A program made the translations under genes and the position numbers. From assembly GCF_964355755.1 (NCBI RefSeq), contig NC_092679.1, positions 12,321,432 to 12,385,431 on the forward strand: a stretch of DNA of 64,000 nucleotides, given 5' to 3'. This DNA comes from Antedon mediterranea (taxonomy: Eukaryota > Animalia > Echinodermata). Shown piece by piece: positions 1 through 64,000 of the stretch (positions within the stretch are counted from its first letter, which is position 1; each line of letters begins with the position of its first letter). The notes under the pieces are model-generated. The model made no database searches and was not told where the DNA came from. It saw nothing but the letters and a program-made list of their open reading frames with translations.

Positions 1-2977
1 GGGTCGTTGATTTGTCCGTAGTCATTGCATTTTGCCGGGGATTCCCCATCATTTAAGTATTTCCGTAGTACCCTATTTATTTATCTTCATTTCCCTACGT
101 CCGTAATATTGGGCCAAATTTCCGTAGTAATTACGGGCGTTCCGAACTTTGAAATAACAGTGTTTAATTGCTTCTTTCTGCAAATTTCTTTCATATTTTC
201 TTTTCTGGAGTGTTGATAATAGGCCTAGTAATTAGTTTGGGGACTTCCTCTGACGTTCGTATTGAACGCAACACAAATGTTATCCTTAGTCGCATTTTTA
301 TCCGAATTATTACTCATTTTGTTTGTATATTATTGACATGATATGATATGTTCATTTATTCTGTGCATGTTAAAATATGTTAAATGCATACGGTATCGCC
401 GCAAATTACTCAATTATTATTTTTATGTTGAGTCTGATATGTTCGTTTTATTTATGCACATGTGTTCTTAAGACCTAAGCTCCATGATAAAGCATTGAAT
501 TACTCCTGTATTGTATTAAAAACTAATCAAATGAAGACGAAAAAGTTTTATTAAATTTATTTTTTTTTATCACTAATTTTCTTCTTGATTCTGCTTCTAT
601 TGATGTGTGAGTTCCTGATATTCCTCTTTACACCTAAGCAATGGAAGGAAAAACGTTTTAATTAAATTTCTTTTTTTTTCTTAGCATTTCTTTTTTCATA
701 GCCAAACTATTAATACGCCGTCTGTACTAAGAGAGTATTTAAACTGTGTCACTGATAGTTGAATTTGTTTTTCGCCAAGACTCCATGATACAACTAAACT
801 GGAATGGAAACAACAAATCTAATAAATGCAAATTGTAGTGGAATAACGTTAAGAATGATAACACTGTAATGGTAGTAATAGTCATAAAACATACTATACA
901 ACAAAGCATGAGATGCGATAACTAATAGCAAAAACAATAGCACGGTCTAAAATACGCGTGAATGGCGGCGCGGCGCGCCATAGAAATCTATTGTGGCCGA
1001 AACTGTCTGTGGCCGAAACGGTCATATGCCGTTAGTATTAGGGTAGGCCTAGGCGTTATAGCCTTGCTAGGCCTAGGATTGTTTGGTTGTTTGTTGACAT
1101 AATTAAAGATGTATTTTCCCTTGAAACACAAAAAATGAAGGTCAAATATTATAAATTTAAATTGGCCATATTAAAATAATATTAAAGTTATTCAGTTAAA
1201 GTCGAAAATTCGACCCAAAAACCTAACCTAATTAACAGGTAAATTAATTTGATTGCATTTCGTCTGGAAAATTTTCGCGAGCGAAAGTAACCAAAGATTT
1301 CAAACCACGAGTATGCATTATGCATGATGCTAATTAGGATTTTTTACAACTCACAACAGTTGACAAGGTGTTTAATAATTTAAATGTTAAAGTAGTAATA
1401 ATAACTAATCTAACCCCGGCAAATACTAGTAATCTGACGTGAACCAAAAACAAAAACGAATAGCACATATTAATTGTTACTATTTTCAATGACAGCTCAA
1501 TCATCCCAGAGAATGTCGTGCAACAGACAAATAAAATATCTCTATACGAGCACGTTAAAAATGACAATATGCACACATTAAGTGCCCAAAAGTGCTGACA
1601 AATTTCTTTTCCATCCCTTTTTAAAATGCAAATACTCTTTAGAATGGAAGATGACCTCAAAATGTGTAACTTATTACGAAAGCCAATGAGTTGTAAATAT
1701 GAATTCATGTGCATATTAGACGTACAAAATGGTATGACGTCACCATTTGGCCACATGAATTTTTAAAATAGAGTTTTTTCACCTTTTGTCATAGATAATC
1801 ACCTTCAAGAGTGCATTTCGCTAATCTGTGCTCAATTTTCGCTCAAATTTTATTATATGCTTGCTAAAACAATTATCTTATTCTCTTTTTATCAGTAAAA
1901 TTATGAAAATGGTGTCTTATAATTCGTCAAAGTAACAAATATTAAATTCTACTTATTTTTTGGTTTTGTGTTTTACGTGACAATGTTTGACTTCTTGTAA
2001 AAATCCACTATTAATGGTAATTTTCTTCTTGGTTTAATTAGTTATTTGTTATTTTCTATGCAACATTAATAGAAATAATTGTTTATAAAATTAAATGAAA
2101 TAACAAAAATGAAATTAGCTAATTTGTCCAGGTTTTACGTGACAATGTTTGACTTCTTGTAAAAATCCACTATTAATGGTATTTTTCTTCTTGTTAATTT
2201 CTATGTAACAATAGAAATATTTGTTTATAAAATTATTTATAAAATTAAATGAAATAAACGAATGAAATTGCTTTTTAAGATAGTGTTACAGTACATTTAC
2301 CTTGATTAGCTAATAAAATCAAACCAATTTAATGCTTTACTAAATGTATAGACTCAGTATTTGATATTACATGTTATAGGCATCAATAGGGATTACCACC
2401 AAGAGATTTAATGGTGTTTCTTGGTCACCTAGAACTTCTCAAATTATTGATTCTTACATTATTATTAAACTTCAAGGCCAGGTGCGGCCAAAACATTTCT
2501 ATTGATCATACATTCCAATAATTATCGATCAATAGTTTCCCCTATGTTTCATTATTTTTGGCATTTTATTTTTGTTACACGAACTTGTTGAAAATAAGCA
2601 CTTTCTTATCAGTGTAGGGATAGTACAAATTTTGTAAATAGAGAGGCATTTTTAAAAAAAAGCTATACAAAATAAACAGTTTAGTAAAAAATGTTATCAG
2701 ATGACTAAATATAGGTAATATAACGTGAATTTTACTTTTTTTTTTATTCAATTTTAGAATTTTATTTTTATGCTATAGCAAAAATTATCCACCGTACATC
2801 CATCATCTTTTTTCACCTTTTAGGGAGTCACCAGACATGTTATTACATTAGGTTAAACTACATAACTACTGAAAAAAAGTTTTTATGGCAGAATTTTGGC
2901 AAATATTTGATTTATGTACAAATTACCAGATATTATATTTAAAATTCATGCCTGTATCTAAGCTTTAAGGTTTGTCT

Positions 2978-3117
2978 ACACTATCAAACTGTATGTGTCA
3001 AAAAATGTGATGTGCCCATATATGGACATGATGATGTCATATCACTAACATATTTAAGCATAGCACTACCATATAAGGGCACATCAAACTTTTTTGACAC
3101 ATAGAGTTTGATAGTGT
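2978..3117. mobile_element. Palindromic MITE-like element
   Basis: acactatcaaact..atgtgtcaaaaaa..tgatgtgccc mirrored by gggcacatca..ttttttgacacat..agtttgatagtgt. Confidence 0.6.
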
Positions 3118-3459
3118 CAATTCTTTTATAGAGACACACTCTTTTCTATCAGAGTTAAAATACAATCTTGCGGTTTAGTTGTTTCATGTGTGAATAAAAC
3201 AAAAGATAGAGGCCTATATTCTTTGCTAACACCTATCAGAGTAATAAGAGGAGGAGTTCCATTGGATGGTTGTAACTCAGATATGATGATTCAGATCAGC
3301 CACATTAAAAACTAAAAATTGAATAGAAAAATGACCTTAATATAATGACAAATTAAGCCAAACTATGAATAATTTTGTATATCCTAACACTTGATTTTGC
3401 CTAAAAAATATCAGTGAGTTTTTCCCACCATAACACACGTCAAACTTTATACATTTTAG

Positions 3460-6382
3460 AGTGGTTGATGGGGGACTGTGGCAACATTTCACAATTTTAT
3501 CCTGTGAGTGGTGAATATGTGATACAACCAAGTGACGGAGGACCACAAATTAATGTGTACTGTGATATTAGGGAAGATGGAAATTGGACGGTAAGACAAC
3601 AGTTATCAAGAGTAAACCCATCTTTATTAATTATTCTATAACACACAAACAAAAACAAAATGTATCCATCATCATTACTATAAGGACTACCAGGGATCAG
3701 CATGGACAGAAAACATTTATTATAGAGAACAATGTTAATGATTTGGGAGATAAGCCTTTACCAGCAACAGTGCGACGTTACAGAAAATTAAGTTGAAAGG
3801 CCAATGATTTATACTAATGTTCCAAATCATGCATACTAAGCACCAAGAAGCAACTTAAGTGTAGTCAAATGATACACTATTGACTTAGTGTACTTTAATC
3901 GTAATAATACTGACCAGGTTCTCATTTCATTCAGTTCTATTTATGCTTGTTCAGTAAAGTAGGCTAGAGTATATATATATAACTAAATCTTTTTATGATC
4001 AGGTGATACAGAGAAGACAAGATGGATCAGTTGATTTCTACCGTAATTGGACAGAATACAAAGAGGGTTTTGGAAATGTGAACACAGAGTTCTGGCTTGG
4101 TAATGAACAAATCAACCGTTTAACAGCTGATGGAAATTTTGAGCTAATGGTAGAAATGACAGATCACTTGAATGTAACAAAGTTTGCAAAATATTCCCAA
4201 TTCCATGTTGGTACTGAGGACTCTAACTATGTTTTGACAATCAGTGGATACACAGGAACTGCAGGTTAGTATATTCAATCAATTTTATCTGAAGAAAGTA
4301 AACAAAGAATTAACATTGATACTTTTAGCACTCCTACACTCTTTGTAAGTTGCAGTAAAAATAGTCTATGAACTACTCACATACTGTATGTTTTTCTTTT
4401 ATTTATCACATTTGAAGTGTATAATAAAATTAATGTTTAGAATTACAACTGCTTAAATAAATGATAAGGACATTGACTGGGACAGAACCTAAAACATGTA
4501 CTGTACCCAAGGTTCCTAAAGTTTAGGGTAATAATTTGTAGCGTGAAATAGAACATAGATAAATGAGGAACCCATGTTAAAATGTAATAGTATTATTATT
4601 CAAGTTGACAATTTTCTAGTGTTTTCTAATCAATATAACTCTCCAGTGGGAACACGTTTGTTTAATGAATTTGTTTACATATTAATCTATTTGCAAATAT
4701 TGTAGAAAACATCAAGTAAAAAGATAGAAATCAAATTTCACCAAGGTATTTGGAACTTATTTAGGTTAGAAATAAAAGAAACTGATTTCAAATGAATACT
4801 GTAAATGGAAATATTTTCGCATACAGAATGATTCGCTTAACTACTTTCTTGACGTTTTCGCGTATTGATATTTTCACAGATTTCATTTTAGTCTAGGCCT
4901 AAAGTAAAGTATAAAAGTGTCGACACGAGCTATCATATTAACTTCCTATTATTATAGCTGAGGCCCATACAGTGGGCCTTAAGGTCTAGCCTACATTCCG
5001 TATTCACAGTACTACAGTAGTAAATTAAAAACAAATGTTTCTATATTTGTTTAGTCCTTTTTATATTCACAAAACTTCCAATAAACTAACTGCAAAAGTA
5101 TCTTGAAAATATTCTTTTTTCAAACCAATAATTAGTTTTTACTAATTATTGGTTTGAAAAAAAGAATATTTTCAAGATACTTATACCTACAAACCAGATG
5201 AACATTTTCAATCATAACTGCAAAAGTGTCGATCACTGCTGCAGTACTGAGACAGTACCGTAAGAATCTGTAGCTTTTTTCGGTTTGCATGTTGTTTACA
5301 TTCAACCCAAAATCTGCGAAAATTAAACCATTGCAAAAATAACGGCATATAAAATGTACAGTGTATTATGCAACATACTAAAGCTGAAAAAAGTTGGACC
5401 AACGTTAAGAAAAGCTCCTAAAAACATCTGAAAAATAGAACAAAACAGTTATAATAATGATATTATAATCTAATCTATTATTATAATCTAAATTGTCTAT
5501 AATGTAAATTGTTGGATGGCCTTCCCACTTCAAAATTCTTTCTTATAGGCCTGAAACAAATCTAACAACATTAAAATGTTCAAATGCACTCATGGTACAA
5601 CTTATCTATTCTGTAATGGAACAACTCTCAAGGTCAAATGACATTTGATCATTTTACTTCAGCAACTACATTTGTTTTAATGTAGGCATATATGAGGAAG
5701 TCGAGGCAACAGTATGTGTATAATTAATATCCAAACAAGCTTGCTAAATAATTGCACAAACAGGTTAAAGAGTGAGTAAAATATAATTACTGCCAGTAAC
5801 TACAGAATTATAGAATTTTCTACCCAAAACAATTTTTTTGGTAAAATCAGACAAAACACAGTGAAATTAAAAACAAATTAAATGTAATTAAATAATAAAA
5901 AATACTATTTATAGACCTAAATTGTGTTTATGATTTAATGTATGGCAATTTGACAAAAAAAATTAAATATGTTAATAAATTACAAATTATAGGATATTTT
6001 ATTATTTCTATTTTCCCTTTTATATCAAATACCTTTTATTTTATTTTTAATACAAAGAAAAACAAATATTTAAAATGAATTTTAATTTAAAGATATATGA
6101 AGTAAACTAAAGATGATATGTTTTGTTTGTTTAGGTGATTCTTTGGCATACCAAAACGGTCAACAATTTACAACGTATGATACAGACAATGATAAGCACA
6201 GTGGTAACTGTGCTGAGTTTAACAAAGGTGCTTGGTGGTACAAAGACTGTGGTTCTTCAAACCTGAATGGCCTTTACCTTACACCAGGTACAGCTGATTG
6301 GTCAGGCATCATCTGGTGGTATTTCCATAAAAATAGAAACAGTCTCAAGAAGACAGTGATGATGGTTAAAAGAGCACCATAA
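3460..6382 (+). CDS. Fibrinogen-related domain (FReD) lectin, paralog 1; exons 3460-3590, 4003-4264, 6135-6382; 5' exon not found in window
   Basis: Motifs DCG..VYCD..GNWT / [29 protein letters not shown] / FTTYD.DND..NCA..GAWWY..C..SNLNG. GT-AG junctions have the same phases (1, 0, 1) as paralog 2. Confidence 0.9.
5096..5182. repeat. Near-perfect 87-bp inverted repeat in a FReD intron
   Basis: aagtatcttgaaaatattcttttttcaaaccaataattagt / actaattattggtttgaaaaaaagaatattttcaagatactt. Confidence 0.8.
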
Positions 6383-6389
6383 GATAGTT

Positions 6390-6512
6390 GTCATGATTCA
6401 AACATGAATGGCTTTACCTACACCAGATACAGTTGATTACAATGGCATCAACTTGTATACTTTTGATAGAGGCCTTAAGACAACAGTGATGATGGTTAAG
6501 AGAGCAGCACAA
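6390..6512 (+). pseudogene. Decayed duplicate of the 3' part of the last FReD exon, directly after the paralog 1 stop codon
   Basis: Sequence tcaaacatgaatggctttacc...gattacaatggcatcaac...ggccttaagacaacagtgatgatggttaagagagcagca matches 11911-12034 with small indels. Confidence 0.8.
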
Positions 6513-9122
6513 AATAATCAGAATCTGTAATTATTGAATAATTTGACTTATGAATAATATATAGGAATAACGAAGATTCCTCTTTTGTTTCTTTTAGCTA
6601 TTATCCATTTGGAATTATCATTAAATAATTGTATTGTTAAATAACAGCTCGTTATCTAATCCAAATGTTACAGAATTAATAATCGAATATATTGTCATAT
6701 CACTTGTGATTTGTTTAAACATTATTAGTATTTTAATTTATATAATAATATAAATATTATGTAAACTTTCATTAGGCATACAAAGATTAATAACAGTTAT
6801 TTTTTTAAATTTTATTATTATTTGAATTTATGCTATAACTACATATATAATAGTAACATTAATATTAATTGTTTTTAATTACAAAATAACATTAAATTGA
6901 TATTCAATCAGTGTATCCTTTCATTACTGATAAATTAGTAGTTTGTAAATCTAACTTTAGGAGTATGATTTTTAGTCTATATTGAATCTTGTTTTAAAGT
7001 TATTAAAAATGAAATAAAAACATATAATGAATGTGTATGTATTTTTTAATGTAAAGATGGCTTTTTTAAAGATATTAACAATCAAACAAAAAAACTCCAA
7101 CATTGGATCTTCATAATAATTGTTTTGGAAATTCACTAAAATTTACTTATTTATGCAAATACGAGGGGGTTTATTCAGATATGAATACAAACAATATACA
7201 TACAAATATATTATTCACCAACTGTTCTAATACCACACACGTGAGACCAAAGACGATCAATTATTAATTACATTCTAAGTGCATGTATAGAGGTAATTGG
7301 CAAGTTACTCGATGTTGGATGGAGATGAAATAAAAAATAAAAATGGCCTTCTATCAAATAAAGCGCGTCGTATTCTTCAATACATATCAACAATATAGAT
7401 GGATATAACGTTTTAGTATCATTTTGATTTTCGATTTCGATTCTTACTGTTTCAGTATATTTTATTTTATTCGTCATTATAATCAATGCATTAAAGAGAA
7501 AAACGAAATGCATCACCAAAGCGGTTACTAGGGAGAGAATGTGAATTTATTAATTATCGCAAGAAGCTTTCTCAAATAATGTCGTCGTTATCACAGTTGT
7601 TCAGCTGTGACGTTTGACTACACGGCCCATCTGAATTGAAAGAAAGAAGACAAACACCAGGTGCTGGAAAACATTTCTATTGGCCATACATTCCAATAGT
7701 TATCAATCTATAGTTTCCCCTATGTTTTATATTTGTATATTAATATCAATCCATTACTTGTTGGTCAAGTTAGTGAAAACCAAACATGTATGATTTACCC
7801 TTCAAACTTGAAAATTTTGATACCATTAAGATTTTTGACTTGAAAGCTATGTAAGATATTGTTGCTGGAGAGAATCGACGTACCTATTTAAATAATATTT
7901 GTTTTGTCAGTCATCAAAATAGATTGATACAGCTAATTCAATATAGGAAAATAATTATGTGTTTGTTTAATTTATCTTCATCACATAATGAATTATACAG
8001 TTCGTAAATTCTATACTTATATATATAATTTATTGGAGATAAACACGTTTTCTTATGTTTTATGTCTCCTAAAAAAGAGTCGAGTTCATTTAATATTGGA
8101 AAATTGAACAAATTATTGATTGTAGTGGCCATATATTTATATCTTGTGTTTACTACAGAATTGTTTATCCAGACTACTGAAATTATTTATGTTATTAAAT
8201 ATTTTAACTGGTCAGAGTTTTAAAGATGAGAAAAAGAAATGGCACAGAAATTCATGATTATCACAGCAAATGTACCACTTTTCTGTCTGGATTCAATTAC
8301 ATTTTTTAATATAATTTATGTTTTAATGTTTTTTTATGAGGAAGTGCATACAGAAAAAAAGAAAAGATTCGATTGGAATACGTAGGACTTGCAAATAAAA
8401 ATTATAACTGGACACCCATTATGAATTGTTGCAGGTATTGAATCAGATCAGGTGCTTCTCAATAAAACAGAAATAAATTAAATATTTTTAGAAAGTAATC
8501 TGTATTTTAATTATTGTAATTTGAACACCAAAAAATGCGTCTAAAAAAAAGAGCATGTATATCTTCATGATTTTTCATACATTATTATTTTATTTATTTT
8601 ATTCAATCTCATTCAACAGCGGGAAACCCGCCCCTTAAAGAATAGAATAAAATATACAAGGGCTAGTGTTGCCCGAAAGCTATGCTAACTTTTCTGGCTG
8701 TTTACTTTATCGTTTTGATTTAGCTTTTCGCTTTTTATTTTTGTATTTCCATTGAGATCCAGCCACTGATACCCACAGCATTGTCATTTTTTTCAGTAAT
8801 TTGCCTTTATATATATATATATATATATATAAATGTTCGGTTCAATGTAACCTTAAGACCTAAACATTACAAAGTTATACAATCTTATGTAAATCATATC
8901 TTACACTCAGCATGTTGATTGGTGCACACTGACATGTCTATTGATGTGGTTGGATAATGGAGTATCAACTCTGTCTTCATATACATATAAGATGAAAATA
9001 TAGTTCGTACCACAATGTTAAGAAACTCATTCAGGCGTACGTCGAGCATTTGAAGACGAATTGTAGATTTTATTGGCACGATAACCGTTTCATTCGTCAA
9101 TACATAATTCTAAAACGTCGCA

Positions 9123-12037
9123 ATGCTAACTTCAACTTTAATAATTTTCTTTCTTCTGCTCTTTGTTGTCGGTGATCTTTCGATCAATACATATGATTAT
9201 ACGGTTATCCTAGAGGGGCATGCTTTTGAAGGTTGGAGTTACGAGTTGAAGAATATACACAAACTAAATTGTTTGCTGGAATGTTCCAAGAAATCTGATT
9301 GCTTGTCGGTTAACTATAACCAGAAGGATCGTGTTTGTCAAATCAATAAGCAAATACTGGAAACGTCATCAGTTGAAAACAACATAATTCAAGCGCCTGA
9401 ATTTTGTTACATTGAAAGGAGTAAGTATACAATTTTGCAAACTTATTAAAGATGTATTGTCCCTTGAAACACAAAAAAATGATGGTCAAAATATTCTAAA
9501 TTTAAATTGGCCATATCAAAGTAATATTAAAGTTATTCACTTTAAGTCGAAAATTCGAGCCAAAACAACAAGTTTACGTAAATAACAGGTAAATTAGTTT
9601 GATAACATTTCGTCTGGAAAATTGTCGCGAGCGAAAGTAAACAAAGATTTCAAACCACGAGTACGCATATTGCATATGCTAATTAGGATTATTTACAACT
9701 CGTCACAGTTGAGAAGGTATTTTCACACAGATCGTAAAAAAGTTTTATGAAATATGCATACAGAGTAGCGAAACAAGCACGTTTCATTATGGGATATGTT
9801 TTGATGGAAAACTTTGACTGGAAGTCAAAGTTATTTTTTAAACAAAAAAACGTCTGTATTTTAGTTAAATGATTTTTTTTTCGACAAATTTTTGGTGATA
9901 GTTAATAACTATTATGATACTTCAAAATGACCCACCTTTTTTCGAAATCTTTAATTTTTTAATTTTTTGGGATTAGTCAAAGGGACAATACATGGATTCT
10001 TTATATAGAGGTTCACATCAATGTTGATTGGTAGTGATATTTTGTTGCTGTTGAATTTGCCTAGGAAATGTTCTCTATTTTTCCCAATAATATACCAGTG
10101 TGATCTTTTTTTTAAACAACAATCTTTTTTAATTTTTTTTATTTTAGAGAGTTTTATGAGGGACTGTGGTGACATTTTACAATATAATCCTTCTGCTAAT
10201 GGTGGTGAATATGTGATACAACCAGGTGATGGAGAACCAGAGATTACTGTGTACTGTGACATGAGGGAAGATGGAGGTTGGATGGTAAGTATACAGTAGG
10301 CAACAATTTATTCAAAGAAATTAGAAGTACCGTTGATCCAACATCACTGCCACAGCTTACTAATTCATTACTAAAACAGTGCCAGGGACAGAAAACACTG
10401 ATATGGCTTTAGAAGCATAAACATAACTGCGGAAACTTTCAGGTTGACAAATATGTTTTAGTTTTAACCGAAAGAGCGACCATTATATACTAATGTTCCA
10501 AAACTTGCATACTAAGAACCAACAAGCAATTTATTATTACTGGCAGTTAGGTTCTCATTTCATTCATTGCTATTTACGCTAGTTGATGGGCCTGTCATCA
10601 CTGTTTTAGTAAAGCTAAAGTAGAGTAAAGATTACTTTCTTTTCATTATCAGGTGATACAGAGAAGACAAGACGGATCAGTTGATTTCTACCGAAATTGG
10701 AAAGAATACAAAGAGGGTTTTGGAAACGTGAACACAGAGTTATGGCTTGGTAATGAACAAATCAACCGTTTAACAGCTGATGGCGAATTTGAGCTATTGA
10801 TAGAAATGACAGACCACTTGAATGTAATGAAGATCGCAAGATATTCTCTCTTTCGTATTGGTACTGAGGACTCTAACTATGTTTTGACTATCAGTGGATA
10901 CACAGGAACAGCAGGTTAGTATATCTTTAATCAATTTAAACAAGCATATTGTAGGGTTTCTTATGCATTCTTAATCAGGTACAAAAGAAATAATTATAGA
11001 ATCTTAATCTACCTAATGAAATAAAGTTATAATACCTTCTTATGTATTAAACAGGTGTTTTATTGATAATGGAAAAAAAAAGTTGGGTGGGGAACTGAAA
11101 ATCCGTGTACCTTTTAATGAACAGTCTATTTACTTGCATACTGCATGTTGTAATTTAAGTATAATAACTATGACCAATAAAACCTTTAAATGTAAGGTTT
11201 TAAAACTGGAGTTCCGTGTACATATCTGGCTCGTGTACACTCAAAAGAAACCAGATCATCTTTCAAGAGTGGGTGTAGGTGTTCTTATCTGATCCATTCA
11301 GACCCTGTCGTTGTGGGCAGACGAACGGGCACCGTTTGGTGGCAGCACACGACACGAAAAGACACTAAGGGGAGAAAAAAGTTATAGCATGTGTCGTCCA
11401 CACTAGTTAGGCTACAAGTCAAGCCACATTTACATTTACATTTCACATTTATTACATTTACAAAATATAAACAAAAATATTTAAAATAAAACAACCATAT
11501 GATATTATAACAGTTACGAGAATTAAAACAATTTAAAATAAATAAAATAGAGAAACAAAAATAATATTTATAATTGCGTTATGATTTAAGTTATGGCATA
11601 CAATTCTTTTACAGACAAATTTAAATCAATATAAAATAAATTACGAATTGTAGGTTATAATTATAAAATTATAATATTCACTTTCATATATCTTTTTGTT
11701 TATAATTCACAAACACAATTATTAATTTAAAAATAAATGTGAATTTAAATATTTATAAAGTAAACTAGATTATCTAATATTTGTTTGTTTAGGTGATTCT
11801 TTGCAATCGTACCACAATGGTCAACAATTTACAACGTATGATAGAGACAACGATAAGAGAAGCAGTAGTAACTGTGCTGAGGCTTATAAAGGTGCTTGGT
11901 GGTACAATGACTGTTATTATTCAAACCTGAATGGGCTTTACCTTACACCAGGTACAAATGATTACAATGGCATCAACTGGTCTAATTTTAATAATGGCCT
12001 TAAAACAACAGTGATGATGGTTAAAAGAGCAGCATAA
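9123..12037 (+). CDS. Secreted PAN/apple + fibrinogen-related domain protein (ficolin/FIBCD1-like), paralog 2; exons 9123-9420, 10148-10284, 10653-10914, 11793-12037; 313 aa
   Basis: Hydrophobic N-terminus, PAN-type pattern CLLECS...CLSVNY...CQIN, then a full FReD. The four exons sum to 942 nt in one open frame with canonical GT-AG sites. Confidence 0.92.
9450..9992. mobile_element. Non-autonomous TIR element (Kolobok-like: TTAA-flanked, AGATGTATTGTCCC terminus); partial second copy at about 1107-1375
   Basis: ttaa|agatgtattgtccctt on the left and inverted aagggacaatacat on the right. The first ~270 bp recur at 1107 with different flanks. Confidence 0.6.
11225..11462 (+). mobile_element. 5'-truncated SINE-like element with an (ACATTT)n tail
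   Basis: GC-richer block inside an AT-rich intron, ending in acatttacatttacattt; absent from the equivalent intron of paralog 1. Confidence 0.5.
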
Positions 12038-15000
12038 CAAAATAAGAATCTGTAATTATTGAATAATTTGACTTTTGTTTTTTAGCTATTATAGGCCTAT
12101 ACATTTGGAAATATCATTACATAATTATATTATTAAATAATATAGCTAGTTATTTATTCTAAATGTTATAAATGAATAATAGTGATATTGTCATATCACT
12201 TGTTAATTATTAATTAATATAATATATTAATACGCTATTATATGTTTTAAATATATTAAAAATCAAACAAAACAACTCCAACATTGGATCTACATAATAA
12301 TTGTTTTTGGAAATCATAAATTTACTCATGCAAATAATGAGGGAGTTTTATAAATTAAAAATATTATTCACCAACTGTTCCAATACTACACACGTGAGAC
12401 CAAAGACGATCAATTATTAATTACATTCTTAGTGCATGTACAGAGGTAATTGGCGAGTTACTCGATCTTGGATTTCTATTGATCATACACTCCAATAGTT
12501 ATCAATATAGCTTTCCCTTATGTTTCATATTTGTTGGAATTTTATTTCTGTCACATGATCTTGTTGAAAATAAGCACTTTCTTATCAGTGGTGGTGGTGG
12601 GGTGGTTTGTGGGGGATAGTTCACATTACACAGTGCTTGGTCTGGGAAAAGCGCTGCATAGTACAACTTAATATTAGGCCTATATGAAAAAAAGATTTCA
12701 TTTTCTACACTACGATATTATTATATTCCAAACTTCGTTGTCCTACGTCCCATGTAGGCTAGCCTGAGTGGCCTATAACAAGCCAATAAAATTAAGTTTT
12801 GAACAAGAAATATTTCTTACAAAAAAACGCTGCTCGCTTATTGAAAAAATATTTTTTATTTCAAATGTTTTTGAATGTGTCATTTTATTGTCACATAATA
12901 GTTATTTTACCTGAAAAAAATGTAATTTAAAGCAGCAAATACTTAAATTGTCTGTCAGACAATGGTTTTGGGGTTTCTTTTCTTTTTTTATATGTGAATA
13001 AATAGGCCTATTATTTTTTTGTTACAGAAGTGAATACTCAATTTCTGTCACTTTAGTTAATTTTATTGCTAAGGTCAAATCTGGGGGTCACTTCATCACC
13101 CTAGATATTTCAATTGTGAAGTATCCTATTACAAACACAAACTTTAATGGACTTTCGATAATAATTCAATGAATATCTGACAGTGAATATACCAGAAATG
13201 CTTAGGGATTTGTAATTTTTTTTAATGTCCTAATAGACTCTTTCCCAGACGTTTTTTGGGTCTACTGTAGCAGCTGGAATCAATAAATCATAGTGGAGTT
13301 TCCATTTTCACAAAACTGTCTGTCCTTAGAACTATAACTGCTGCTTGCTTTAGCTTCTGATTGAGTAGTCCTAATGGGACGTAATAAATTATATAATAAT
13401 ATAGGCCTAGGCCTAAAACTAAATTAATAATTTATTACATAGCGCCCTCTGTAGTTCTCTTTTTCGTCGCGCTGGCTACACATGTAAATTAATAATAACA
13501 CACAAAAAAGGGCTGCTAGGACTGGGTTTTGGGGCGATTCTTTTTAATCGTATGTATAGCTAATACTAGACATGTAACTCGTCACTTTGACGAGTTTGGT
13601 TATCCACCGCGCAAGTGGTGCAACATTAACACTAAGGGGTTAGGTTGAGGACAAAAGGAAGTGTTCACGTTGGCATTATGACCTGAACTGAAGAATATGA
13701 TATGTTTGTTATTGCTGAATTTTATTATTTAAATTCATATATAGTATACACAGTATAATCTGTATCCATATCACATACAGTGTAGAATAGGTGAAATTAC
13801 GGGACCCGCTATTTATTGCAATTTTTAACATGTTGACGGTTTTAAAATGAAACGCGAAGATAGCAATTCCGAAAGGAAATTATCTCAGCAACAACGTATT
13901 AGCGTGTAGAAGAAATTTGAATACGTGAAATATTGATGCGCGCTCTTTTAAATGTAATGAATTATGACGCAAAAGATGAAAATACGACCTTTTTTATTTA
14001 ACTGGCCATATAATGACGTCACAACATCCGATTGGCAACATTTTTACATAATTTCGTATCTACAATCCAATAGCTTCCAGAAAAAGTTTTAATCGTGATT
14101 ATCACATTTTATTCTTTCGAGCTATAACAGATTAAAATTTACTGTAAAGATGAAATTGATGCCACACGTGATTTAAATTTTTAGGCATGATGACGTCAAA
14201 AAAATTAAAATATTTTTAACTCATGCGAAAGATAGTTGATTGACCTAGACAATATCAAAATCGGGGTGAAAATGGAAATCGGATAAGTGGAGATGCGCTC
14301 TATTCAATGTGATGAGCTATGACGAAAGATACAAAAATCCTAAATTTTATATTCGCGTGGCCATACGATGACGTCACTATGTCCGGTTAGCCATATTAAT
14401 ACCTGATCCGATATCTACAACTCATCTACTTCTAGAATATGTCATCCACAAAAATTTGACCGTCTAGTTTAGAAATTACGACTGTTTAAAAAAAGGCATA
14501 TTTTAAACGAATTTTTTAACCTTTTCATAAAAAACGCGCGCAAATTGTCCAATTCGACGTGCTCGTATGACGTATCTTTAAGTCGAAATTGTTTAAAATT
14601 TGGTAAAATTACTAGAAAAGGCTGGAAAAACATAAATTACGCGAATAAAATACGTTTTCGATGCTACGTGCGCACCGCACACGTAAAAATGTGCGCACGC
14701 GTGGGAATTGTTGACATGCTTAAAACGACATGAAACGCGTAGAAAGTTGATTATAAATTAATTTTGCGCATTTTGAAATTTTATATGCGCGTGCGCGCGT
14801 AACTTTGTGTAAAACACGCAATTTTTTTTCAACAGAAAGTTAGCGCAGGATATAAATTAAACTTTTGCAAAGTTTCAAGTTGAAATGTTATTTGGTTGTC
14901 GAGCTATGTTAAATACGACAAAATCGTTAAATCGCGCGTAAGTCACGTTGCGCAATTGTAAAAATCATGAAAAGCTTCGCTGCACATCTTCATGTGCACG

Positions 15001-16976
15001 ACGATATGTTGAGAAAGTTACAAAATGTTATGTTTGCAAGTTTTCGAGAAAAGCGTTCCACAAAAATCATACAGAAAGAAAGAAGAGAAATAACTAGACA
15101 TGAAACTCGTCACTTTGACGAGTTAGTTATCCGCACGACAAACGCCACGTGCACGTCATACGTTGGAATATTGCACAGAGATAAAAATTATGGCATTATG
15201 ACCTGAACTGAAGAATATCATACGTTTTTAGTGCTGAATTCAGTCTATTTTGTGTCATATAGTATATACATGCAAACAGTATAATCTGTATACATTATTA
15301 CATACAGTGTAGAATAGGTGAAATTACGGAACCCGCAATTTATTCAAATTTTTAACATGGTTAAGGTATCAAAATGAAACACTAAGATAGCAATTTCGGG
15401 AGGAAATTATCTCAGTAACAACATATTAACGTGTAAAAGAAATTCGAATACGTGAATTATTGATGCGCGTTCTTTTAAATGTAATGAATGATGACGCAAA
15501 ATATGAAAATACGACATTTTTTATTTAACTGGCCATATGATGACGTCACAACATGCGATTGGCAAAATGTTCACAGGATTTCGTATCTACAATCCAATAG
15601 CTTCCAGAAAATGTTTTAATCGTGATTATCACATTTTAGTCTTACGAGCTACAACAGATAAAAATTTACTGTAAAGATGAAATTAATGACCCACGTAATT
15701 AAAATTTTTAGGCATGATGACCTCATAAAAATTTAAATATTTTTAACTTGTGCGAAAGATAGTTGATTTACCTAGACAATATCAAAATCGGCGTGAAAAT
15801 GGAAAACTGATAAGTGGCGATGCGTTCTACTAAATGTGATGAGCTATGACGAAAGATACAAAAATCCTAAATTTTATATTCACGTGGCCATACGATGACG
15901 TCACAATGTCCGGTTAGCCATAAAAATACATGATCCGATATCTACAACTCATCAACTTCCAGAATTTGTCATCCACAAAAAGTTGATCGTGTAGTTTAGA
16001 AATTATGACTGTTTAAAAAAAGGCATAATTTTGACAAATTTTTGAACTTTTTCATCAATAACGCGCGCAAATTGTCCAATTCGACGTGCTCGTATGACGT
16101 AACTTTAAGTCGAAATTGTTTAAAAGTTGGTAAAATTACTAGAAAAGGCTGGACAAATATAAATCACGCGAAAAAAATATGTTTTTAATGCTACGTGCGC
16201 ACCACACACGTAAAAATTTGCGCACGCGTGGGAATTTTTGACATGCTTAAAATGACATGAAACTCGTAGAAAATTGAATAGAAATTAATTTTGCGCATTT
16301 TAAAATTTTAAATGTGCGTGCACGCGTAACTTTGTGTAAAACACGCAATTTTTTTTTAACAGGAAGTTAGCGCATGACACAAATTAAACTTTTGCAAAGT
16401 TTCAGTTTAAAATCTTTTATGGTTTTCGATCTATGTTAAATACGCGAAATTCATAAAATCGCACGTAAGTCACGTTGCACAACTCTGACGTCATTAAAAA
16501 ATAAGAGGTGCACAAGTTCACGTAAATGCCCACATGTTGTCAAAGTTATGAAATGTTATGTTTACACATTTTAGAGAAACGCTCTACACAAAAATAGCGA
16601 GAAAGAAAGAAGAATAATACAGAAAAAAATATTGATCCCATACAATAACAAGGAGTTATCCGCCAAGTGCGGATAACTAAAAAGTTGATGTTGATGATGA
16701 TTTCGTACAATCACAAGAGGTTATCCTGCAACTTCGTTGCGGATAACCAAAAAAAAGTAACACTACAATTCCAAGGGCTTATCCGCTTGAGGCGGATAAC
16801 CAACTAGATCTAAACTCGTCACTTGAGGACGAGTTTGGTTATCCGCCAGCAACAAAACGTATCTTGCGTATTCAAGTACTTATAAGTTATGACTTTTCCA
16901 AAAAAAGTAGGCTATTCAAAATTAAAACTGCCCTTCAAGTGTAATAACCAAATAAACCTTTTTAATTAATTGTTTT

Positions 16977-17047
16977 CCCGAGACGGGATTCGAACCCGGT
17001 ACCTCTGATACCAAAGTCGGTTGCACTACACATCGATCCATATGAGC
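16977..17047 (-). pseudogene. tRNA-derived (SINE-head-like) module inside family C; further copies near 21580, 22185, 22495, 22822, 27399; diverged relatives in family B near 18845, 20338, 24743, 26160
   Basis: Minus strand reads gctcatatggatcgatgtgtagtgcaaccgactttggtatcagaggtaccGGGTTCGAATCCCgtctcggg: a B box / T-arm and an A-box-like TGGCTCGRTG in most copies. The acceptor stem is not intact. Confidence 0.65.
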
Positions 17048-20000
17048 ACCTGCTGAAAAAATCCGAAGAAAGAGTCCTCGTTCATTCGATATGTCGTGAA
17101 CCCCCCTCGATGCAAGTTGATTATTACATAATGAACTTAAATCATAATTTTTACTATGATGAAATCTTCACAAATTTTAAACAGTTACATATTATGAAAG
17201 TGCATACTTTCAAGTTTTATATATTAACATGTAAAGAAAAAAGATAAACGTTATGTTTATTGTTTTGCTCTTTGAATATGTTTATGTTTATTTGATGATA
17301 ATTATTTCAAAAATTACATTTAATATGCAAATAATGTAGCCATCAAACACTTTTTAACATTCAAGACTATAATAAATTAGACCTGTGATTAATACACTGC
17401 AAGAAAATAAAATAAAAAATGGGGGTAACCTTGCATTCTGATGAACTGTTTCATTTTTAAAAGTAGACATATTTTGCAACATTTTCACAATTTGTTGACG
17501 TTTTCGTGCGCAACCTGTCATGTTTAACGTGCTCGTAGAACGCCATTTCAAGTTGAAAAGTGAATAAAATAACGTAAAATTGTTAACCGAAGATTTAAAA
17601 ACACAAATCGTGTAAAAGAAATGTTCATACGTGTTCCCTACGCCGTGCGCGCGTAAAAATGTGCGCACCAGTGGCAATTTTTTAAACGCTTAAAATGACC
17701 TGAATCGTGCTCTAATTTAATCAGAAATTGATTTGAAGCATTTTAAAATTTCAAACGCCATTTACGCGTGCACTTTCTAATGTTACAAATTGCGGTAGCG
17801 TTAAAAAAGTTAACTATTGATGTGAAGCAAACGTGGCTGAAAATGATGTTAAAAAATATTCATTTGTTTCGAAGTTATAACCAATTTAAGATTTTCAGAA
17901 AATCACGCGTAACTTACGCTACGCGGCTCTGACATCGTCAAAAAGCTTGGCTGGACAACTTCAGTAAAATGTCTAAATGCTGAACAAGTTACAACATATT
18001 ATGTTTACACGTTGAAGAGAAACAGCGTGCACAAAATAAGAAGAGTAAAATATTTCAAACGCAATTTACGCGAAAACTTTCTAATCTCCAAAAATTTGTT
18101 AAACATTCCAAAAGTTAGCCATTGATGTGAAGAAAACGTGGCTGAAAATTTCGTTAAAAAATATTTATCGGTTTCGAAGTTATGACCGATTTAAGATTTT
18201 CAGAAAATCGCGCGTAACTTACGCTACGCGGATCTGACATTGTCAAAAAGCTTGGCAGTACATCTTCAGTTAATTGTCTATATGTTGACGAAGTTACAAC
18301 ATGTTTTGTTAACACGTTGAAGAGAAAACGCGTGCACAAAATCTGAGAAAGAAAGAAGAATAATAAAAAAAAAAAAAAGTAACACTACAATAACAAAGGT
18401 TATCCGCTTGAGGCGGATAACCAATAAATAAATAAATAAATAAAGATTTTGACAGAATCAAGAGGTTATATGCATATCATGCATATAACCTAATAAACTA
18501 GATTTAATTCGTCACTATGACGAATTATAGGTTATATGCATTGATTTAAATAAAGATAATTGATTTTTAAAATATATATTGATTGATTGATTTTCTCAGA
18601 ATCTTTAATTATTTATAATATATGATAGGACCTTGCTAACGCGAACACCATAGCCGGTATCACAATCCGATCAAAGATCCATATGCGTATAATGTCATAA
18701 ACCACATTTGTTGTTACATAATAATAAAGACATAAGTTAATTTTTATCTAGATTTCATTATAAATCATGTGTATAATCTATACACTAAGAAATAAATTTG
18801 AACAAACAATACGGATAATAAAAAAAAACTAATTTTGTTTCGTTTCCCAAGGTGAGACTCGATCTCGGTACTTGAATGCTATAGACACGAGCAAAGACCA
18901 CCGAGCCATACACAACTGACTAAAAGTTATGGAAAGATTCCTCCGTGTATTTACTATGCAGTAACCACTTTGGTGCAGATAGATTATTACATACCGCAAT
19001 GAATTATAATGTTTTACTATGATGACATCTTTAAAAATTAAAAAAAAATGATGCACTGTCAAACTATATACTTTTAACTTTAATATATGAACTTCTTAAG
19101 GAAGAAAGTTAACGTTAAGTTTGTTATTTTGGCCTAAGAAAATGTTATAATTTGTTTGATTGTCGAAATTAATTTTGTTAAATTTAATATGCCATTAATG
19201 ATGACTTAATCAACTTTTGTTCTTCTAATTTCATAATAAATCATACATATGATACATACACTTCAAGAAAATTAAATAAAAAATAGGTGTTCCCGAGCAT
19301 TCTAACGATATATATTAATTTTAAAATTTAGCATATTTTCACCATTTTGTTAACTTACACGTGCGTAGCCCGTCACTTTTGACGTCCTCGTATAACGCTG
19401 TTTCGCGTTGAAAAGTGAATAAAATATGATGATATTATTAAAGAAAGGTTATACAACAGTAATCGGACACAAACAGTGCGCATTAACGTTTGACGCGCAG
19501 TGCGCGTGCAAAAATCTGCGCACTCATGGCAATTTTTTAAACGCTTAAAATTGCCTGAAACGTACTCTAATTTCATCGAAAATAAATTCTGACAATTTTC
19601 AACATTTTAAGCGCGCGTACGCATGCGTTATATGCGCTACGCACGTAATTGTATTGCCATATGATGAAATATGACCTGAAATTTATGAGTACCAAATTTT
19701 GTTTAAAAGTGATTCATGTTTGTGAAGATATGATTACAAACGTGATTTCGTTAAATCGCGCGTAGACCGCGTAATTTTTGATTGCGCATCGTGAAAACAT
19801 AACCACATCGATTCCTGGCCATAAGGAATATACTCTGAAATATTGACTTAGATAGATGAAACTGATGCCAAGATAATTCACGGACAAATAGTGCTAAGGA
19901 AAGAATAAATAAATAAATAAATAAAGATTTTGACAGAATCAAGAGGTTATATGCATATCATGCATATAACCTAATAAATAAATAAACTAGATTTAATTCG

Positions 20001-22099
20001 TCACTATGACGAATTATAGGTTATATGCATTGATTTAAATAAAGATAATTGATTTTTTAAAGATATATTGATTGATTGATTTTCTCAGAATCTTTAATTA
20101 TTTATAATATATGATAGGACCTAGTACCTTGCTAACGCGAACACCATAGCCGGTATCACAATCCGATCAAAGATCCATATGCGTATAATGTCATAAACCA
20201 CATTTGTTGTTACATAATAATAAAGACATAAGTTAATTTTTATCTAGATTTCATTATAAATCATGTGTATAATCTATACACTAAGAAATAAATTTGAACA
20301 AACAATACGGATAATAAAAAAAAAATCTTATTTCGTTTCCCAAGGTGAGACTCGATCTCGGTACCTTGAATGCCATAGACACGAGCACAGACCACCGAGC
20401 CATACACAACTGACTAAAATTTGTAGAAAGATTCCTCCGTGTATTTACTATGCAGTAACCACTTTGATGCAAATAGATTATTACATACCGAAATGAATTA
20501 TAATTTTTTACTATGATGACATCTTTAAAATGTAAACAAATGATGCACTGTCAAACTACATACTTTTAACTTTAATATATGAACTTTTGAAGGAAGAAAG
20601 TTAATGTTAAGTTTGTTATTTTGGCCTAAGAAAATGTCATAATTTGTTTGATTGTCGAAATTATTTTTTTTAAATTTAATATGCAATTAATGATGACTTA
20701 ATCAACTTTGGTTCTCTTAATTTGATAATAAATCATACATATGATACATACACTTCAAGAAAATGAAATAAAAAATAGGTGTTCCCCTGCATTCTGACGA
20801 TATATATTAATTTAAAAATTTAGCATATTTTCACCATTTTGTTAACTTATACGTGCGTAGCCAATCACTTTTGACGTGCTCGTATAACGCAATTCCGAGT
20901 TGAAACCTGAATCAAATATGATGATATTATTAAAGAAAGATTGTAAAACAGAAATCGGGCAAAAAGAGTGCGCATTAACGTTTAACGCGCAGTGCGCGTG
21001 CAAAAATTTGCGCACTCATGGCAATTTTTTAAACGCTTAAAATTGCCTGAAACGTACTCTAATTTCATCGAAAATAAATTTTGACAATTTTGAACATTTT
21101 AAGCGCGCGTACGCAAGCGTTATATGCGCTACGCACGTAATTGTATTGCCATATGATGAAATATGACCTGAAATTTATGAGTACCAAATTTTGTTTAATT
21201 GTGATTCATGCTTGTGAAGATATGATTACAAACGTGATTTCGTAAAATCGCGCGTAGACCGCGTAATTTTTGATTACGCATCGTGAAAATATAACCACAT
21301 CGATTCCTGGCCATAAGGAATATACTCTGAAAACTTGACTTAGCTAGATTAAACTGATGCCAAGATAATGCACGGACAAAATAGTGCTAAGGAAAGAATA
21401 AATAAACTAGAACTTAAACTCGTCACTTGAGGACGAGTTTGGTTATCCGCCCGCAAAAAAAACGTATCTTGTGCATTCAAGTACTTTTCAATCATGACTT
21501 TTCCAAAAAGTAGCCTATTCGAAATTAAAACTGCCCTTTCATTGTAATAACCATATAAATCATTTTATTTAATTGGTTTCCCGTGACGAGATTCGATCCC
21601 GGTACCTCTGATACCAAAGTCGGTTGCACTACACATCGAGCCATATGAGCACCTGCCGAAGGAAATCCGAAGAAAGTTTACACGTTCATTCGGTATGTCG
21701 TGAACCACTCGATGCAAATAGATTATTACTTAGCAAACTAAATCATAATTTTTACTATGATGAAATCTTCAAAAATGTTAAACAGTGACATATTATGAAA
21801 GTGCATACTTTTAAGTTGTATATATTAACATGTGAAGAAAAAAGATAAACGTTATATTTATTGTTTTGCTCCTTGAAAACGTTTATGTTTGTTTGATGAT
21901 AAATATTTCAAAAATTATATTTAATATGCAAATAATGTAGCCATCAAACACGTTTTAGCATTCAACACTATAATAAATCAGACCTATGATTCATACACTG
22001 CAAGAAATTAAAATAAAAAATGGGGGTAACCTTGCATTCTGATGAACTGTATCATTTTTAAAAGTAAAAAAAATCAAAATAAAGAGTGCCAAGCCTTGA

Positions 22100-22147
22100 T
22101 TCAACGTTTCGATCTTTATTTGATCATCATAAATATCATCATCAGGT
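22100..22147 (-). ncRNA. Hammerhead-ribozyme-like core remnant (Penelope-type)
   Basis: Minus strand cCTGATGAt..gatc-aaataaa-gatcGAAACgttg: conserved boxes flanking a stem II, with a short internal duplication. Confidence 0.45.
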
Positions 22148-25100
22148 GTAACTAAAAAAACAAACTTATGTTTTAACGTTGTTTCCCATGCTGGGATTCG
22201 ATCCCTGTGCGGCTAATAGCAAAGTCGGTGGCACTACACATCGAGCCATAAGGACACCCGTTACATATGTCACGAAGAAAGATTCCTTGTCCATTTGCTA
22301 TTTCATGAACCCCTTGATGGAAATAGATTATTACATACCGAATTAAATCATGATTTATACTATGATGGCATTTTCAACAAAATAAAAAAGTCACATATTT
22401 TTTTTATAAAATAATATTGACGGGAAAAACTACGTTTATTGTTTCACGCTTACAAAACAATTGTTATTTTTATATCATTTTATTTAAATGTTTTCCCGTG
22501 ATGGAATTTGATCCCGGTATCTCTGATACCAAATTCGGTTGCACTAACACATCGAGCCATATGAGCACCTGCCGAAAAAAATCCGAAGAAAGAGTCCTCG
22601 TGCATTCGGTATGTCGTGAACACCCCTCGATGCAAGTTGATTATTACATATCAAACTAAATCATAATTTTAACTATGAAGAAATCTTCACAAATTTTAAA
22701 CAGTGACACATTACAAAAGTGCGTATCTTGCGCATTCAAGTACTTTTCAGTTGTGACTATTCAAAATTAAAACTGCCCTCTCAGTGTAATAACCAACTAA
22801 ACCCTTTTAATTAATTGTTTTCCCGTTACGGGACTCGAACCCGGTACCTCTGATACCAAAGTCGGTTGCATTACACATCGAGCCATATGACCACCTGCTG
22901 ACGAAAATCCGAAGAAAGAGTCCTCGTTCATTCGGTATGTCGTGAACCCCCTCGATGCAAGTTGATTATTACATATCAAACTTAAATCATAAATTTTACT
23001 ATGATGAAATCTTCAAAAATTTTAAACGCTGATATTTTATGAAAGTACATACTTTCAAGTTTTATATATTAACATGTAAAGAAAAAAGATAAATGTTATG
23101 TTTATTGTTTTGCTCTTTGAATAAGTTTATGTTTGTTTGATGATAAATATTTCAAAAATTATATTTAATATGCAAATAATGTAGCCATCAAACACGTTTT
23201 AGCATTCAACACTATAATAAATCAGACCTATGATTCATACACTGCAAGAAATTAAAATAAAAAATGGGGGTAACCTTGCATTCTGATGAACTGTGTCATT
23301 TTTAAAAGTAGACATATTTTGGAACATTTTCACAATTTGTTGACGTTTTCGTGCGCAACCTGTCATGTTTAACGTGCTCGTAGAACGCCATTTCAAGTTG
23401 AAAAGTGAATAAAATAACGTAAAATTGTTAACAGAAGATTTAAAAACACAAATCGTGTAAAAGAAATGCTCATACCTGTTCCCTGCGCCGTGCGCGCGTA
23501 AAAATGTGCGCACCAGTGGCAATTTTTTAAACGCTTAAAATGACCTGAATCGTGCTCTAATTTAATCAGAAATTGATTTGAAGCATTTTAAAATTTCAAA
23601 CGCCATTTACGCGCGCACTTTCTAATGTTACAAATTGCGATAGCGTTAAAAAAGTTAACTATTGATGTGAAGCAAACGTGGCTGAAAATGACGTTAAAAA
23701 ATATTCATTTGTTTCGAAGTTATAACCAATTTAAGATTTTCAGAAAATCACGCGTAACTTACGCTACGCGGCTCTGACATCGTCAAAAAGCTTGGCTGGA
23801 CAACTTCAGTAAAATGTCTATATGTTGAACAAGTTACAAAATGTTATGTTAACGCGTTACAGAGAAACAGCGTGCACAAATTAGGAGCATTTTAAAATTT
23901 CAAACGCAGTTTACGCGCAGACTTTCTAGTGTTCAAAAATTTGCTGAAGAGCGAAAAAGTTAGCCATTGATGTGAAGAAAACGTGGCTGAAAATTTCGTT
24001 AAAAAATATTTATCGGTTTCGAAGTTATGACCGATTTAAGATTTTCAGAAAATCGCGCGTAACTTACGCTACGCGGATCTGACATTGTTCAAAAGCTTCG
24101 CAGTACATCTTCAGTTAATTGTCTATATGTTGACCAAGTTACAAAATGTTATGTTAACACGTTCAAGAGAAAACGCGTACACAAAATCTGAGAAAGAAAG
24201 AAGAATAATAAAAAAAAAAAGTAACACTACAATAACAAAGGTTATCCGCTTGAGGCGGATAACCAATAAATAAATAAATAAATAAAGATTTTGACAGAAT
24301 CAAGAGGTTATATGCATATCATGCATATAACCTAATAAAGATTTTGACAGAATCAAGAGGTTATATGCATATCATGCATATAACCTAATAAACTAGATTT
24401 AATTCGTCACTATGACGAATTATAGGTTATATGCATTGATAATTAAAATAAAGATAATTTATTTTTAAAAGATATTTTGATTCATTGATTTTCTCAGATT
24501 CTTTAAATAATATATAATTATATGATAGGACCTTGCTAACGCGAATACAATAGCCGGTATCACAATCCGATCAAAGATCCCTCTGCGTATAATGTCATAA
24601 ACCACATTTGCTGTTACATAATAATAAAGACATAAGTTATTTTTTATCTAGATTTCATTATAAATCATGTGTATAATATATACACTAAGAAATAAATTTG
24701 AACAAACAATACGGATAATAAAAAAAAAAATCTTATTTCGTTTCCCAAGGTGAGACTCGATCTCGGTACCTTGAGTGCCATAGACACGAGCACACACCAC
24801 CGAGCCATACACAACTGACTAAAAATTGTAGAAAAATTCCTACGTGTATTTACTATGCAGTAACCACTTTGGTGCAGATAGATTATTACATACCGCAATG
24901 AATTATAATTTTTTACTATGATGACATCTCTAAAAATGTACAAAAATGATGCACTGTCAAACTATATACTTTTAACTTTAATATATGAACTTTTGAAGGA
25001 AGAAAGTTAATGTTAAGTTTGTTATTTTGGCCTAAGAAAATGTCATAATTTGTTTGATTGTCGAAATGAATTTTTTTAAATTTAATATGCAATTAATTAT

Positions 25101-28100
25101 GGCTTAATCAACTTTTGTTCCCTTAGTTTAATAATAAATCATACATAAGATACATACACTTCAAGAAAATGAAATAAAAAATATGTGTTCCCGAGCATTC
25201 TGACGATCTATATTAATTTTAAAATTTAGCATATTTTCACCATTTTGTTAACTTACACGTGCGTAGCCTGTCACTTTTGACGTGCTCGTATAAGGCAATT
25301 ACGCGTTGAAAAGTGAATAAAATATGATGATATTATTAAAGAAAGGTTGTACAACCGAAATCGGACAAAAAGAGTGCGCATTACCGTATAACGCGCAGTG
25401 CGCGTGCAAAAATCTGCGCACTCATGGCAATTTTTTAAACGCTTAAAATTGCCTGAAACGTACTCTAATTTCATCGAAAATAAATTTTGACAATTTTGAA
25501 CATCTTAAGCGCGCGTACGCAAGCGTTATATGCGCTACGCACGTAATTGTATTGCCATATGATGAAATATGACCTGAAATTTATGAGTACCAAATTTTGT
25601 TTAATTGTGATTCATGCTTGTGAAGATGTGATTACAAACGGGATTTCGTAAAATCGCGCGTAGACCGCGTAATTTTTGATTACGCATCGTGAAAATATAA
25701 CCACATCGATTCCTGGCCATAAGGAATATACTCTGAAAAATTGACTTAGATAGATGAAACTGATATCAAGATAATTCACGGACAAAATAGTGCTAAGGAA
25801 AGAATAAATAAATAAACTAGATTTAATTCGTCACTATGACGAATTATAGGTTATATGCATTGATTTAAATAAAGATAATTGATTTTTAAAAGATATTTTG
25901 ATTGATTGATTTTCTCAGAATCTTTAATTATTTATAATATATGATAGGACCTTGCTAACGCGAACACCATAGCCGGTATCACAATCCGATCAAAGATCCA
26001 TATGCGTATAATGTCATAAACCACATTTGTTGTTACATAATAATAAAGACATCAGTTAATTTTTATCTAGATTTCATTATAATCATGTGTATAATCTATA
26101 CACTAAGAAATAAATTTGAACAAACAATACGAATAATAAAAAAAAAATCTTATTTCGTTTCCCAAGGTGAGACTCGATCTCGGTACCTTGAATGCCATAG
26201 ACACGAGCACAGACCACCGAGCCGTACACAACTGACTAAAAGTGTAGAAAAATTCCTCCGTGTATTTACTATGCAGTAACCACTTTGATGCAAATAGATT
26301 ATTACATACCGAAATGAATTATAATTTTTTACTATGATGACATCTTTAAAATGTATACAAATGATGCACTGTCAAACTACATACTTTTAACTTTAATATA
26401 TGAATTTTTGAAGGAAGAAAGTGTATGTTAAGTTTGTTATTTTGGCCTAAGAAAATGTCATAATTTGTTTGATTGTCGAAAAATTTTTTTTAAAATTTAA
26501 TATGCAATTAATAATGACTTAATCAACTTTTGTTCTCTTTATTTGATAATAAATCATACATATGATACATACACTTCAAGAAAATGAAATAAAAAATAGG
26601 TGTTCCCCTGCATTCTGACGATATATATTAATTTTAAAATTTAGCATATTTTCACCATTTTGTTAACTTATACGTGCGTAGCCAGTCACTTTTGACGTGC
26701 TCGTATAACGCAATTTCGAGTTGAAACCTGAATCAAATATGATTATATTATTAAAGAAAGATTGTAAAACAGAAATCGGGCAAAAAGAGTGCGCATTAAC
26801 GTTTAACGCGCAGTGCGCGTGCAAAAATCTGCGCACTCATGGAAATTTTTTAAACGCTTAAAATTGCCTGAAACGTACTCTAATTTCATCGAAAATAAAT
26901 TTTGACAATTTTGAACATTTTAAGCGCGCGTACGCAAGCGTTATATGCGCTACGCACGTAATTTTATTGCCATATGATGAAATATGACCTGAAATTTATG
27001 AGTACCAAATTTTGTTTAATTGTGATTCATGCTTGTGAAGATATGATTACAAACGTGATTTCGTAAAATCGCGCGTAGACCGCGTAATTTTTGATTACGC
27101 ATCGTGAAAATATAACCACATCGATTCCTGGCCATGAGGAATATACTCTGAAAACTTGACTTAGCTAGATTAAACTGATGCCAAGATAATGCACGGACAA
27201 AATAGTGCTAAGGAAAGAATAAATAAACTAGATCTGAACTCGTCACTTGAGGACGAGTTTGGTTATCCGCCAGCAACAAAACGTATCTTGCGCATTCAAG
27301 TACTTTTCAGTTGTGACTTTTCCAAAAAGTAGCCTATTCAAAATTAAAACTGCCCTTTCAGTGTAATAACCAAACAAATCCTTTTATTTAATTGTTTTCC
27401 CGTGATGCGATTTGAACCCGGTATCTCTGATACCAAAGTCGGTTGCACTACACATCGAGCCATATGAGCACCTGCTGAAGAAAATCCGAAGAAAGAGTCC
27501 TCGTTCATTCGGTATGTCGTGAATCCCCTCGATGCAAGTTGATTATTACATATCAAACTTAAATCATAAATTTTACTATGATGAAATCTTCACAAATTTT
27601 AAACAGTGACATATTAGCAAAGTGCATACTTTCAAGTTTTATATATCAACATGTAAAGAAAAAAGATAAACGTTATGTTTATTGTTTTGCTCTTTGAATA
27701 TGTTATTGTTTGTTTGATGATAAAAATTTCGAAAATTATATTTAATATGCAAATAATGTAGCCATCAAACACGTTTTAACATTCAACACTATAATAAATC
27801 AGATCTACGATTCATAGACTGTAATAAAATTTAAAAAAAAATGGGGGTAACCTTGCATTCTGATGAACTGTATCACTTTTAAAAGTAGACATATTTTGCA
27901 ACATTTTCACAATTTGTTGACGTTTTCGTGCGCAACCAGTCATGTTTAACGTGCTCGTAGAACGCCATTTCAAGTTGAAAAGTGAATAAAATAACGTAAA
28001 ATTGTTAACCTAATTTTGAAAAACACAATTTATGTAAAAGAAAAGCTTATACGCGTTCCCTGCGCCGTGCGCGCGTAAAAATGTGCGCACCAGTGGCAAT

Positions 28101-31100
28101 TTTTAAACCCTTAAAATGACCTGAAACGTGCTCTAATTTAATCAGAAATTGATTTGAAGCATTTTAAAATTTCAAACGCCGTTTACGCACGCACTTTCTA
28201 CTGTTACAAAATTCGGTACGGATAAAAAAGTTAACAATAAATGTAAAGCAAACGTGGCAGAAAATTACGTTAAAAAATATTTATCTGTTTCAAAGTTATG
28301 ATCAATTTAAGATTTTCAGAAAATCGCGCGTAACTTACGATACGCGCATCATACAGCGTCCAAAAGCTTGGCTGCACATCTTCAGTTAAATGTCTATATG
28401 TTGACCAAGTTATATCATGTTATGTTCACGCGTTGTAGAGAAACAGCGTGTACAAATTTGGAGCATTTTAAAATTTCAAACGCAATTTACGCGCAAACTT
28501 TCTAGTCTCCAAAAATGTGCTAAAGATTGAAAAAGTTAGCCATTGATGTGAAGAAAACGTGGCTGCAAGTTACGTTAAAAAATATTTATCGGTTTTGGAG
28601 TTATGATCAATTTAAGATTTTCAGAAAATTGCGCGTAACTTACGCTACGCGGATCTGACAGCGTCCAAAAGCTTGGCTGCACATCTTCAGTTAAATGTCT
28701 AAATGTTTACCAAGTTACAACATGTTATGTTAACACGTTGCAGAGAAACGTCGCGTACAAAAAGTGGCGGAAAGAAAGAAGAATAATAAAAACTAGATTT
28801 GAACTCGTCACTACGGACGAGTTAGGTTATCCGCAGCGCAAAAGCCACGTGCACGTCATACGTTAGAATATTGAGCGCAAAAAAAAAAAACGATTATGGC
28901 ATTGAAAAATGTTAGTGCGCTCTCTATTTTGCGTCGCGTCTAAGAAGTATATACGGTATAACACTATATACTGTATACGTACTACATACAGTGCAGAATA
29001 GGTGAAAATAAGTGACCAACGTTATTGACGCATTTGAACATGATGACGTCATCACAATTTTTAAAATGGTAGATCATGCGAAAGATAATTGATTGATCTA
29101 GACAATATAAAAAAATTGAGTGAAATGGAATAAGGATAAGTAGAGATGCGCTCTATTAAATTGACGAGCTATGACGAAAGAGAAAAAAATCCTATATTTT
29201 ATATTCGGGTGGCCATACGATGACGTCACAATGTCCGGTTAGGCATATCAATACATGATTCGAGAAAAACAACTCATCTACTTCCAGAATATGTAATTTT
29301 AAAAAAGTTCACCACGTAGTTTAGAATTTATGACTGTTTAAAAAAAGGTCTAATTTTGACGAATTTTTGAACTTTTTCATCAAAAACGCGCGCAAATTGT
29401 TAAATTCTACCTGCTCGTATGACGTGATTTTAAGTCGAAATTGATTGAAAATTTGGTAAAATTACTAGAAAAGGCTGAAAAAACAAAAATCAAGCAAAAA
29501 AAAGATGTTTTTGCGCTAAGTGCGCACGCGCGCGTAAAAAATTTGCGCACGCGTGGGAATTTTTGAAATGTTCAAAATGACCTGAAACGCGTAGAAAGTT
29601 GATTAGAAATTGATTTTACGCATTTTGAAATTTTAAACGCGCGTGCGCGCGTAACTTTCTGTCAAACATGCCATTTTTAATCCATAGAAAGTTTGCCCTT
29701 GGTATAACTTAAATTTTCACGAAGTTTCAATAAAAAATGACTTTTGGTTTTCAATATATGATCAATCATTGAAATTCATAAAATCGCGCGTAACTTACGC
29801 TGCGCAACTCCAAAATTGTCCAAAAGCTTGGCTGCACATCTACAGCTATAGCTCAATCGTATGACAAAGTTACACAATCTTATGTTAGCCAGAAGATAGA
29901 GATGTGCTGCGGACAAAATTCGTGGAAAGAAAGAAGAACTAGACATGAAACTCGTCACTTTGACGAGTTAGTTATCCGCACAACGACAAACGCCACGTGC
30001 ACGTCATACGTTGGAATATTTCACACACAGATAAAGATTATGGCATTATGACCTGATCTGAAGAATATGATATGCTGTTAGTGCTGAATTCTGTCAATTT
30101 TGTGTCATATAGTATACATGCAAACAGTATAATCTGTATACATATTACATACAGTGTAGAATAGGTGAAATTACGGGACCCGCCATTTATTCAAATTTTT
30201 AACATGGCGACGGTATCAAAATGAAACACTTCGATAGCAATTTCAGAAGGAAATTATCTTAGGAACAACATATTAACGTGTAGAAGAAATTTGAATACGT
30301 AAAATATAGATGCGCACCCTTTTAAATGTGATGAACTATGACGCAAAATATTAAAATACGACTTTTTTTATTTAACTGGCCATATGATGACGTCACAACA
30401 TCCGATTGGAAATTTTTTTACATGATTTCGTATCTACAATCCAATCGCTTCCAGAAAACGTTTAATCGTGATTATCACATTTTATTCTTACGAGCTATAA
30501 CAGATTAAAATTTACTGTAAAGATGAAATTAATGCCACATGTAATTTAAATTTTTAGGCACGATGACGTCATAACAATTAAAATATTTTTAACTCATGCG
30601 AAAGATAGTTGATTGACCTAGACAATATCAAAATCGGGGTGAAAATGGAAAATGTATAAGTGGAGATGCGCTCTATTAAATGTAATGAGCTATGACGAAA
30701 GATACAAAAATCCTCAATTTTATATTCGTGTGGCCATACGATGACGTTAAAATGTCCGGTTAGCCATATTAATACATGATCCGATATCTACAACTCATCA
30801 ACTTCCAGAATATGTTATCCACAAAAAGTTGACCGTGTAGTTTAGAAATTACGATTGTTTAAAAAAAGGCATAATTTTGACAAATTGTTGTACTTTTTCA
30901 TCAAAAACGTGCGCAAATTGTCCAATTCGACGTGCTCGTATGACGTAACTTTAAGTCGAAATTGTTTAAAAGTTGGTAAAATTACTAGAAAAGGCTGGAA
31001 AAACATAAATTACGCGAAAAATATATGTTTTTAATGCTACGTGCGCACCGCACACGTAACAATTTGCGCATGCGTGGGAATTTTTTACATGCTTAAAATG

Positions 31101-34100
31101 ACATGAAACGCGTAGAAAGTTGATTAGAAATTAATTTTTCGCATTTTAAAATTTCAAACGCGCGTGCGCGCGTAACTTCTTGTAAAACATGCCATTTTTT
31201 GTGCACAAACAGTTTGCCCTTGATATGACTTAAATTTTCACAAAATGTAAAAACAAAATTACGCTTGGTTTTAAATCTATGATCAATTTAAAAAAATCAT
31301 AAAATCACGCGTAAGTCACGTTGCGTAACTATGACGTCATTCAAAAATAGGAGGTGCACAACTTCACGTAAATGCCCATATGTTGACAAAGTTATGAAAT
31401 GTTATGTTTACCCATTTTAGAGATACGCTCTGCACAAAAAGTGAGGGAGAAAGACTGAAGAATAATGAAAAAAAAAAAAAAGACACAGGACAGTTCCAAG
31501 GAGTTATCCGCTAAATGCGGATAACTAACTAGACATGAAACTCGTCACTTTGACGAGTTAGTTATCCGCTCGACAAACGCCACGTGCACGTCATACGTTA
31601 CAATATTGCGCACAGAAAAATATTAAGGCATTATGACCTGAACTGAAGAATATGATATGTTGTTATTTCTGAATTCTGTTATTTTGTGTCATATAGTATA
31701 CACAGTACAATCTGTATACATATCACAAACAGTGTAAAATAGGTGAAATTACGGGACCCGTATTTTATTGTAATTTTTAACATCTTGACGGTTTCAAAAT
31801 GAAATGCAAAAGTAGAAATTTCAGAATGAAATTATCTCAGCAACAACATATTAACGTGTAGAAGAAATTTGAATACGTGAAATATAGATGCGCGCTCTTT
31901 TAAATGTGATGAACTATGACGCAAAATAAAGAAATACAACTTTTTTTATTCAACTGGCCATATGATGACGTCACTACATCTGATTGGCAAAATGTTTACA
32001 TGAATTCGTATCTACAATCCAATAGCTTCCAGAAAACGTTTTAATCGTGATTATCACATTTTATTCTTACGAGCTATAACAGATTAAAATTTACTGTAAA
32101 GATGAAATTAATGACCCACGTAATTAAAATTTTTAGGCATGATGACGTCATCAAAATTAAAATATGTTTAACTCATGCGAAAGATAGTTGATTGACCTAG
32201 ACAATGTTAAAATCTCGGTGAAAATGGAAGATGGATAAGCGTGATGCGCTCCATTGAATGTGATGAGCAATAACTAAAGAGACAAAAATCCTATATTTTA
32301 CATTTGTGTGGCCATATGATGACGTCACAACATCCCTGAAGAAAAAATTCTGCATGAATTCATATCTACAACATAACTGCTTTCATATTAAATTAAAAAA
32401 ATCAGGGGTAACGGTTGATCCTGAGGAGCTATAATAGATTCAAAATAGGCATAATTTTGACAATATTTTGTAACTTTTGCAACTACAACGCACGCAAATT
32501 GTCTAAATCAACGTGTTCGTATGACGTCATTTTAATTTGAAATGATGTCAATCTTTTTTAAAATGACTAGGAAAGGCTGGAAAATCACAATTTAATAGAA
32601 AAAAACATGATTTTCATGCTGCGTGCGCACCGCACGTGTAAAATTGTTCGCGTGCGCGGGAAATTTTGACATGCGCAAAATGTCATGAATGGCGTAAAAA
32701 GTTGGTTAGAAATTAATTTTGCACATTTTAAAATTTTAAATGCGCGTGCGCGCGTAACTTCTTGTAAAACATGCCATTTTCAATCAACAGAAAGATTGCC
32801 CTTGATATGACTTAAATTTTCAGAAAGTGTAAAAAAAAAATTATGCTTGGTTTTTAATCTAAGATCAATCATAAAAAATCATAAAATCGCGCGTAAGTCA
32901 CGTTGCGCAACTCTGACGTCATTCAAAATAGGAGGTGCACAACTTCACATAAATGCCCATGTTTTGACAAAGTTATGAAATGTTATGTTTACCCATTTCA
33001 GAGAAACGCGCCTCACAAAAAGGAAGGAAAGAAAGAAGAATGAAACTCGTCACTTTGACGAGTTAGTTATCCGCTCGACAAACGCCACGTGCACGTCATA
33101 CGTTAGAATATTGCACACAGAAAAATATTAAGGCATTATAACCTGAACTGAAGAATATGATATGTTGTTATTTCTGAATTCTGTTATTTTGTGTCATATA
33201 CATAGTATACACAGTACAATCTGTAAACATATCACAAACTGTGTAAAATAGGTGAAATTACGGGACCCGTATTTTATTGTAATTTTTAACATCTTGACGG
33301 TTTCAAAATGAAATGCAAAAGTAGAAATTTCAGAATGAAATTATCTCAGCAACAACATATTAACGTATAGAAGAAATTGGAATACGTGAAATATTGATGC
33401 GCGCTCTTTTAAATGTAATGAAATATAACGCAAAAGATGAAAATACGACTTTTTGTATTTAACTGGCCATATGATAACGTCACAACATTCGATTGGCAAA
33501 ATTTTCACATGATTTTGTATCTACTATACAATAGCTTCCTGAAAACTTTTTAATCGTGATTATCACATTTTATTCTTACGAGCTATAACAGATTAAAATT
33601 TACTGTAAAGATGAAATTAATGACCAATGTAATTTAAATTTTTAGGCATGATGACGTTAAAAAAATTAAAAAATTTTTAATTCATGCAAAAGATAGTTGA
33701 TTGACCTAGAATATATTAAAATCGGGGTGAAAATGGACAACGAATAAGTGGAGATGCGCTCTATTAAATGTGATGAGCTATGACGAAAGAGACAAAAATC
33801 CTATATTTTATATTCGCGTGGCCATACGATGACGTCAAAATGTCCGGTTAGCCATATTAATGCATGATTCGATATCTACAACTCATCAACTTCCAGAATA
33901 TGTAATTTAAAAAAAGTTCTCCATGTAGTTTAGAATCTATGACTGTTTAAAAATAGGCATAATTTTGACGAATGTTTGAACTTTTTCACCAGAAACGCGT
34001 GCAAATTATTTAATTCGACGTGCTCGTATGACGTAATTTTAAGTCGAAATTGTTTAAAAGTTGGTAACATTACTATAAAAGGCTGAAAAAACATAAATCA

Positions 34101-37100
34101 CGCGAAAAAAATATGTTTTTAACGCTACGTGTGTACCGCGTGCGTAAAAAGTTTCACGCGCGTGGGAATTTTTGACATGCTCAAAATGACATGAAACGCA
34201 TAGAAAGTTGATTAGAAGTTGATTTTTCGCACTCTAAAATTTTAAACGCGCGTGCGCGCGTAACTTTTTGTGAAACATGCTATTTTTAATCCATAGAAAG
34301 TTTGCGCTTGATGTGACTTAAATTTTCACAAAGTGTCAAAACAAAATTATGTTTCGTTTTTAGTCTATGATCAATCATTGAAATTCATAAAATCGCGCGT
34401 AAGTCACGTTGCGCAACTCTGACGTCATTCAAAAATAGGAGGTGCACAAGTTCACGTAAATGTCGATATGTTGACAAAGTTACGATATGTTCTGTTTACA
34501 AGTTTTAGAGAAACGCGACGCACAAAAATGACAGAAAGAAAGAAGTACTAGATTTGAACTCGTCACTTCGGACGAGTTAGGTTATCCGCAGCGCAAAGGC
34601 CACGTGCACGTCGTACGTTAGAATATTGCGCGCAGAAAAACGATTATGCCATTGAAATAATGTTAGTGCGCTCTCTATTTTGCGTCACGTCAAAGTATAT
34701 ACGGTATACACTATATTCTGTATACGTACTACATACAGTGCAGAATAGGTGAAAATAAGGGACCCAAGTTATTGATGCTTTTGGACATGATGACGTCATC
34801 ACAATTTAAAAAATGGTAGATTATGCGAAAGATAATTGATTGGCCTAGACAATATAACAAAATGGGGGGAAATGGAATACGGATAAGTGGAGATGCGCTC
34901 TATTAAATGTGATGAGCTATGCGAAAGGGACAAAAATCTTATATTTTATATTCGAGTGGCCATACGGTGACGTCACAATGTCCGGTTAGCCATATCGATG
35001 CATGATTTGATATTTACAACTCATCTACTTCCAGAATCTGAAATTTTAAAAATTTTCACCTCGGAGTTTAGAATCTATGACTTTTTAAAAAAAGGCATAA
35101 TTTTCACGAATTTTTGAACTTTTTCATCAAAAACGCGCGCAAATTGTTCAATTCTACGTGCTCGTATGACGTGATTTTAAGTCGAAATTGTTTGAAAGTT
35201 GGTAAAATTACTAGAGAAGGCTGAAAAAACAAAAATCAAGCAAAAAAAAACATGTTTTTGCCTTACGTGCGCACACGCGCGTAAAAATATTGCGCACGCG
35301 TGGGAATTTTTGAAATGCTCAAAATGACATGAAACGCGTAGAAAGTTGATTAGAAATGAATTTTGCGCATTTTGAAATTTTGAACGCGCGCGCGCGCGTA
35401 ACTTTATGTAAAACATGCCATTTTTAATCCATAGAAAGTTTGCGCATGATATAACTTAAATTTTCACCAAGTTTCAATAAAAAATGACTTTTGGTTTTTA
35501 ATCTATAAACAATCATTGAAATTCATAAAATTGCGCGTAACTTACGCTGCGCAACTCGAAAATCAAAAAACAAAGTTTCTTGCACATCTACAGATATAAA
35601 TCAATCTTATCACAAAGTTTTACAATCTTATGTTAGCCAGAATTAGAGATATGCGTGCAACAAAATTTTTGGAAAGAAAGAAGAAAATAGAAAAAAAAGA
35701 AAAAAAAACTAGATTTGAACTCGTCACTTCGGACGAGTTAGGTTATCCGCAGCGCAAAGGCCACGTGCACGTCATACGTTAGAATATTGCGCGCTGAAAA
35801 ACGATTATGCCATTGAAAAAATGTTAGTGCGCTCTCTATTTTGTGTCACGTCAAAGTATATACGGTATACACTATATTCTGTATACGTACAACATACAGT
35901 GCAGAATAGGTGAAAATAAGGGACCCAAGTTATTGACGCTTTTGGACATGATGACGTCATCACAATTTAAAAAATGCTAGATTATGCGAAAGATAATTGA
36001 TTGGCCTAGACAATATAACAAAATGGGGGAAATGGAATACGGATAAGTGGAGATGCGCTCTATTAAATGTGATGAGCTATGAGAAAGAGACAAAAATCCT
36101 ATATTTTATATTCGAGTGGCCATACGTTGACGTCACAATGTCCGGTTAGCCATATCGATGCATGATATGATATCTACAACTCATCTACTTCCAGAATCTG
36201 AAATTTTCAAAATTTTCACCACGGACTTTAGAATCTATGACTTTTAAAAAAAAGGCATAATTTTCACGAATTTTTTAACTTTTTCATCAAAAACGCGCGC
36301 AAATTGTTCAATTCTACGTGCTCGTATGACGTGATTTTAAGTCGAAATTGATTGAAAACTGGTAAATTTACTAGAAAAGGCTGGAAAAACAAAAATCAAG
36401 GAAAAAATAGATGTTTTTGCGCTACGTGCGCACGCGCGCGTAAGAAAAGTGCGGACGCGTGGGAATTTTTGATATGCTCAAAATGACATGAAACGCGTAG
36501 AAAGTTGATTAGAAATTGATTTTTCGCATTTTGAAATTTTAAACGCGCGTGCGCGCGTAATTTTCTGTAAAACATGCCATTTTCTCTCCATAGAAAGTTA
36601 GCGCATGATATAAATTAAACTTTTGCCAAGTTCCAATTTAAATGGTTTAATAGTTTTCGATCTAAATTAAATACGCGAAATTCATAAAATCGCGCGTAAC
36701 TTACGCTGCGCAACTCGGACGGTACCGAAAACCTTATTACGACATATTCAGATAGAGATCAGTCTTCTGATAAAGTTACAAAATGTCATGTTGAGAAGAT
36801 TTAGAGATATACGCGCAACAAAATTCTGGGAAAGAAAGAAGAATAAGATAGAAAAAAAAAAAAAAAAAAAAAGATCGTGACAATAACAAGAGGTTATCCG
36901 CCAAGTGCGGATAACCAAAATAATACAGAAAAAAAATTTGATGAAACAGGACGATTACAAGGAGTTATCCGCTACTAAGCGGATAACTAACTAGACATGA
37001 AACTCGTCACTTTGACGAGTTAGTTATCCGCTCGACAAACGCCACGTGCACGTCATACGTTAGAATATTGCACACAGAAAAATATTAAGGCATTATGACC

Positions 37101-38576
37101 TGAACTGAAGAATATGATATGTTATTTCTGAATTCTGTTATTTTGTGTCATATACATAGTATACACAGTACAATCTGTATACACATCACAAACAGTGTAA
37201 AATAGGTGAAATTACGGGACCCGTATTTTATTGTAATTTTTAACATCTTGACGGCTTCAAAATGAAATGCAAAAGTAGAAATTTCAGAATGAAATTATCT
37301 CAGCAACAACATATTAACGTGTAGAAGAAATTTGAATACGTGAAATATTGATGCGCGCTCTTTTAAATGTAATGAAATATAACGCAAAAGATGAAAATAC
37401 GACTTTTTTTATATAACTGGCCATATGATGACGTCACAACATTCGATTGGCACAATTTTCACATGATTTTGTATCTACAATAAAATAGCTTCCTGAAAAC
37501 GTTTTAATCGTGATTATCACATTTTATTCTTACGAGCTATAATAGATTAAAATTTACTGTAAAGATGAAATTAATGACCAAAGTAATTTAAATTTTTAGG
37601 CATGATGACGTTAAAAAAATTAAAAAATTTTAAATTCATGCAAAAGATAGTTAATTGACCTAGAATATATTAAAATCGGGGTAAAAATGGACAACGAATA
37701 AGTGGAGATGCGCTCTATTAAATGTGATGAGCTATGACGAAAGAGACAAAAATCCTATATTTTATATTCGCGTGGCCATACGATGACGTCACAATGTCCG
37801 GTTAGCCATATTAATGTATGATCCGATATCTACAACTCATCAACTTCCAGAATATGTAATTAAAAAAAAGTTCCCCATGTAGTTTAGAATCTATGAATGT
37901 TTAAAAATAGGCATAATTTTGACGAATTTTTGAACTTTTTCACCAAAAACGCGTGCAAATTATCTAATTCGACGTGCTCGTATGACGTAATTTTAAGTCG
38001 AAATTGTTTAAAATTTGGTAACATTACTAGAAAAGGCTGAAAAAACATAAATCACGCGAAAAAAATATGTTTTTAACGCTACGTGTGCACCGCGTGCGTA
38101 AAAATTTTCGCGCGCGTGGGAATTTTTGACATGCTCAAAATGACATGAAACGCATAGAAAGTTGATTAGAAGTTGATTTTTCGCTTTCTAAAATTTTAAA
38201 CGCGCGTGCGCGCGTAACTTCTTTTGAAACATGCTATTTATAATCCATAGAAAGTTTGCGCTCGATATGACTTAAATTTTCACAAAGTGTCAAAACAAAA
38301 TTATGTTTGGTTTTTAGTCTATGATCAATCATTGAAATTCATAAAATCGCGCGTAAGTCACGTTGCGCAACTCTGACGTCATTCAAAAATAGGAGGTGCA
38401 CAAGTTCACGTAAATTTCGATATGTTGACAAAGTTACGATATGTTCTGTTTACAAGTTTTAGAGAAACACGACGCACAAAAATGACAGAAAGAAAGAAGT
38501 ATAATACAGGAAAAAAATTTGATGAAACAGGACGATTACAAGGAGTTATCCGCTACTAAGCGGATAACTAATAAAG

Positions 38577-38608
<32 letters not shown>

Positions 38609-38878
38609 TCCTGACAATAACAAGGGGTTATCCGCCAAGTGCGGATAACCAAAAAAAAAGAAACACTACAATAACAAAGGTTATCCGCTTGAGGCGGATA
38701 ACCAATAAATAAATAAATAAATAAAGATTTTGACAGAATCAAGAGGTTATATGCATATCATGCATATAACCTAATAAAGATTTTGACAGAATCAAGAGGT
38801 TATATGCATGATAATGCATATAACCTAATAAAAGACTTTTCAAATGCATCGTACAAAAGCGAGTACAGTAGTACAACG

Positions 38879-39038
38879 TGTGATGTTGAGTTGTATTTAG
38901 GCTATAGCGCCATCTATAGACGAATGTCAAATAAATAGGTTGTTGGCCTAGCGATGTAAAACGTGTACATGTGCGTATTTATTGTTGTACTAAAACATCA
39001 TTATAAAGCCTTCCAGCGTCCAGTGAGAGACGTTCACA
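38879..39038 (+). repeat. 5' LTR (160 bp)
   Basis: Identical by eye to 52631-52790. Confidence 0.96.
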
Positions 39039-39052
39039 TGGTGTCAGAAGTG
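39039..39052 (+). promoter_or_regulatory. Primer binding site (tRNA-Leu-type)
   Basis: TGGTGTCAGAAGTG immediately follows the 5' LTR; complementary to a tRNA 3' CCA end. Confidence 0.8.
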
Positions 39053-39101
39053 TTAAAGATCTTCAGGATCAACTGCCGTTTTGGCTCCGGAGTTTTTTTT
39101 A

Positions 39102-42100
39102 GGGTTATTCCATTATTAAAGTGGGGGTGTGTGGTTATGAATATTGTGTGCAGGTACGTCAATAGAAATGACATTGAGAGCCCTCTTCTGTCAGTTGACT
39201 GGTTCCCGGTCTACCGCCTTGTAATTGACTTAATCATGATTGAATTCCAACAACTTAAGAATATACAAAATGTTTACATAATTATATAACAATGTAGATC
39301 TATCTAATAATGTTTTTATTTTTTTGCAGATAAAGGAGGATCATCAATACAATAAAATGATAAAAATTCCAGGCATTTAATATACGGTTTACTGATAAAA
39401 TATAATGTACCAATGAAATAAACCTGGTGTTCTGAAACATATTTTAATAACTTTTGCCGGCCTAGCGCCTATGTGTATCTAAATCTATCTAAATAATTAA
39501 GTTAGTACAGTATTAACAAATAAAGGGTTAGGGTTATGTATAATAAAATGATAGAAATGAGGCATTATCTAATAATGTTTTTATTGATTTTTTTTTCAAA
39601 TTTTTATAGTTTTAAAATTCAAGTACCGTTTTTATAGCGTTATGTATCCTGTAAATGCTAACCTAAAAACGTTATCTGAATGTTTCTTTTTACGTTATAG
39701 AAATGTAATAAAATAACGGTTATTAGTGAACCTAAACATTAACCAAACACTAACGTTAGAAAACCACTATGTGATTGCTGGACTGCCACAATGGAACAAT
39801 AGACCTAGGTATGTATGTTAAACAAAGAAATCACGTCAAAGCAGGGTGGAGACGGAATTTTAAGACAAAGGCGTTCTATACAAATGCAAATCTGGTGGTG
39901 GAATACAACATGATCAATGCTGACAGAAATTCACGTAAACTCTGCAGTAAAAAAAATGTAGAAACATTATTTGCGTATTAAATCACTATATAAAATGTTC
40001 AGCTTGTTTAATTAATATACTGTACAATAATAACCGTACTATGATTTTCTTTTTTAACCTGTTTTGAACGTCTCTTTTATCTACTACAAGGAATAATTTC
40101 GCCAGTGTGGCATAGCAAAAAGCTATACAAAACAACCTTATTGCTACACATTTCGAAAATTGTGTAGCAAAAAATACAATACAAAACTATGTTTCTCGAC
40201 TAAATCAGTTTGATTAGCAATTTTGCTAAAATTTTGAAATGAAATTTTTCACTGTACTACAGACTCCCACTTGTAATTTTAATGCTTGTCGATATATGAT
40301 TTCTATACTGTACTTACTGTTTATTACAGCTCATACATAGTTGCTATTCTCTTGAGGCTCAAGACGACCAAATAGACAGTTTGATATCCAAGTACAACTT
40401 GTAACTAGAATTTAATTCGTCACTTTGACGAATTATAGGTGATCATTTTTATCATTTTATTGACATTCATATTTTTTAAACATGCACCTACGTTAACATA
40501 CAATCGGAAAATGTTGATGTATGCCACCCTCATAGTGCTGAGTTGTGCCTATTATATGCCATACAATATGTACAGTATATACTGTACTGTGTATATCTAT
40601 ATACAGTGTAGCATAGGTGAAATTACGGGACCCACATCATGTTCTAATTTTTTGGTATGATGACGTTGTCAAAATAAACTTGAAGATAACAATATCGAAA
40701 GATAATGAATTGAGTAATAAAATATAACAATTGGATGAAAATTTGGCACGTAGAAGGGCGGTGCGCGCTATTTAAAAATTGTATAACTTTTACGAAAGCG
40801 ATGAAAAAAATACTTTTTAACTTCAACTGGCCATACGGTAACGTCAAAACATCCAATAGGCTTAATTTTTATATGAATTAATATAAGCTTCGCTTGACGA
40901 CGTTACACAAATGTCAAAATGTTAACATAGTTCACAAAATGTTATGTTTGCAAGTTTCAGAGAAAAGCGTTGATGTTGATGATGATTTCGTACAATCACA
41001 AAAGGTTATCAGCAACTTCGTTGCGGATAACCAATAAAGATTTGATACAATAACAATAGGTGATCATTTTATTCTAAATGATCACCTAATTATGAATATT
41101 AAATTCCTGCTTCCAGACAACGTCACACTTGGGTTTAATCAGACCTTAAAAAACCTAGTATTTTATTTTCTTTACCAAAATGATTATATATTGTACCGTT
41201 ACTACTGTATTATTCCAACACGTAATTGCTATTCTCTATCTCTCTCTCTTTTATTTCTAGGCGTTTTTTAAAGATAAATCAGTCCTTAAAAACCTAGCTA
41301 TTTTGGTTTGAAATAATCATAACCTATTGTACCGTTATGTTGATTTGTTAAACAGTACAGTACATAAAATTTCATTAAATTCAATCTTCAATTTGAATGA
41401 AAAGGCTAAACGGTAGTGTTTCAAATTTTGAGTATAAAAAAAAAATGGTTGGGAAGAATAAATATTAATAAAATATATGTAATCAGGTTAAGAAACAAAA
41501 ACCGCTGTAGCATAGTTTTACTTTTTTTTATCGCTGCACAAAGGTGTCTCATTGAAGCTTACAATATTACATAATAAAGCATATAACAATATCACTCATG
41601 CCGACATGGAGCTATGTATACAAACTAAAATATGGCACATGTATATAAACCAAGATCAGTTGTCTTCAAATCACTCATTTTTCGAAAAACTTTCAACTAT
41701 ATTATAGGCCTACAACTCCGATATTTTACTGCGTTCTCGATTTGATTTTACTGCGATTTAAACCAAGGACCATGCTGCCGAAGATAGGACCACATTTGTT
41801 TAATGGATTTGATGACTACCTGGACTTTTTCCAACGAAGGGGTTTTTATCCAACTGTCAAGGATTGCTCGTACTGTAATGTACCAATGTACATGTCTACT
41901 CGTAACCGTAAGTGTTCTCATCATTAATTATTATAATTACATTTAAAAAACGTAATTTAAATATTTATAACCTGTACCATTATATGTATACTTATGTCTT
42001 TATTATAACCTGCATTTTATGTGCAATTATTTAGTAATTTTATGTACCATTTATTCAGTTACTGTAATGTAAGTTAAGTAATTAATTAAGTGTAAGTAAA

Positions 42101-43118
42101 TAATGATGTAATTTAATAAAAAATATTTATATTATTGAAATGAATTTCTAAATAAAAATACATTGTCAATTTAATTTTGTTGTTGTTATGTTTGGTTTAT
42201 TTTTTGCTATCCTATGTATTATGATAATTTTGCTATTCTATGTATTAGAATATTTATATATAACAGCATATCAAAATCTTTTAATAAAGAAACTAAACAA
42301 AATTTGTAAAAAGTATACATGAATGATTTGCATTTGTATAGAACGCCTTTGTCTTAAAATTCCGTCTCCACCCTGCTTTGACGTGATTTCTTTGTTTAAC
42401 ATACCTAGGTCTATTGTTCCATTGTGGCAGTCCAGCAAACACATAGTGGTTTTCTAATGTTAGTGTTTTGTTAATGTTTAGGTTCACTATAACCGTTATT
42501 TTATTACATTTCTATAACGTAAAAAGAAACATTCAGATAACGTTTTTAGGTTAGCATTTACAGGATACATAACGCTATAAAAACGGTACTTGAATTTTAA
42601 AACTATAAAAATCAGAAAAAAAATCAATAAAAACATTATTAGATAATGCCTCATTTCTATCATTTTATTATACATAACCCTAACCCTTTATTTGTTAATA
42701 CTGTACTAACTTAATTATTTAGATAGATTAGATAGATTTAGATACACAAAGGCGCTAGGCCGGCAAAAGTTATTAAAATATGTTTCAGAACACCAGGTTT
42801 ATTTCATTGGTACATTATATTTTATCAGTAAACCGTATATTAAATGCCTGGAATTGTTATCATTTTATTTTATTGATGATCCTCCTTTATCTGCAAAAAA
42901 ATAAAAACATTATTAGATAGATCTACATTGTTATATAATTATGTAAACATTTTGTATATTTTTAAGTTGTTGGAATTCGATCATGATTAAGTCAATTACA
43001 AGGCGGTAGACCGGGAACCAGTCAACTGACAGAAGAGGGCTCTCAATGTCATTTCTATTGACGTACCTGCACACAATATTCATAACCACACACCCCCACT
43101 TTAATAATGGAATAACCC
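39102..43118. mobile_element. Non-autonomous DNA transposon with ~790-bp TIRs (GGG...CCC termini, probable TA TSD) in the Gypsy leader
   Basis: 39102-39892 is the reverse complement of 42325-43118; junctions ta|gggttattcc ... ggaataaccc|ta. Confidence 0.85.
40405..41088 (-). mobile_element. Further HINE-like element (family E, subTIR AGGTGATCATTT) nested in the long-TIR element; carries an orphan A'-type 5' end
   Basis: ctagaatttaattcgtcactttgacgaattataggtgatcatttt on the left and taggtgatcattttattctaaatgatcaccta on the right. 40970-41032 matches 16684-16748. Confidence 0.8.
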
Positions 43119-43175
43119 TAAAAAAAAATTCTGGTATCAATTGAATACAGTCAAGTCCTCTGTAACGGTTCGAGC

Positions 43176-44150
43176 ATGGCTCAACGCGGCGGACAACAAC
43201 AACAGCAACAGGCCTCGTCATCGGAGCAGCCTAGAAGGGCAGGAACGGCGTATAAGGCAAACGTACCTGTGCCAAATAAATTAGAGTTACATACGGAGAG
43301 CTCCGAAATAGCTTGGAGAAAATTTAAAAGGCAGTGGGACAATTACGAAATTGCTTCTAGACTTAAAGATGAGTCAAATGCATACAGAGGGGCCGTATTA
43401 TTAGCGTGTATAGGCGAGGATGGTTTTGAGACATATGACGGACTTCACTTTGCAGAAGATGAAGACAGACATGACATTGATGTCATACTCAGAAAATTCA
43501 AAGATTACTGCATAGGTGACACAAATGAAATCTACGAAACATTCAAGTTCAACCAGCGGGCTCAACAGACGGCTGAAGGTATAGATGCCTATGTAACTGC
43601 ACTACGTAAGCTTGCCAAAACATGTAACTTTGTAAATAATGATAGAATGTTACGTGATAGAATAGTTAGTGGTGTCAAGGATGAGAAAATCCGACAGAAA
43701 TTATTAGCACAAAAAAACCTAACATTACAAACCTGTATCGATACATGCAGAGCACATGAAGCATCGCATTCTCAAGCAAGAGCGATGACCAGCCAGGCAT
43801 CAGTGTCGGTGGTGCAGCAGCAAAAGAAGAATAGTGATCCAAAGAAACGGTGTTACAGGTGTGATAGACAGCACAGTAAAAGTGAGATTTGTCCAGGCAA
43901 GTTGTCGAAAATGCACAAAAGTGGGACATTTTGCTGTAGTGTGCAGAAGTTCACATCCAAGTACCAGTAGTAAAAATGAAACACCAAAAAAATATGGTAG
44001 ACAAAAGAAAAGCTCACTGCGTCTATTACAGGAGGAAGAGCAACCTTCTGTTAATCAACCTCTTGCTGATCAATTCCTTGGGGCTGTGACACAAGAGAAG
44101 AGTGTGACTGATCCATGGTGCGTTGAAATAGAAATGGAAGACCAGCTAAT
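43176..44150 (+). pseudogene. gag: Gypsy gag (frameshift near 43895) with two zinc knuckles, running into the protease N-terminus
   Basis: W..FK..W.NY; LRDRIV.G; CYRC...H....CP and CRKCTKVGHFAVVC lie in different frames. Confidence 0.9.
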
Positions 44151-47100
44151 CACAGCTGTTTCAACCAATGTAAAATAAATAGAAAAAGTCAAGCGCCCTC
44201 AATATTGTCAGACGGCGATATGTGCCTGAGCGTGACGCCGCGCGAGTGGTTGAATCTCGTTCAACTTTCGCGACATTTGCAACTTTTATAACTACACTTT
44301 AAATTATTTTAATCAATTTCGTCATAAATATTATAAAACCATTTTTATACTATTTGTTAGAAAATAAGTTTTTTAATTACCGATTTTTTGGAAATAATAA
44401 GTAATTAAGCATAACACCAAGTTTACGAAATTATTTACACCCGGAAGTTTTAAAAATTAACATCGATCGGCCTAGCAAATGTAAACAATGGAAAGTTTGA
44501 AAAAATGCTTGTCAAATTGTACACTTTTTGTTTTTATTCGTAATTTTCATAAATACTTGGAAAATCTAGGTAAAAGTTTGATTATATATGCTTACACGAG
44601 ACATTGAATTGTTAGGAGGTGACGGTGAAAATCTCAAGAAATTTTCATTGAAAAACTCGACTGTTTTGTTAAATGCGAAACAGCGTATTTGGCGAGAGGT
44701 CGATGAACGCGTCTGATAACCGCTCGCTAGGCTGTACGCAGCTAGGCCTAGGTTGTAGCTAGGCCTAGTTGGTACGTATAAGTAGTGGAATCATGCTATA
44801 CATCATTTTAATTTACAATAGATTAAATAATAAGCTTAATTATTATCATTGTATTTATTTCAACTGAATATAATTCATCATAAATGTAAATATTTAGTAA
44901 AACTACTAACTACCAGGCCTAGGCTAGGCCCTTAAAATTAAAGCCTATACAAAAATACTCAAACTACTGTATGATAAATATAATATAAAATTAAAGGTTG
45001 GTAAAATTAACATTTCTTTTCATTTTTGTAGGCAACACAGTTTCACGAAAAGGCTTTACGTTCTACTTGCTTTTGTTGTGGAACAAAATTTAAAGAAAAA
45101 GATAAAAAATACAATTTTTAAAATATGAAAAGCCGTCACAAATTTGCACTAAATCTAACAAATGTAAAATCACAACCTATATACATTTGTACAACCTGCC
45201 ATTCACGAATTTGCAATGGATACTGTATACTACCACGCTAACATTTAAATTAACAGGGCATGGACCAAATTGCTTGGCATGCTACACCAACAACTTACAA
45301 CAACTATGACCTGGGCAAAAACTACATTCACAAGTGAAAGAACACACTGGCGTTTAAGGGAACAGTTTTTTTATTTGGTACAGCTGCTCCATGATCTGCT
45401 TTTCTTCCTTATATCTTCACTCTTTTTGAAAGTTTATACTAACAAATTTATTTAAATGAACATACCTCATAATCAAATAACTGTTTTCTCATCCTAATTT
45501 ATATACATAGTTTAAAAACTGCCAATTTTCAATTAAGATTACATCATACATTGTACATTTCTATTCAACAAAATTGTCAGAACTTTCTATTATTTAAATG
45601 TGTAAGATAGTCAGGTCTCGGGTCCATTCTACAGTCACCACAGATTGACTTTTTCATCACAAAATTTCTGAAATTATAAAATGTATTAATGTGTAAATTA
45701 AGTATTTTTTTAATTACATAAAAAATATGATACAAGTATTTTTAGCAGAATACAGGCATATTGCACCAGGTGTAATACAGCCTAAGCTACATATGCTTGA
45801 GCACCATGCTATTGCATTCATGAGAGAATGGAAGGTGGTCTCTGAACAAGGCGGGGAGCTAATACATGCCAAACTCAACCGTCACAAAACAGCAGTGTGG
45901 ATTAGAGTCAAACTTAGACTCATCTGATTTTCACATCTCCAATGATACAAAATGAAATAATAAAACCAAACAAATGCAAGAAAGCCAACAAAAAATGATT
46001 CATTAACATTAATGATCATAAAATATTGTACATTTTTAAATGTTAAAGGAATATTGCATTGTATTGATTTCCTATTAACAATGCCTTATGATAATGAACA
46101 TGTAAAAGTAATACTATAGTATGTCTATATTTCAATTACCAACTAATTACTATTGATTGATAGTACTACTGCTGTACTGTACATGTGTTAGTGATTGATT
46201 GTTAAAGTTACAAATTCATAGCATGGTAAACACAATTTAAAATTTACTAGTTCTTGAACAGTAAAATAAACTTACCTATATAGATGATAGGTATTGGTCC
46301 AAATCTGTTTAAAATGTTTTAGCCATTTTGGGTTGCCGCTATACTATATTATTATGTACCTAAAAAATATTAATAGTAATAGTATAACATTATAATAAGA
46401 ATTAATTAAAATTAACTTATTATATTTACTATGGTTGCATACACACTAATTTGAATATGCAGTGATGAGCAAAAACAAATGTTAAAATTCATTATTTATA
46501 ATAATTGTAATTATTACATACAGGGTAGGCATATATGCCTTATGTCATTGCATAGGGTATATATAACCAGGTATCCTCATAATAAACATTATTTGTAATA
46601 AATACTGTAAATATATTAAAAATAAAAATTAATAATAGCCTCTAGGCCTAATTAGGTAGCCTACTAATACCTAGCCTATTGCTCTAGGCTAGGCTAAATA
46701 AGCTGGAAAGCTGCTTCTCTTAGGCTGCTAGTGCAAGAGAGCACAGGTCTAGCTAGTATATTAAAATAAAAATAGGGCCTAGCCTAGCCTAGCCCAGCCA
46801 GTGGTAGTGATTGGTTGTTAATATTGAAAATTAATAGCATGGTAAACACAATTTAAAATTGACTAGTTCTTGAACAGTAAAATAAACTTGCCTATAATAT
46901 AGATGGTAGGTATAGGTATTGGTCCAAATCTGTTTAAAATGATTTTTCCACTTCGGGTTGCCGCTATGTACCTAAAAAATAGTAAAACATTACTATAAGA
47001 ATTAATTAAAATTAGCTTATTAAATTTAATATGGTTGCATACATACTAATTTGAATATGCAGTGATGAGCAAAAACGAATGTTAAAATTCATTATTTATA

Positions 47101-49364
47101 ATAATTGTAATTATTACATACAGGGTAGGCATATATGCCTTATGTCATTGCATAGGGTATATATAACCAGGTATTCTCATAATAAACATTATTTAAATAA
47201 AATAAATAAATATATTAAAACTAAAATTAATAATAATTAAATAATAATATATAGGCGTAGAGCCTAGACCTAATTAGGTAGTCTACTTATACCTAGCCTA
47301 TTGCTCTAGGCTAGGCTAAATAAGCTGGAAAGCTGCTTCTCTGTAGGCTGCTAGTGTTAGAGAGCACAGGTCTAGCTAGTATATTAAAATAAAAATAGGG
47401 CCTATAATATAGGCCTAGCCTACCCAGCCACTGGTAGTGATTGATTGTTAATATTGAAAATTAATAGCATGGGTAAACACAATTTAAAATTTACTAGTTC
47501 TTGAGCAGTAAAATAAACTTACCTACTGTATATAGATGGTAGGCTGCTAGGTATTGGTCCAAATCTGTTTAAAATGTTTTTGCCACTTCGGGTTGCCGCT
47601 ATGTACCTACAAAATAGTAAAACATTATTATAAGAATTACTTAAAATTAGCTTATTAAATTTAATATGGTTGCATACATACTAATTTGAATATGCAGTGA
47701 TGAGCAAAAATGAATGTTAAAATTCATTATTTATAATAATTGTAATTATTACATACAGGGAAGGCATATATATGCCTTATGTCATTGCATAGGGTATATA
47801 TAACCAGGTATTCTCATAAGAAACATTATTTAAATAAATACTGTAAATATATTAAATTAAAATTAATAATAATTAAATAATAATATATAGGCGTAGAGCC
47901 TAGACCTAATTAGGTAGTCTACTTATACCTAGCCTAATTGCTCTAGGCTAGGCTAAATAAGCTGGAAAGCTGCTTCTCTGTAGGCTGCTGCTAGTGATAG
48001 AGAGCACAGGTCTAGCTAGTATATTAACATAAAAATAGGGCCTATCATATAGGCCTAGCCTACCCAGCCAGAGGTAGTGATTGATTGTTAATATTGAAAA
48101 TTAATAGCATGGTAAACACAATTTAATATTTGCTACTTCTTGAACAGCAAAATAATCTTACCTATATAGATGGTAGGTAATGGTCCAAATCTGCTTAGCC
48201 ACTTCAGGTTACTGCTCTATATATGTAGGCTACCTACAATAGTGTATAACATTAATAATTATTATAACAATTTTATAAAATTAACTTAACTTATTAAATT
48301 TAATATGATTGCATACTAATTTGAATATGCAGTGATGAGCAAAACCGAATGTTAATATGATGCTTGTCATTATTTATATTGTAATTATTACATACAGGGT
48401 AGGCCTATAGTATTCCCTATGTCATTGCATACATGGTATATATAATCCTCATAATATTAAATTTACAGTTTTTGTAATGAATACTGTAAATTTATTAAAA
48501 CTAAAATTAATTATACTGATTAAATAATATTAAAAATATATAGGCCTAGGCCTAGGCGTAGATCCTGGGCCTAATTTTAATTAGGTAGCCTACTAATACC
48601 TATTAGGCTAGTAGTAGGCTAGCCTACTCAAGGCCAGGCTAACTAAGCCGGAAAGCTGCTTCTCTGTAGTAGGCTGCTAGAGAGCACAGGTCTAGCTAGG
48701 GCCTAGGCCTAGTATTAAAATAAAAATAGGGCCTATAATATTGGTATATGCCTACCCTACCCAGCCAGGCCTAAATAATTAATATAATGTAACATTTCCA
48801 AACTCATTTGGGTCAGCTGTCACATGAAAGGCAGTGTTGCAACTAGAGTAGACACAAGCCTAAGCCTAAAAATGACACAATTTGAAACGGCCATAGCTCA
48901 AAAATTCAACCATCACCTCTCGACCATTACTATGTTATAACATTCACAGATAACTAAATTATCATGCAGTACCAAAGAATTAGAGTGAAAATTACATTTT
49001 TTAAAGATACGGACAAACAAACATGTACCAAATTTGGAAATGTCACTCACGTGCGTAAATTGGTATATGCTTGTATTTTATGGTCCACCCTTCCATTAAT
49101 TTTCAGCGTTACATTCCTTGTAAAAAACAAAACGACAACGTGCTTGTTTCATCCAGGGACTCTTTAATGAATATTCATATTTTTAGCGACCCTTTATTTT
49201 TTTATCTCATTCTCATTGGCTGTTTAAAACATGTCTTTAAATGACGTTTGACTCCACTCTGCACACGTGGATTTGTAAGTAATTGTTTATGTATTGTTAC
49301 TCCAGCGATACGACTTGTAACGTTGAGGGCGCATGACTTAATTCGTATGTTTGAAACAGCTGTG
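44151..49364 (+). mobile_element. Internally deleted Chapaev-type (CMC superfamily) DNA transposon
   Basis: 14-bp TIR CACAGCTGTTTCAA; 4-bp TSD TAAT; removal restores the in-frame EDQL-MNFKIDTGA. Remnants FHEKALRSTCFCCG..QPIYICTTC (from 45032) and PKLHMLEHH..SEQGGELIH (45727-45927). Confidence 0.85.
46189..48767. repeat. Four diverged tandem copies of a ~620-690 bp unit inside the Chapaev element
   Basis: Units begin tagtgattg at 46189, 46805, 47435 and 48075; they share gaatatgcagtgatgagcaaaa and gagcacaggtctagctag. Confidence 0.9.
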
Positions 49365-49366
49365 TA

Positions 49367-52300
49367 ATGAATTTTAAAATAGACACGGGAGCTGATGTAA
49401 CTGTCATAGACACTGCAAACATACCGAAAGGGAAATATCCCCTTTGCAAAGCTGATCGAAAGTTATATGGTCCGGGTAGAAACTTAATCCCAGTACTTGG
49501 AAAGTTCACAGCTAAGTTGAAACTCAAACAACAAAATACTGAGAGTATACAGGAGGTATACGTTGTAGAAAAACTGGAACAATCTTTGCTAGGGAGACCG
49601 GCTATTGAAGCCATGAAGTTAATTTATAAGGTTAATACTGTCAATGTAATATCAGACAAGTACTACAGACAGAATCATCCTAAGTTGTTCAAAGGATTGG
49701 GTAAACTGAAGGATACTTATAAAATCAGGCTGAGTCAAGACGCAAAGCCATTTGCCGTTTGTGCACCAAGAAGGGTACCAATACCACTGCAACAAAAGGT
49801 AGAAAAGGAACTACTGTACATCGATTGCAGAATTTAGACGTCATTAGACCGGTCACAACACCAACAGATTGGTGTGCACCAATTGTAGTAGTTCCTAAGC
49901 CAAGAAATGACACAGTCAGACTTTGTGTTGACCTAACCAAACTAAACGAGAGTGTGAAAAGGGAAAATTACCCTCTGCCGTCAACTGATCAATTGTTAGC
50001 CCAGTTGAAGGGTGCGAAGTTTTTTACCAAGCTCGATTGTAATAGTGGGTTTTACCAGGTCCCATTAGACGCAGAGTCACAAGAGTTGACTACATTTATT
50101 ACGCCATTCGGGCGTTTTTGTTTTAAAAGATTACCTTTTGGAATTTCGTCGGGTCCAGAAATTTTTCACCGAATCATGGCACAGATGCTATCAGGGATTC
50201 CGGGTGTGATTTGTGACATCGACGATGATTTGTGACATCGACGATGTTTTGATATCAGGTCAAAGTGAACAGGAACATGATGACAGAGTACACAAGGTTC
50301 TACTAAAAATGGAATCGGCTGGAATCACGCTGAATGAAAAATGTGAATTCAAACTCACGAGTATTAAGTTTTTAGGTCATGTTCTGTCAGCACAGGGAGT
50401 ACAGATGGATCCTAACAAGGTGGAAGCTATACAAAAATTCCCAAGACCAACCAATGTCCCAGAACTACGTAGATTAATGGGATTGGTTAATTTTGTTAGG
50501 AAATTCTCCCCAGATCTAGCAGATGAAACAAAGCCGATGCGTGATCTACTTAAGAAAGAGACAAAGTGGATGTGGGACGTGATGCAGGAGCAAGCTTTTA
50601 CTAAACTGAAAAAGAAGCTGTGCTCACCACCAGTACTAGCTCACTATAGTCCACATCTACCTACTAAAGTTTCTGCTGATGCATCATCATATGGACTTAG
50701 GGCAGTGTTGCTGCAAGAAACAGAGATGTGCTGGCGACCAGTCTTTTATGCTTCGAGATCGATGACCACAACAGAGCAGCGATATGCACAAGTTGAAAAA
50801 GAAGCTTTGGCTGCTACTTGGGCTTGTGAAAAATTTGCAGATTTCTTAGTTGGCTTACCAACGTTCACTATAGAAACAGATCATCGCCCATTACTTGCAC
50901 TTTTGAAGACAAAGGCTATTGATGAGCTTACACCGAGAATCCAAAGATTTCGTATGAGATTAATGAGATATACATATCAGATGAAATACACAGCTGGAAA
51001 AGACTTGACTACAGCTGATGCGCTTTCTCGAGCTCCAGTGGGACTTCCAGATAAAAGTGAAGTTGAGTTGGCGGAGTCGACAGCTGCATTTGTGCATGAA
51101 GTAGTTGATGCATTAACAGCAACAACACAGAAATTAAACAAGATTAAAGAGGCACAAATGGCTGATCCCGAATGCACACAGGTGATAAAATTTACCAAGG
51201 AGGGATGGCCTAGGCAAGGAAGAATCGACTCCAATCTTATTCCGTACTATCAAATCCGAGATGACCTTACAGTATTAGATGGATTGTTAATGTTTGGCAC
51301 CAGACTTGTAATCCCGGATCCTCTAAGAGGTGACATCTTAAGTCGTATACATGCAGGACATCAAGGGATCGTAAAATGCAGAGCTCTAGCTAAAATATCG
51401 GTTTGGTGGCCAGGGATTAGTAAGACAATCCAGAATCTAGTAGACAAGTGTACAGTATGTGAAAAAGAAAAACGACAGCGACCAGAACCGTTGCAGCCAA
51501 GTAAAGTTCCAGAATACCCATGGCAGCATTTGGCTATGGATCTTTTTGAGTGGAATGGACGTAATTACTTGCTTGTCGTAGACTATTTTTCTAGATTTAT
51601 AGAAATTGCATACCTTAAGTCATCCACCTCATCAGAAACAGTTATTGAACATTTAAAGAGCATATTTGCTAGACATGGAGTGCCAGAAAAGGTTAGATCA
51701 GACAATGGCCCTCAATTTTCATCATATAGTTTTGCTCGATTTGCAGACAATTATGGATTTTACCATGAATGTAGCAGTCCATACTTCCCACAAAGTAATG
51801 GAGAAGCCGAAAGGGCGGTTCAGACAATCAAGAACTTGCTGAAAAAAGCGGATGATCCATATATGGCATTGTTAAATTACAGGGCAACACCATTACAATC
51901 AGGATTTAGTCCAGCTGAGATGTTAATAGGAAGGAAAATACGAACAAGAGTTCCTATTGTGACCAACAGCTTGACACCAGACTGGCCTCAATTCGACAAA
52001 ATGATTGCAACAGACCAATCAAGAAAAGAGAAAATGAAAATGTCATTTGATAAAAAGCATAGAGCAAAAGAACTATCAAACTTACCTGTGGGAGAGAAAG
52101 TGTGGATAACACACCCAATGGAACGAAGTGGTACCGTACATCGTAGAGTTGCACCAAGATCATATGAGATCCAAACTTCAACAGGAGTTACAAGGCGAAA
52201 TCGAAAACACCTTAGTAGACGGTCAGAGTTGTATCCTCCGAGGATGCATCCAATACGGGAGGGATCGACCTTGCCCCCGGTGGCAGGTCAAAATAACAAT

Positions 52301-52423
52301 GATTTTGATTGCTTTACAGATACTGGTACTGAACAGATAGAAGGTCCTCAACTTAACCACAATCAACAATATAAGACCAGAAGTGGGCGACTAATCAAGC
52401 CCCCAGAAAAATTGGATTTGTAA
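49367..52423 (+). pseudogene. pol: Gypsy pol (protease, RT, RNase H, integrase) with two frameshifts
   Basis: DTGA; RLCVDL..LN; LPFG; CDIDD; ADASSYG; ETDHRPL; H..H..C..C; SDNGPQF; SNGEAER. Frameshifts come from a 5-bp insertion at about 49814 and a 19-bp duplication at 50208-50245. Confidence 0.95.
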
Positions 52424-52630
52424 ATTATGCAACAATGATTAAACTTAAATTGTTAACTACGAAAAATCAGATGACTTGTTTATAATGCATATAACGGATG
52501 TATGACGTTAATTGTTTAGTTGGTGTTATAATTTTAAAAGGACAAAAGAAGACGCATGTTTGGTGTTTAAACTTCTATAAGAATATTTATTTAAAACCTT
52601 GTTGTACAAGTTCCTCCAGAGAAAGGGAGA

Positions 52631-52790
52631 TGTGATGTTGAGTTGTATTTAGGCTATAGCGCCATCTATAGACGAATGTCAAATAAATAGGTTGTTGGCC
52701 TAGCGATGTAAAACGTGTACATGTGCGTATTTATTGTTGTACTAAAACATCATTATAAAGCCTTCCAGCGTCCAGTGAGAGACGTTCACA
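52631..52790 (+). repeat. 3' LTR (160 bp)
   Basis: Identical by eye to 38879-39038; preceded by the PPT and followed by the TSD. Confidence 0.96.
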
Positions 52791-54235
52791 CAACGCACGT
52801 CCATAACCCATATATAAATCATTATCATTCATTTCTGGTTTCGTCATGCTTCATGCGTAATCATAATATAGGTAGAGAAATATAATGATTTTTAATGTTT
52901 TCTGCATGAGAAGAATAATAGTACTGTAGGCAGAGTGACGGAGATACGATAGGCCTACAGTAATTGAATCATACCTCAACAGAATTCATATAACAGGTAT
53001 GTTGCATTGTAACCATACATTTTCAAAAGTAATGTTTCCTCACATCGTGGTAAAGTACGACCGAGCTATAGCATTGTGAGGTCCATAATTGTAAAAAGTA
53101 AAATTGCTGGAAATTGTCAAAAATGGCCGACACTGCATTGATAGTATTGAGTAAAGAGCTGCTGATTGCTGATTGATTGATTTTATAGAAATTATATACG
53201 TTATAAAAGTGTTATTAATGTTAATAAACTAAAACTAATAAACAACAATAACCTCTCGTTACACTATATGTTCAATTACCCTCTAGCAATGTGTTGCAAT
53301 TCATATGATCATGGAGAAATAATTTCCCCATGATATATGATAAAGAGGACCACAATACAATTCATTGTACACAGTTGTAGGTTGCGAATCGATTTCCTGT
53401 TCAATGCTGGATCCAATCGGAATGTGCCATGTGACCGAAATAAAATAACAATTACCAATTTTAAAATTGAATGAATTGAATTTACCACACCAAATTCAAA
53501 TGAGATCGCGATTTGAAATTAGATAAAGCTAATAGAGATAAAAGTTTTGGAAGACATAATGCCGAAAATGTTTGTGACTACATTTTTTAAATACATTGTG
53601 GCATAATTAGCTTAACTTCTCAAATTATAAATTCTTATTTGCGTAATTTGGTGCAACACATATCTAAATGACATCACAGTATCTTACTACAGAAAAAAGC
53701 ACTGCGGGCAATGACATGGCTTAAATACAATAATTCTGTTACAGGTAGGCTACCTTTCGAATATAGACTACTTAAAGTAGGAATAATAATGTATTATGTT
53801 GTAAACAATATGAATCCACGACTTGTAAACCTCTTTAAATATGGATACAACACACAATTACAATACTAAAAGAAGCAACTCTTACAACCACAAAGACGCG
53901 GACGCTTACACTGCGCCGGACGCGATTTTTTTTTCGTACATAAGTAATAATAAACATGAATAATTCATTAGTTGTTCACAATTCACGTGATTGCCTTCGC
54001 GTACTCTTCTTCACACACACCACCATCCACCATGCATATTACTTCTAGGCCTTATATTAGCTAGCTCTCTCTCTCTCTCGCTCTTCTGCCTGTTCGTTCA
54101 AAAGAAGAACGGTTGCTGTTACACATCTTTCTGCGTATATGAACACATGAGATGGAAAGATTAGACCTACGAGAATAAAGAATGTATATCATTTGTGGTG
54201 TTTCGAAACTAGAGACCCGAGACCAGAGACCCGAG

Positions 54236-54435
54236 ACCCAATACGAAAAGGGAGACCCCACTATACGAAAAGGGAGACCCAAATATACGAAAAGGGAGAC
54301 CCAAATATACGAAAAGGGAGACCTAAATATACGAAAAGGGAGACCCAAATATACGAAAAGGGAGACCCAAATATACGAAAATGGAAACCCAATTATACGA
54401 AAAGGGAGACCCAAATATACGAAAATAGAAACCTA
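54236..54435. repeat. 22-bp minisatellite (aaatatacgaaaagggagaccc), about 9 copies
   Basis: Direct tandem repeats, preceded by short gagaccc repeats. Confidence 0.92.
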
Positions 54436-55406
54436 AAATATACAGTTATTACGTCGGCCCAGAGCCGCCTTAAGTGTAAAAACTCAAAACCAAAGTTTTG
54501 TTCACAGCCAGTGTTTTAGGTCGGCCCAGGGGTTGCCTTTCGAACGTTCACAACGGTTGTTTTCCGCCGAACAGGAAGATTCAGGCAGCTCGCTTGGCAT
54601 GCTGGGAAGGGGATATTCTCAAAACACAATATAGTTGACCCTATGAAGGCGACCCAAACAATTTCAATCATTATCCAATATGACACATTACACATGAGTT
54701 AAAGCAGATGTTATAAACATCTGTATTATTTAATATACAGCCGAGAATGTTACATTCTATTTTCACTCCTTTCTGCATTAATTAATATTTACATTTTATA
54801 AAAATAGATGGGAAACCACCACGAAAGATTGAAATATATATCATTATTTCTATTGACAGTCGATTCTCAAAATTTTCATCAATGCAACAACATACTCCCG
54901 CCCTGGCTAGTAATTATATACAAGGCCCTTGTTGCCTTTACTATATAAGGAAGCGGCGCGACCCTAGGATGGGTAGGAGGAGAGTTTGCAGGCTTATTAT
55001 ATGTACACAGCGTTAAAAGCTTCACAACATATATAAATAAATCCAGGCTATTACTCAATATTTTTTACATCAAGTTTCTGCTTTAATATGATTTGTAAAA
55101 ATATGTTTTCAATCAATACAATGAATCAATGTACACTTATGTGGATAATGAAACAATGCAAAATTATAATTTTAATGATAATGATATAATGATGATAGTA
55201 ACGAGAGAATAAATACTTTCACCCGAACCATAAAAAATCCACCCTGGCTACGGGCCCGAATTGGCTGTCGGACATAACAAAAGTTTAAACTTGATTGCGC
55301 TCTAAAAAAAAAGAACTGAATATATTAAAAAACGATATTCAATACATAAAAAAAACCTCATATGCTCAAACTATAAGTAAGCTCGCAACCTATTAGTAGT
55401 AAAAGA

Positions 55407-56132
55407 GGTACTTTAGCCCAAAGTTGACCTTGGGGTATTTCATGGTGGTTGCGCAATAGTTATGTAATTTCCACCAGATGTTTCTAATGAAGGTCATTCA
55501 TGTCCTGGTACTTCAACCCAAGGTTGACCTTGGTGTATTTCCTGGTGGTTACGTAATAATAATAATAATAATAAATAATATATTTATACAGGATAAAACA
55601 ATCAGATAACAGTGTATCTGTTTTACATCGTGGTCCTGTCTTAATCAAAATATACAAAAAGAGAAACTTAATTAAATATAATACATGTCAGTTTTTTATG
55701 AAAAGGAATGAGCTTTGTATCTAGCCTTAAAGGACGTAACTGTTGGGGCCGATTTAATATTAACTGGTAAATTGTTCCATATTTTTGAGCCTGCAACTTT
55801 AAAGGACGAATGTAATTTCCACCAGATGTTTCTAATGAAGGTCGTTCATTTCCTGGTACTTCAGCCCAAAGTTGGCCTTGGTGTATTTCCTGGTAGTTAC
55901 ATAATAGTTATATAATTTCCACCAGATGTTTCTAATGAAGGTCGTTCATTTCCTGGTACTTCAGCCCAAGGTTGGCCTTGGTGTATTTCCTGGTAGTTAC
56001 GTAATAGTTATATAATTTCCACCAGATGTTTCTAATGAAGGTCGTTCATTTCCTGGTACTTCAGCCCAAAGCTGGCCTTGGTGTATTTCCTGGTAGTTTC
56101 GCAATAGATATGTAATTTCCGCCAGGTGTTTC
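55407..56132. repeat. 100-bp tandem repeats in the putative Polinton TIR
   Basis: Units starting ggtact at 55407, 55507 (interrupted), 55855, 55955, 56055. Confidence 0.92.
55556..55810 (-). mobile_element. 5'-truncated LINE (CR1/L2 group) 3' end inserted in the 100-bp repeats
   Basis: Minus strand encodes SFKVAGSKIWNNLPVNIKSAPTVTSFKARYK (ORF2 C-terminal WN.LP motif), then a 3' stem-loop and a (TTA)n tail. Confidence 0.75.
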
Positions 56133-56303
56133 TTTGTCTCTTATTTATTAATTTTTCGGCGCGATGTTCTGGTACGTGGTGAGTGACGTCATTACTTTAT
56201 TTACGATTTAAGACGGTGAAACAAAGTGAAGCGGCTATTGTTGTACTATTTTCCAGTTGTTTTGTCTATTTTTGCGTAGAGTATCTCTTTACAGTATTTC
56301 ATT

Positions 56304-56567
56304 ATGTCTGAAAGTATATATTTTTCGCAAGGGAGTTGTGCAGATAATGTTATAATAATTAGCGATGATGAGGAGACTGTTGTTCCAGGCAGTGATAGAT
56401 GATCGTTACACGGGGGGGTCGAAGAGGTTATCCCCGCCGGTATAGTTGAAGGAGTCGAGAGGAGTAAAAGGCCTACAAGTTGTATATTTACGTACGTAGA
56501 CGAGGTGGAGAGAGAATTTTTGCTGAAAATGGAGCGTTTGATTAAACAACCAGTTGTTTCCTTTTAA
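56304..56567 (+). pseudogene. Small acidic ORF (88 codons) interrupted by an in-frame TGA at 56400
   Basis: MSESIYFSQGSCADNVIIISDDEETVVPGSDR*SLHGGVEEV...QPVVSF*; the frame stays open after the TGA. Confidence 0.4.
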
Positions 56568-56863
56568 TTGCTTTCAGTGCTTCCCGTTTAGGTATAATAA
56601 ATTATTTTTCTGGCGCGTATTTTTGATTTGTCCTTTCACTACATCTCTCAATTTTTTCCTTTGTTGTTTTAATTAAGGTGTTTCCTGTGTCCATGTTTTC
56701 CGTTTGGTCGAAGGCTAAATGCTAATGGTCACTGTTGTGGGAGGATCTTCCTAATTATGTAAGGGCTGTTTGACCAATCTTAATAGCGGACACATTTCCT
56801 AAAGGAAGTTCCAAGTACCTTTGTTTGCATAAATTATTAAATTTAATTAGTGTCATGGGATGG

Positions 56864-56870
56864 TATAAAA
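56864..56870 (+). promoter_or_regulatory. Candidate TATA box for the pPolB gene
   Basis: TATAAAA about 75 bp upstream of the ATG at 56940. Confidence 0.4.
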
Positions 56871-56939
56871 ACAGCGTAAGTGTGGGTAATTTTTCATACG
56901 CTTACTGATTATTCTAGACTTATTACTGATTTTTTTACA

Positions 56940-59900
56940 ATGGCTCATTACGAATCATCATCATCATCTTCCGATTCTAACGATAGCTTGTTTATCGAAT
57001 GCCAGAGAGCAGTAGAAGCTATCGTTAGTTTATCGCGAAACAATATCGAAAATATCGATACCGACGATGTTATCCCCGATGTTGACCTACTAGAAGATTT
57101 CGTATTTAATGACCAGGATCTTGATTTAGATGTTAGCCAGAGTTTTTCCGAAGCCGATAGCCTCTCACTTTCGGATATTTGTAATAACGCTATTGAGATA
57201 GTGCAGGAGCTATCGGCTAATTTGCGTATTGATGACGTAGAAGTAAGTGTTTGTTTATTTTATTTTTACGTAATATTTATTTTACCGTGTATAATTCTTA
57301 AAAAGTAGATTGTGTGTAACCGAACGTGTGTTTACAGCGTTTTACGGCTTCTTTGTGTTTCTTTCTAAGTTATTTATTTATTTTTAAAATTTTTTTGTTT
57401 ACCGTGTATATCTCATAAAGTAGTAGTTTATGTAATTGGGGCATTTACAAAGTGTTTCTGCGTTTACGGTTTATATACGTTTTCCTTTCTAATTTATCTA
57501 ATTATTTTTTTTCTGTATAGTACGGTGTTGGTGCTCACACCAAATGTTTGAGTTTGAGAGGAAACGTCGAGATTAATGATTCAGCGGAGTCTTCGATTAT
57601 TGAGGTAACTATCGTTTTATTTTCTTTACTACTGCTGTTGTTGTTGTTGTTGTTGTACAACGTCTTTTATTTCTTTTTCTTTACCGTTTTTCTCTTTTTG
57701 TTTTCAGCCTGCACCCATACAATACGGAAGGGGCGTTAATAGAAAGAGGCTCAGAATCGAAGACGGAGAAGAAGAAGAAGAAGAATTTGCCGATATTGAT
57801 ACCGTTGAAGACGAGGATCTTAACCTTGATGAGGTAGAGTTGAATCACTTCTGTAGAATCGTTCAAGTAGCTGATAGGTATAATCAACGTTTTAACGCGA
57901 CTATTAGCGATTTTTTAGTAAATTTTTTTAATATTGATCATATAAGTTTAGAGGTGTTTCTGCCCACACTGTATCGAATTTTCGAGCATGTCGTCGATAA
58001 TCTCTGCGTTAACGTGCATGTCGACGACATGCTTCGAATAGTCATACAGGCTGAGGGGTTAGATTCACCTATCTCTATCCCTTTTGGACGGAGGGGCCAT
58101 CTTACGGCTGACGTTATTTTTGCAGCCATTATGAAGGTCCTTCAGTCCAAAACGGATATTTTTATTAATAACAAGTTTAAATTTAACGTTCTTCACATGA
58201 GAATGCCTAGGGGTGGGGGCTATAGAAGAAACGGTATCGACATATTGTTAAATGCTAAATGTATAATTAAGATTATGAATGATGATAACGAAACTATCTG
58301 CTGCGCACGCGCTATTGTTACGGGTATTTCTATGCTCGAAGATAAAATTAACAACGTGGCTAGATGGAATAACATTAGGCAAGGTAGGGGTCAGCAAAAA
58401 ATAGCCGCCCTTCATTTACTTAGAGATTCGGGGGTTAGGGAGCAGACATGCGGCATCGAGGAAATAAAAAAGATGCAATCAAAATTACCAAATTATCAAA
58501 TTATTGTCATTTCAAAAGACAATTTAAATTCTGTCATTTTTAGCGGCGATTATAGAAAGAAGCAGATATATCTTTATCATCATTCTAATCATTACGATCT
58601 CATAACCACAATGACAGGTTTTCTAAAAATTGACTATTTTTGCGATAGATGCCATAAGGGGTATATTCACAAGTACCAACACAATTGTCAATTTACGTGC
58701 GTGCTGTGCAAGCACAACGACTGCCCCTCTTCTAATTCTTTTGAAAATAGAGAGAGTAGAATAGAATGTAAAGAATGTAATAGATTTTTTAAGGATAGGC
58801 AATGTTTCACCAATCATAAACAATCTCCTGATTCTAAAAAAGTTTCAGTATGTGACAAAATTAAAAATTGTTCAATTTGTAATAGGATCGTTCAAAAAGA
58901 TCACAATTGTCAAAACCGTTTTTGTAGAATTTGTAGGACTTTCGTTTCATACGATCATCAATGCTACATGGAACCGGTTGTAGCCCCTAAGCATACTGAA
59001 AAAAAGTTTAAGAATCAGGAGGCCCGTAACAGAGCTGTCACTAAATATTTCTTTTTTGATTTCGAATGCACGCAAGATACAGGCGAACACAAACCAAATT
59101 TATGCGTTCTTCAAAAAACTTGTCTTAATTGTATCGACGGCGCTAATGATTCCGCCGATTGTGACGTGTGTGGGGATAAAACAGTGGTTTTTCACGGGGG
59201 GTCTGCATGCGAAGATTTCTGCAATTACGTATTCAAAGATTACAAATTTAACGAGAATATTACGTGTATCGCTCACAACTTCCAGGGTTATGATAGCTAC
59301 TTCGTGCTCAACTACCTGTACGAAAACTCCATTGTACCGGATGTAATTGCTCGCGGTGGTAAACTTATTTCGATTAGGACTAAAGAAACGAGCATTCGAT
59401 TCATCGATTCCCTTTCATTTCTGCCCATGCCTCTATCCAAATTGCCCAAAACTTTTGGCATCTCCGAACTTAAAAAGGGTTACTTTCCTCATTATTTCAA
59501 TTCTTTAGAAAACCAAAATTACGTAGGTCCTTACCCCGATTCTTCAAATTATTCCCCCGATAAAATGACTACTTCAGGCCGAGAATCTTTCTTTAAATGG
59601 TACAACCAGAAAATTGATAGTAATCAAGTATTTGATCTTAAAAAAGAACTCGTCGAGTATTGTATCAGCGATGTAGATATTCTCAGAAAGTGTTGTCTTA
59701 CTTTTAGACATCTTTTTTTGAAAGTAACTATATCGCCGAAAAACCCTCTACTCGGCGGTGTTGACCCCTTTTCAAATAATTTAATGACAATTGCCTCAGC
59801 GTGTAACCACGTATTTTCTAGAAATTTTTTAAAACCATCCACCATCGCTCTATTTCCACCATCAGGGTATCTAACAACCGTTAACCATTCTCACTCTAGC

Positions 59901-61643
59901 ATGGAATGGCTGTGCTACGAGTCGCATAAAAGGGGGGTCTTTATCCATCATGCCAGAAATGGAGGGGAAAAAATGTTTGGGCCTTACTCCGTCGACGGCG
60001 CATGTTTAGAAAGCAAAATAATTTTCGAGTTTATGGGTTGTTTTTTCCACGGGTGCCAAGATTGTTATAGACCCGATTCCATTAATCCCTTCAATAACGA
60101 GACCATGTTGGAATGCTTTGTCAAGACAAGCAAGAAAACACGGTTTCTGAAGGAACAATTTCCAGATTTCGAATACGTCGAAATTTGGGGACACGAATGG
60201 AACCGGATCAAACAATCGTTGGCCCCAAACATTAAATCTATCGTCTCCAAAGTTCCTTTAATTAGGCACACTTTGAATCCAAGAGACGCGTTTTTCGGTG
60301 GGAGGACTAATGCCAGTTGTTTGTTCTATAAGGTAAAACCGGGTGAAGAAATTAATTACATAGATTATACCTCCTTGTACCCTTATGTAAATAAATACGG
60401 TACCTACCCCGTAGGGCATCCTGAAATCAATGATCGCAACGACATGTCCACGGATATCAACGATTATTTCGGCTTGATAAAGTGTACAATCGAAGCGCCT
60501 AAAAAATTATTCCATCCGGTCTTACCTTATAGATCAAACGGTAAATTAATGTTTGCTCTCTGTAGAACATGCGCCGATTCCCAACAACAAACCGCTTGCA
60601 ATCATTCCGGTACAGATAGAGAATTTACGGGTTCTTGGGCAACGATCGAAGTCGCTAAAGCCGTGGAAGTTGGGTACGAGATACGTAAAGTTCACGTAGT
60701 GTGGCACTTTAAAAATAAAAGCGCTTACTCTGCAGATTCTCCCTCGTCCGGTCTATTTGCCTCTTACATTAACACCTTTTTAAAATTGAAACAAGAAGCT
60801 TCGGGCTGGCCTGAATGGTGTAAAACGCCCGAAGGTAAACAAAAATACATTTCGGACTATCGAACCGTAGAAGGTATCGACTTGAATCATGACGACATTG
60901 CGTACAATCCTGGGCTTCGATCTCTGGCCAAATTAATGCTAAATAGTTTTTGGGGTAAATTTGGCCAGCGTGAAAATCTCACGAAAATTAAATATACGCA
61001 AGATCCTAACGAGGTTTACGATATTTTATCGAACCCTGGGATAACCGTTCATGACATAAATTTTGTTAATGATAATTTGGCGGAGGTAAAATACGAGGAC
61101 GAGGAACAATTTGTAGAAGTTAACCGAAAGGTTAACGTTGTCATTGCCGCATTTACCACAGCGTTAGCGCGTTTAAAATTGTACGAGCTGTTGGAACAAT
61201 TGCAGGAGCGCGTCCTGTATTATGATACCGACAGCGTAATCTTCGTATCAAAACCCGGGGATTGGGACCCTCCCCTGGGCGACTATTTGGGTCAGTTAAC
61301 GACCGAGGTCGATCCTAAAGAGGGTAAATTCATCGAGTCCTTTGTTTCTGGGGGGCCTAAGAACTACGCCTATAAATTGGATACGGGGAAGACCGTTTGT
61401 AAAGTTAAGGGTTTTACCCTTAACTTTACAAACGCTCAGAAAATTAATTTTGACACCGTCTCCAATATGGTAAGGGGTGTTGGCCCCGATACAATCAAGA
61501 CGGTTGAGAAGAATCGCATAACGCGCAAGCCAAAAACACGAAAGATAGTCAACGAAACATCGACTAAAGACTATCGAATCGTGTACGACAAAAGAATTAT
61601 TATCGAAAATTATCGTACAGTTCCTTACGGGTATGTTTGGTGA
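56940..61643 (+). CDS. polB: Protein-primed family B DNA polymerase; predicted exons 56940-57242, 57521-57604, 57708-61643; about 1440 aa
   Basis: Exonuclease motifs FFDFEC, AHNFQGYD, YCISDVDIL; polymerase motifs DYTSLYP, KLMLNSFWGKFGQ, YYDTDS; zinc-finger clusters. The long ORF has no early ATG, and two phase-0 GT-AG introns join it to upstream exons. Confidence 0.93.
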
Positions 61644-61733
61644 ATCACGGCCATAAATTTCTTTTTTAAAATGTAAACATACTTTGTTATAGATAATTAT
61701 TTGTTACTCTTTTTACATTCTTTACCGTACTCT

Positions 61734-61767
<34 letters not shown>

Positions 61768-61839
61768 GTTTGAATTTGTAGTTTTAATGTAAATATTTTT
61801 ATACCTGTTTTAATATAAATAATTTTTATACCCGTTTTT

Positions 61840-62375
61840 TAAAGTCGAATTTTTGCGGGGTTAAGTAAATATATTTTTAAATATTTTTCCGCTTGATTTT
61901 CTTTTGTCGATACCGTTTCTCTTTTTGTAGATTAAGTACATATATTTCGTAATTTTAATTTAAATATTTTACCACTTGAATTCTTATGTCGATACCGTTT
62001 CTCCTTTTTGTAAATTAAGTAAATATATTTTTCCACTTGAATTTCTTATGTCGATACCGTTTCTCCTTTTTGTAGATTAAGTAAATATTGTTATAACTGT
62101 TTTAATGTTAATAAATTTTATACTTATAATATCTATTTTTATAGATTAAGCAATATTTCTGTAATTTTAATTTAAATATTTTACCACTTGAATTCTTATG
62201 TCGATACCGTTTCTCTTTTTTTTTTTTTGTAGATTAAGTAAATTTTATACTTATAATATCTATTTTTATAGATTAAGCAATATTTTTTGTAATTTTAATT
62301 TAAATATTTTTCGACTTGAATTCTTATGTCGATACCGTTTCTCATTTTGCGGATTAAGCAAATACATTTTTGTAA
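61840..62375. repeat. Degenerate tandem repeats between the converging polB and Bcl-2-like genes
   Basis: Core tgtcgataccgtttctc recurs five times (about 61906, 61987, 62049, 62199, 62327) with gattaag/aaatattt modules. Confidence 0.8.
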
Positions 62376-62601
62376 AGTTATTTTTGTTTTATACGAAATT
62401 TGAAATAAATTTAATCACTGTACTTGTTTTATAATATATATACTTGGCTGTTTCTTAATGTTGACGTAGACGATGACGATAACAAACAACAACAACAATA
62501 GACGTACGTAATGGTGACTGTAATTTTTTATTTTATCGTATCCAATATAAATATTGTAATCTCTCCTCTTTCTCGTTTAAATTTTTTTTATTTATCCGAC
62601 G

Positions 62602-62776
62602 TCACCAAACAATTCGTTCCAGCAAGGCCTTATAAAAGCCTACTAGCCAGTCGATCAAGTACCATGCTTTGTTAATTCCTAGCTTCGTACTACATAGAAC
62701 AAGTTCCTATAAAAATAATAATAATAAATAAAAGATAATATAGAAACACTTGATTACCGAAAAATGAGAATAATTG

Positions 62777-62813
<37 letters not shown>

Positions 62814-63181
62814 AATTTACTTACCAAATCACTGTCGTTACAAAGTTCTAACGAGGAAAACTTTTCCTTCACAAATTCGCAAGAAACGTGTAAAACGTTT
62901 TCTAATTCTAAACCAGTAGCACACTGCGTGGCAACACTTGCGCACACTGAAATTCCTGTCACGAGTCTACCGACGTGTATGTTTTGATCAATCATCATTT
63001 GTTTCAGCACACTATCCAGCGTCTCCGAAGTAATTTCGTTACACAATGCAATCAATCCATACTTTTTCTCCACCTCGTTACAAAGGCGAATAGTACTATG
63101 GAGGATTGGGGAATCCCACACAACTTTCCCCGTTAATTTATATTCAATGTACGATAAAGTTAGTTTTTCCAAATCTGCCAT
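62602..63181 (-). CDS. Bcl-2-family-like protein, two exons (63181-62825, 62706-62602), 153 aa
   Basis: BH4-like LEKLTLSYIEYKL, BH3-like IRLCNEVEKKY, BH1-like VLKQMMIDQNIHVGRLVT. A 118-nt GTAAGT...TTTATAG intron; exon 2 is open in phase 0 and ends AWYLIDWLVGFYKALLERIVW. Confidence 0.72.
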
Positions 63182-63390
63182 TTCTCTCTCTATTAGTACA
63201 CGGCCGTTAATGACGTTGGAATTGATTTTTAGGTTTTGATATACAATCAATCGTTTACGTAATTATCTTTATTAATCTCCTATTGGTTTATATTCTCGTC
63301 TCCCTTCCCCTTTCATTTATTCTATATTGGGTTGTTATACCTCGTTATAAAGTACCGATATACAAAGGCGATGAATCATTAAAACTGAAG

Positions 63391-64000
63391 ATGACGTGTG
63401 TACTGGTAACCCCCTTCACCGCCGTAATTAGTGGACCGACCTCATCGGGGAAATCATATTTCGTGAAGCAATTATTGGAAAGCAATTATTTCGATAAGCC
63501 GTTCGATGACATCACGTGGTGTTATGGTGAATATCAACCCCTTTTCACCGAACTGAGCGGGTCTATTAACAACATTCAATTTATAGAAGGAATACCTATG
63601 GATTCGATAGAAACGATGGAACCGTCAAAAAACCATTTAGTAATCATCGATGATTTAATGACCGAGTGTAGTCGCGATAAAAGAGTGGTAAATATGTTTA
63701 CAAAGGGGTCGCATCATAGAAACATTTCGGTTATGTTCATTATGCAAAACTTTTTCTACGGTTCTAAAGAAATCCGTACCATCACTTTAAACGCTCACTA
63801 TATAATACTGTTTAAAAACCCTCGGGATAAATCTCAAATAGCTAACCTATCCAAACAAATGTACCCCGGCAAAGGACGATTTCTACAGGAGGCTTTTGAA
63901 GACGCTACCCGTGTACCGTACGGCTTTCTTTTAATCGACCTAAAAGCAAATACTCCGGAGGAGATGAGAGTTAGAAGTAACATATTTTCAAAAAATAATC
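63391..64000 (+). CDS. Polinton genome-packaging ATPase (A32/FtsK-like), truncated by the window end
   Basis: Translated by hand from the ATG at 63391: PFTAVISGPTSSGKS (Walker A), LVIIDDLM (Walker B), FTKGSHHRNISV, LFKNPRD. Confidence 0.93.
   Translation, partial: MTCVLVTPFTAVISGPTSSGKSYFVKQLLESNYFDKPFDDITWCYGEYQPLFTELSGSINNIQFIEGIPMDSIETMEPSKNHLVIIDDLMTECSRDKRVVNMFTKGSHHRNISVMFIMQNFFYGSKEIRTITLNAHYIILFKNPRDKSQIANLSKQMYPGKGRFLQEAFEDATRVPYGFLLIDLKANTPEEMRVRSNIFSKNN

What the first reader, a model, noticed from the sequence alone, without database searches (positions are those of the whole stretch)
13566..38825. Russian-doll stack of self-targeting Helentron-like elements whose ends close like nested parentheses
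Seen: 16 CTAG/stem-loop ends and 17 palindromic opposite ends, all co-oriented. New elements sit either in the AAGAAAGAAGAATAA/AATA microsatellite 50-80 bp from another element's palindromic end, or directly beside such an end. Opening order B(24393), B(25817), C(27228), D(28793), ..., A(36991) is closed in exact reverse order A(38569), D(38650), C(38703), B(38771), B(38825). Established: subTIRs, a 3' stem-loop, a microsatellite and TT targets without TSD define Helentron-associated HINE/DINE-1 elements. Inference: each element carries the landing pad for the next, so several families build an ordered, self-regenerating insertion stack that records insertion history. I do not know whether such a system has been described. 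Two internal units (31529 and one D) lack a matching end.
Basis: partly seen in the sequence, partly recalled or inferred. Interest (0 to 1): 0.88.

Follow-up and report, generated by a model that had tools for sequence, protein, structure and literature searches.

The report
Rolling-circle transposons stacked seven deep
Sixteen gene-less 1.1-1.6 kb transposon copies of five families sit inside and beside one another like brackets, up to seven deep, likely because each copy carries a T-rich strip just behind its front end that is the favourite landing site of the next; shallower self-insertion of this kind is already described in fungi.

Summary
The structure is real. At 13566-38826 lie 16 co-oriented 3' ends (hairpin + CTAG; one lacks CTAG) and 17 palindromic 5' ends of five non-coding families with Helitron2/HINE (HLE2) termini. 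14 of 16 pair as brackets (0 of 200,000 label shuffles; P=0.002 for separated ends only). Seven measurable nested insertions lie 51-81 bp from the host's 5' end, in the most T-rich 30-mer of the element. Much of the 'self-targeting' therefore follows from ordinary T-rich target choice (P=1.6e-9 against any TT, only 0.001-0.05 against T-rich sites), and family B also sits at many unrelated sites. Pad insertion is mostly cross-family (3 of 12 same family); head-to-tail joints are 6 of 6 same-family. Four metagenome contigs from divergent relatives show both joints (5 of 5 ends). Self-insertion 31-85 nt behind the 5' end is published for fungal FoHeli; I found no paper on deep, balanced, multi-family nests. 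This scan noted such nests before, in this and other genomes. Long reads, genome-wide counts and an autonomous partner were not available.

The parts
13566..16748 (-). Family E element, host of A15094; left edge of the array, 3' end (CTAG + hairpin) against non-element DNA
   Evidence: strand inferred from HLE2 end structure
15094..16678 (-). Family A element, complete, inserted 70 bp from E's 5' end
16749..16801 (-). Orphan family C 5' end (no body)
16804..18422 (-). Family C element, complete, head-to-tail with the orphan C end; internal 305-bp dimer as in other C copies
18423..18491 (-). Orphan family B 5' end with its (TTAT)n pad remnant
18498..19972 (-). Family B element, complete, uninterrupted
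19987..24333 (-). Family B element hosting C21407 69 bp from its 5' end
21407..24264 (-). Family C element, internally rearranged (partial repeats at 22067-22712)
24334..24386 (-). Orphan family B 5' end, identical 53-bp repeat of the preceding one
24393..38826 (-). Family B element, level 1 of the deep nest; right edge of the array
25817..38772 (-). Family B element, level 2, 54 bp from the host's 5' end
27228..38703 (-). Family C element, level 3, 69 bp from the host's 5' end
28793..38650 (-). Family D element, level 4, 51 bp from the host's 5' end
29939..31526 (-). Family A element, level 5, first of four A copies in a row inside D's pad (81 bp from D's 5' end)
31529..33040 (-). Family A element without a 5' end; one ~70-bp deletion would account for this and for the missing CTAG of the next copy (inferred)
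33041..36988 (-). Family A element lacking the terminal CTAG, hosting two D copies 70 bp from its 5' end; 97% identical to A36991
34548..35708 (-). Family D element without a 5' end (level 6)
35709..36916 (-). Family D element, complete, in the poly-T of D34548 (level 7)
36991..38569 (-). Family A element, complete, head-to-tail with A33041
40405..41087 (-).

Best explanation
The array is a stack of gene-less transposon copies of five families with Helitron2/HINE-type ends, likely built by repeated rolling-circle insertion at two spots next to the front (5') end of resident copies. Shown: paired family-specific sub-terminal inverted repeats, hairpins at both ends, bracket order, insertion points 51-81 bp inside the host's 5' end, no target duplication beyond one base where an intact paralog allows comparison. 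Route 1 (inferred): an unseen autonomous partner inserts copies at T-rich sites; the best T-rich tract nearby is the microsatellite/poly-T each copy carries 54-68 bp behind its 5' hairpin, so any family lands there in the same orientation and brings a fresh pad. Route 2 (inferred, weaker): a copy joins flush to the 5' end of a copy with the same inverted repeat, as expected if the transposase re-uses the resident's own nick site or lays down circle junctions. Orphan 5' ends (C, B, B, the same order as the closing run) would come from copying that starts at an outer 5' end and stops at an inner 3' end, the FoHeli model; the two lost 5' ends from small deletions or read-through. The preference is partial: copies also sit at unrelated sites.
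For: Bracket test. End structure and co-variation of the two inverted repeats across families A, B, C, F and relatives. Neighbouring levels B, C, D/A are only about 65-72% alike over parts, so tandem duplication cannot make the order. Pad enrichment P=1.6e-9 against all TT sites, 8e-5 and 0.0014 against T-rich sites; pad is the top T-rich 30-mer in 6 of 6 intact copies. Two B hosts 98.4% alike carry C copies only 91.8% alike at the same base, which suggests repeated use of the site. Same-family 6 of 6 for head-to-tail joints against 3 of 12 for pad nests, Fisher P=0.009; with relatives 9 of 9 against 5 of 14, P=0.003. In 4 metagenome contigs all 5 element 3' ends sit in a pad (about 65 bp from the 5' end, 2) or flush to a 5' end (3). 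A pad-to-head joint not present letter for letter in the window stands in run X9 at depth 1220, against about 300 for contigs with unique flanks. FoHeli precedent.
Against: B 3' ends have many unrelated flanks in run X9: 36 contigs in three listed rows, agreement 0.49-0.57, 67 more rows not shown, so nesting is not the only fate and its genome-wide share is unmeasured. With only four events counted the T-rich null gives P=0.011-0.074, and the pad window was drawn after seeing the data. One target has only 7 T in 12 and is not clean T|T. Events may not be independent (16852-19917 and 22713-25816 are 92% alike). Identity along copies is patchy (A31529 vs A33041: 98, 96, 90, 86, 77, 75, 90% per 200 bp), so recombination has remodelled the stack. 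Metagenome contigs favour high-copy joints. No transposase, circle or spanning long read was seen. 5'/3' polarity rests on analogy.
Confidence: 0.75

Rival explanations
1. True self-recognition: the transposase is drawn to resident 5' hairpins (bound, nicked or unwound there), and inserts at the nearest T-run; T-richness alone is not enough.
For: Enrichment persists against T-rich nulls (P=8e-5, 0.0014); 604 equally T-rich sites lie in the 38.7 kb outside the array with only the array itself, F and one old fragment inserted; one pad target is not very T-rich; distance 51-81 bp matches FoHeli's 31-85 nt and relatives' ~65 bp; flush joints are same-family.
Against: Window selected for nesting; few independent events; pad is the top T-rich site in every copy; many solo B flanks.
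Confidence: 0.35
2. Local hotspot plus recombination: a permissive repeat-rich region collected copies, and unequal crossing-over, slippage and deletions produced most of the tandem joints and orphan ends.
For: The region holds other stacked elements; mosaic identities and rearranged C21407; the 53-bp B end repeat at 24281-24392 is 100% identical and flanked by short direct repeats.
Against: Does not give cross-family bracket order, empty bodies, a left edge exactly at a CTAG, or the same joints in relatives.
Confidence: 0.15
3. Assembly artefact: collapsed or mis-joined repeats give an apparent nest.
For: No spanning read was available; contigs of the public runs are short and none spans an element.
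Against: No two units are identical (best pair 98.4%); split pads rejoin into the sequence of intact paralogs; mis-joins would not balance by family; the joints recur in other data.
Confidence: 0.04

Closest known systems
HINE / DINE-1 non-autonomous Helentrons (Thomas et al. 2014, PMC4067079; passages and part 2 of 8 of the text read) and oyster Cg_HINE (PMC7492417; passages)
   Same: Non-coding; 11-14 bp subTIRs; 5' inverted repeat; microsatellite behind the 5' end; 3' stem-loop; T-rich target, no clear target duplication, variable terminal Ts.
   Different: 3' subTIR lies 31-33 bp from the end (38-60 in mite HINEs); ends in CTAG; long central tandem arrays absent (only a 305-bp dimer in C); the passages read do not describe the microsatellite as an insertion site; partner not seen.
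Helitron2 / HLE2 (Bao & Jurka 2013, PMC3627910; HELIANO, PMC11417382; passages)
   Same: 5' T, 5' ATIR forming a hairpin, 3' ATIR directly before a 3' hairpin, compensatory change of both repeats between families, T|T insertion.
   Different: No RepHel protein here, so phylogenetic placement is open; reversed-polarity HLE2 elements exist.
FoHeli self-insertion and multiple 5' termini in Fusarium oxysporum (PMC5148889, passages and section 16; PMC13342296, passages)
   Same: Insertion 31-85 nt behind a relative's 5' end; copies with two to five 5' termini; one copy 2 bp upstream of another's 5' end; model of nicking at the outer 5' end and stopping at an inner 3' end.
   Different: There mostly inferred from duplicated 5' ends of one family; here the whole nested intermediates are preserved, seven deep, across five families, with an identifiable T-rich pad.
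Tandem Helitron arrays in plants and Drosophila (seen only as cited in PMC12628747 and PMC5148889; originals not read)
   Same: Head-to-tail copies; arrays with several 5' ends and one 3' end.
   Different: Those are attributed to rolling-circle multimers of one template; here neighbours differ by 3-13% and families alternate.
Zepp nested clusters of Coccomyxa (PMC3446292; passages)
   Same: Clusters up to 42 kb of nested copies.
   Different: Zepp is a LINE retrotransposon; no reverse transcriptase or other long ORF in these elements.

Membership tests
Helitron2 / HLE2 | 5' ATIR 0-2 bp from the 5' end, folding into a 5' hairpin; 5' T | tested here: met
   All 19 5' ends in 13-41.2 kb fold 9-13 bp hairpins, -9.2 to -12.0 kcal/mol, and start with T
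Helitron2 / HLE2 | 3' ATIR about 20-30 bp from the 3' end, directly before a hairpin | tested here: met
   10-15 bp match, 31-33 bp from the end, then an 8-11 bp stem; E matches only 9 bp
Helitron2 / HLE2 | Insertion between T and T without target duplication | tested here: inconclusive
   Split pads rejoin to intact paralogs within about one T; one site not T|T; microsatellite length varies 4-7 units
Helitron2 / HLE2 | RepHel transposase in the HLE2 clade | not testable with these tools
   No genome held; longest stop-to-stop frame in the array 111 aa (not scanned against Pfam); no element hit in viral or prokaryote collections
HINE / DINE-1 | Non-coding element with subTIRs, 5' inverted repeat, 5' microsatellite, 3' stem-loop | tested here: met
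HINE / DINE-1 | 3' subTIR 38-60 bp from the 3' end (mite HINEs) | tested here: not met
   31-33 bp; closer to the Helitron2 figure
Helentron (strict) | Autonomous partner with the same termini and an AP-endonuclease domain | not testable with these tools
   No genome held
Canonical Helitron (HLE1) | 5' TC, no terminal inverted repeats, A|T target | tested here: not met
   5' ends read TAG/TGG with subTIRs; only the 3' CTAG agrees
Satellite DNA by tandem duplication | Neighbouring units homologous end to end | tested here: not met
   B, C and A/D neighbours share only partial 65-72% matches

The most novel reading that the evidence does not exclude
HLE2 transposases have two hairpin-guided homing routes: a family-blind one into a conserved decoy pad about 60 bp behind any resident 5' hairpin, and a family-specific one that re-uses the resident's 5' nick site. 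The 'hitchhiking' microsatellite of HINE/DINE-1 elements would then be a selected safe landing site, and such nests a general route to satellite-like arrays and multi-ended composite elements in animals.
Probability: 0.3. Interest if true: 0.75.

Novelty: new variant of a known kind. Interest (0 to 1): 0.52.

Why it matters
How Helitron2/Helentron elements choose targets is poorly known, and the 5' microsatellite of HINE/DINE-1 elements has no assigned role in the papers I read. This locus preserves the nested intermediates that the fungal model only inferred, shows the products it predicts (extra 5' ends), and separates two joint types with different family specificity. That turns target choice into a countable question in any long-read assembly. 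It also warns that such nests pass as satellite DNA or break repeat annotation.

Tried and rejected
No whole genome is held, so solo versus nested copies could not be counted. Terminus pattern scans: viral contigs gave 1 match, a chance hit in coding DNA of 56% GC; prokaryote genomes gave 0; of 119 metagenome loci only 4 are element relatives, the other 115 were set aside as chance matches on stem extension, composition and BLAST. No autonomous partner found. Public runs are short contigs: none spans an element or the array; the tool skipped 19830-19932, so B-in-B pad joints were not visible, and summed depth is not a copy number. Depth across the B tail-head joint (about 360,000 against 1.1-1.3 million on the head) is not interpretable because both sides share AATAAA. 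Run X4 gave only 11 contigs on the B stretch. ARAGORN found no tRNA; Rfam gave only sub-threshold hairpin hits. The strictest T-rich null (10 of 12) fails as a model since real sites do not all meet it. A circle-recombination origin of tandem pairs predicts reciprocal hybrids, which the identity profiles neither show nor exclude. Look-ups of earlier findings by sequence and relatives were empty. A Drosophila paper on Helitron tandem insertions, recalled from memory, is not held.
Full report
Setting. The window is AT-rich eukaryotic repeat DNA (28-41% GC) holding a Ty3/Gypsy-type retrotransposon and a Polinton-like region. Earlier scan notes call the organism a feather star (not checked here). 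No whole genome is held.

Observation. A motif scan finds 16 hairpin ends in 13566-36991 and one more at 40405, all on one strand. Fifteen of the 16 begin with CTAG on the + strand; 33041 lacks it. There are 17 palindromic opposite ends in the array and 2 more at 41032 and 41087. Bodies are 1.15-1.6 kb and fall into families B (94-98% alike), C (90-94%), D (89-92%) and A/E (83-97%); B, C and A/D share only partial 65-72% matches, while D shares 73-85% with A over about 0.8-1 kb. The longest stop-to-stop frame is 111 aa.

Anatomy. On the minus strand each copy reads: T, a 10-15 bp repeat that folds with its neighbour into a 5' hairpin, about 30 bp, a T-rich microsatellite/poly-T, the body, the inverted copy of the repeat 31-33 bp from the end, a hairpin, CTAG. 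The repeat differs between families and both copies change together (also in relatives). This matches the Helitron2 description (PMC3627910, passages), HLE2 (PMC11417382, passages) and HINE/DINE-1 (PMC4067079; PMC7492417, passages). Polarity is by analogy only.

Brackets. A stack parse pairs 14 of 16 heads with same-family tails; 0 of 200,000 shuffles of all tail labels reach 14, and P=0.0019 when only the 10 tails separated from their body are shuffled. The deep nest is B[B[C[D[A, A, A[D[D]], A]]]], seven levels if A31529 and A33041 are neighbours whose joint lost about 70 bp (one event explains both the missing tail and the missing CTAG; inference), eight by the literal parse. Unpaired: heads 31529 and 34548, and tails 16801 (C), 18491 (B), 24386 (B).

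Targets. Seven measurable insertions lie 51-81 bp from the host's 5' end, and the split halves rejoin into the pad of intact paralogs within about one base where a paralog exists (none for E); one site is not clean T|T. No body carries an inserted terminus. Against all TT sites on both strands, the pad holds 160 of 2798 and P=1.6e-9 for seven events. Against sites with at least 8 or 9 T in 12 it holds 116 of 422 and 85 of 200, P=8e-5 and 0.0014; counting only four events, P=0.011 and 0.048 (0.074 at 10 of 12). The pad is the most T-rich 30-mer in 6 of 6 intact copies, centred 54-68 bp from the 5' end. So a T-rich preference explains orientation and much of the position; a residual hairpin effect is possible but not shown. 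The pad window was set after seeing the data, and the window was picked for its nest. Two B hosts 98.4% alike carry, at the same base, C copies 91.8% alike that differ from the sixth base on, which favours repeated use of the site over duplication.

Two routes. Head-to-tail joints are same-family in 6 of 6; pad nests in 3 of 12 (counting orphan ends and the F locus; 2 of 8 with visible heads), Fisher P=0.009. A and C joints have two A between the ends, B joints 6-14 bases of pad-like sequence. Bursts of one family could also give this, and events may not be independent.

Outside evidence. A terminus scan of metagenome contigs returned 119 loci; 4 are divergent relatives (best match to the window 114 bp at 75%), with 5 element 3' ends. 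Two sit in the pad of a 90%-identical host, about 65 bp from the 5' end by alignment to an intact copy (L043, L050); three are flush to a 5' end with the matching repeat (L050, L106, L108). Adding them gives 9 of 9 against 5 of 14, P=0.003. Low-coverage assemblies favour high-copy joints, so this shows recurrence, not frequency. In public run X9 (possibly the source sample), 20,371 contigs lie on one A copy, and a pad-to-head joint stands at depth 1220 against about 300 for contigs with unique flanks; that joint differs by one base from the nearest one in the window. Against exclusivity: B 3' ends run into unrelated flanks in 36 contigs of three listed rows (agreement 0.49-0.57; 67 rows not shown). 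No contig spans an element, so mis-assembly is excluded only indirectly: no identical units, balanced order, rejoining pads.

Remodelling. The three orphan 5' ends come in the order C, B, B, as in the closing run at the right, and the array's left edge is exactly a CTAG. One copying event from an outer 5' end to an inner 3' end would give this (inference). The F locus at 40405-41087 also has two 5' ends and one 3' end. Slippage is a rival for the identical 53-bp B repeat. Patchy identity along copies and the rearranged C21407 show recombination.

What is known. Fusarium FoHeli elements show duplicated first 31-85 nt, explained by self-insertion and nicking at the outer 5' end, and one copy 2 bp upstream of another's 5' end (PMC5148889, passages and section 16); up to five 5' termini in TR4 (PMC13342296, passages). 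Shuffled Helentron loci in oyster and tandem arrays in plants and flies are cited in a review (PMC12628747, passages). Paramecium Helitrons are proposed to target telomeric repeats in fixed orientation (PMC13085455, passages). Zepp LINEs form nested clusters (PMC3446292, passages). Nine library searches turned up no description of deep, balanced multi-family nests or of the microsatellite as landing site; the library lacks most subscription papers, other hits were seen as listings only, and no supplements were read. Earlier notes of this scan report like nests in this genome and in others; they are unchecked and not counted as support.

Verdict. Real, ordered, and best read as pad-directed self-insertion of HLE2/HINE-type elements with a second, same-family flush route and some later remodelling. 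New variant of a known kind; interest 0.52.

Noticed in passing
window 38879-52790: Ty3/Gypsy-type retrotransposon 52 bp right of the array: two identical 160-bp LTRs, 5-bp target duplication, primer-site-like sequence after the first LTR; protease, RT, RNase H and integrase domains lie in three separate reading frames; interrupted by two large inserts.
   Followed up: partly
window 39093-43127: About 4-kb element with 809-bp inverted ends (97% alike) inserted just behind the first LTR; it carries the F[E] mini-nest.
   Followed up: no
window 46185-48768: Four diverged tandem units of about 620-690 bp inside a ~5-kb insert in the retrotransposon.
   Followed up: no
window 57609-64000: Polinton/Maverick-like region: 1344-aa frame with a protein-primed type B DNA polymerase domain and a partial A32-like packaging ATPase at the window end.
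   Followed up: no
window 16965-17060, 27388-27482, 24735-24815, 20330-20412 (minus strand): B and C bodies carry a degenerate tRNA-like stretch with A-box- and B-box-like motifs (recognised by eye; motif labels recalled). ARAGORN finds no tRNA; Rfam gives only a weak T-arm hit, E=0.31. Could be a captured tRNA/SINE head.
   Followed up: partly
window 1735-1879: Old fragment of an A/D-like body on the opposite strand, about 69% alike, no termini found.
   Followed up: partly
window 1102-7320 vs 9445-12473: Interrupted partial duplication, 74-87% alike in six pieces.
   Followed up: no
L043:401-433: In this relative a 5' end is followed directly by a head-less body of the same family, a remodelled joint.
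   Followed up: no

Follow-up and report, generated by a model that had tools for sequence, protein, structure and literature searches.

A Bcl-2-like gene with a predicted intron at or near the host BH2 position in a Polinton of Antedon mediterranea

The DNA considered here, which we refer to as the window, is a 64,000-nucleotide stretch of the genome of the echinoderm Antedon mediterranea, in which a short minus-strand gene lies between the DNA polymerase and packaging ATPase genes of a mobile element. From the letters alone, this gene had been proposed to be an apoptosis regulator of the Bcl-2 type that was taken from a host together with its intron. The locus raises the questions of (i) whether the gene is real and what kind of element carries it; (ii) whether its product belongs to the Bcl-2 family and protects the cell; and (iii) whether its intron was inherited from a host gene or was gained within the element. 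The answer that we favor, with a probability of roughly 0.5, is that this is a diverged Bcl-2 gene that was captured as DNA from an animal host, kept its BH2 intron and encodes a survival protein. A fuller version, in which the element is an echinoderm-associated Polinton and its DNA-captured pro-survival Bcl-2 gene, BH2 intron kept, is functional and spliced even though the motif has eroded beyond recognition, is held slightly more tentatively.

The gene and the element that carries it

The features on which the analysis draws are the following, in window coordinates:

62825..63181, minus strand: exon 1 of the Bcl-2-like gene (119 codons, 357 nt), with six predicted helices and the BH4- to BH2-equivalent regions
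62966..62977, minus strand: BH1-equivalent HVGR (residues 69-72), Gly-Arg kept and Asn-Trp lost relative to crinoid relatives
62707..62824, minus strand: predicted phase-0 spliceosomal intron of the Bcl-2-like gene (118 nt, GT-AG, 68% T)
62602..62706, minus strand: predicted exon 2 of the Bcl-2-like gene (34 codons plus stop), with the last helix and the tail
62527..62592, minus strand: two AATAAA, candidate polyadenylation signals 3' of the stop (starts 62592 and 62532; consensus match only)
63182..63390, no strand: divergent intergenic region between the Bcl-2-like gene and the ATPase (209 nt), a putative promoter region
63391..64000, plus strand: packaging ATPase (Pox_A32 / IVa2-like), cut by the window end; Pox_A32 above the Pfam cut-off
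57708..61643, plus strand: protein-primed DNA polymerase B (polB), main exon (PF03175, E 2.9e-45; first in-frame ATG at 58029)
56940-57242 and 57521-57604, plus strand: two predicted upstream exons of polB, joined by phase-0 GT-AG introns
55395..55400, plus strand: AGTAGT, candidate left terminus of the element; 100-nt subterminal repeats then extend to about 56130

The gene is present at this location, with two open exons and splice consensus at their borders. It starts at an ATG at 63181 on the minus strand and has a product of 153 amino acids over both exons, so that the two-exon gene model of the original prediction holds to the exact coordinate. Also correct was the earlier remark that the open reading frame track reads through a poly-T intron and misses exon 2: the plain frame (62690-63181) runs through the intron, which contains a long T run, and acquires a poly-Phe tail. 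Among the GT sites of the minus strand between 62560 and 63200, the donor is the top consensus match (7 of 9 positions, against 6 for the next best). None of the other AG sites among the 10 listed has a pyrimidine tract as rich as that of the acceptor, which opens the 34-codon frame in phase 0. The GC content is 0.395 in exon 1 and 0.41 in exon 2, as compared with 0.395 in polB, and falls to 0.127 in the intron and 0.27 in the 3' flank. The tail in exon 2 is moderately hydrophobic and possibly amphipathic, and the 209-nt region upstream of the gene contains a TATAAA (63292, minus strand). On the strength of these signals, splicing of the gene is predicted. Four read runs over 62816-63900, a stretch that ends 9 nt into the intron, contained no spliced junction, and all four cover the intergenic DNA; run X5, which had been guessed to be RNA, was set aside, as it covers this DNA in the same way as the other runs.

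With both a PF03175 polymerase and an A32/FtsK-type packaging ATPase, the element is an integrated Polinton/Maverick (adintovirus) of an animal genome. Polintons are bounded by terminal inverted repeats that start with AGTAGT, with a 6-bp target duplication; the AGTAGT at 55395, the candidate left end, matches the motif given in a passage of PMC8097293. The window stops inside the ATPase; the right end of the element and its integrase and capsid genes lie outside. The element itself appears to use introns, as judged from the polymerase gene: the polB frame continues 5' of its first ATG as far as an acceptor at 57707, and the upstream extension weakly matches a crinoid polB leader (pairwise E 0.003). 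Both upstream polB exons (56940-58029 region, plus strand) are acidic, and the third exon opens with a QYGRG segment and a basic cluster; we take the QYGRG segment to resemble a viral protease site.

Several repeats were noted in and near the element. The 3' ends of polB and the Bcl-2-like gene converge on an AT-rich array (61860-62360), in which imperfect repeats share a GTCGATACCGTTTCTC core that recurs at intervals of about 60-150 nt. The subterminal repeats (55407-56130) are broken at about 55565-55800 by an unrelated stretch that starts with a TAA run and is possibly a retroelement remnant. Upstream of the Polinton are a Gypsy-type LTR retrotransposon remnant (49367-52423, plus strand) with protease, partial reverse transcriptase, RNase H and integrase; a tandem repeat with a 22-nt unit in about 8-10 copies (54219-54460); and, by eye, larger imperfect tandem units of about 600 nt (about 46200-48800) that are rich in CTAG and GGCCTAGGCC palindromes.

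The gene recurs in other copies of the element, diverged copies being found in two organisms. Contigs of these two organisms, from three studies, cover exon 1 with identities that range from near-identical to below 90%; those of the best-matching organism may come from the window's own source. Single contigs of one organism span the start codon of the gene and reach into the ATPase (63163-63411), one contig of the other links the gene start to the intergenic region, and contigs from both align across the intron donor. In one contig from another copy, the similarity ends 7 nt inside the intron and gives way to unrelated sequence, which would be expected if the splice signal alone were constrained.

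The copies also permit a rough view of selection, which is limited to the 40 listed of 146 differences and is pooled over several copies. Half of the 20 differences listed for exon 1 are synonymous and half are not, while 21% synonymous would be expected (P 0.004; with an expectation of 30%, P 0.048); one apparent stop, which consists of two differences in the same codon and at the same depth that were scored singly, was counted as non-synonymous. The rough dN/dS for exon 1, drawn from pooled copies and a filtered list of differences, is 0.27. In the ATPase, 8 of 8 listed differences are synonymous. Indels occur in some copies, and one type is frameshifting. The copies of the Bcl-2-like gene thus appear to be under purifying selection, although this comparison is indicative only.

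These data bear on the view that the gene is decaying cargo or that its splicing is mis-modelled, so that an inert product would end near the donor or enter the T run. The frameshifting indels, the eroded motifs described below and the absence of an RNA junction from four read runs that reach just 9 nt into the intron would fit such a view. Against it are the two open exons with their polB-like GC content, interrupted by a sharply AT-rich intron, the synonymous excess in exon 1 and the alignment of contigs from two organisms across the donor, and we regard it as very improbable.

Related ATPases were used to ask how widely this cargo occurs. Of the 120 ATPase matches listed, those with a named source come from sea cucumbers; an rve integrase and adenain accompany related ATPases at their loci. 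No Bcl-2 relative was found by tblastn, family profile or Pfam in 80 metagenome loci with related ATPases, these being the best 80 of at least 526 confirmed, with an ATPase identity of 46-53% for most; the Pfam search covered 144 representatives of 515 open reading frames of 85-260 amino acids. Six scans of viral contigs gave no loci, two of them with 4 and 2 confirmed stretches. The Bcl-2 cargo is lineage-restricted in the sense that it is not universal near related ATPases, in a set of loci in which many contigs are short. Other cargo near related ATPases includes a BIR (IAP) domain, a RING finger, PC4, a phospholipase A2-like domain and GRF zinc fingers (L008:2186-2608, minus strand; L037:148-477, plus; L079:7493-8095, minus; L064:1194-1706, plus; L016:563-1102, plus).

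Family membership, crinoid relatives and likely role of the product

Exon 1 matches the Pfam Bcl-2 family (PF00452) with an E-value of 5e-4 and 21 bits, below the curated cut-off of 31.4. In ESM Atlas, the first two matches of exon 1 are Bcl-2 clusters (0.92; the family is assigned to 29-30% of members), followed by a poxvirus Bcl-2-like cluster (0.92) and an E1B-19K cluster (0.89), with a recognition value of 2298 that is just below the threshold of the tool. With a profile built from five crinoid relatives, exon 1 is the sole match at E ≤1 among 8365 frames, at E 1e-13; one of these relatives clears the Pfam Bcl-2 cut-off with 44.8 bits. A sequence search of solved structures with exon 1 gave 0 matches at E up to 10, and a word-based homologue search gave 0 matches among 8 candidates.

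The structure models cover exon 1 only. A model based on seq­uences of seven proteins has a pLDDT of 63 and six helices, its last residues being at pLDDT 42. In a Foldseek search of the PDB with this model, Bcl-2-family chains occupy every row listed (best E 0.019); none of the exon 1 models gave a match at E 0.001 or better. Structural realignment to Bcl-2-family chains aligned 111-119 residues with an rmsd of 2.9-3.5 and Z-scores of 11.2-12.4, which the alignment tool rates as middling for helical bundles. The best viral fold match is the adenovirus E1B small T-antigen (E 0.052), and poxvirus Bcl-2-like proteins are also among the viral matches. The single-sequence model (pLDDT 55) reached a Z-score of only up to 5.8, with a non-Bcl-2 protein in the top row. 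Together, these several lines of sequence and model evidence make the Bcl-2 fold of exon 1, as originally predicted, secure.

An HMMER search of 1.84 billion cluster representatives with exon 1 returned four matches, two of which are genuine (P0124 and P0126). P0123 was rejected as a relative, being a repeat protein with only 27 residues matched; P0125 has 2100 amino acids, of which 38 residues matched. The best genuine relative is XP_033096042.1 of the feather star Anneissia japonica, with canonical NWGR and WIKNQGGW; it is modelled as a fusion to a Polinton polB, and its polB part is 59% identical to that of the window over 134 amino acids. Four further such genes exist in A. japonica (XP_033096041.1, XP_033096711.1, XP_033123993.1 and XP_033121109.1). 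These models, annotated as 'bcl-2-related protein A1-like', are the nearest relatives of the window gene (28-29% identity); they are short and multi-copy, share a YIEYK...WDSP N-terminus and, unlike the window gene, keep NW(G/S)R and GGW. Exon 2 showed no match to the crinoid tail tested. With the A. japonica relative P0130 as the query, ESM Atlas gave only leads below 0.9, which are BID/Bcl2L15-like. Among the five RefSeq models (P0124 and P0130-P0133), two have consecutive accessions and lie on contigs of equal length. All five are probably Polinton cargo annotated as host genes, and may inflate host Bcl-2 counts.

Compared with these relatives, the motifs of the window protein are strongly eroded. 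The canonical BH1 NWGR and BH2 WIxxxGGW are absent from exon 1: the HVGR that had been noted in place of NWGR is indeed found, only its Gly-Arg being retained, and there is no GGW, so that the BH1 tryptophan and both BH2 tryptophans are lost. Divergent BH motifs are common among viral Bcl-2 proteins. In alignments, the Gly-Asp that Bax has in BH3 is missing from the corresponding segment of the window protein, which is similar to that of A1/Bfl-1; the BH3 Asp of Bax is needed for its killer role. The hydrophobic or amphipathic tail that had been proposed is moderately hydrophobic, but its best 19-residue hydropathy of 0.89 does not indicate a clear transmembrane helix, and its amphipathic moment of 1.55, which was reached by 309 of 5000 shuffles, is borderline.

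Because the Gly-Asp of Bax is missing and the segment resembles A1/Bfl-1, a survival role is suggested rather than a killer role, and the product is likely a survival protein that blocks cell death. By analogy, it may act as adenovirus E1B-19K does. Proteins with this fold can have other roles, however: poxvirus proteins of the N1/A46 type block innate-immune or autophagy signalling. Accordingly, the gene and its inherited intron could both be real while the product serves such a block, or promotes death or lysis. The degradation of BH1 and BH2 relative to the crinoid relatives would be compatible with a role of this kind, as would the tail without a clear transmembrane anchor and the rank of poxvirus Bcl-2-like proteins among the ESM Atlas clusters and viral fold matches. 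Yet the BH1 Gly-Arg is retained, the Gly-Asp of a killer BH3 is absent, and the best structural rows are pro-survival proteins, though these are over-represented in the PDB; we consider a role other than survival unlikely.

Position and origin of the intron

According to passages of PMC8998228, mouse pro-survival genes share with Bcl-2-like genes of sponge and placozoan, and with sponge Bak, a conserved exon boundary after the GGW of BH2. The intron that had been described for vertebrate genes is conserved over a wider range, which extends from sponge and placozoan to mouse.

We compared the junction of the window gene with this site in the five crinoid proteins. The profile alignment is firm as far as EFVKEKF; the crinoid BH2 Trp follows 10 residues past the Phe of this segment, and the window junction 11 past it. 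In ungapped scoring, the last 17 residues of exon 1 prefer W+1 in five of five crinoid proteins and the first 8 residues of exon 2 do so in four of five, while the last 6 residues of exon 1 prefer W+0 in one and W-1 in four; scores are low throughout. As W+1 is preferred when no gaps are allowed, exact coincidence with the host site needs a one-residue gap. At the codon level, by contrast, the three codons that end exon 1 all differ from the motif codons by at most one base, a resemblance that was noticed post hoc; triplets that close to motif codons number 3 of 117 in exon 1 and 19 of 1202 in polB. This resemblance favors W+0 for the junction. Structural end-points were left out of the register, the model tail being unreliable. 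On these alignments, the predicted intron is at, or within one codon after, the position of the BH2 Trp, and has the same phase as the host intron. The by-eye alignment of the junction with the post-GGW intron therefore stands to within one codon, and the exact site is placed one residue later by ungapped scoring.

Two routes could lead to this arrangement. The gene may have entered the element without an intron, from mRNA or from another virus, and later gained one near the end of BH2, much as polB seems to have acquired its own. The two predicted phase-0 GT-AG introns of polB, when set against vertebrate Maverick core genes, which a passage of PMC8097293 describes as intronless, make such a gain conceivable, as does the best ungapped register, which is one codon off the host site. 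Poxvirus gene capture, furthermore, goes through spliced RNA, as related in PMC9578709. Set against this route, an intron inserted at random has a chance of 0.7% (same phase) to 1.5% (any phase) of landing no more than one codon from the host site, figures that rise somewhat if new introns prefer splice-like sites, and the codon-level resemblance favors the exact host site. Of the 20 residues on either side of the BH2 Trp, two crinoid paralogues share 11 before it and 2 after it, which fits an exon switch at this point, although divergence of the tail gives the same pattern. Later gain of the intron is, on balance, a rather improbable origin.

Because chance placement within one codon is expected in only about 1% of cases, we favor inheritance: given the gene model, and despite the introns of polB, the intron was probably inherited from the host. 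DNA-level capture with the intron kept, as the original prediction had it, is the likeliest explanation, tempered by the choice between W+0 and W+1, the decayed BH2 and polB's own introns.

Under capture with the intron kept, the course of events might be as follows. A Bcl-2-like gene would have been taken up from an animal host as genomic DNA with its BH2 intron, which the host spliceosome would remove. The gene would be transcribed away from the ATPase, from the common 209-nt region, and exon 2 would supply the last helix and a membrane-seeking tail that could direct the protein to mitochondrial or ER membranes. A groove with the retained BH1 Gly-Arg would bind the BH3 helix of host Bax/Bak or of BH3-only proteins, and the cell would be kept alive while the linear DNA of the element is copied, packaged or re-integrated. 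The cycle served in this way could be infectious or purely intracellular. An infectious phase, which had been regarded as implied by the gene, does not follow from it, since an integrated element would profit from a survival gene as well, and no capsid gene is in view.

Significance and comparison with known systems

If the favored reading is true, Polintons take apoptosis regulators straight from the chromosome, which fits an integrating element that is transcribed in the nucleus, and the gene would be a viral Bcl-2 whose intron, rather than its sequence, records the route of capture, in an element that splices its own polymerase too. The intron would, moreover, mark which of the Bcl-2 genes of such elements come from one capture. 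The route by which DNA viruses acquire host genes is mostly unknown, and retained introns are a rare sign of DNA capture, according to the text of PMC9578709. A death blocker under selection would argue that the cycle of the element stresses or kills cells; this bears on the question of Polintons as viruses without settling it. For annotation, the locus illustrates that methods based on open reading frames truncate spliced Polinton cargo genes such as this one.

The suspicion that anti-apoptotic genes of related animal viruses might already be on record proved right: Bcl2 and IAP homologues have been reported in adintoviruses (Starrett et al. 2021, PMC8502044; preprint 10.1101/697771), and 'Bcl2' occurs three times in a supplementary file of PMC8502044 with genome maps. 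These are the same kind of gene in the same setting: a gene of Bcl-2 type whose animal element also has a PF03175 polymerase and a packaging ATPase. The window gene differs in having two exons with an intron at or near the host site; in the accessible text of PMC8502044, the adintovirus Bcl2 is given without mention of an intron, 'splic' does not occur, and the lone 'intron' refers to group II maturases. The literature covered, which leaves most subscription journals outside, yielded no Bcl-2 gene of a virus or Polinton that carries the host BH2 intron, and the accessible parts of PMC6431247, PMC11071296 and 10.64898/2026.10.13.758929 contain nothing on one. A host-position intron in a Polinton Bcl-2 gene thus appears to be unreported, the host position itself being probable; since each ingredient has precedent, the advance is incremental.

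Among viral proteins, adenovirus E1B-19K and other viral Bcl-2 proteins likewise show a divergent Bcl-2 fold in a lineage that bears a polB and a packaging ATPase; the match of the window protein to the E1B small T-antigen, at E 0.052, is a weak one and does not demonstrate shared origin. In ovine herpesvirus 2, vIL-10 has kept the host intron structure, which is cited in PMC9578709 as evidence of DNA-mediated capture; it is another gene in another class of virus, and intron retention in the window gene is deduced from a single junction. Nematode Mavericks carry intron-containing wasp and krma cargo that is read as host-derived (Widen et al., 10.1101/2022.07.12.499685, in the text available). 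Those genes encode proteases and kinases and lie between the left end and the integrase, whereas the window gene encodes an apoptosis regulator and sits between polB and the ATPase.

The closest parallel in gene structure is found in animals. Bcl-2, Bcl-xL, Mcl-1 and A1/Bfl-1 have the same fold and a coding region divided into two exons where BH2 ends, and, like the window gene, these pro-survival genes carry the tail on the last exon, as described in passages of PMC8998228. The window protein is only 11-22% identical to animal pro-survival Bcl-2 proteins in structural alignments and has lost the motif tryptophans; its gene, in contrast to theirs, lies in a mobile element and has its predicted intron in register W+0 or W+1.
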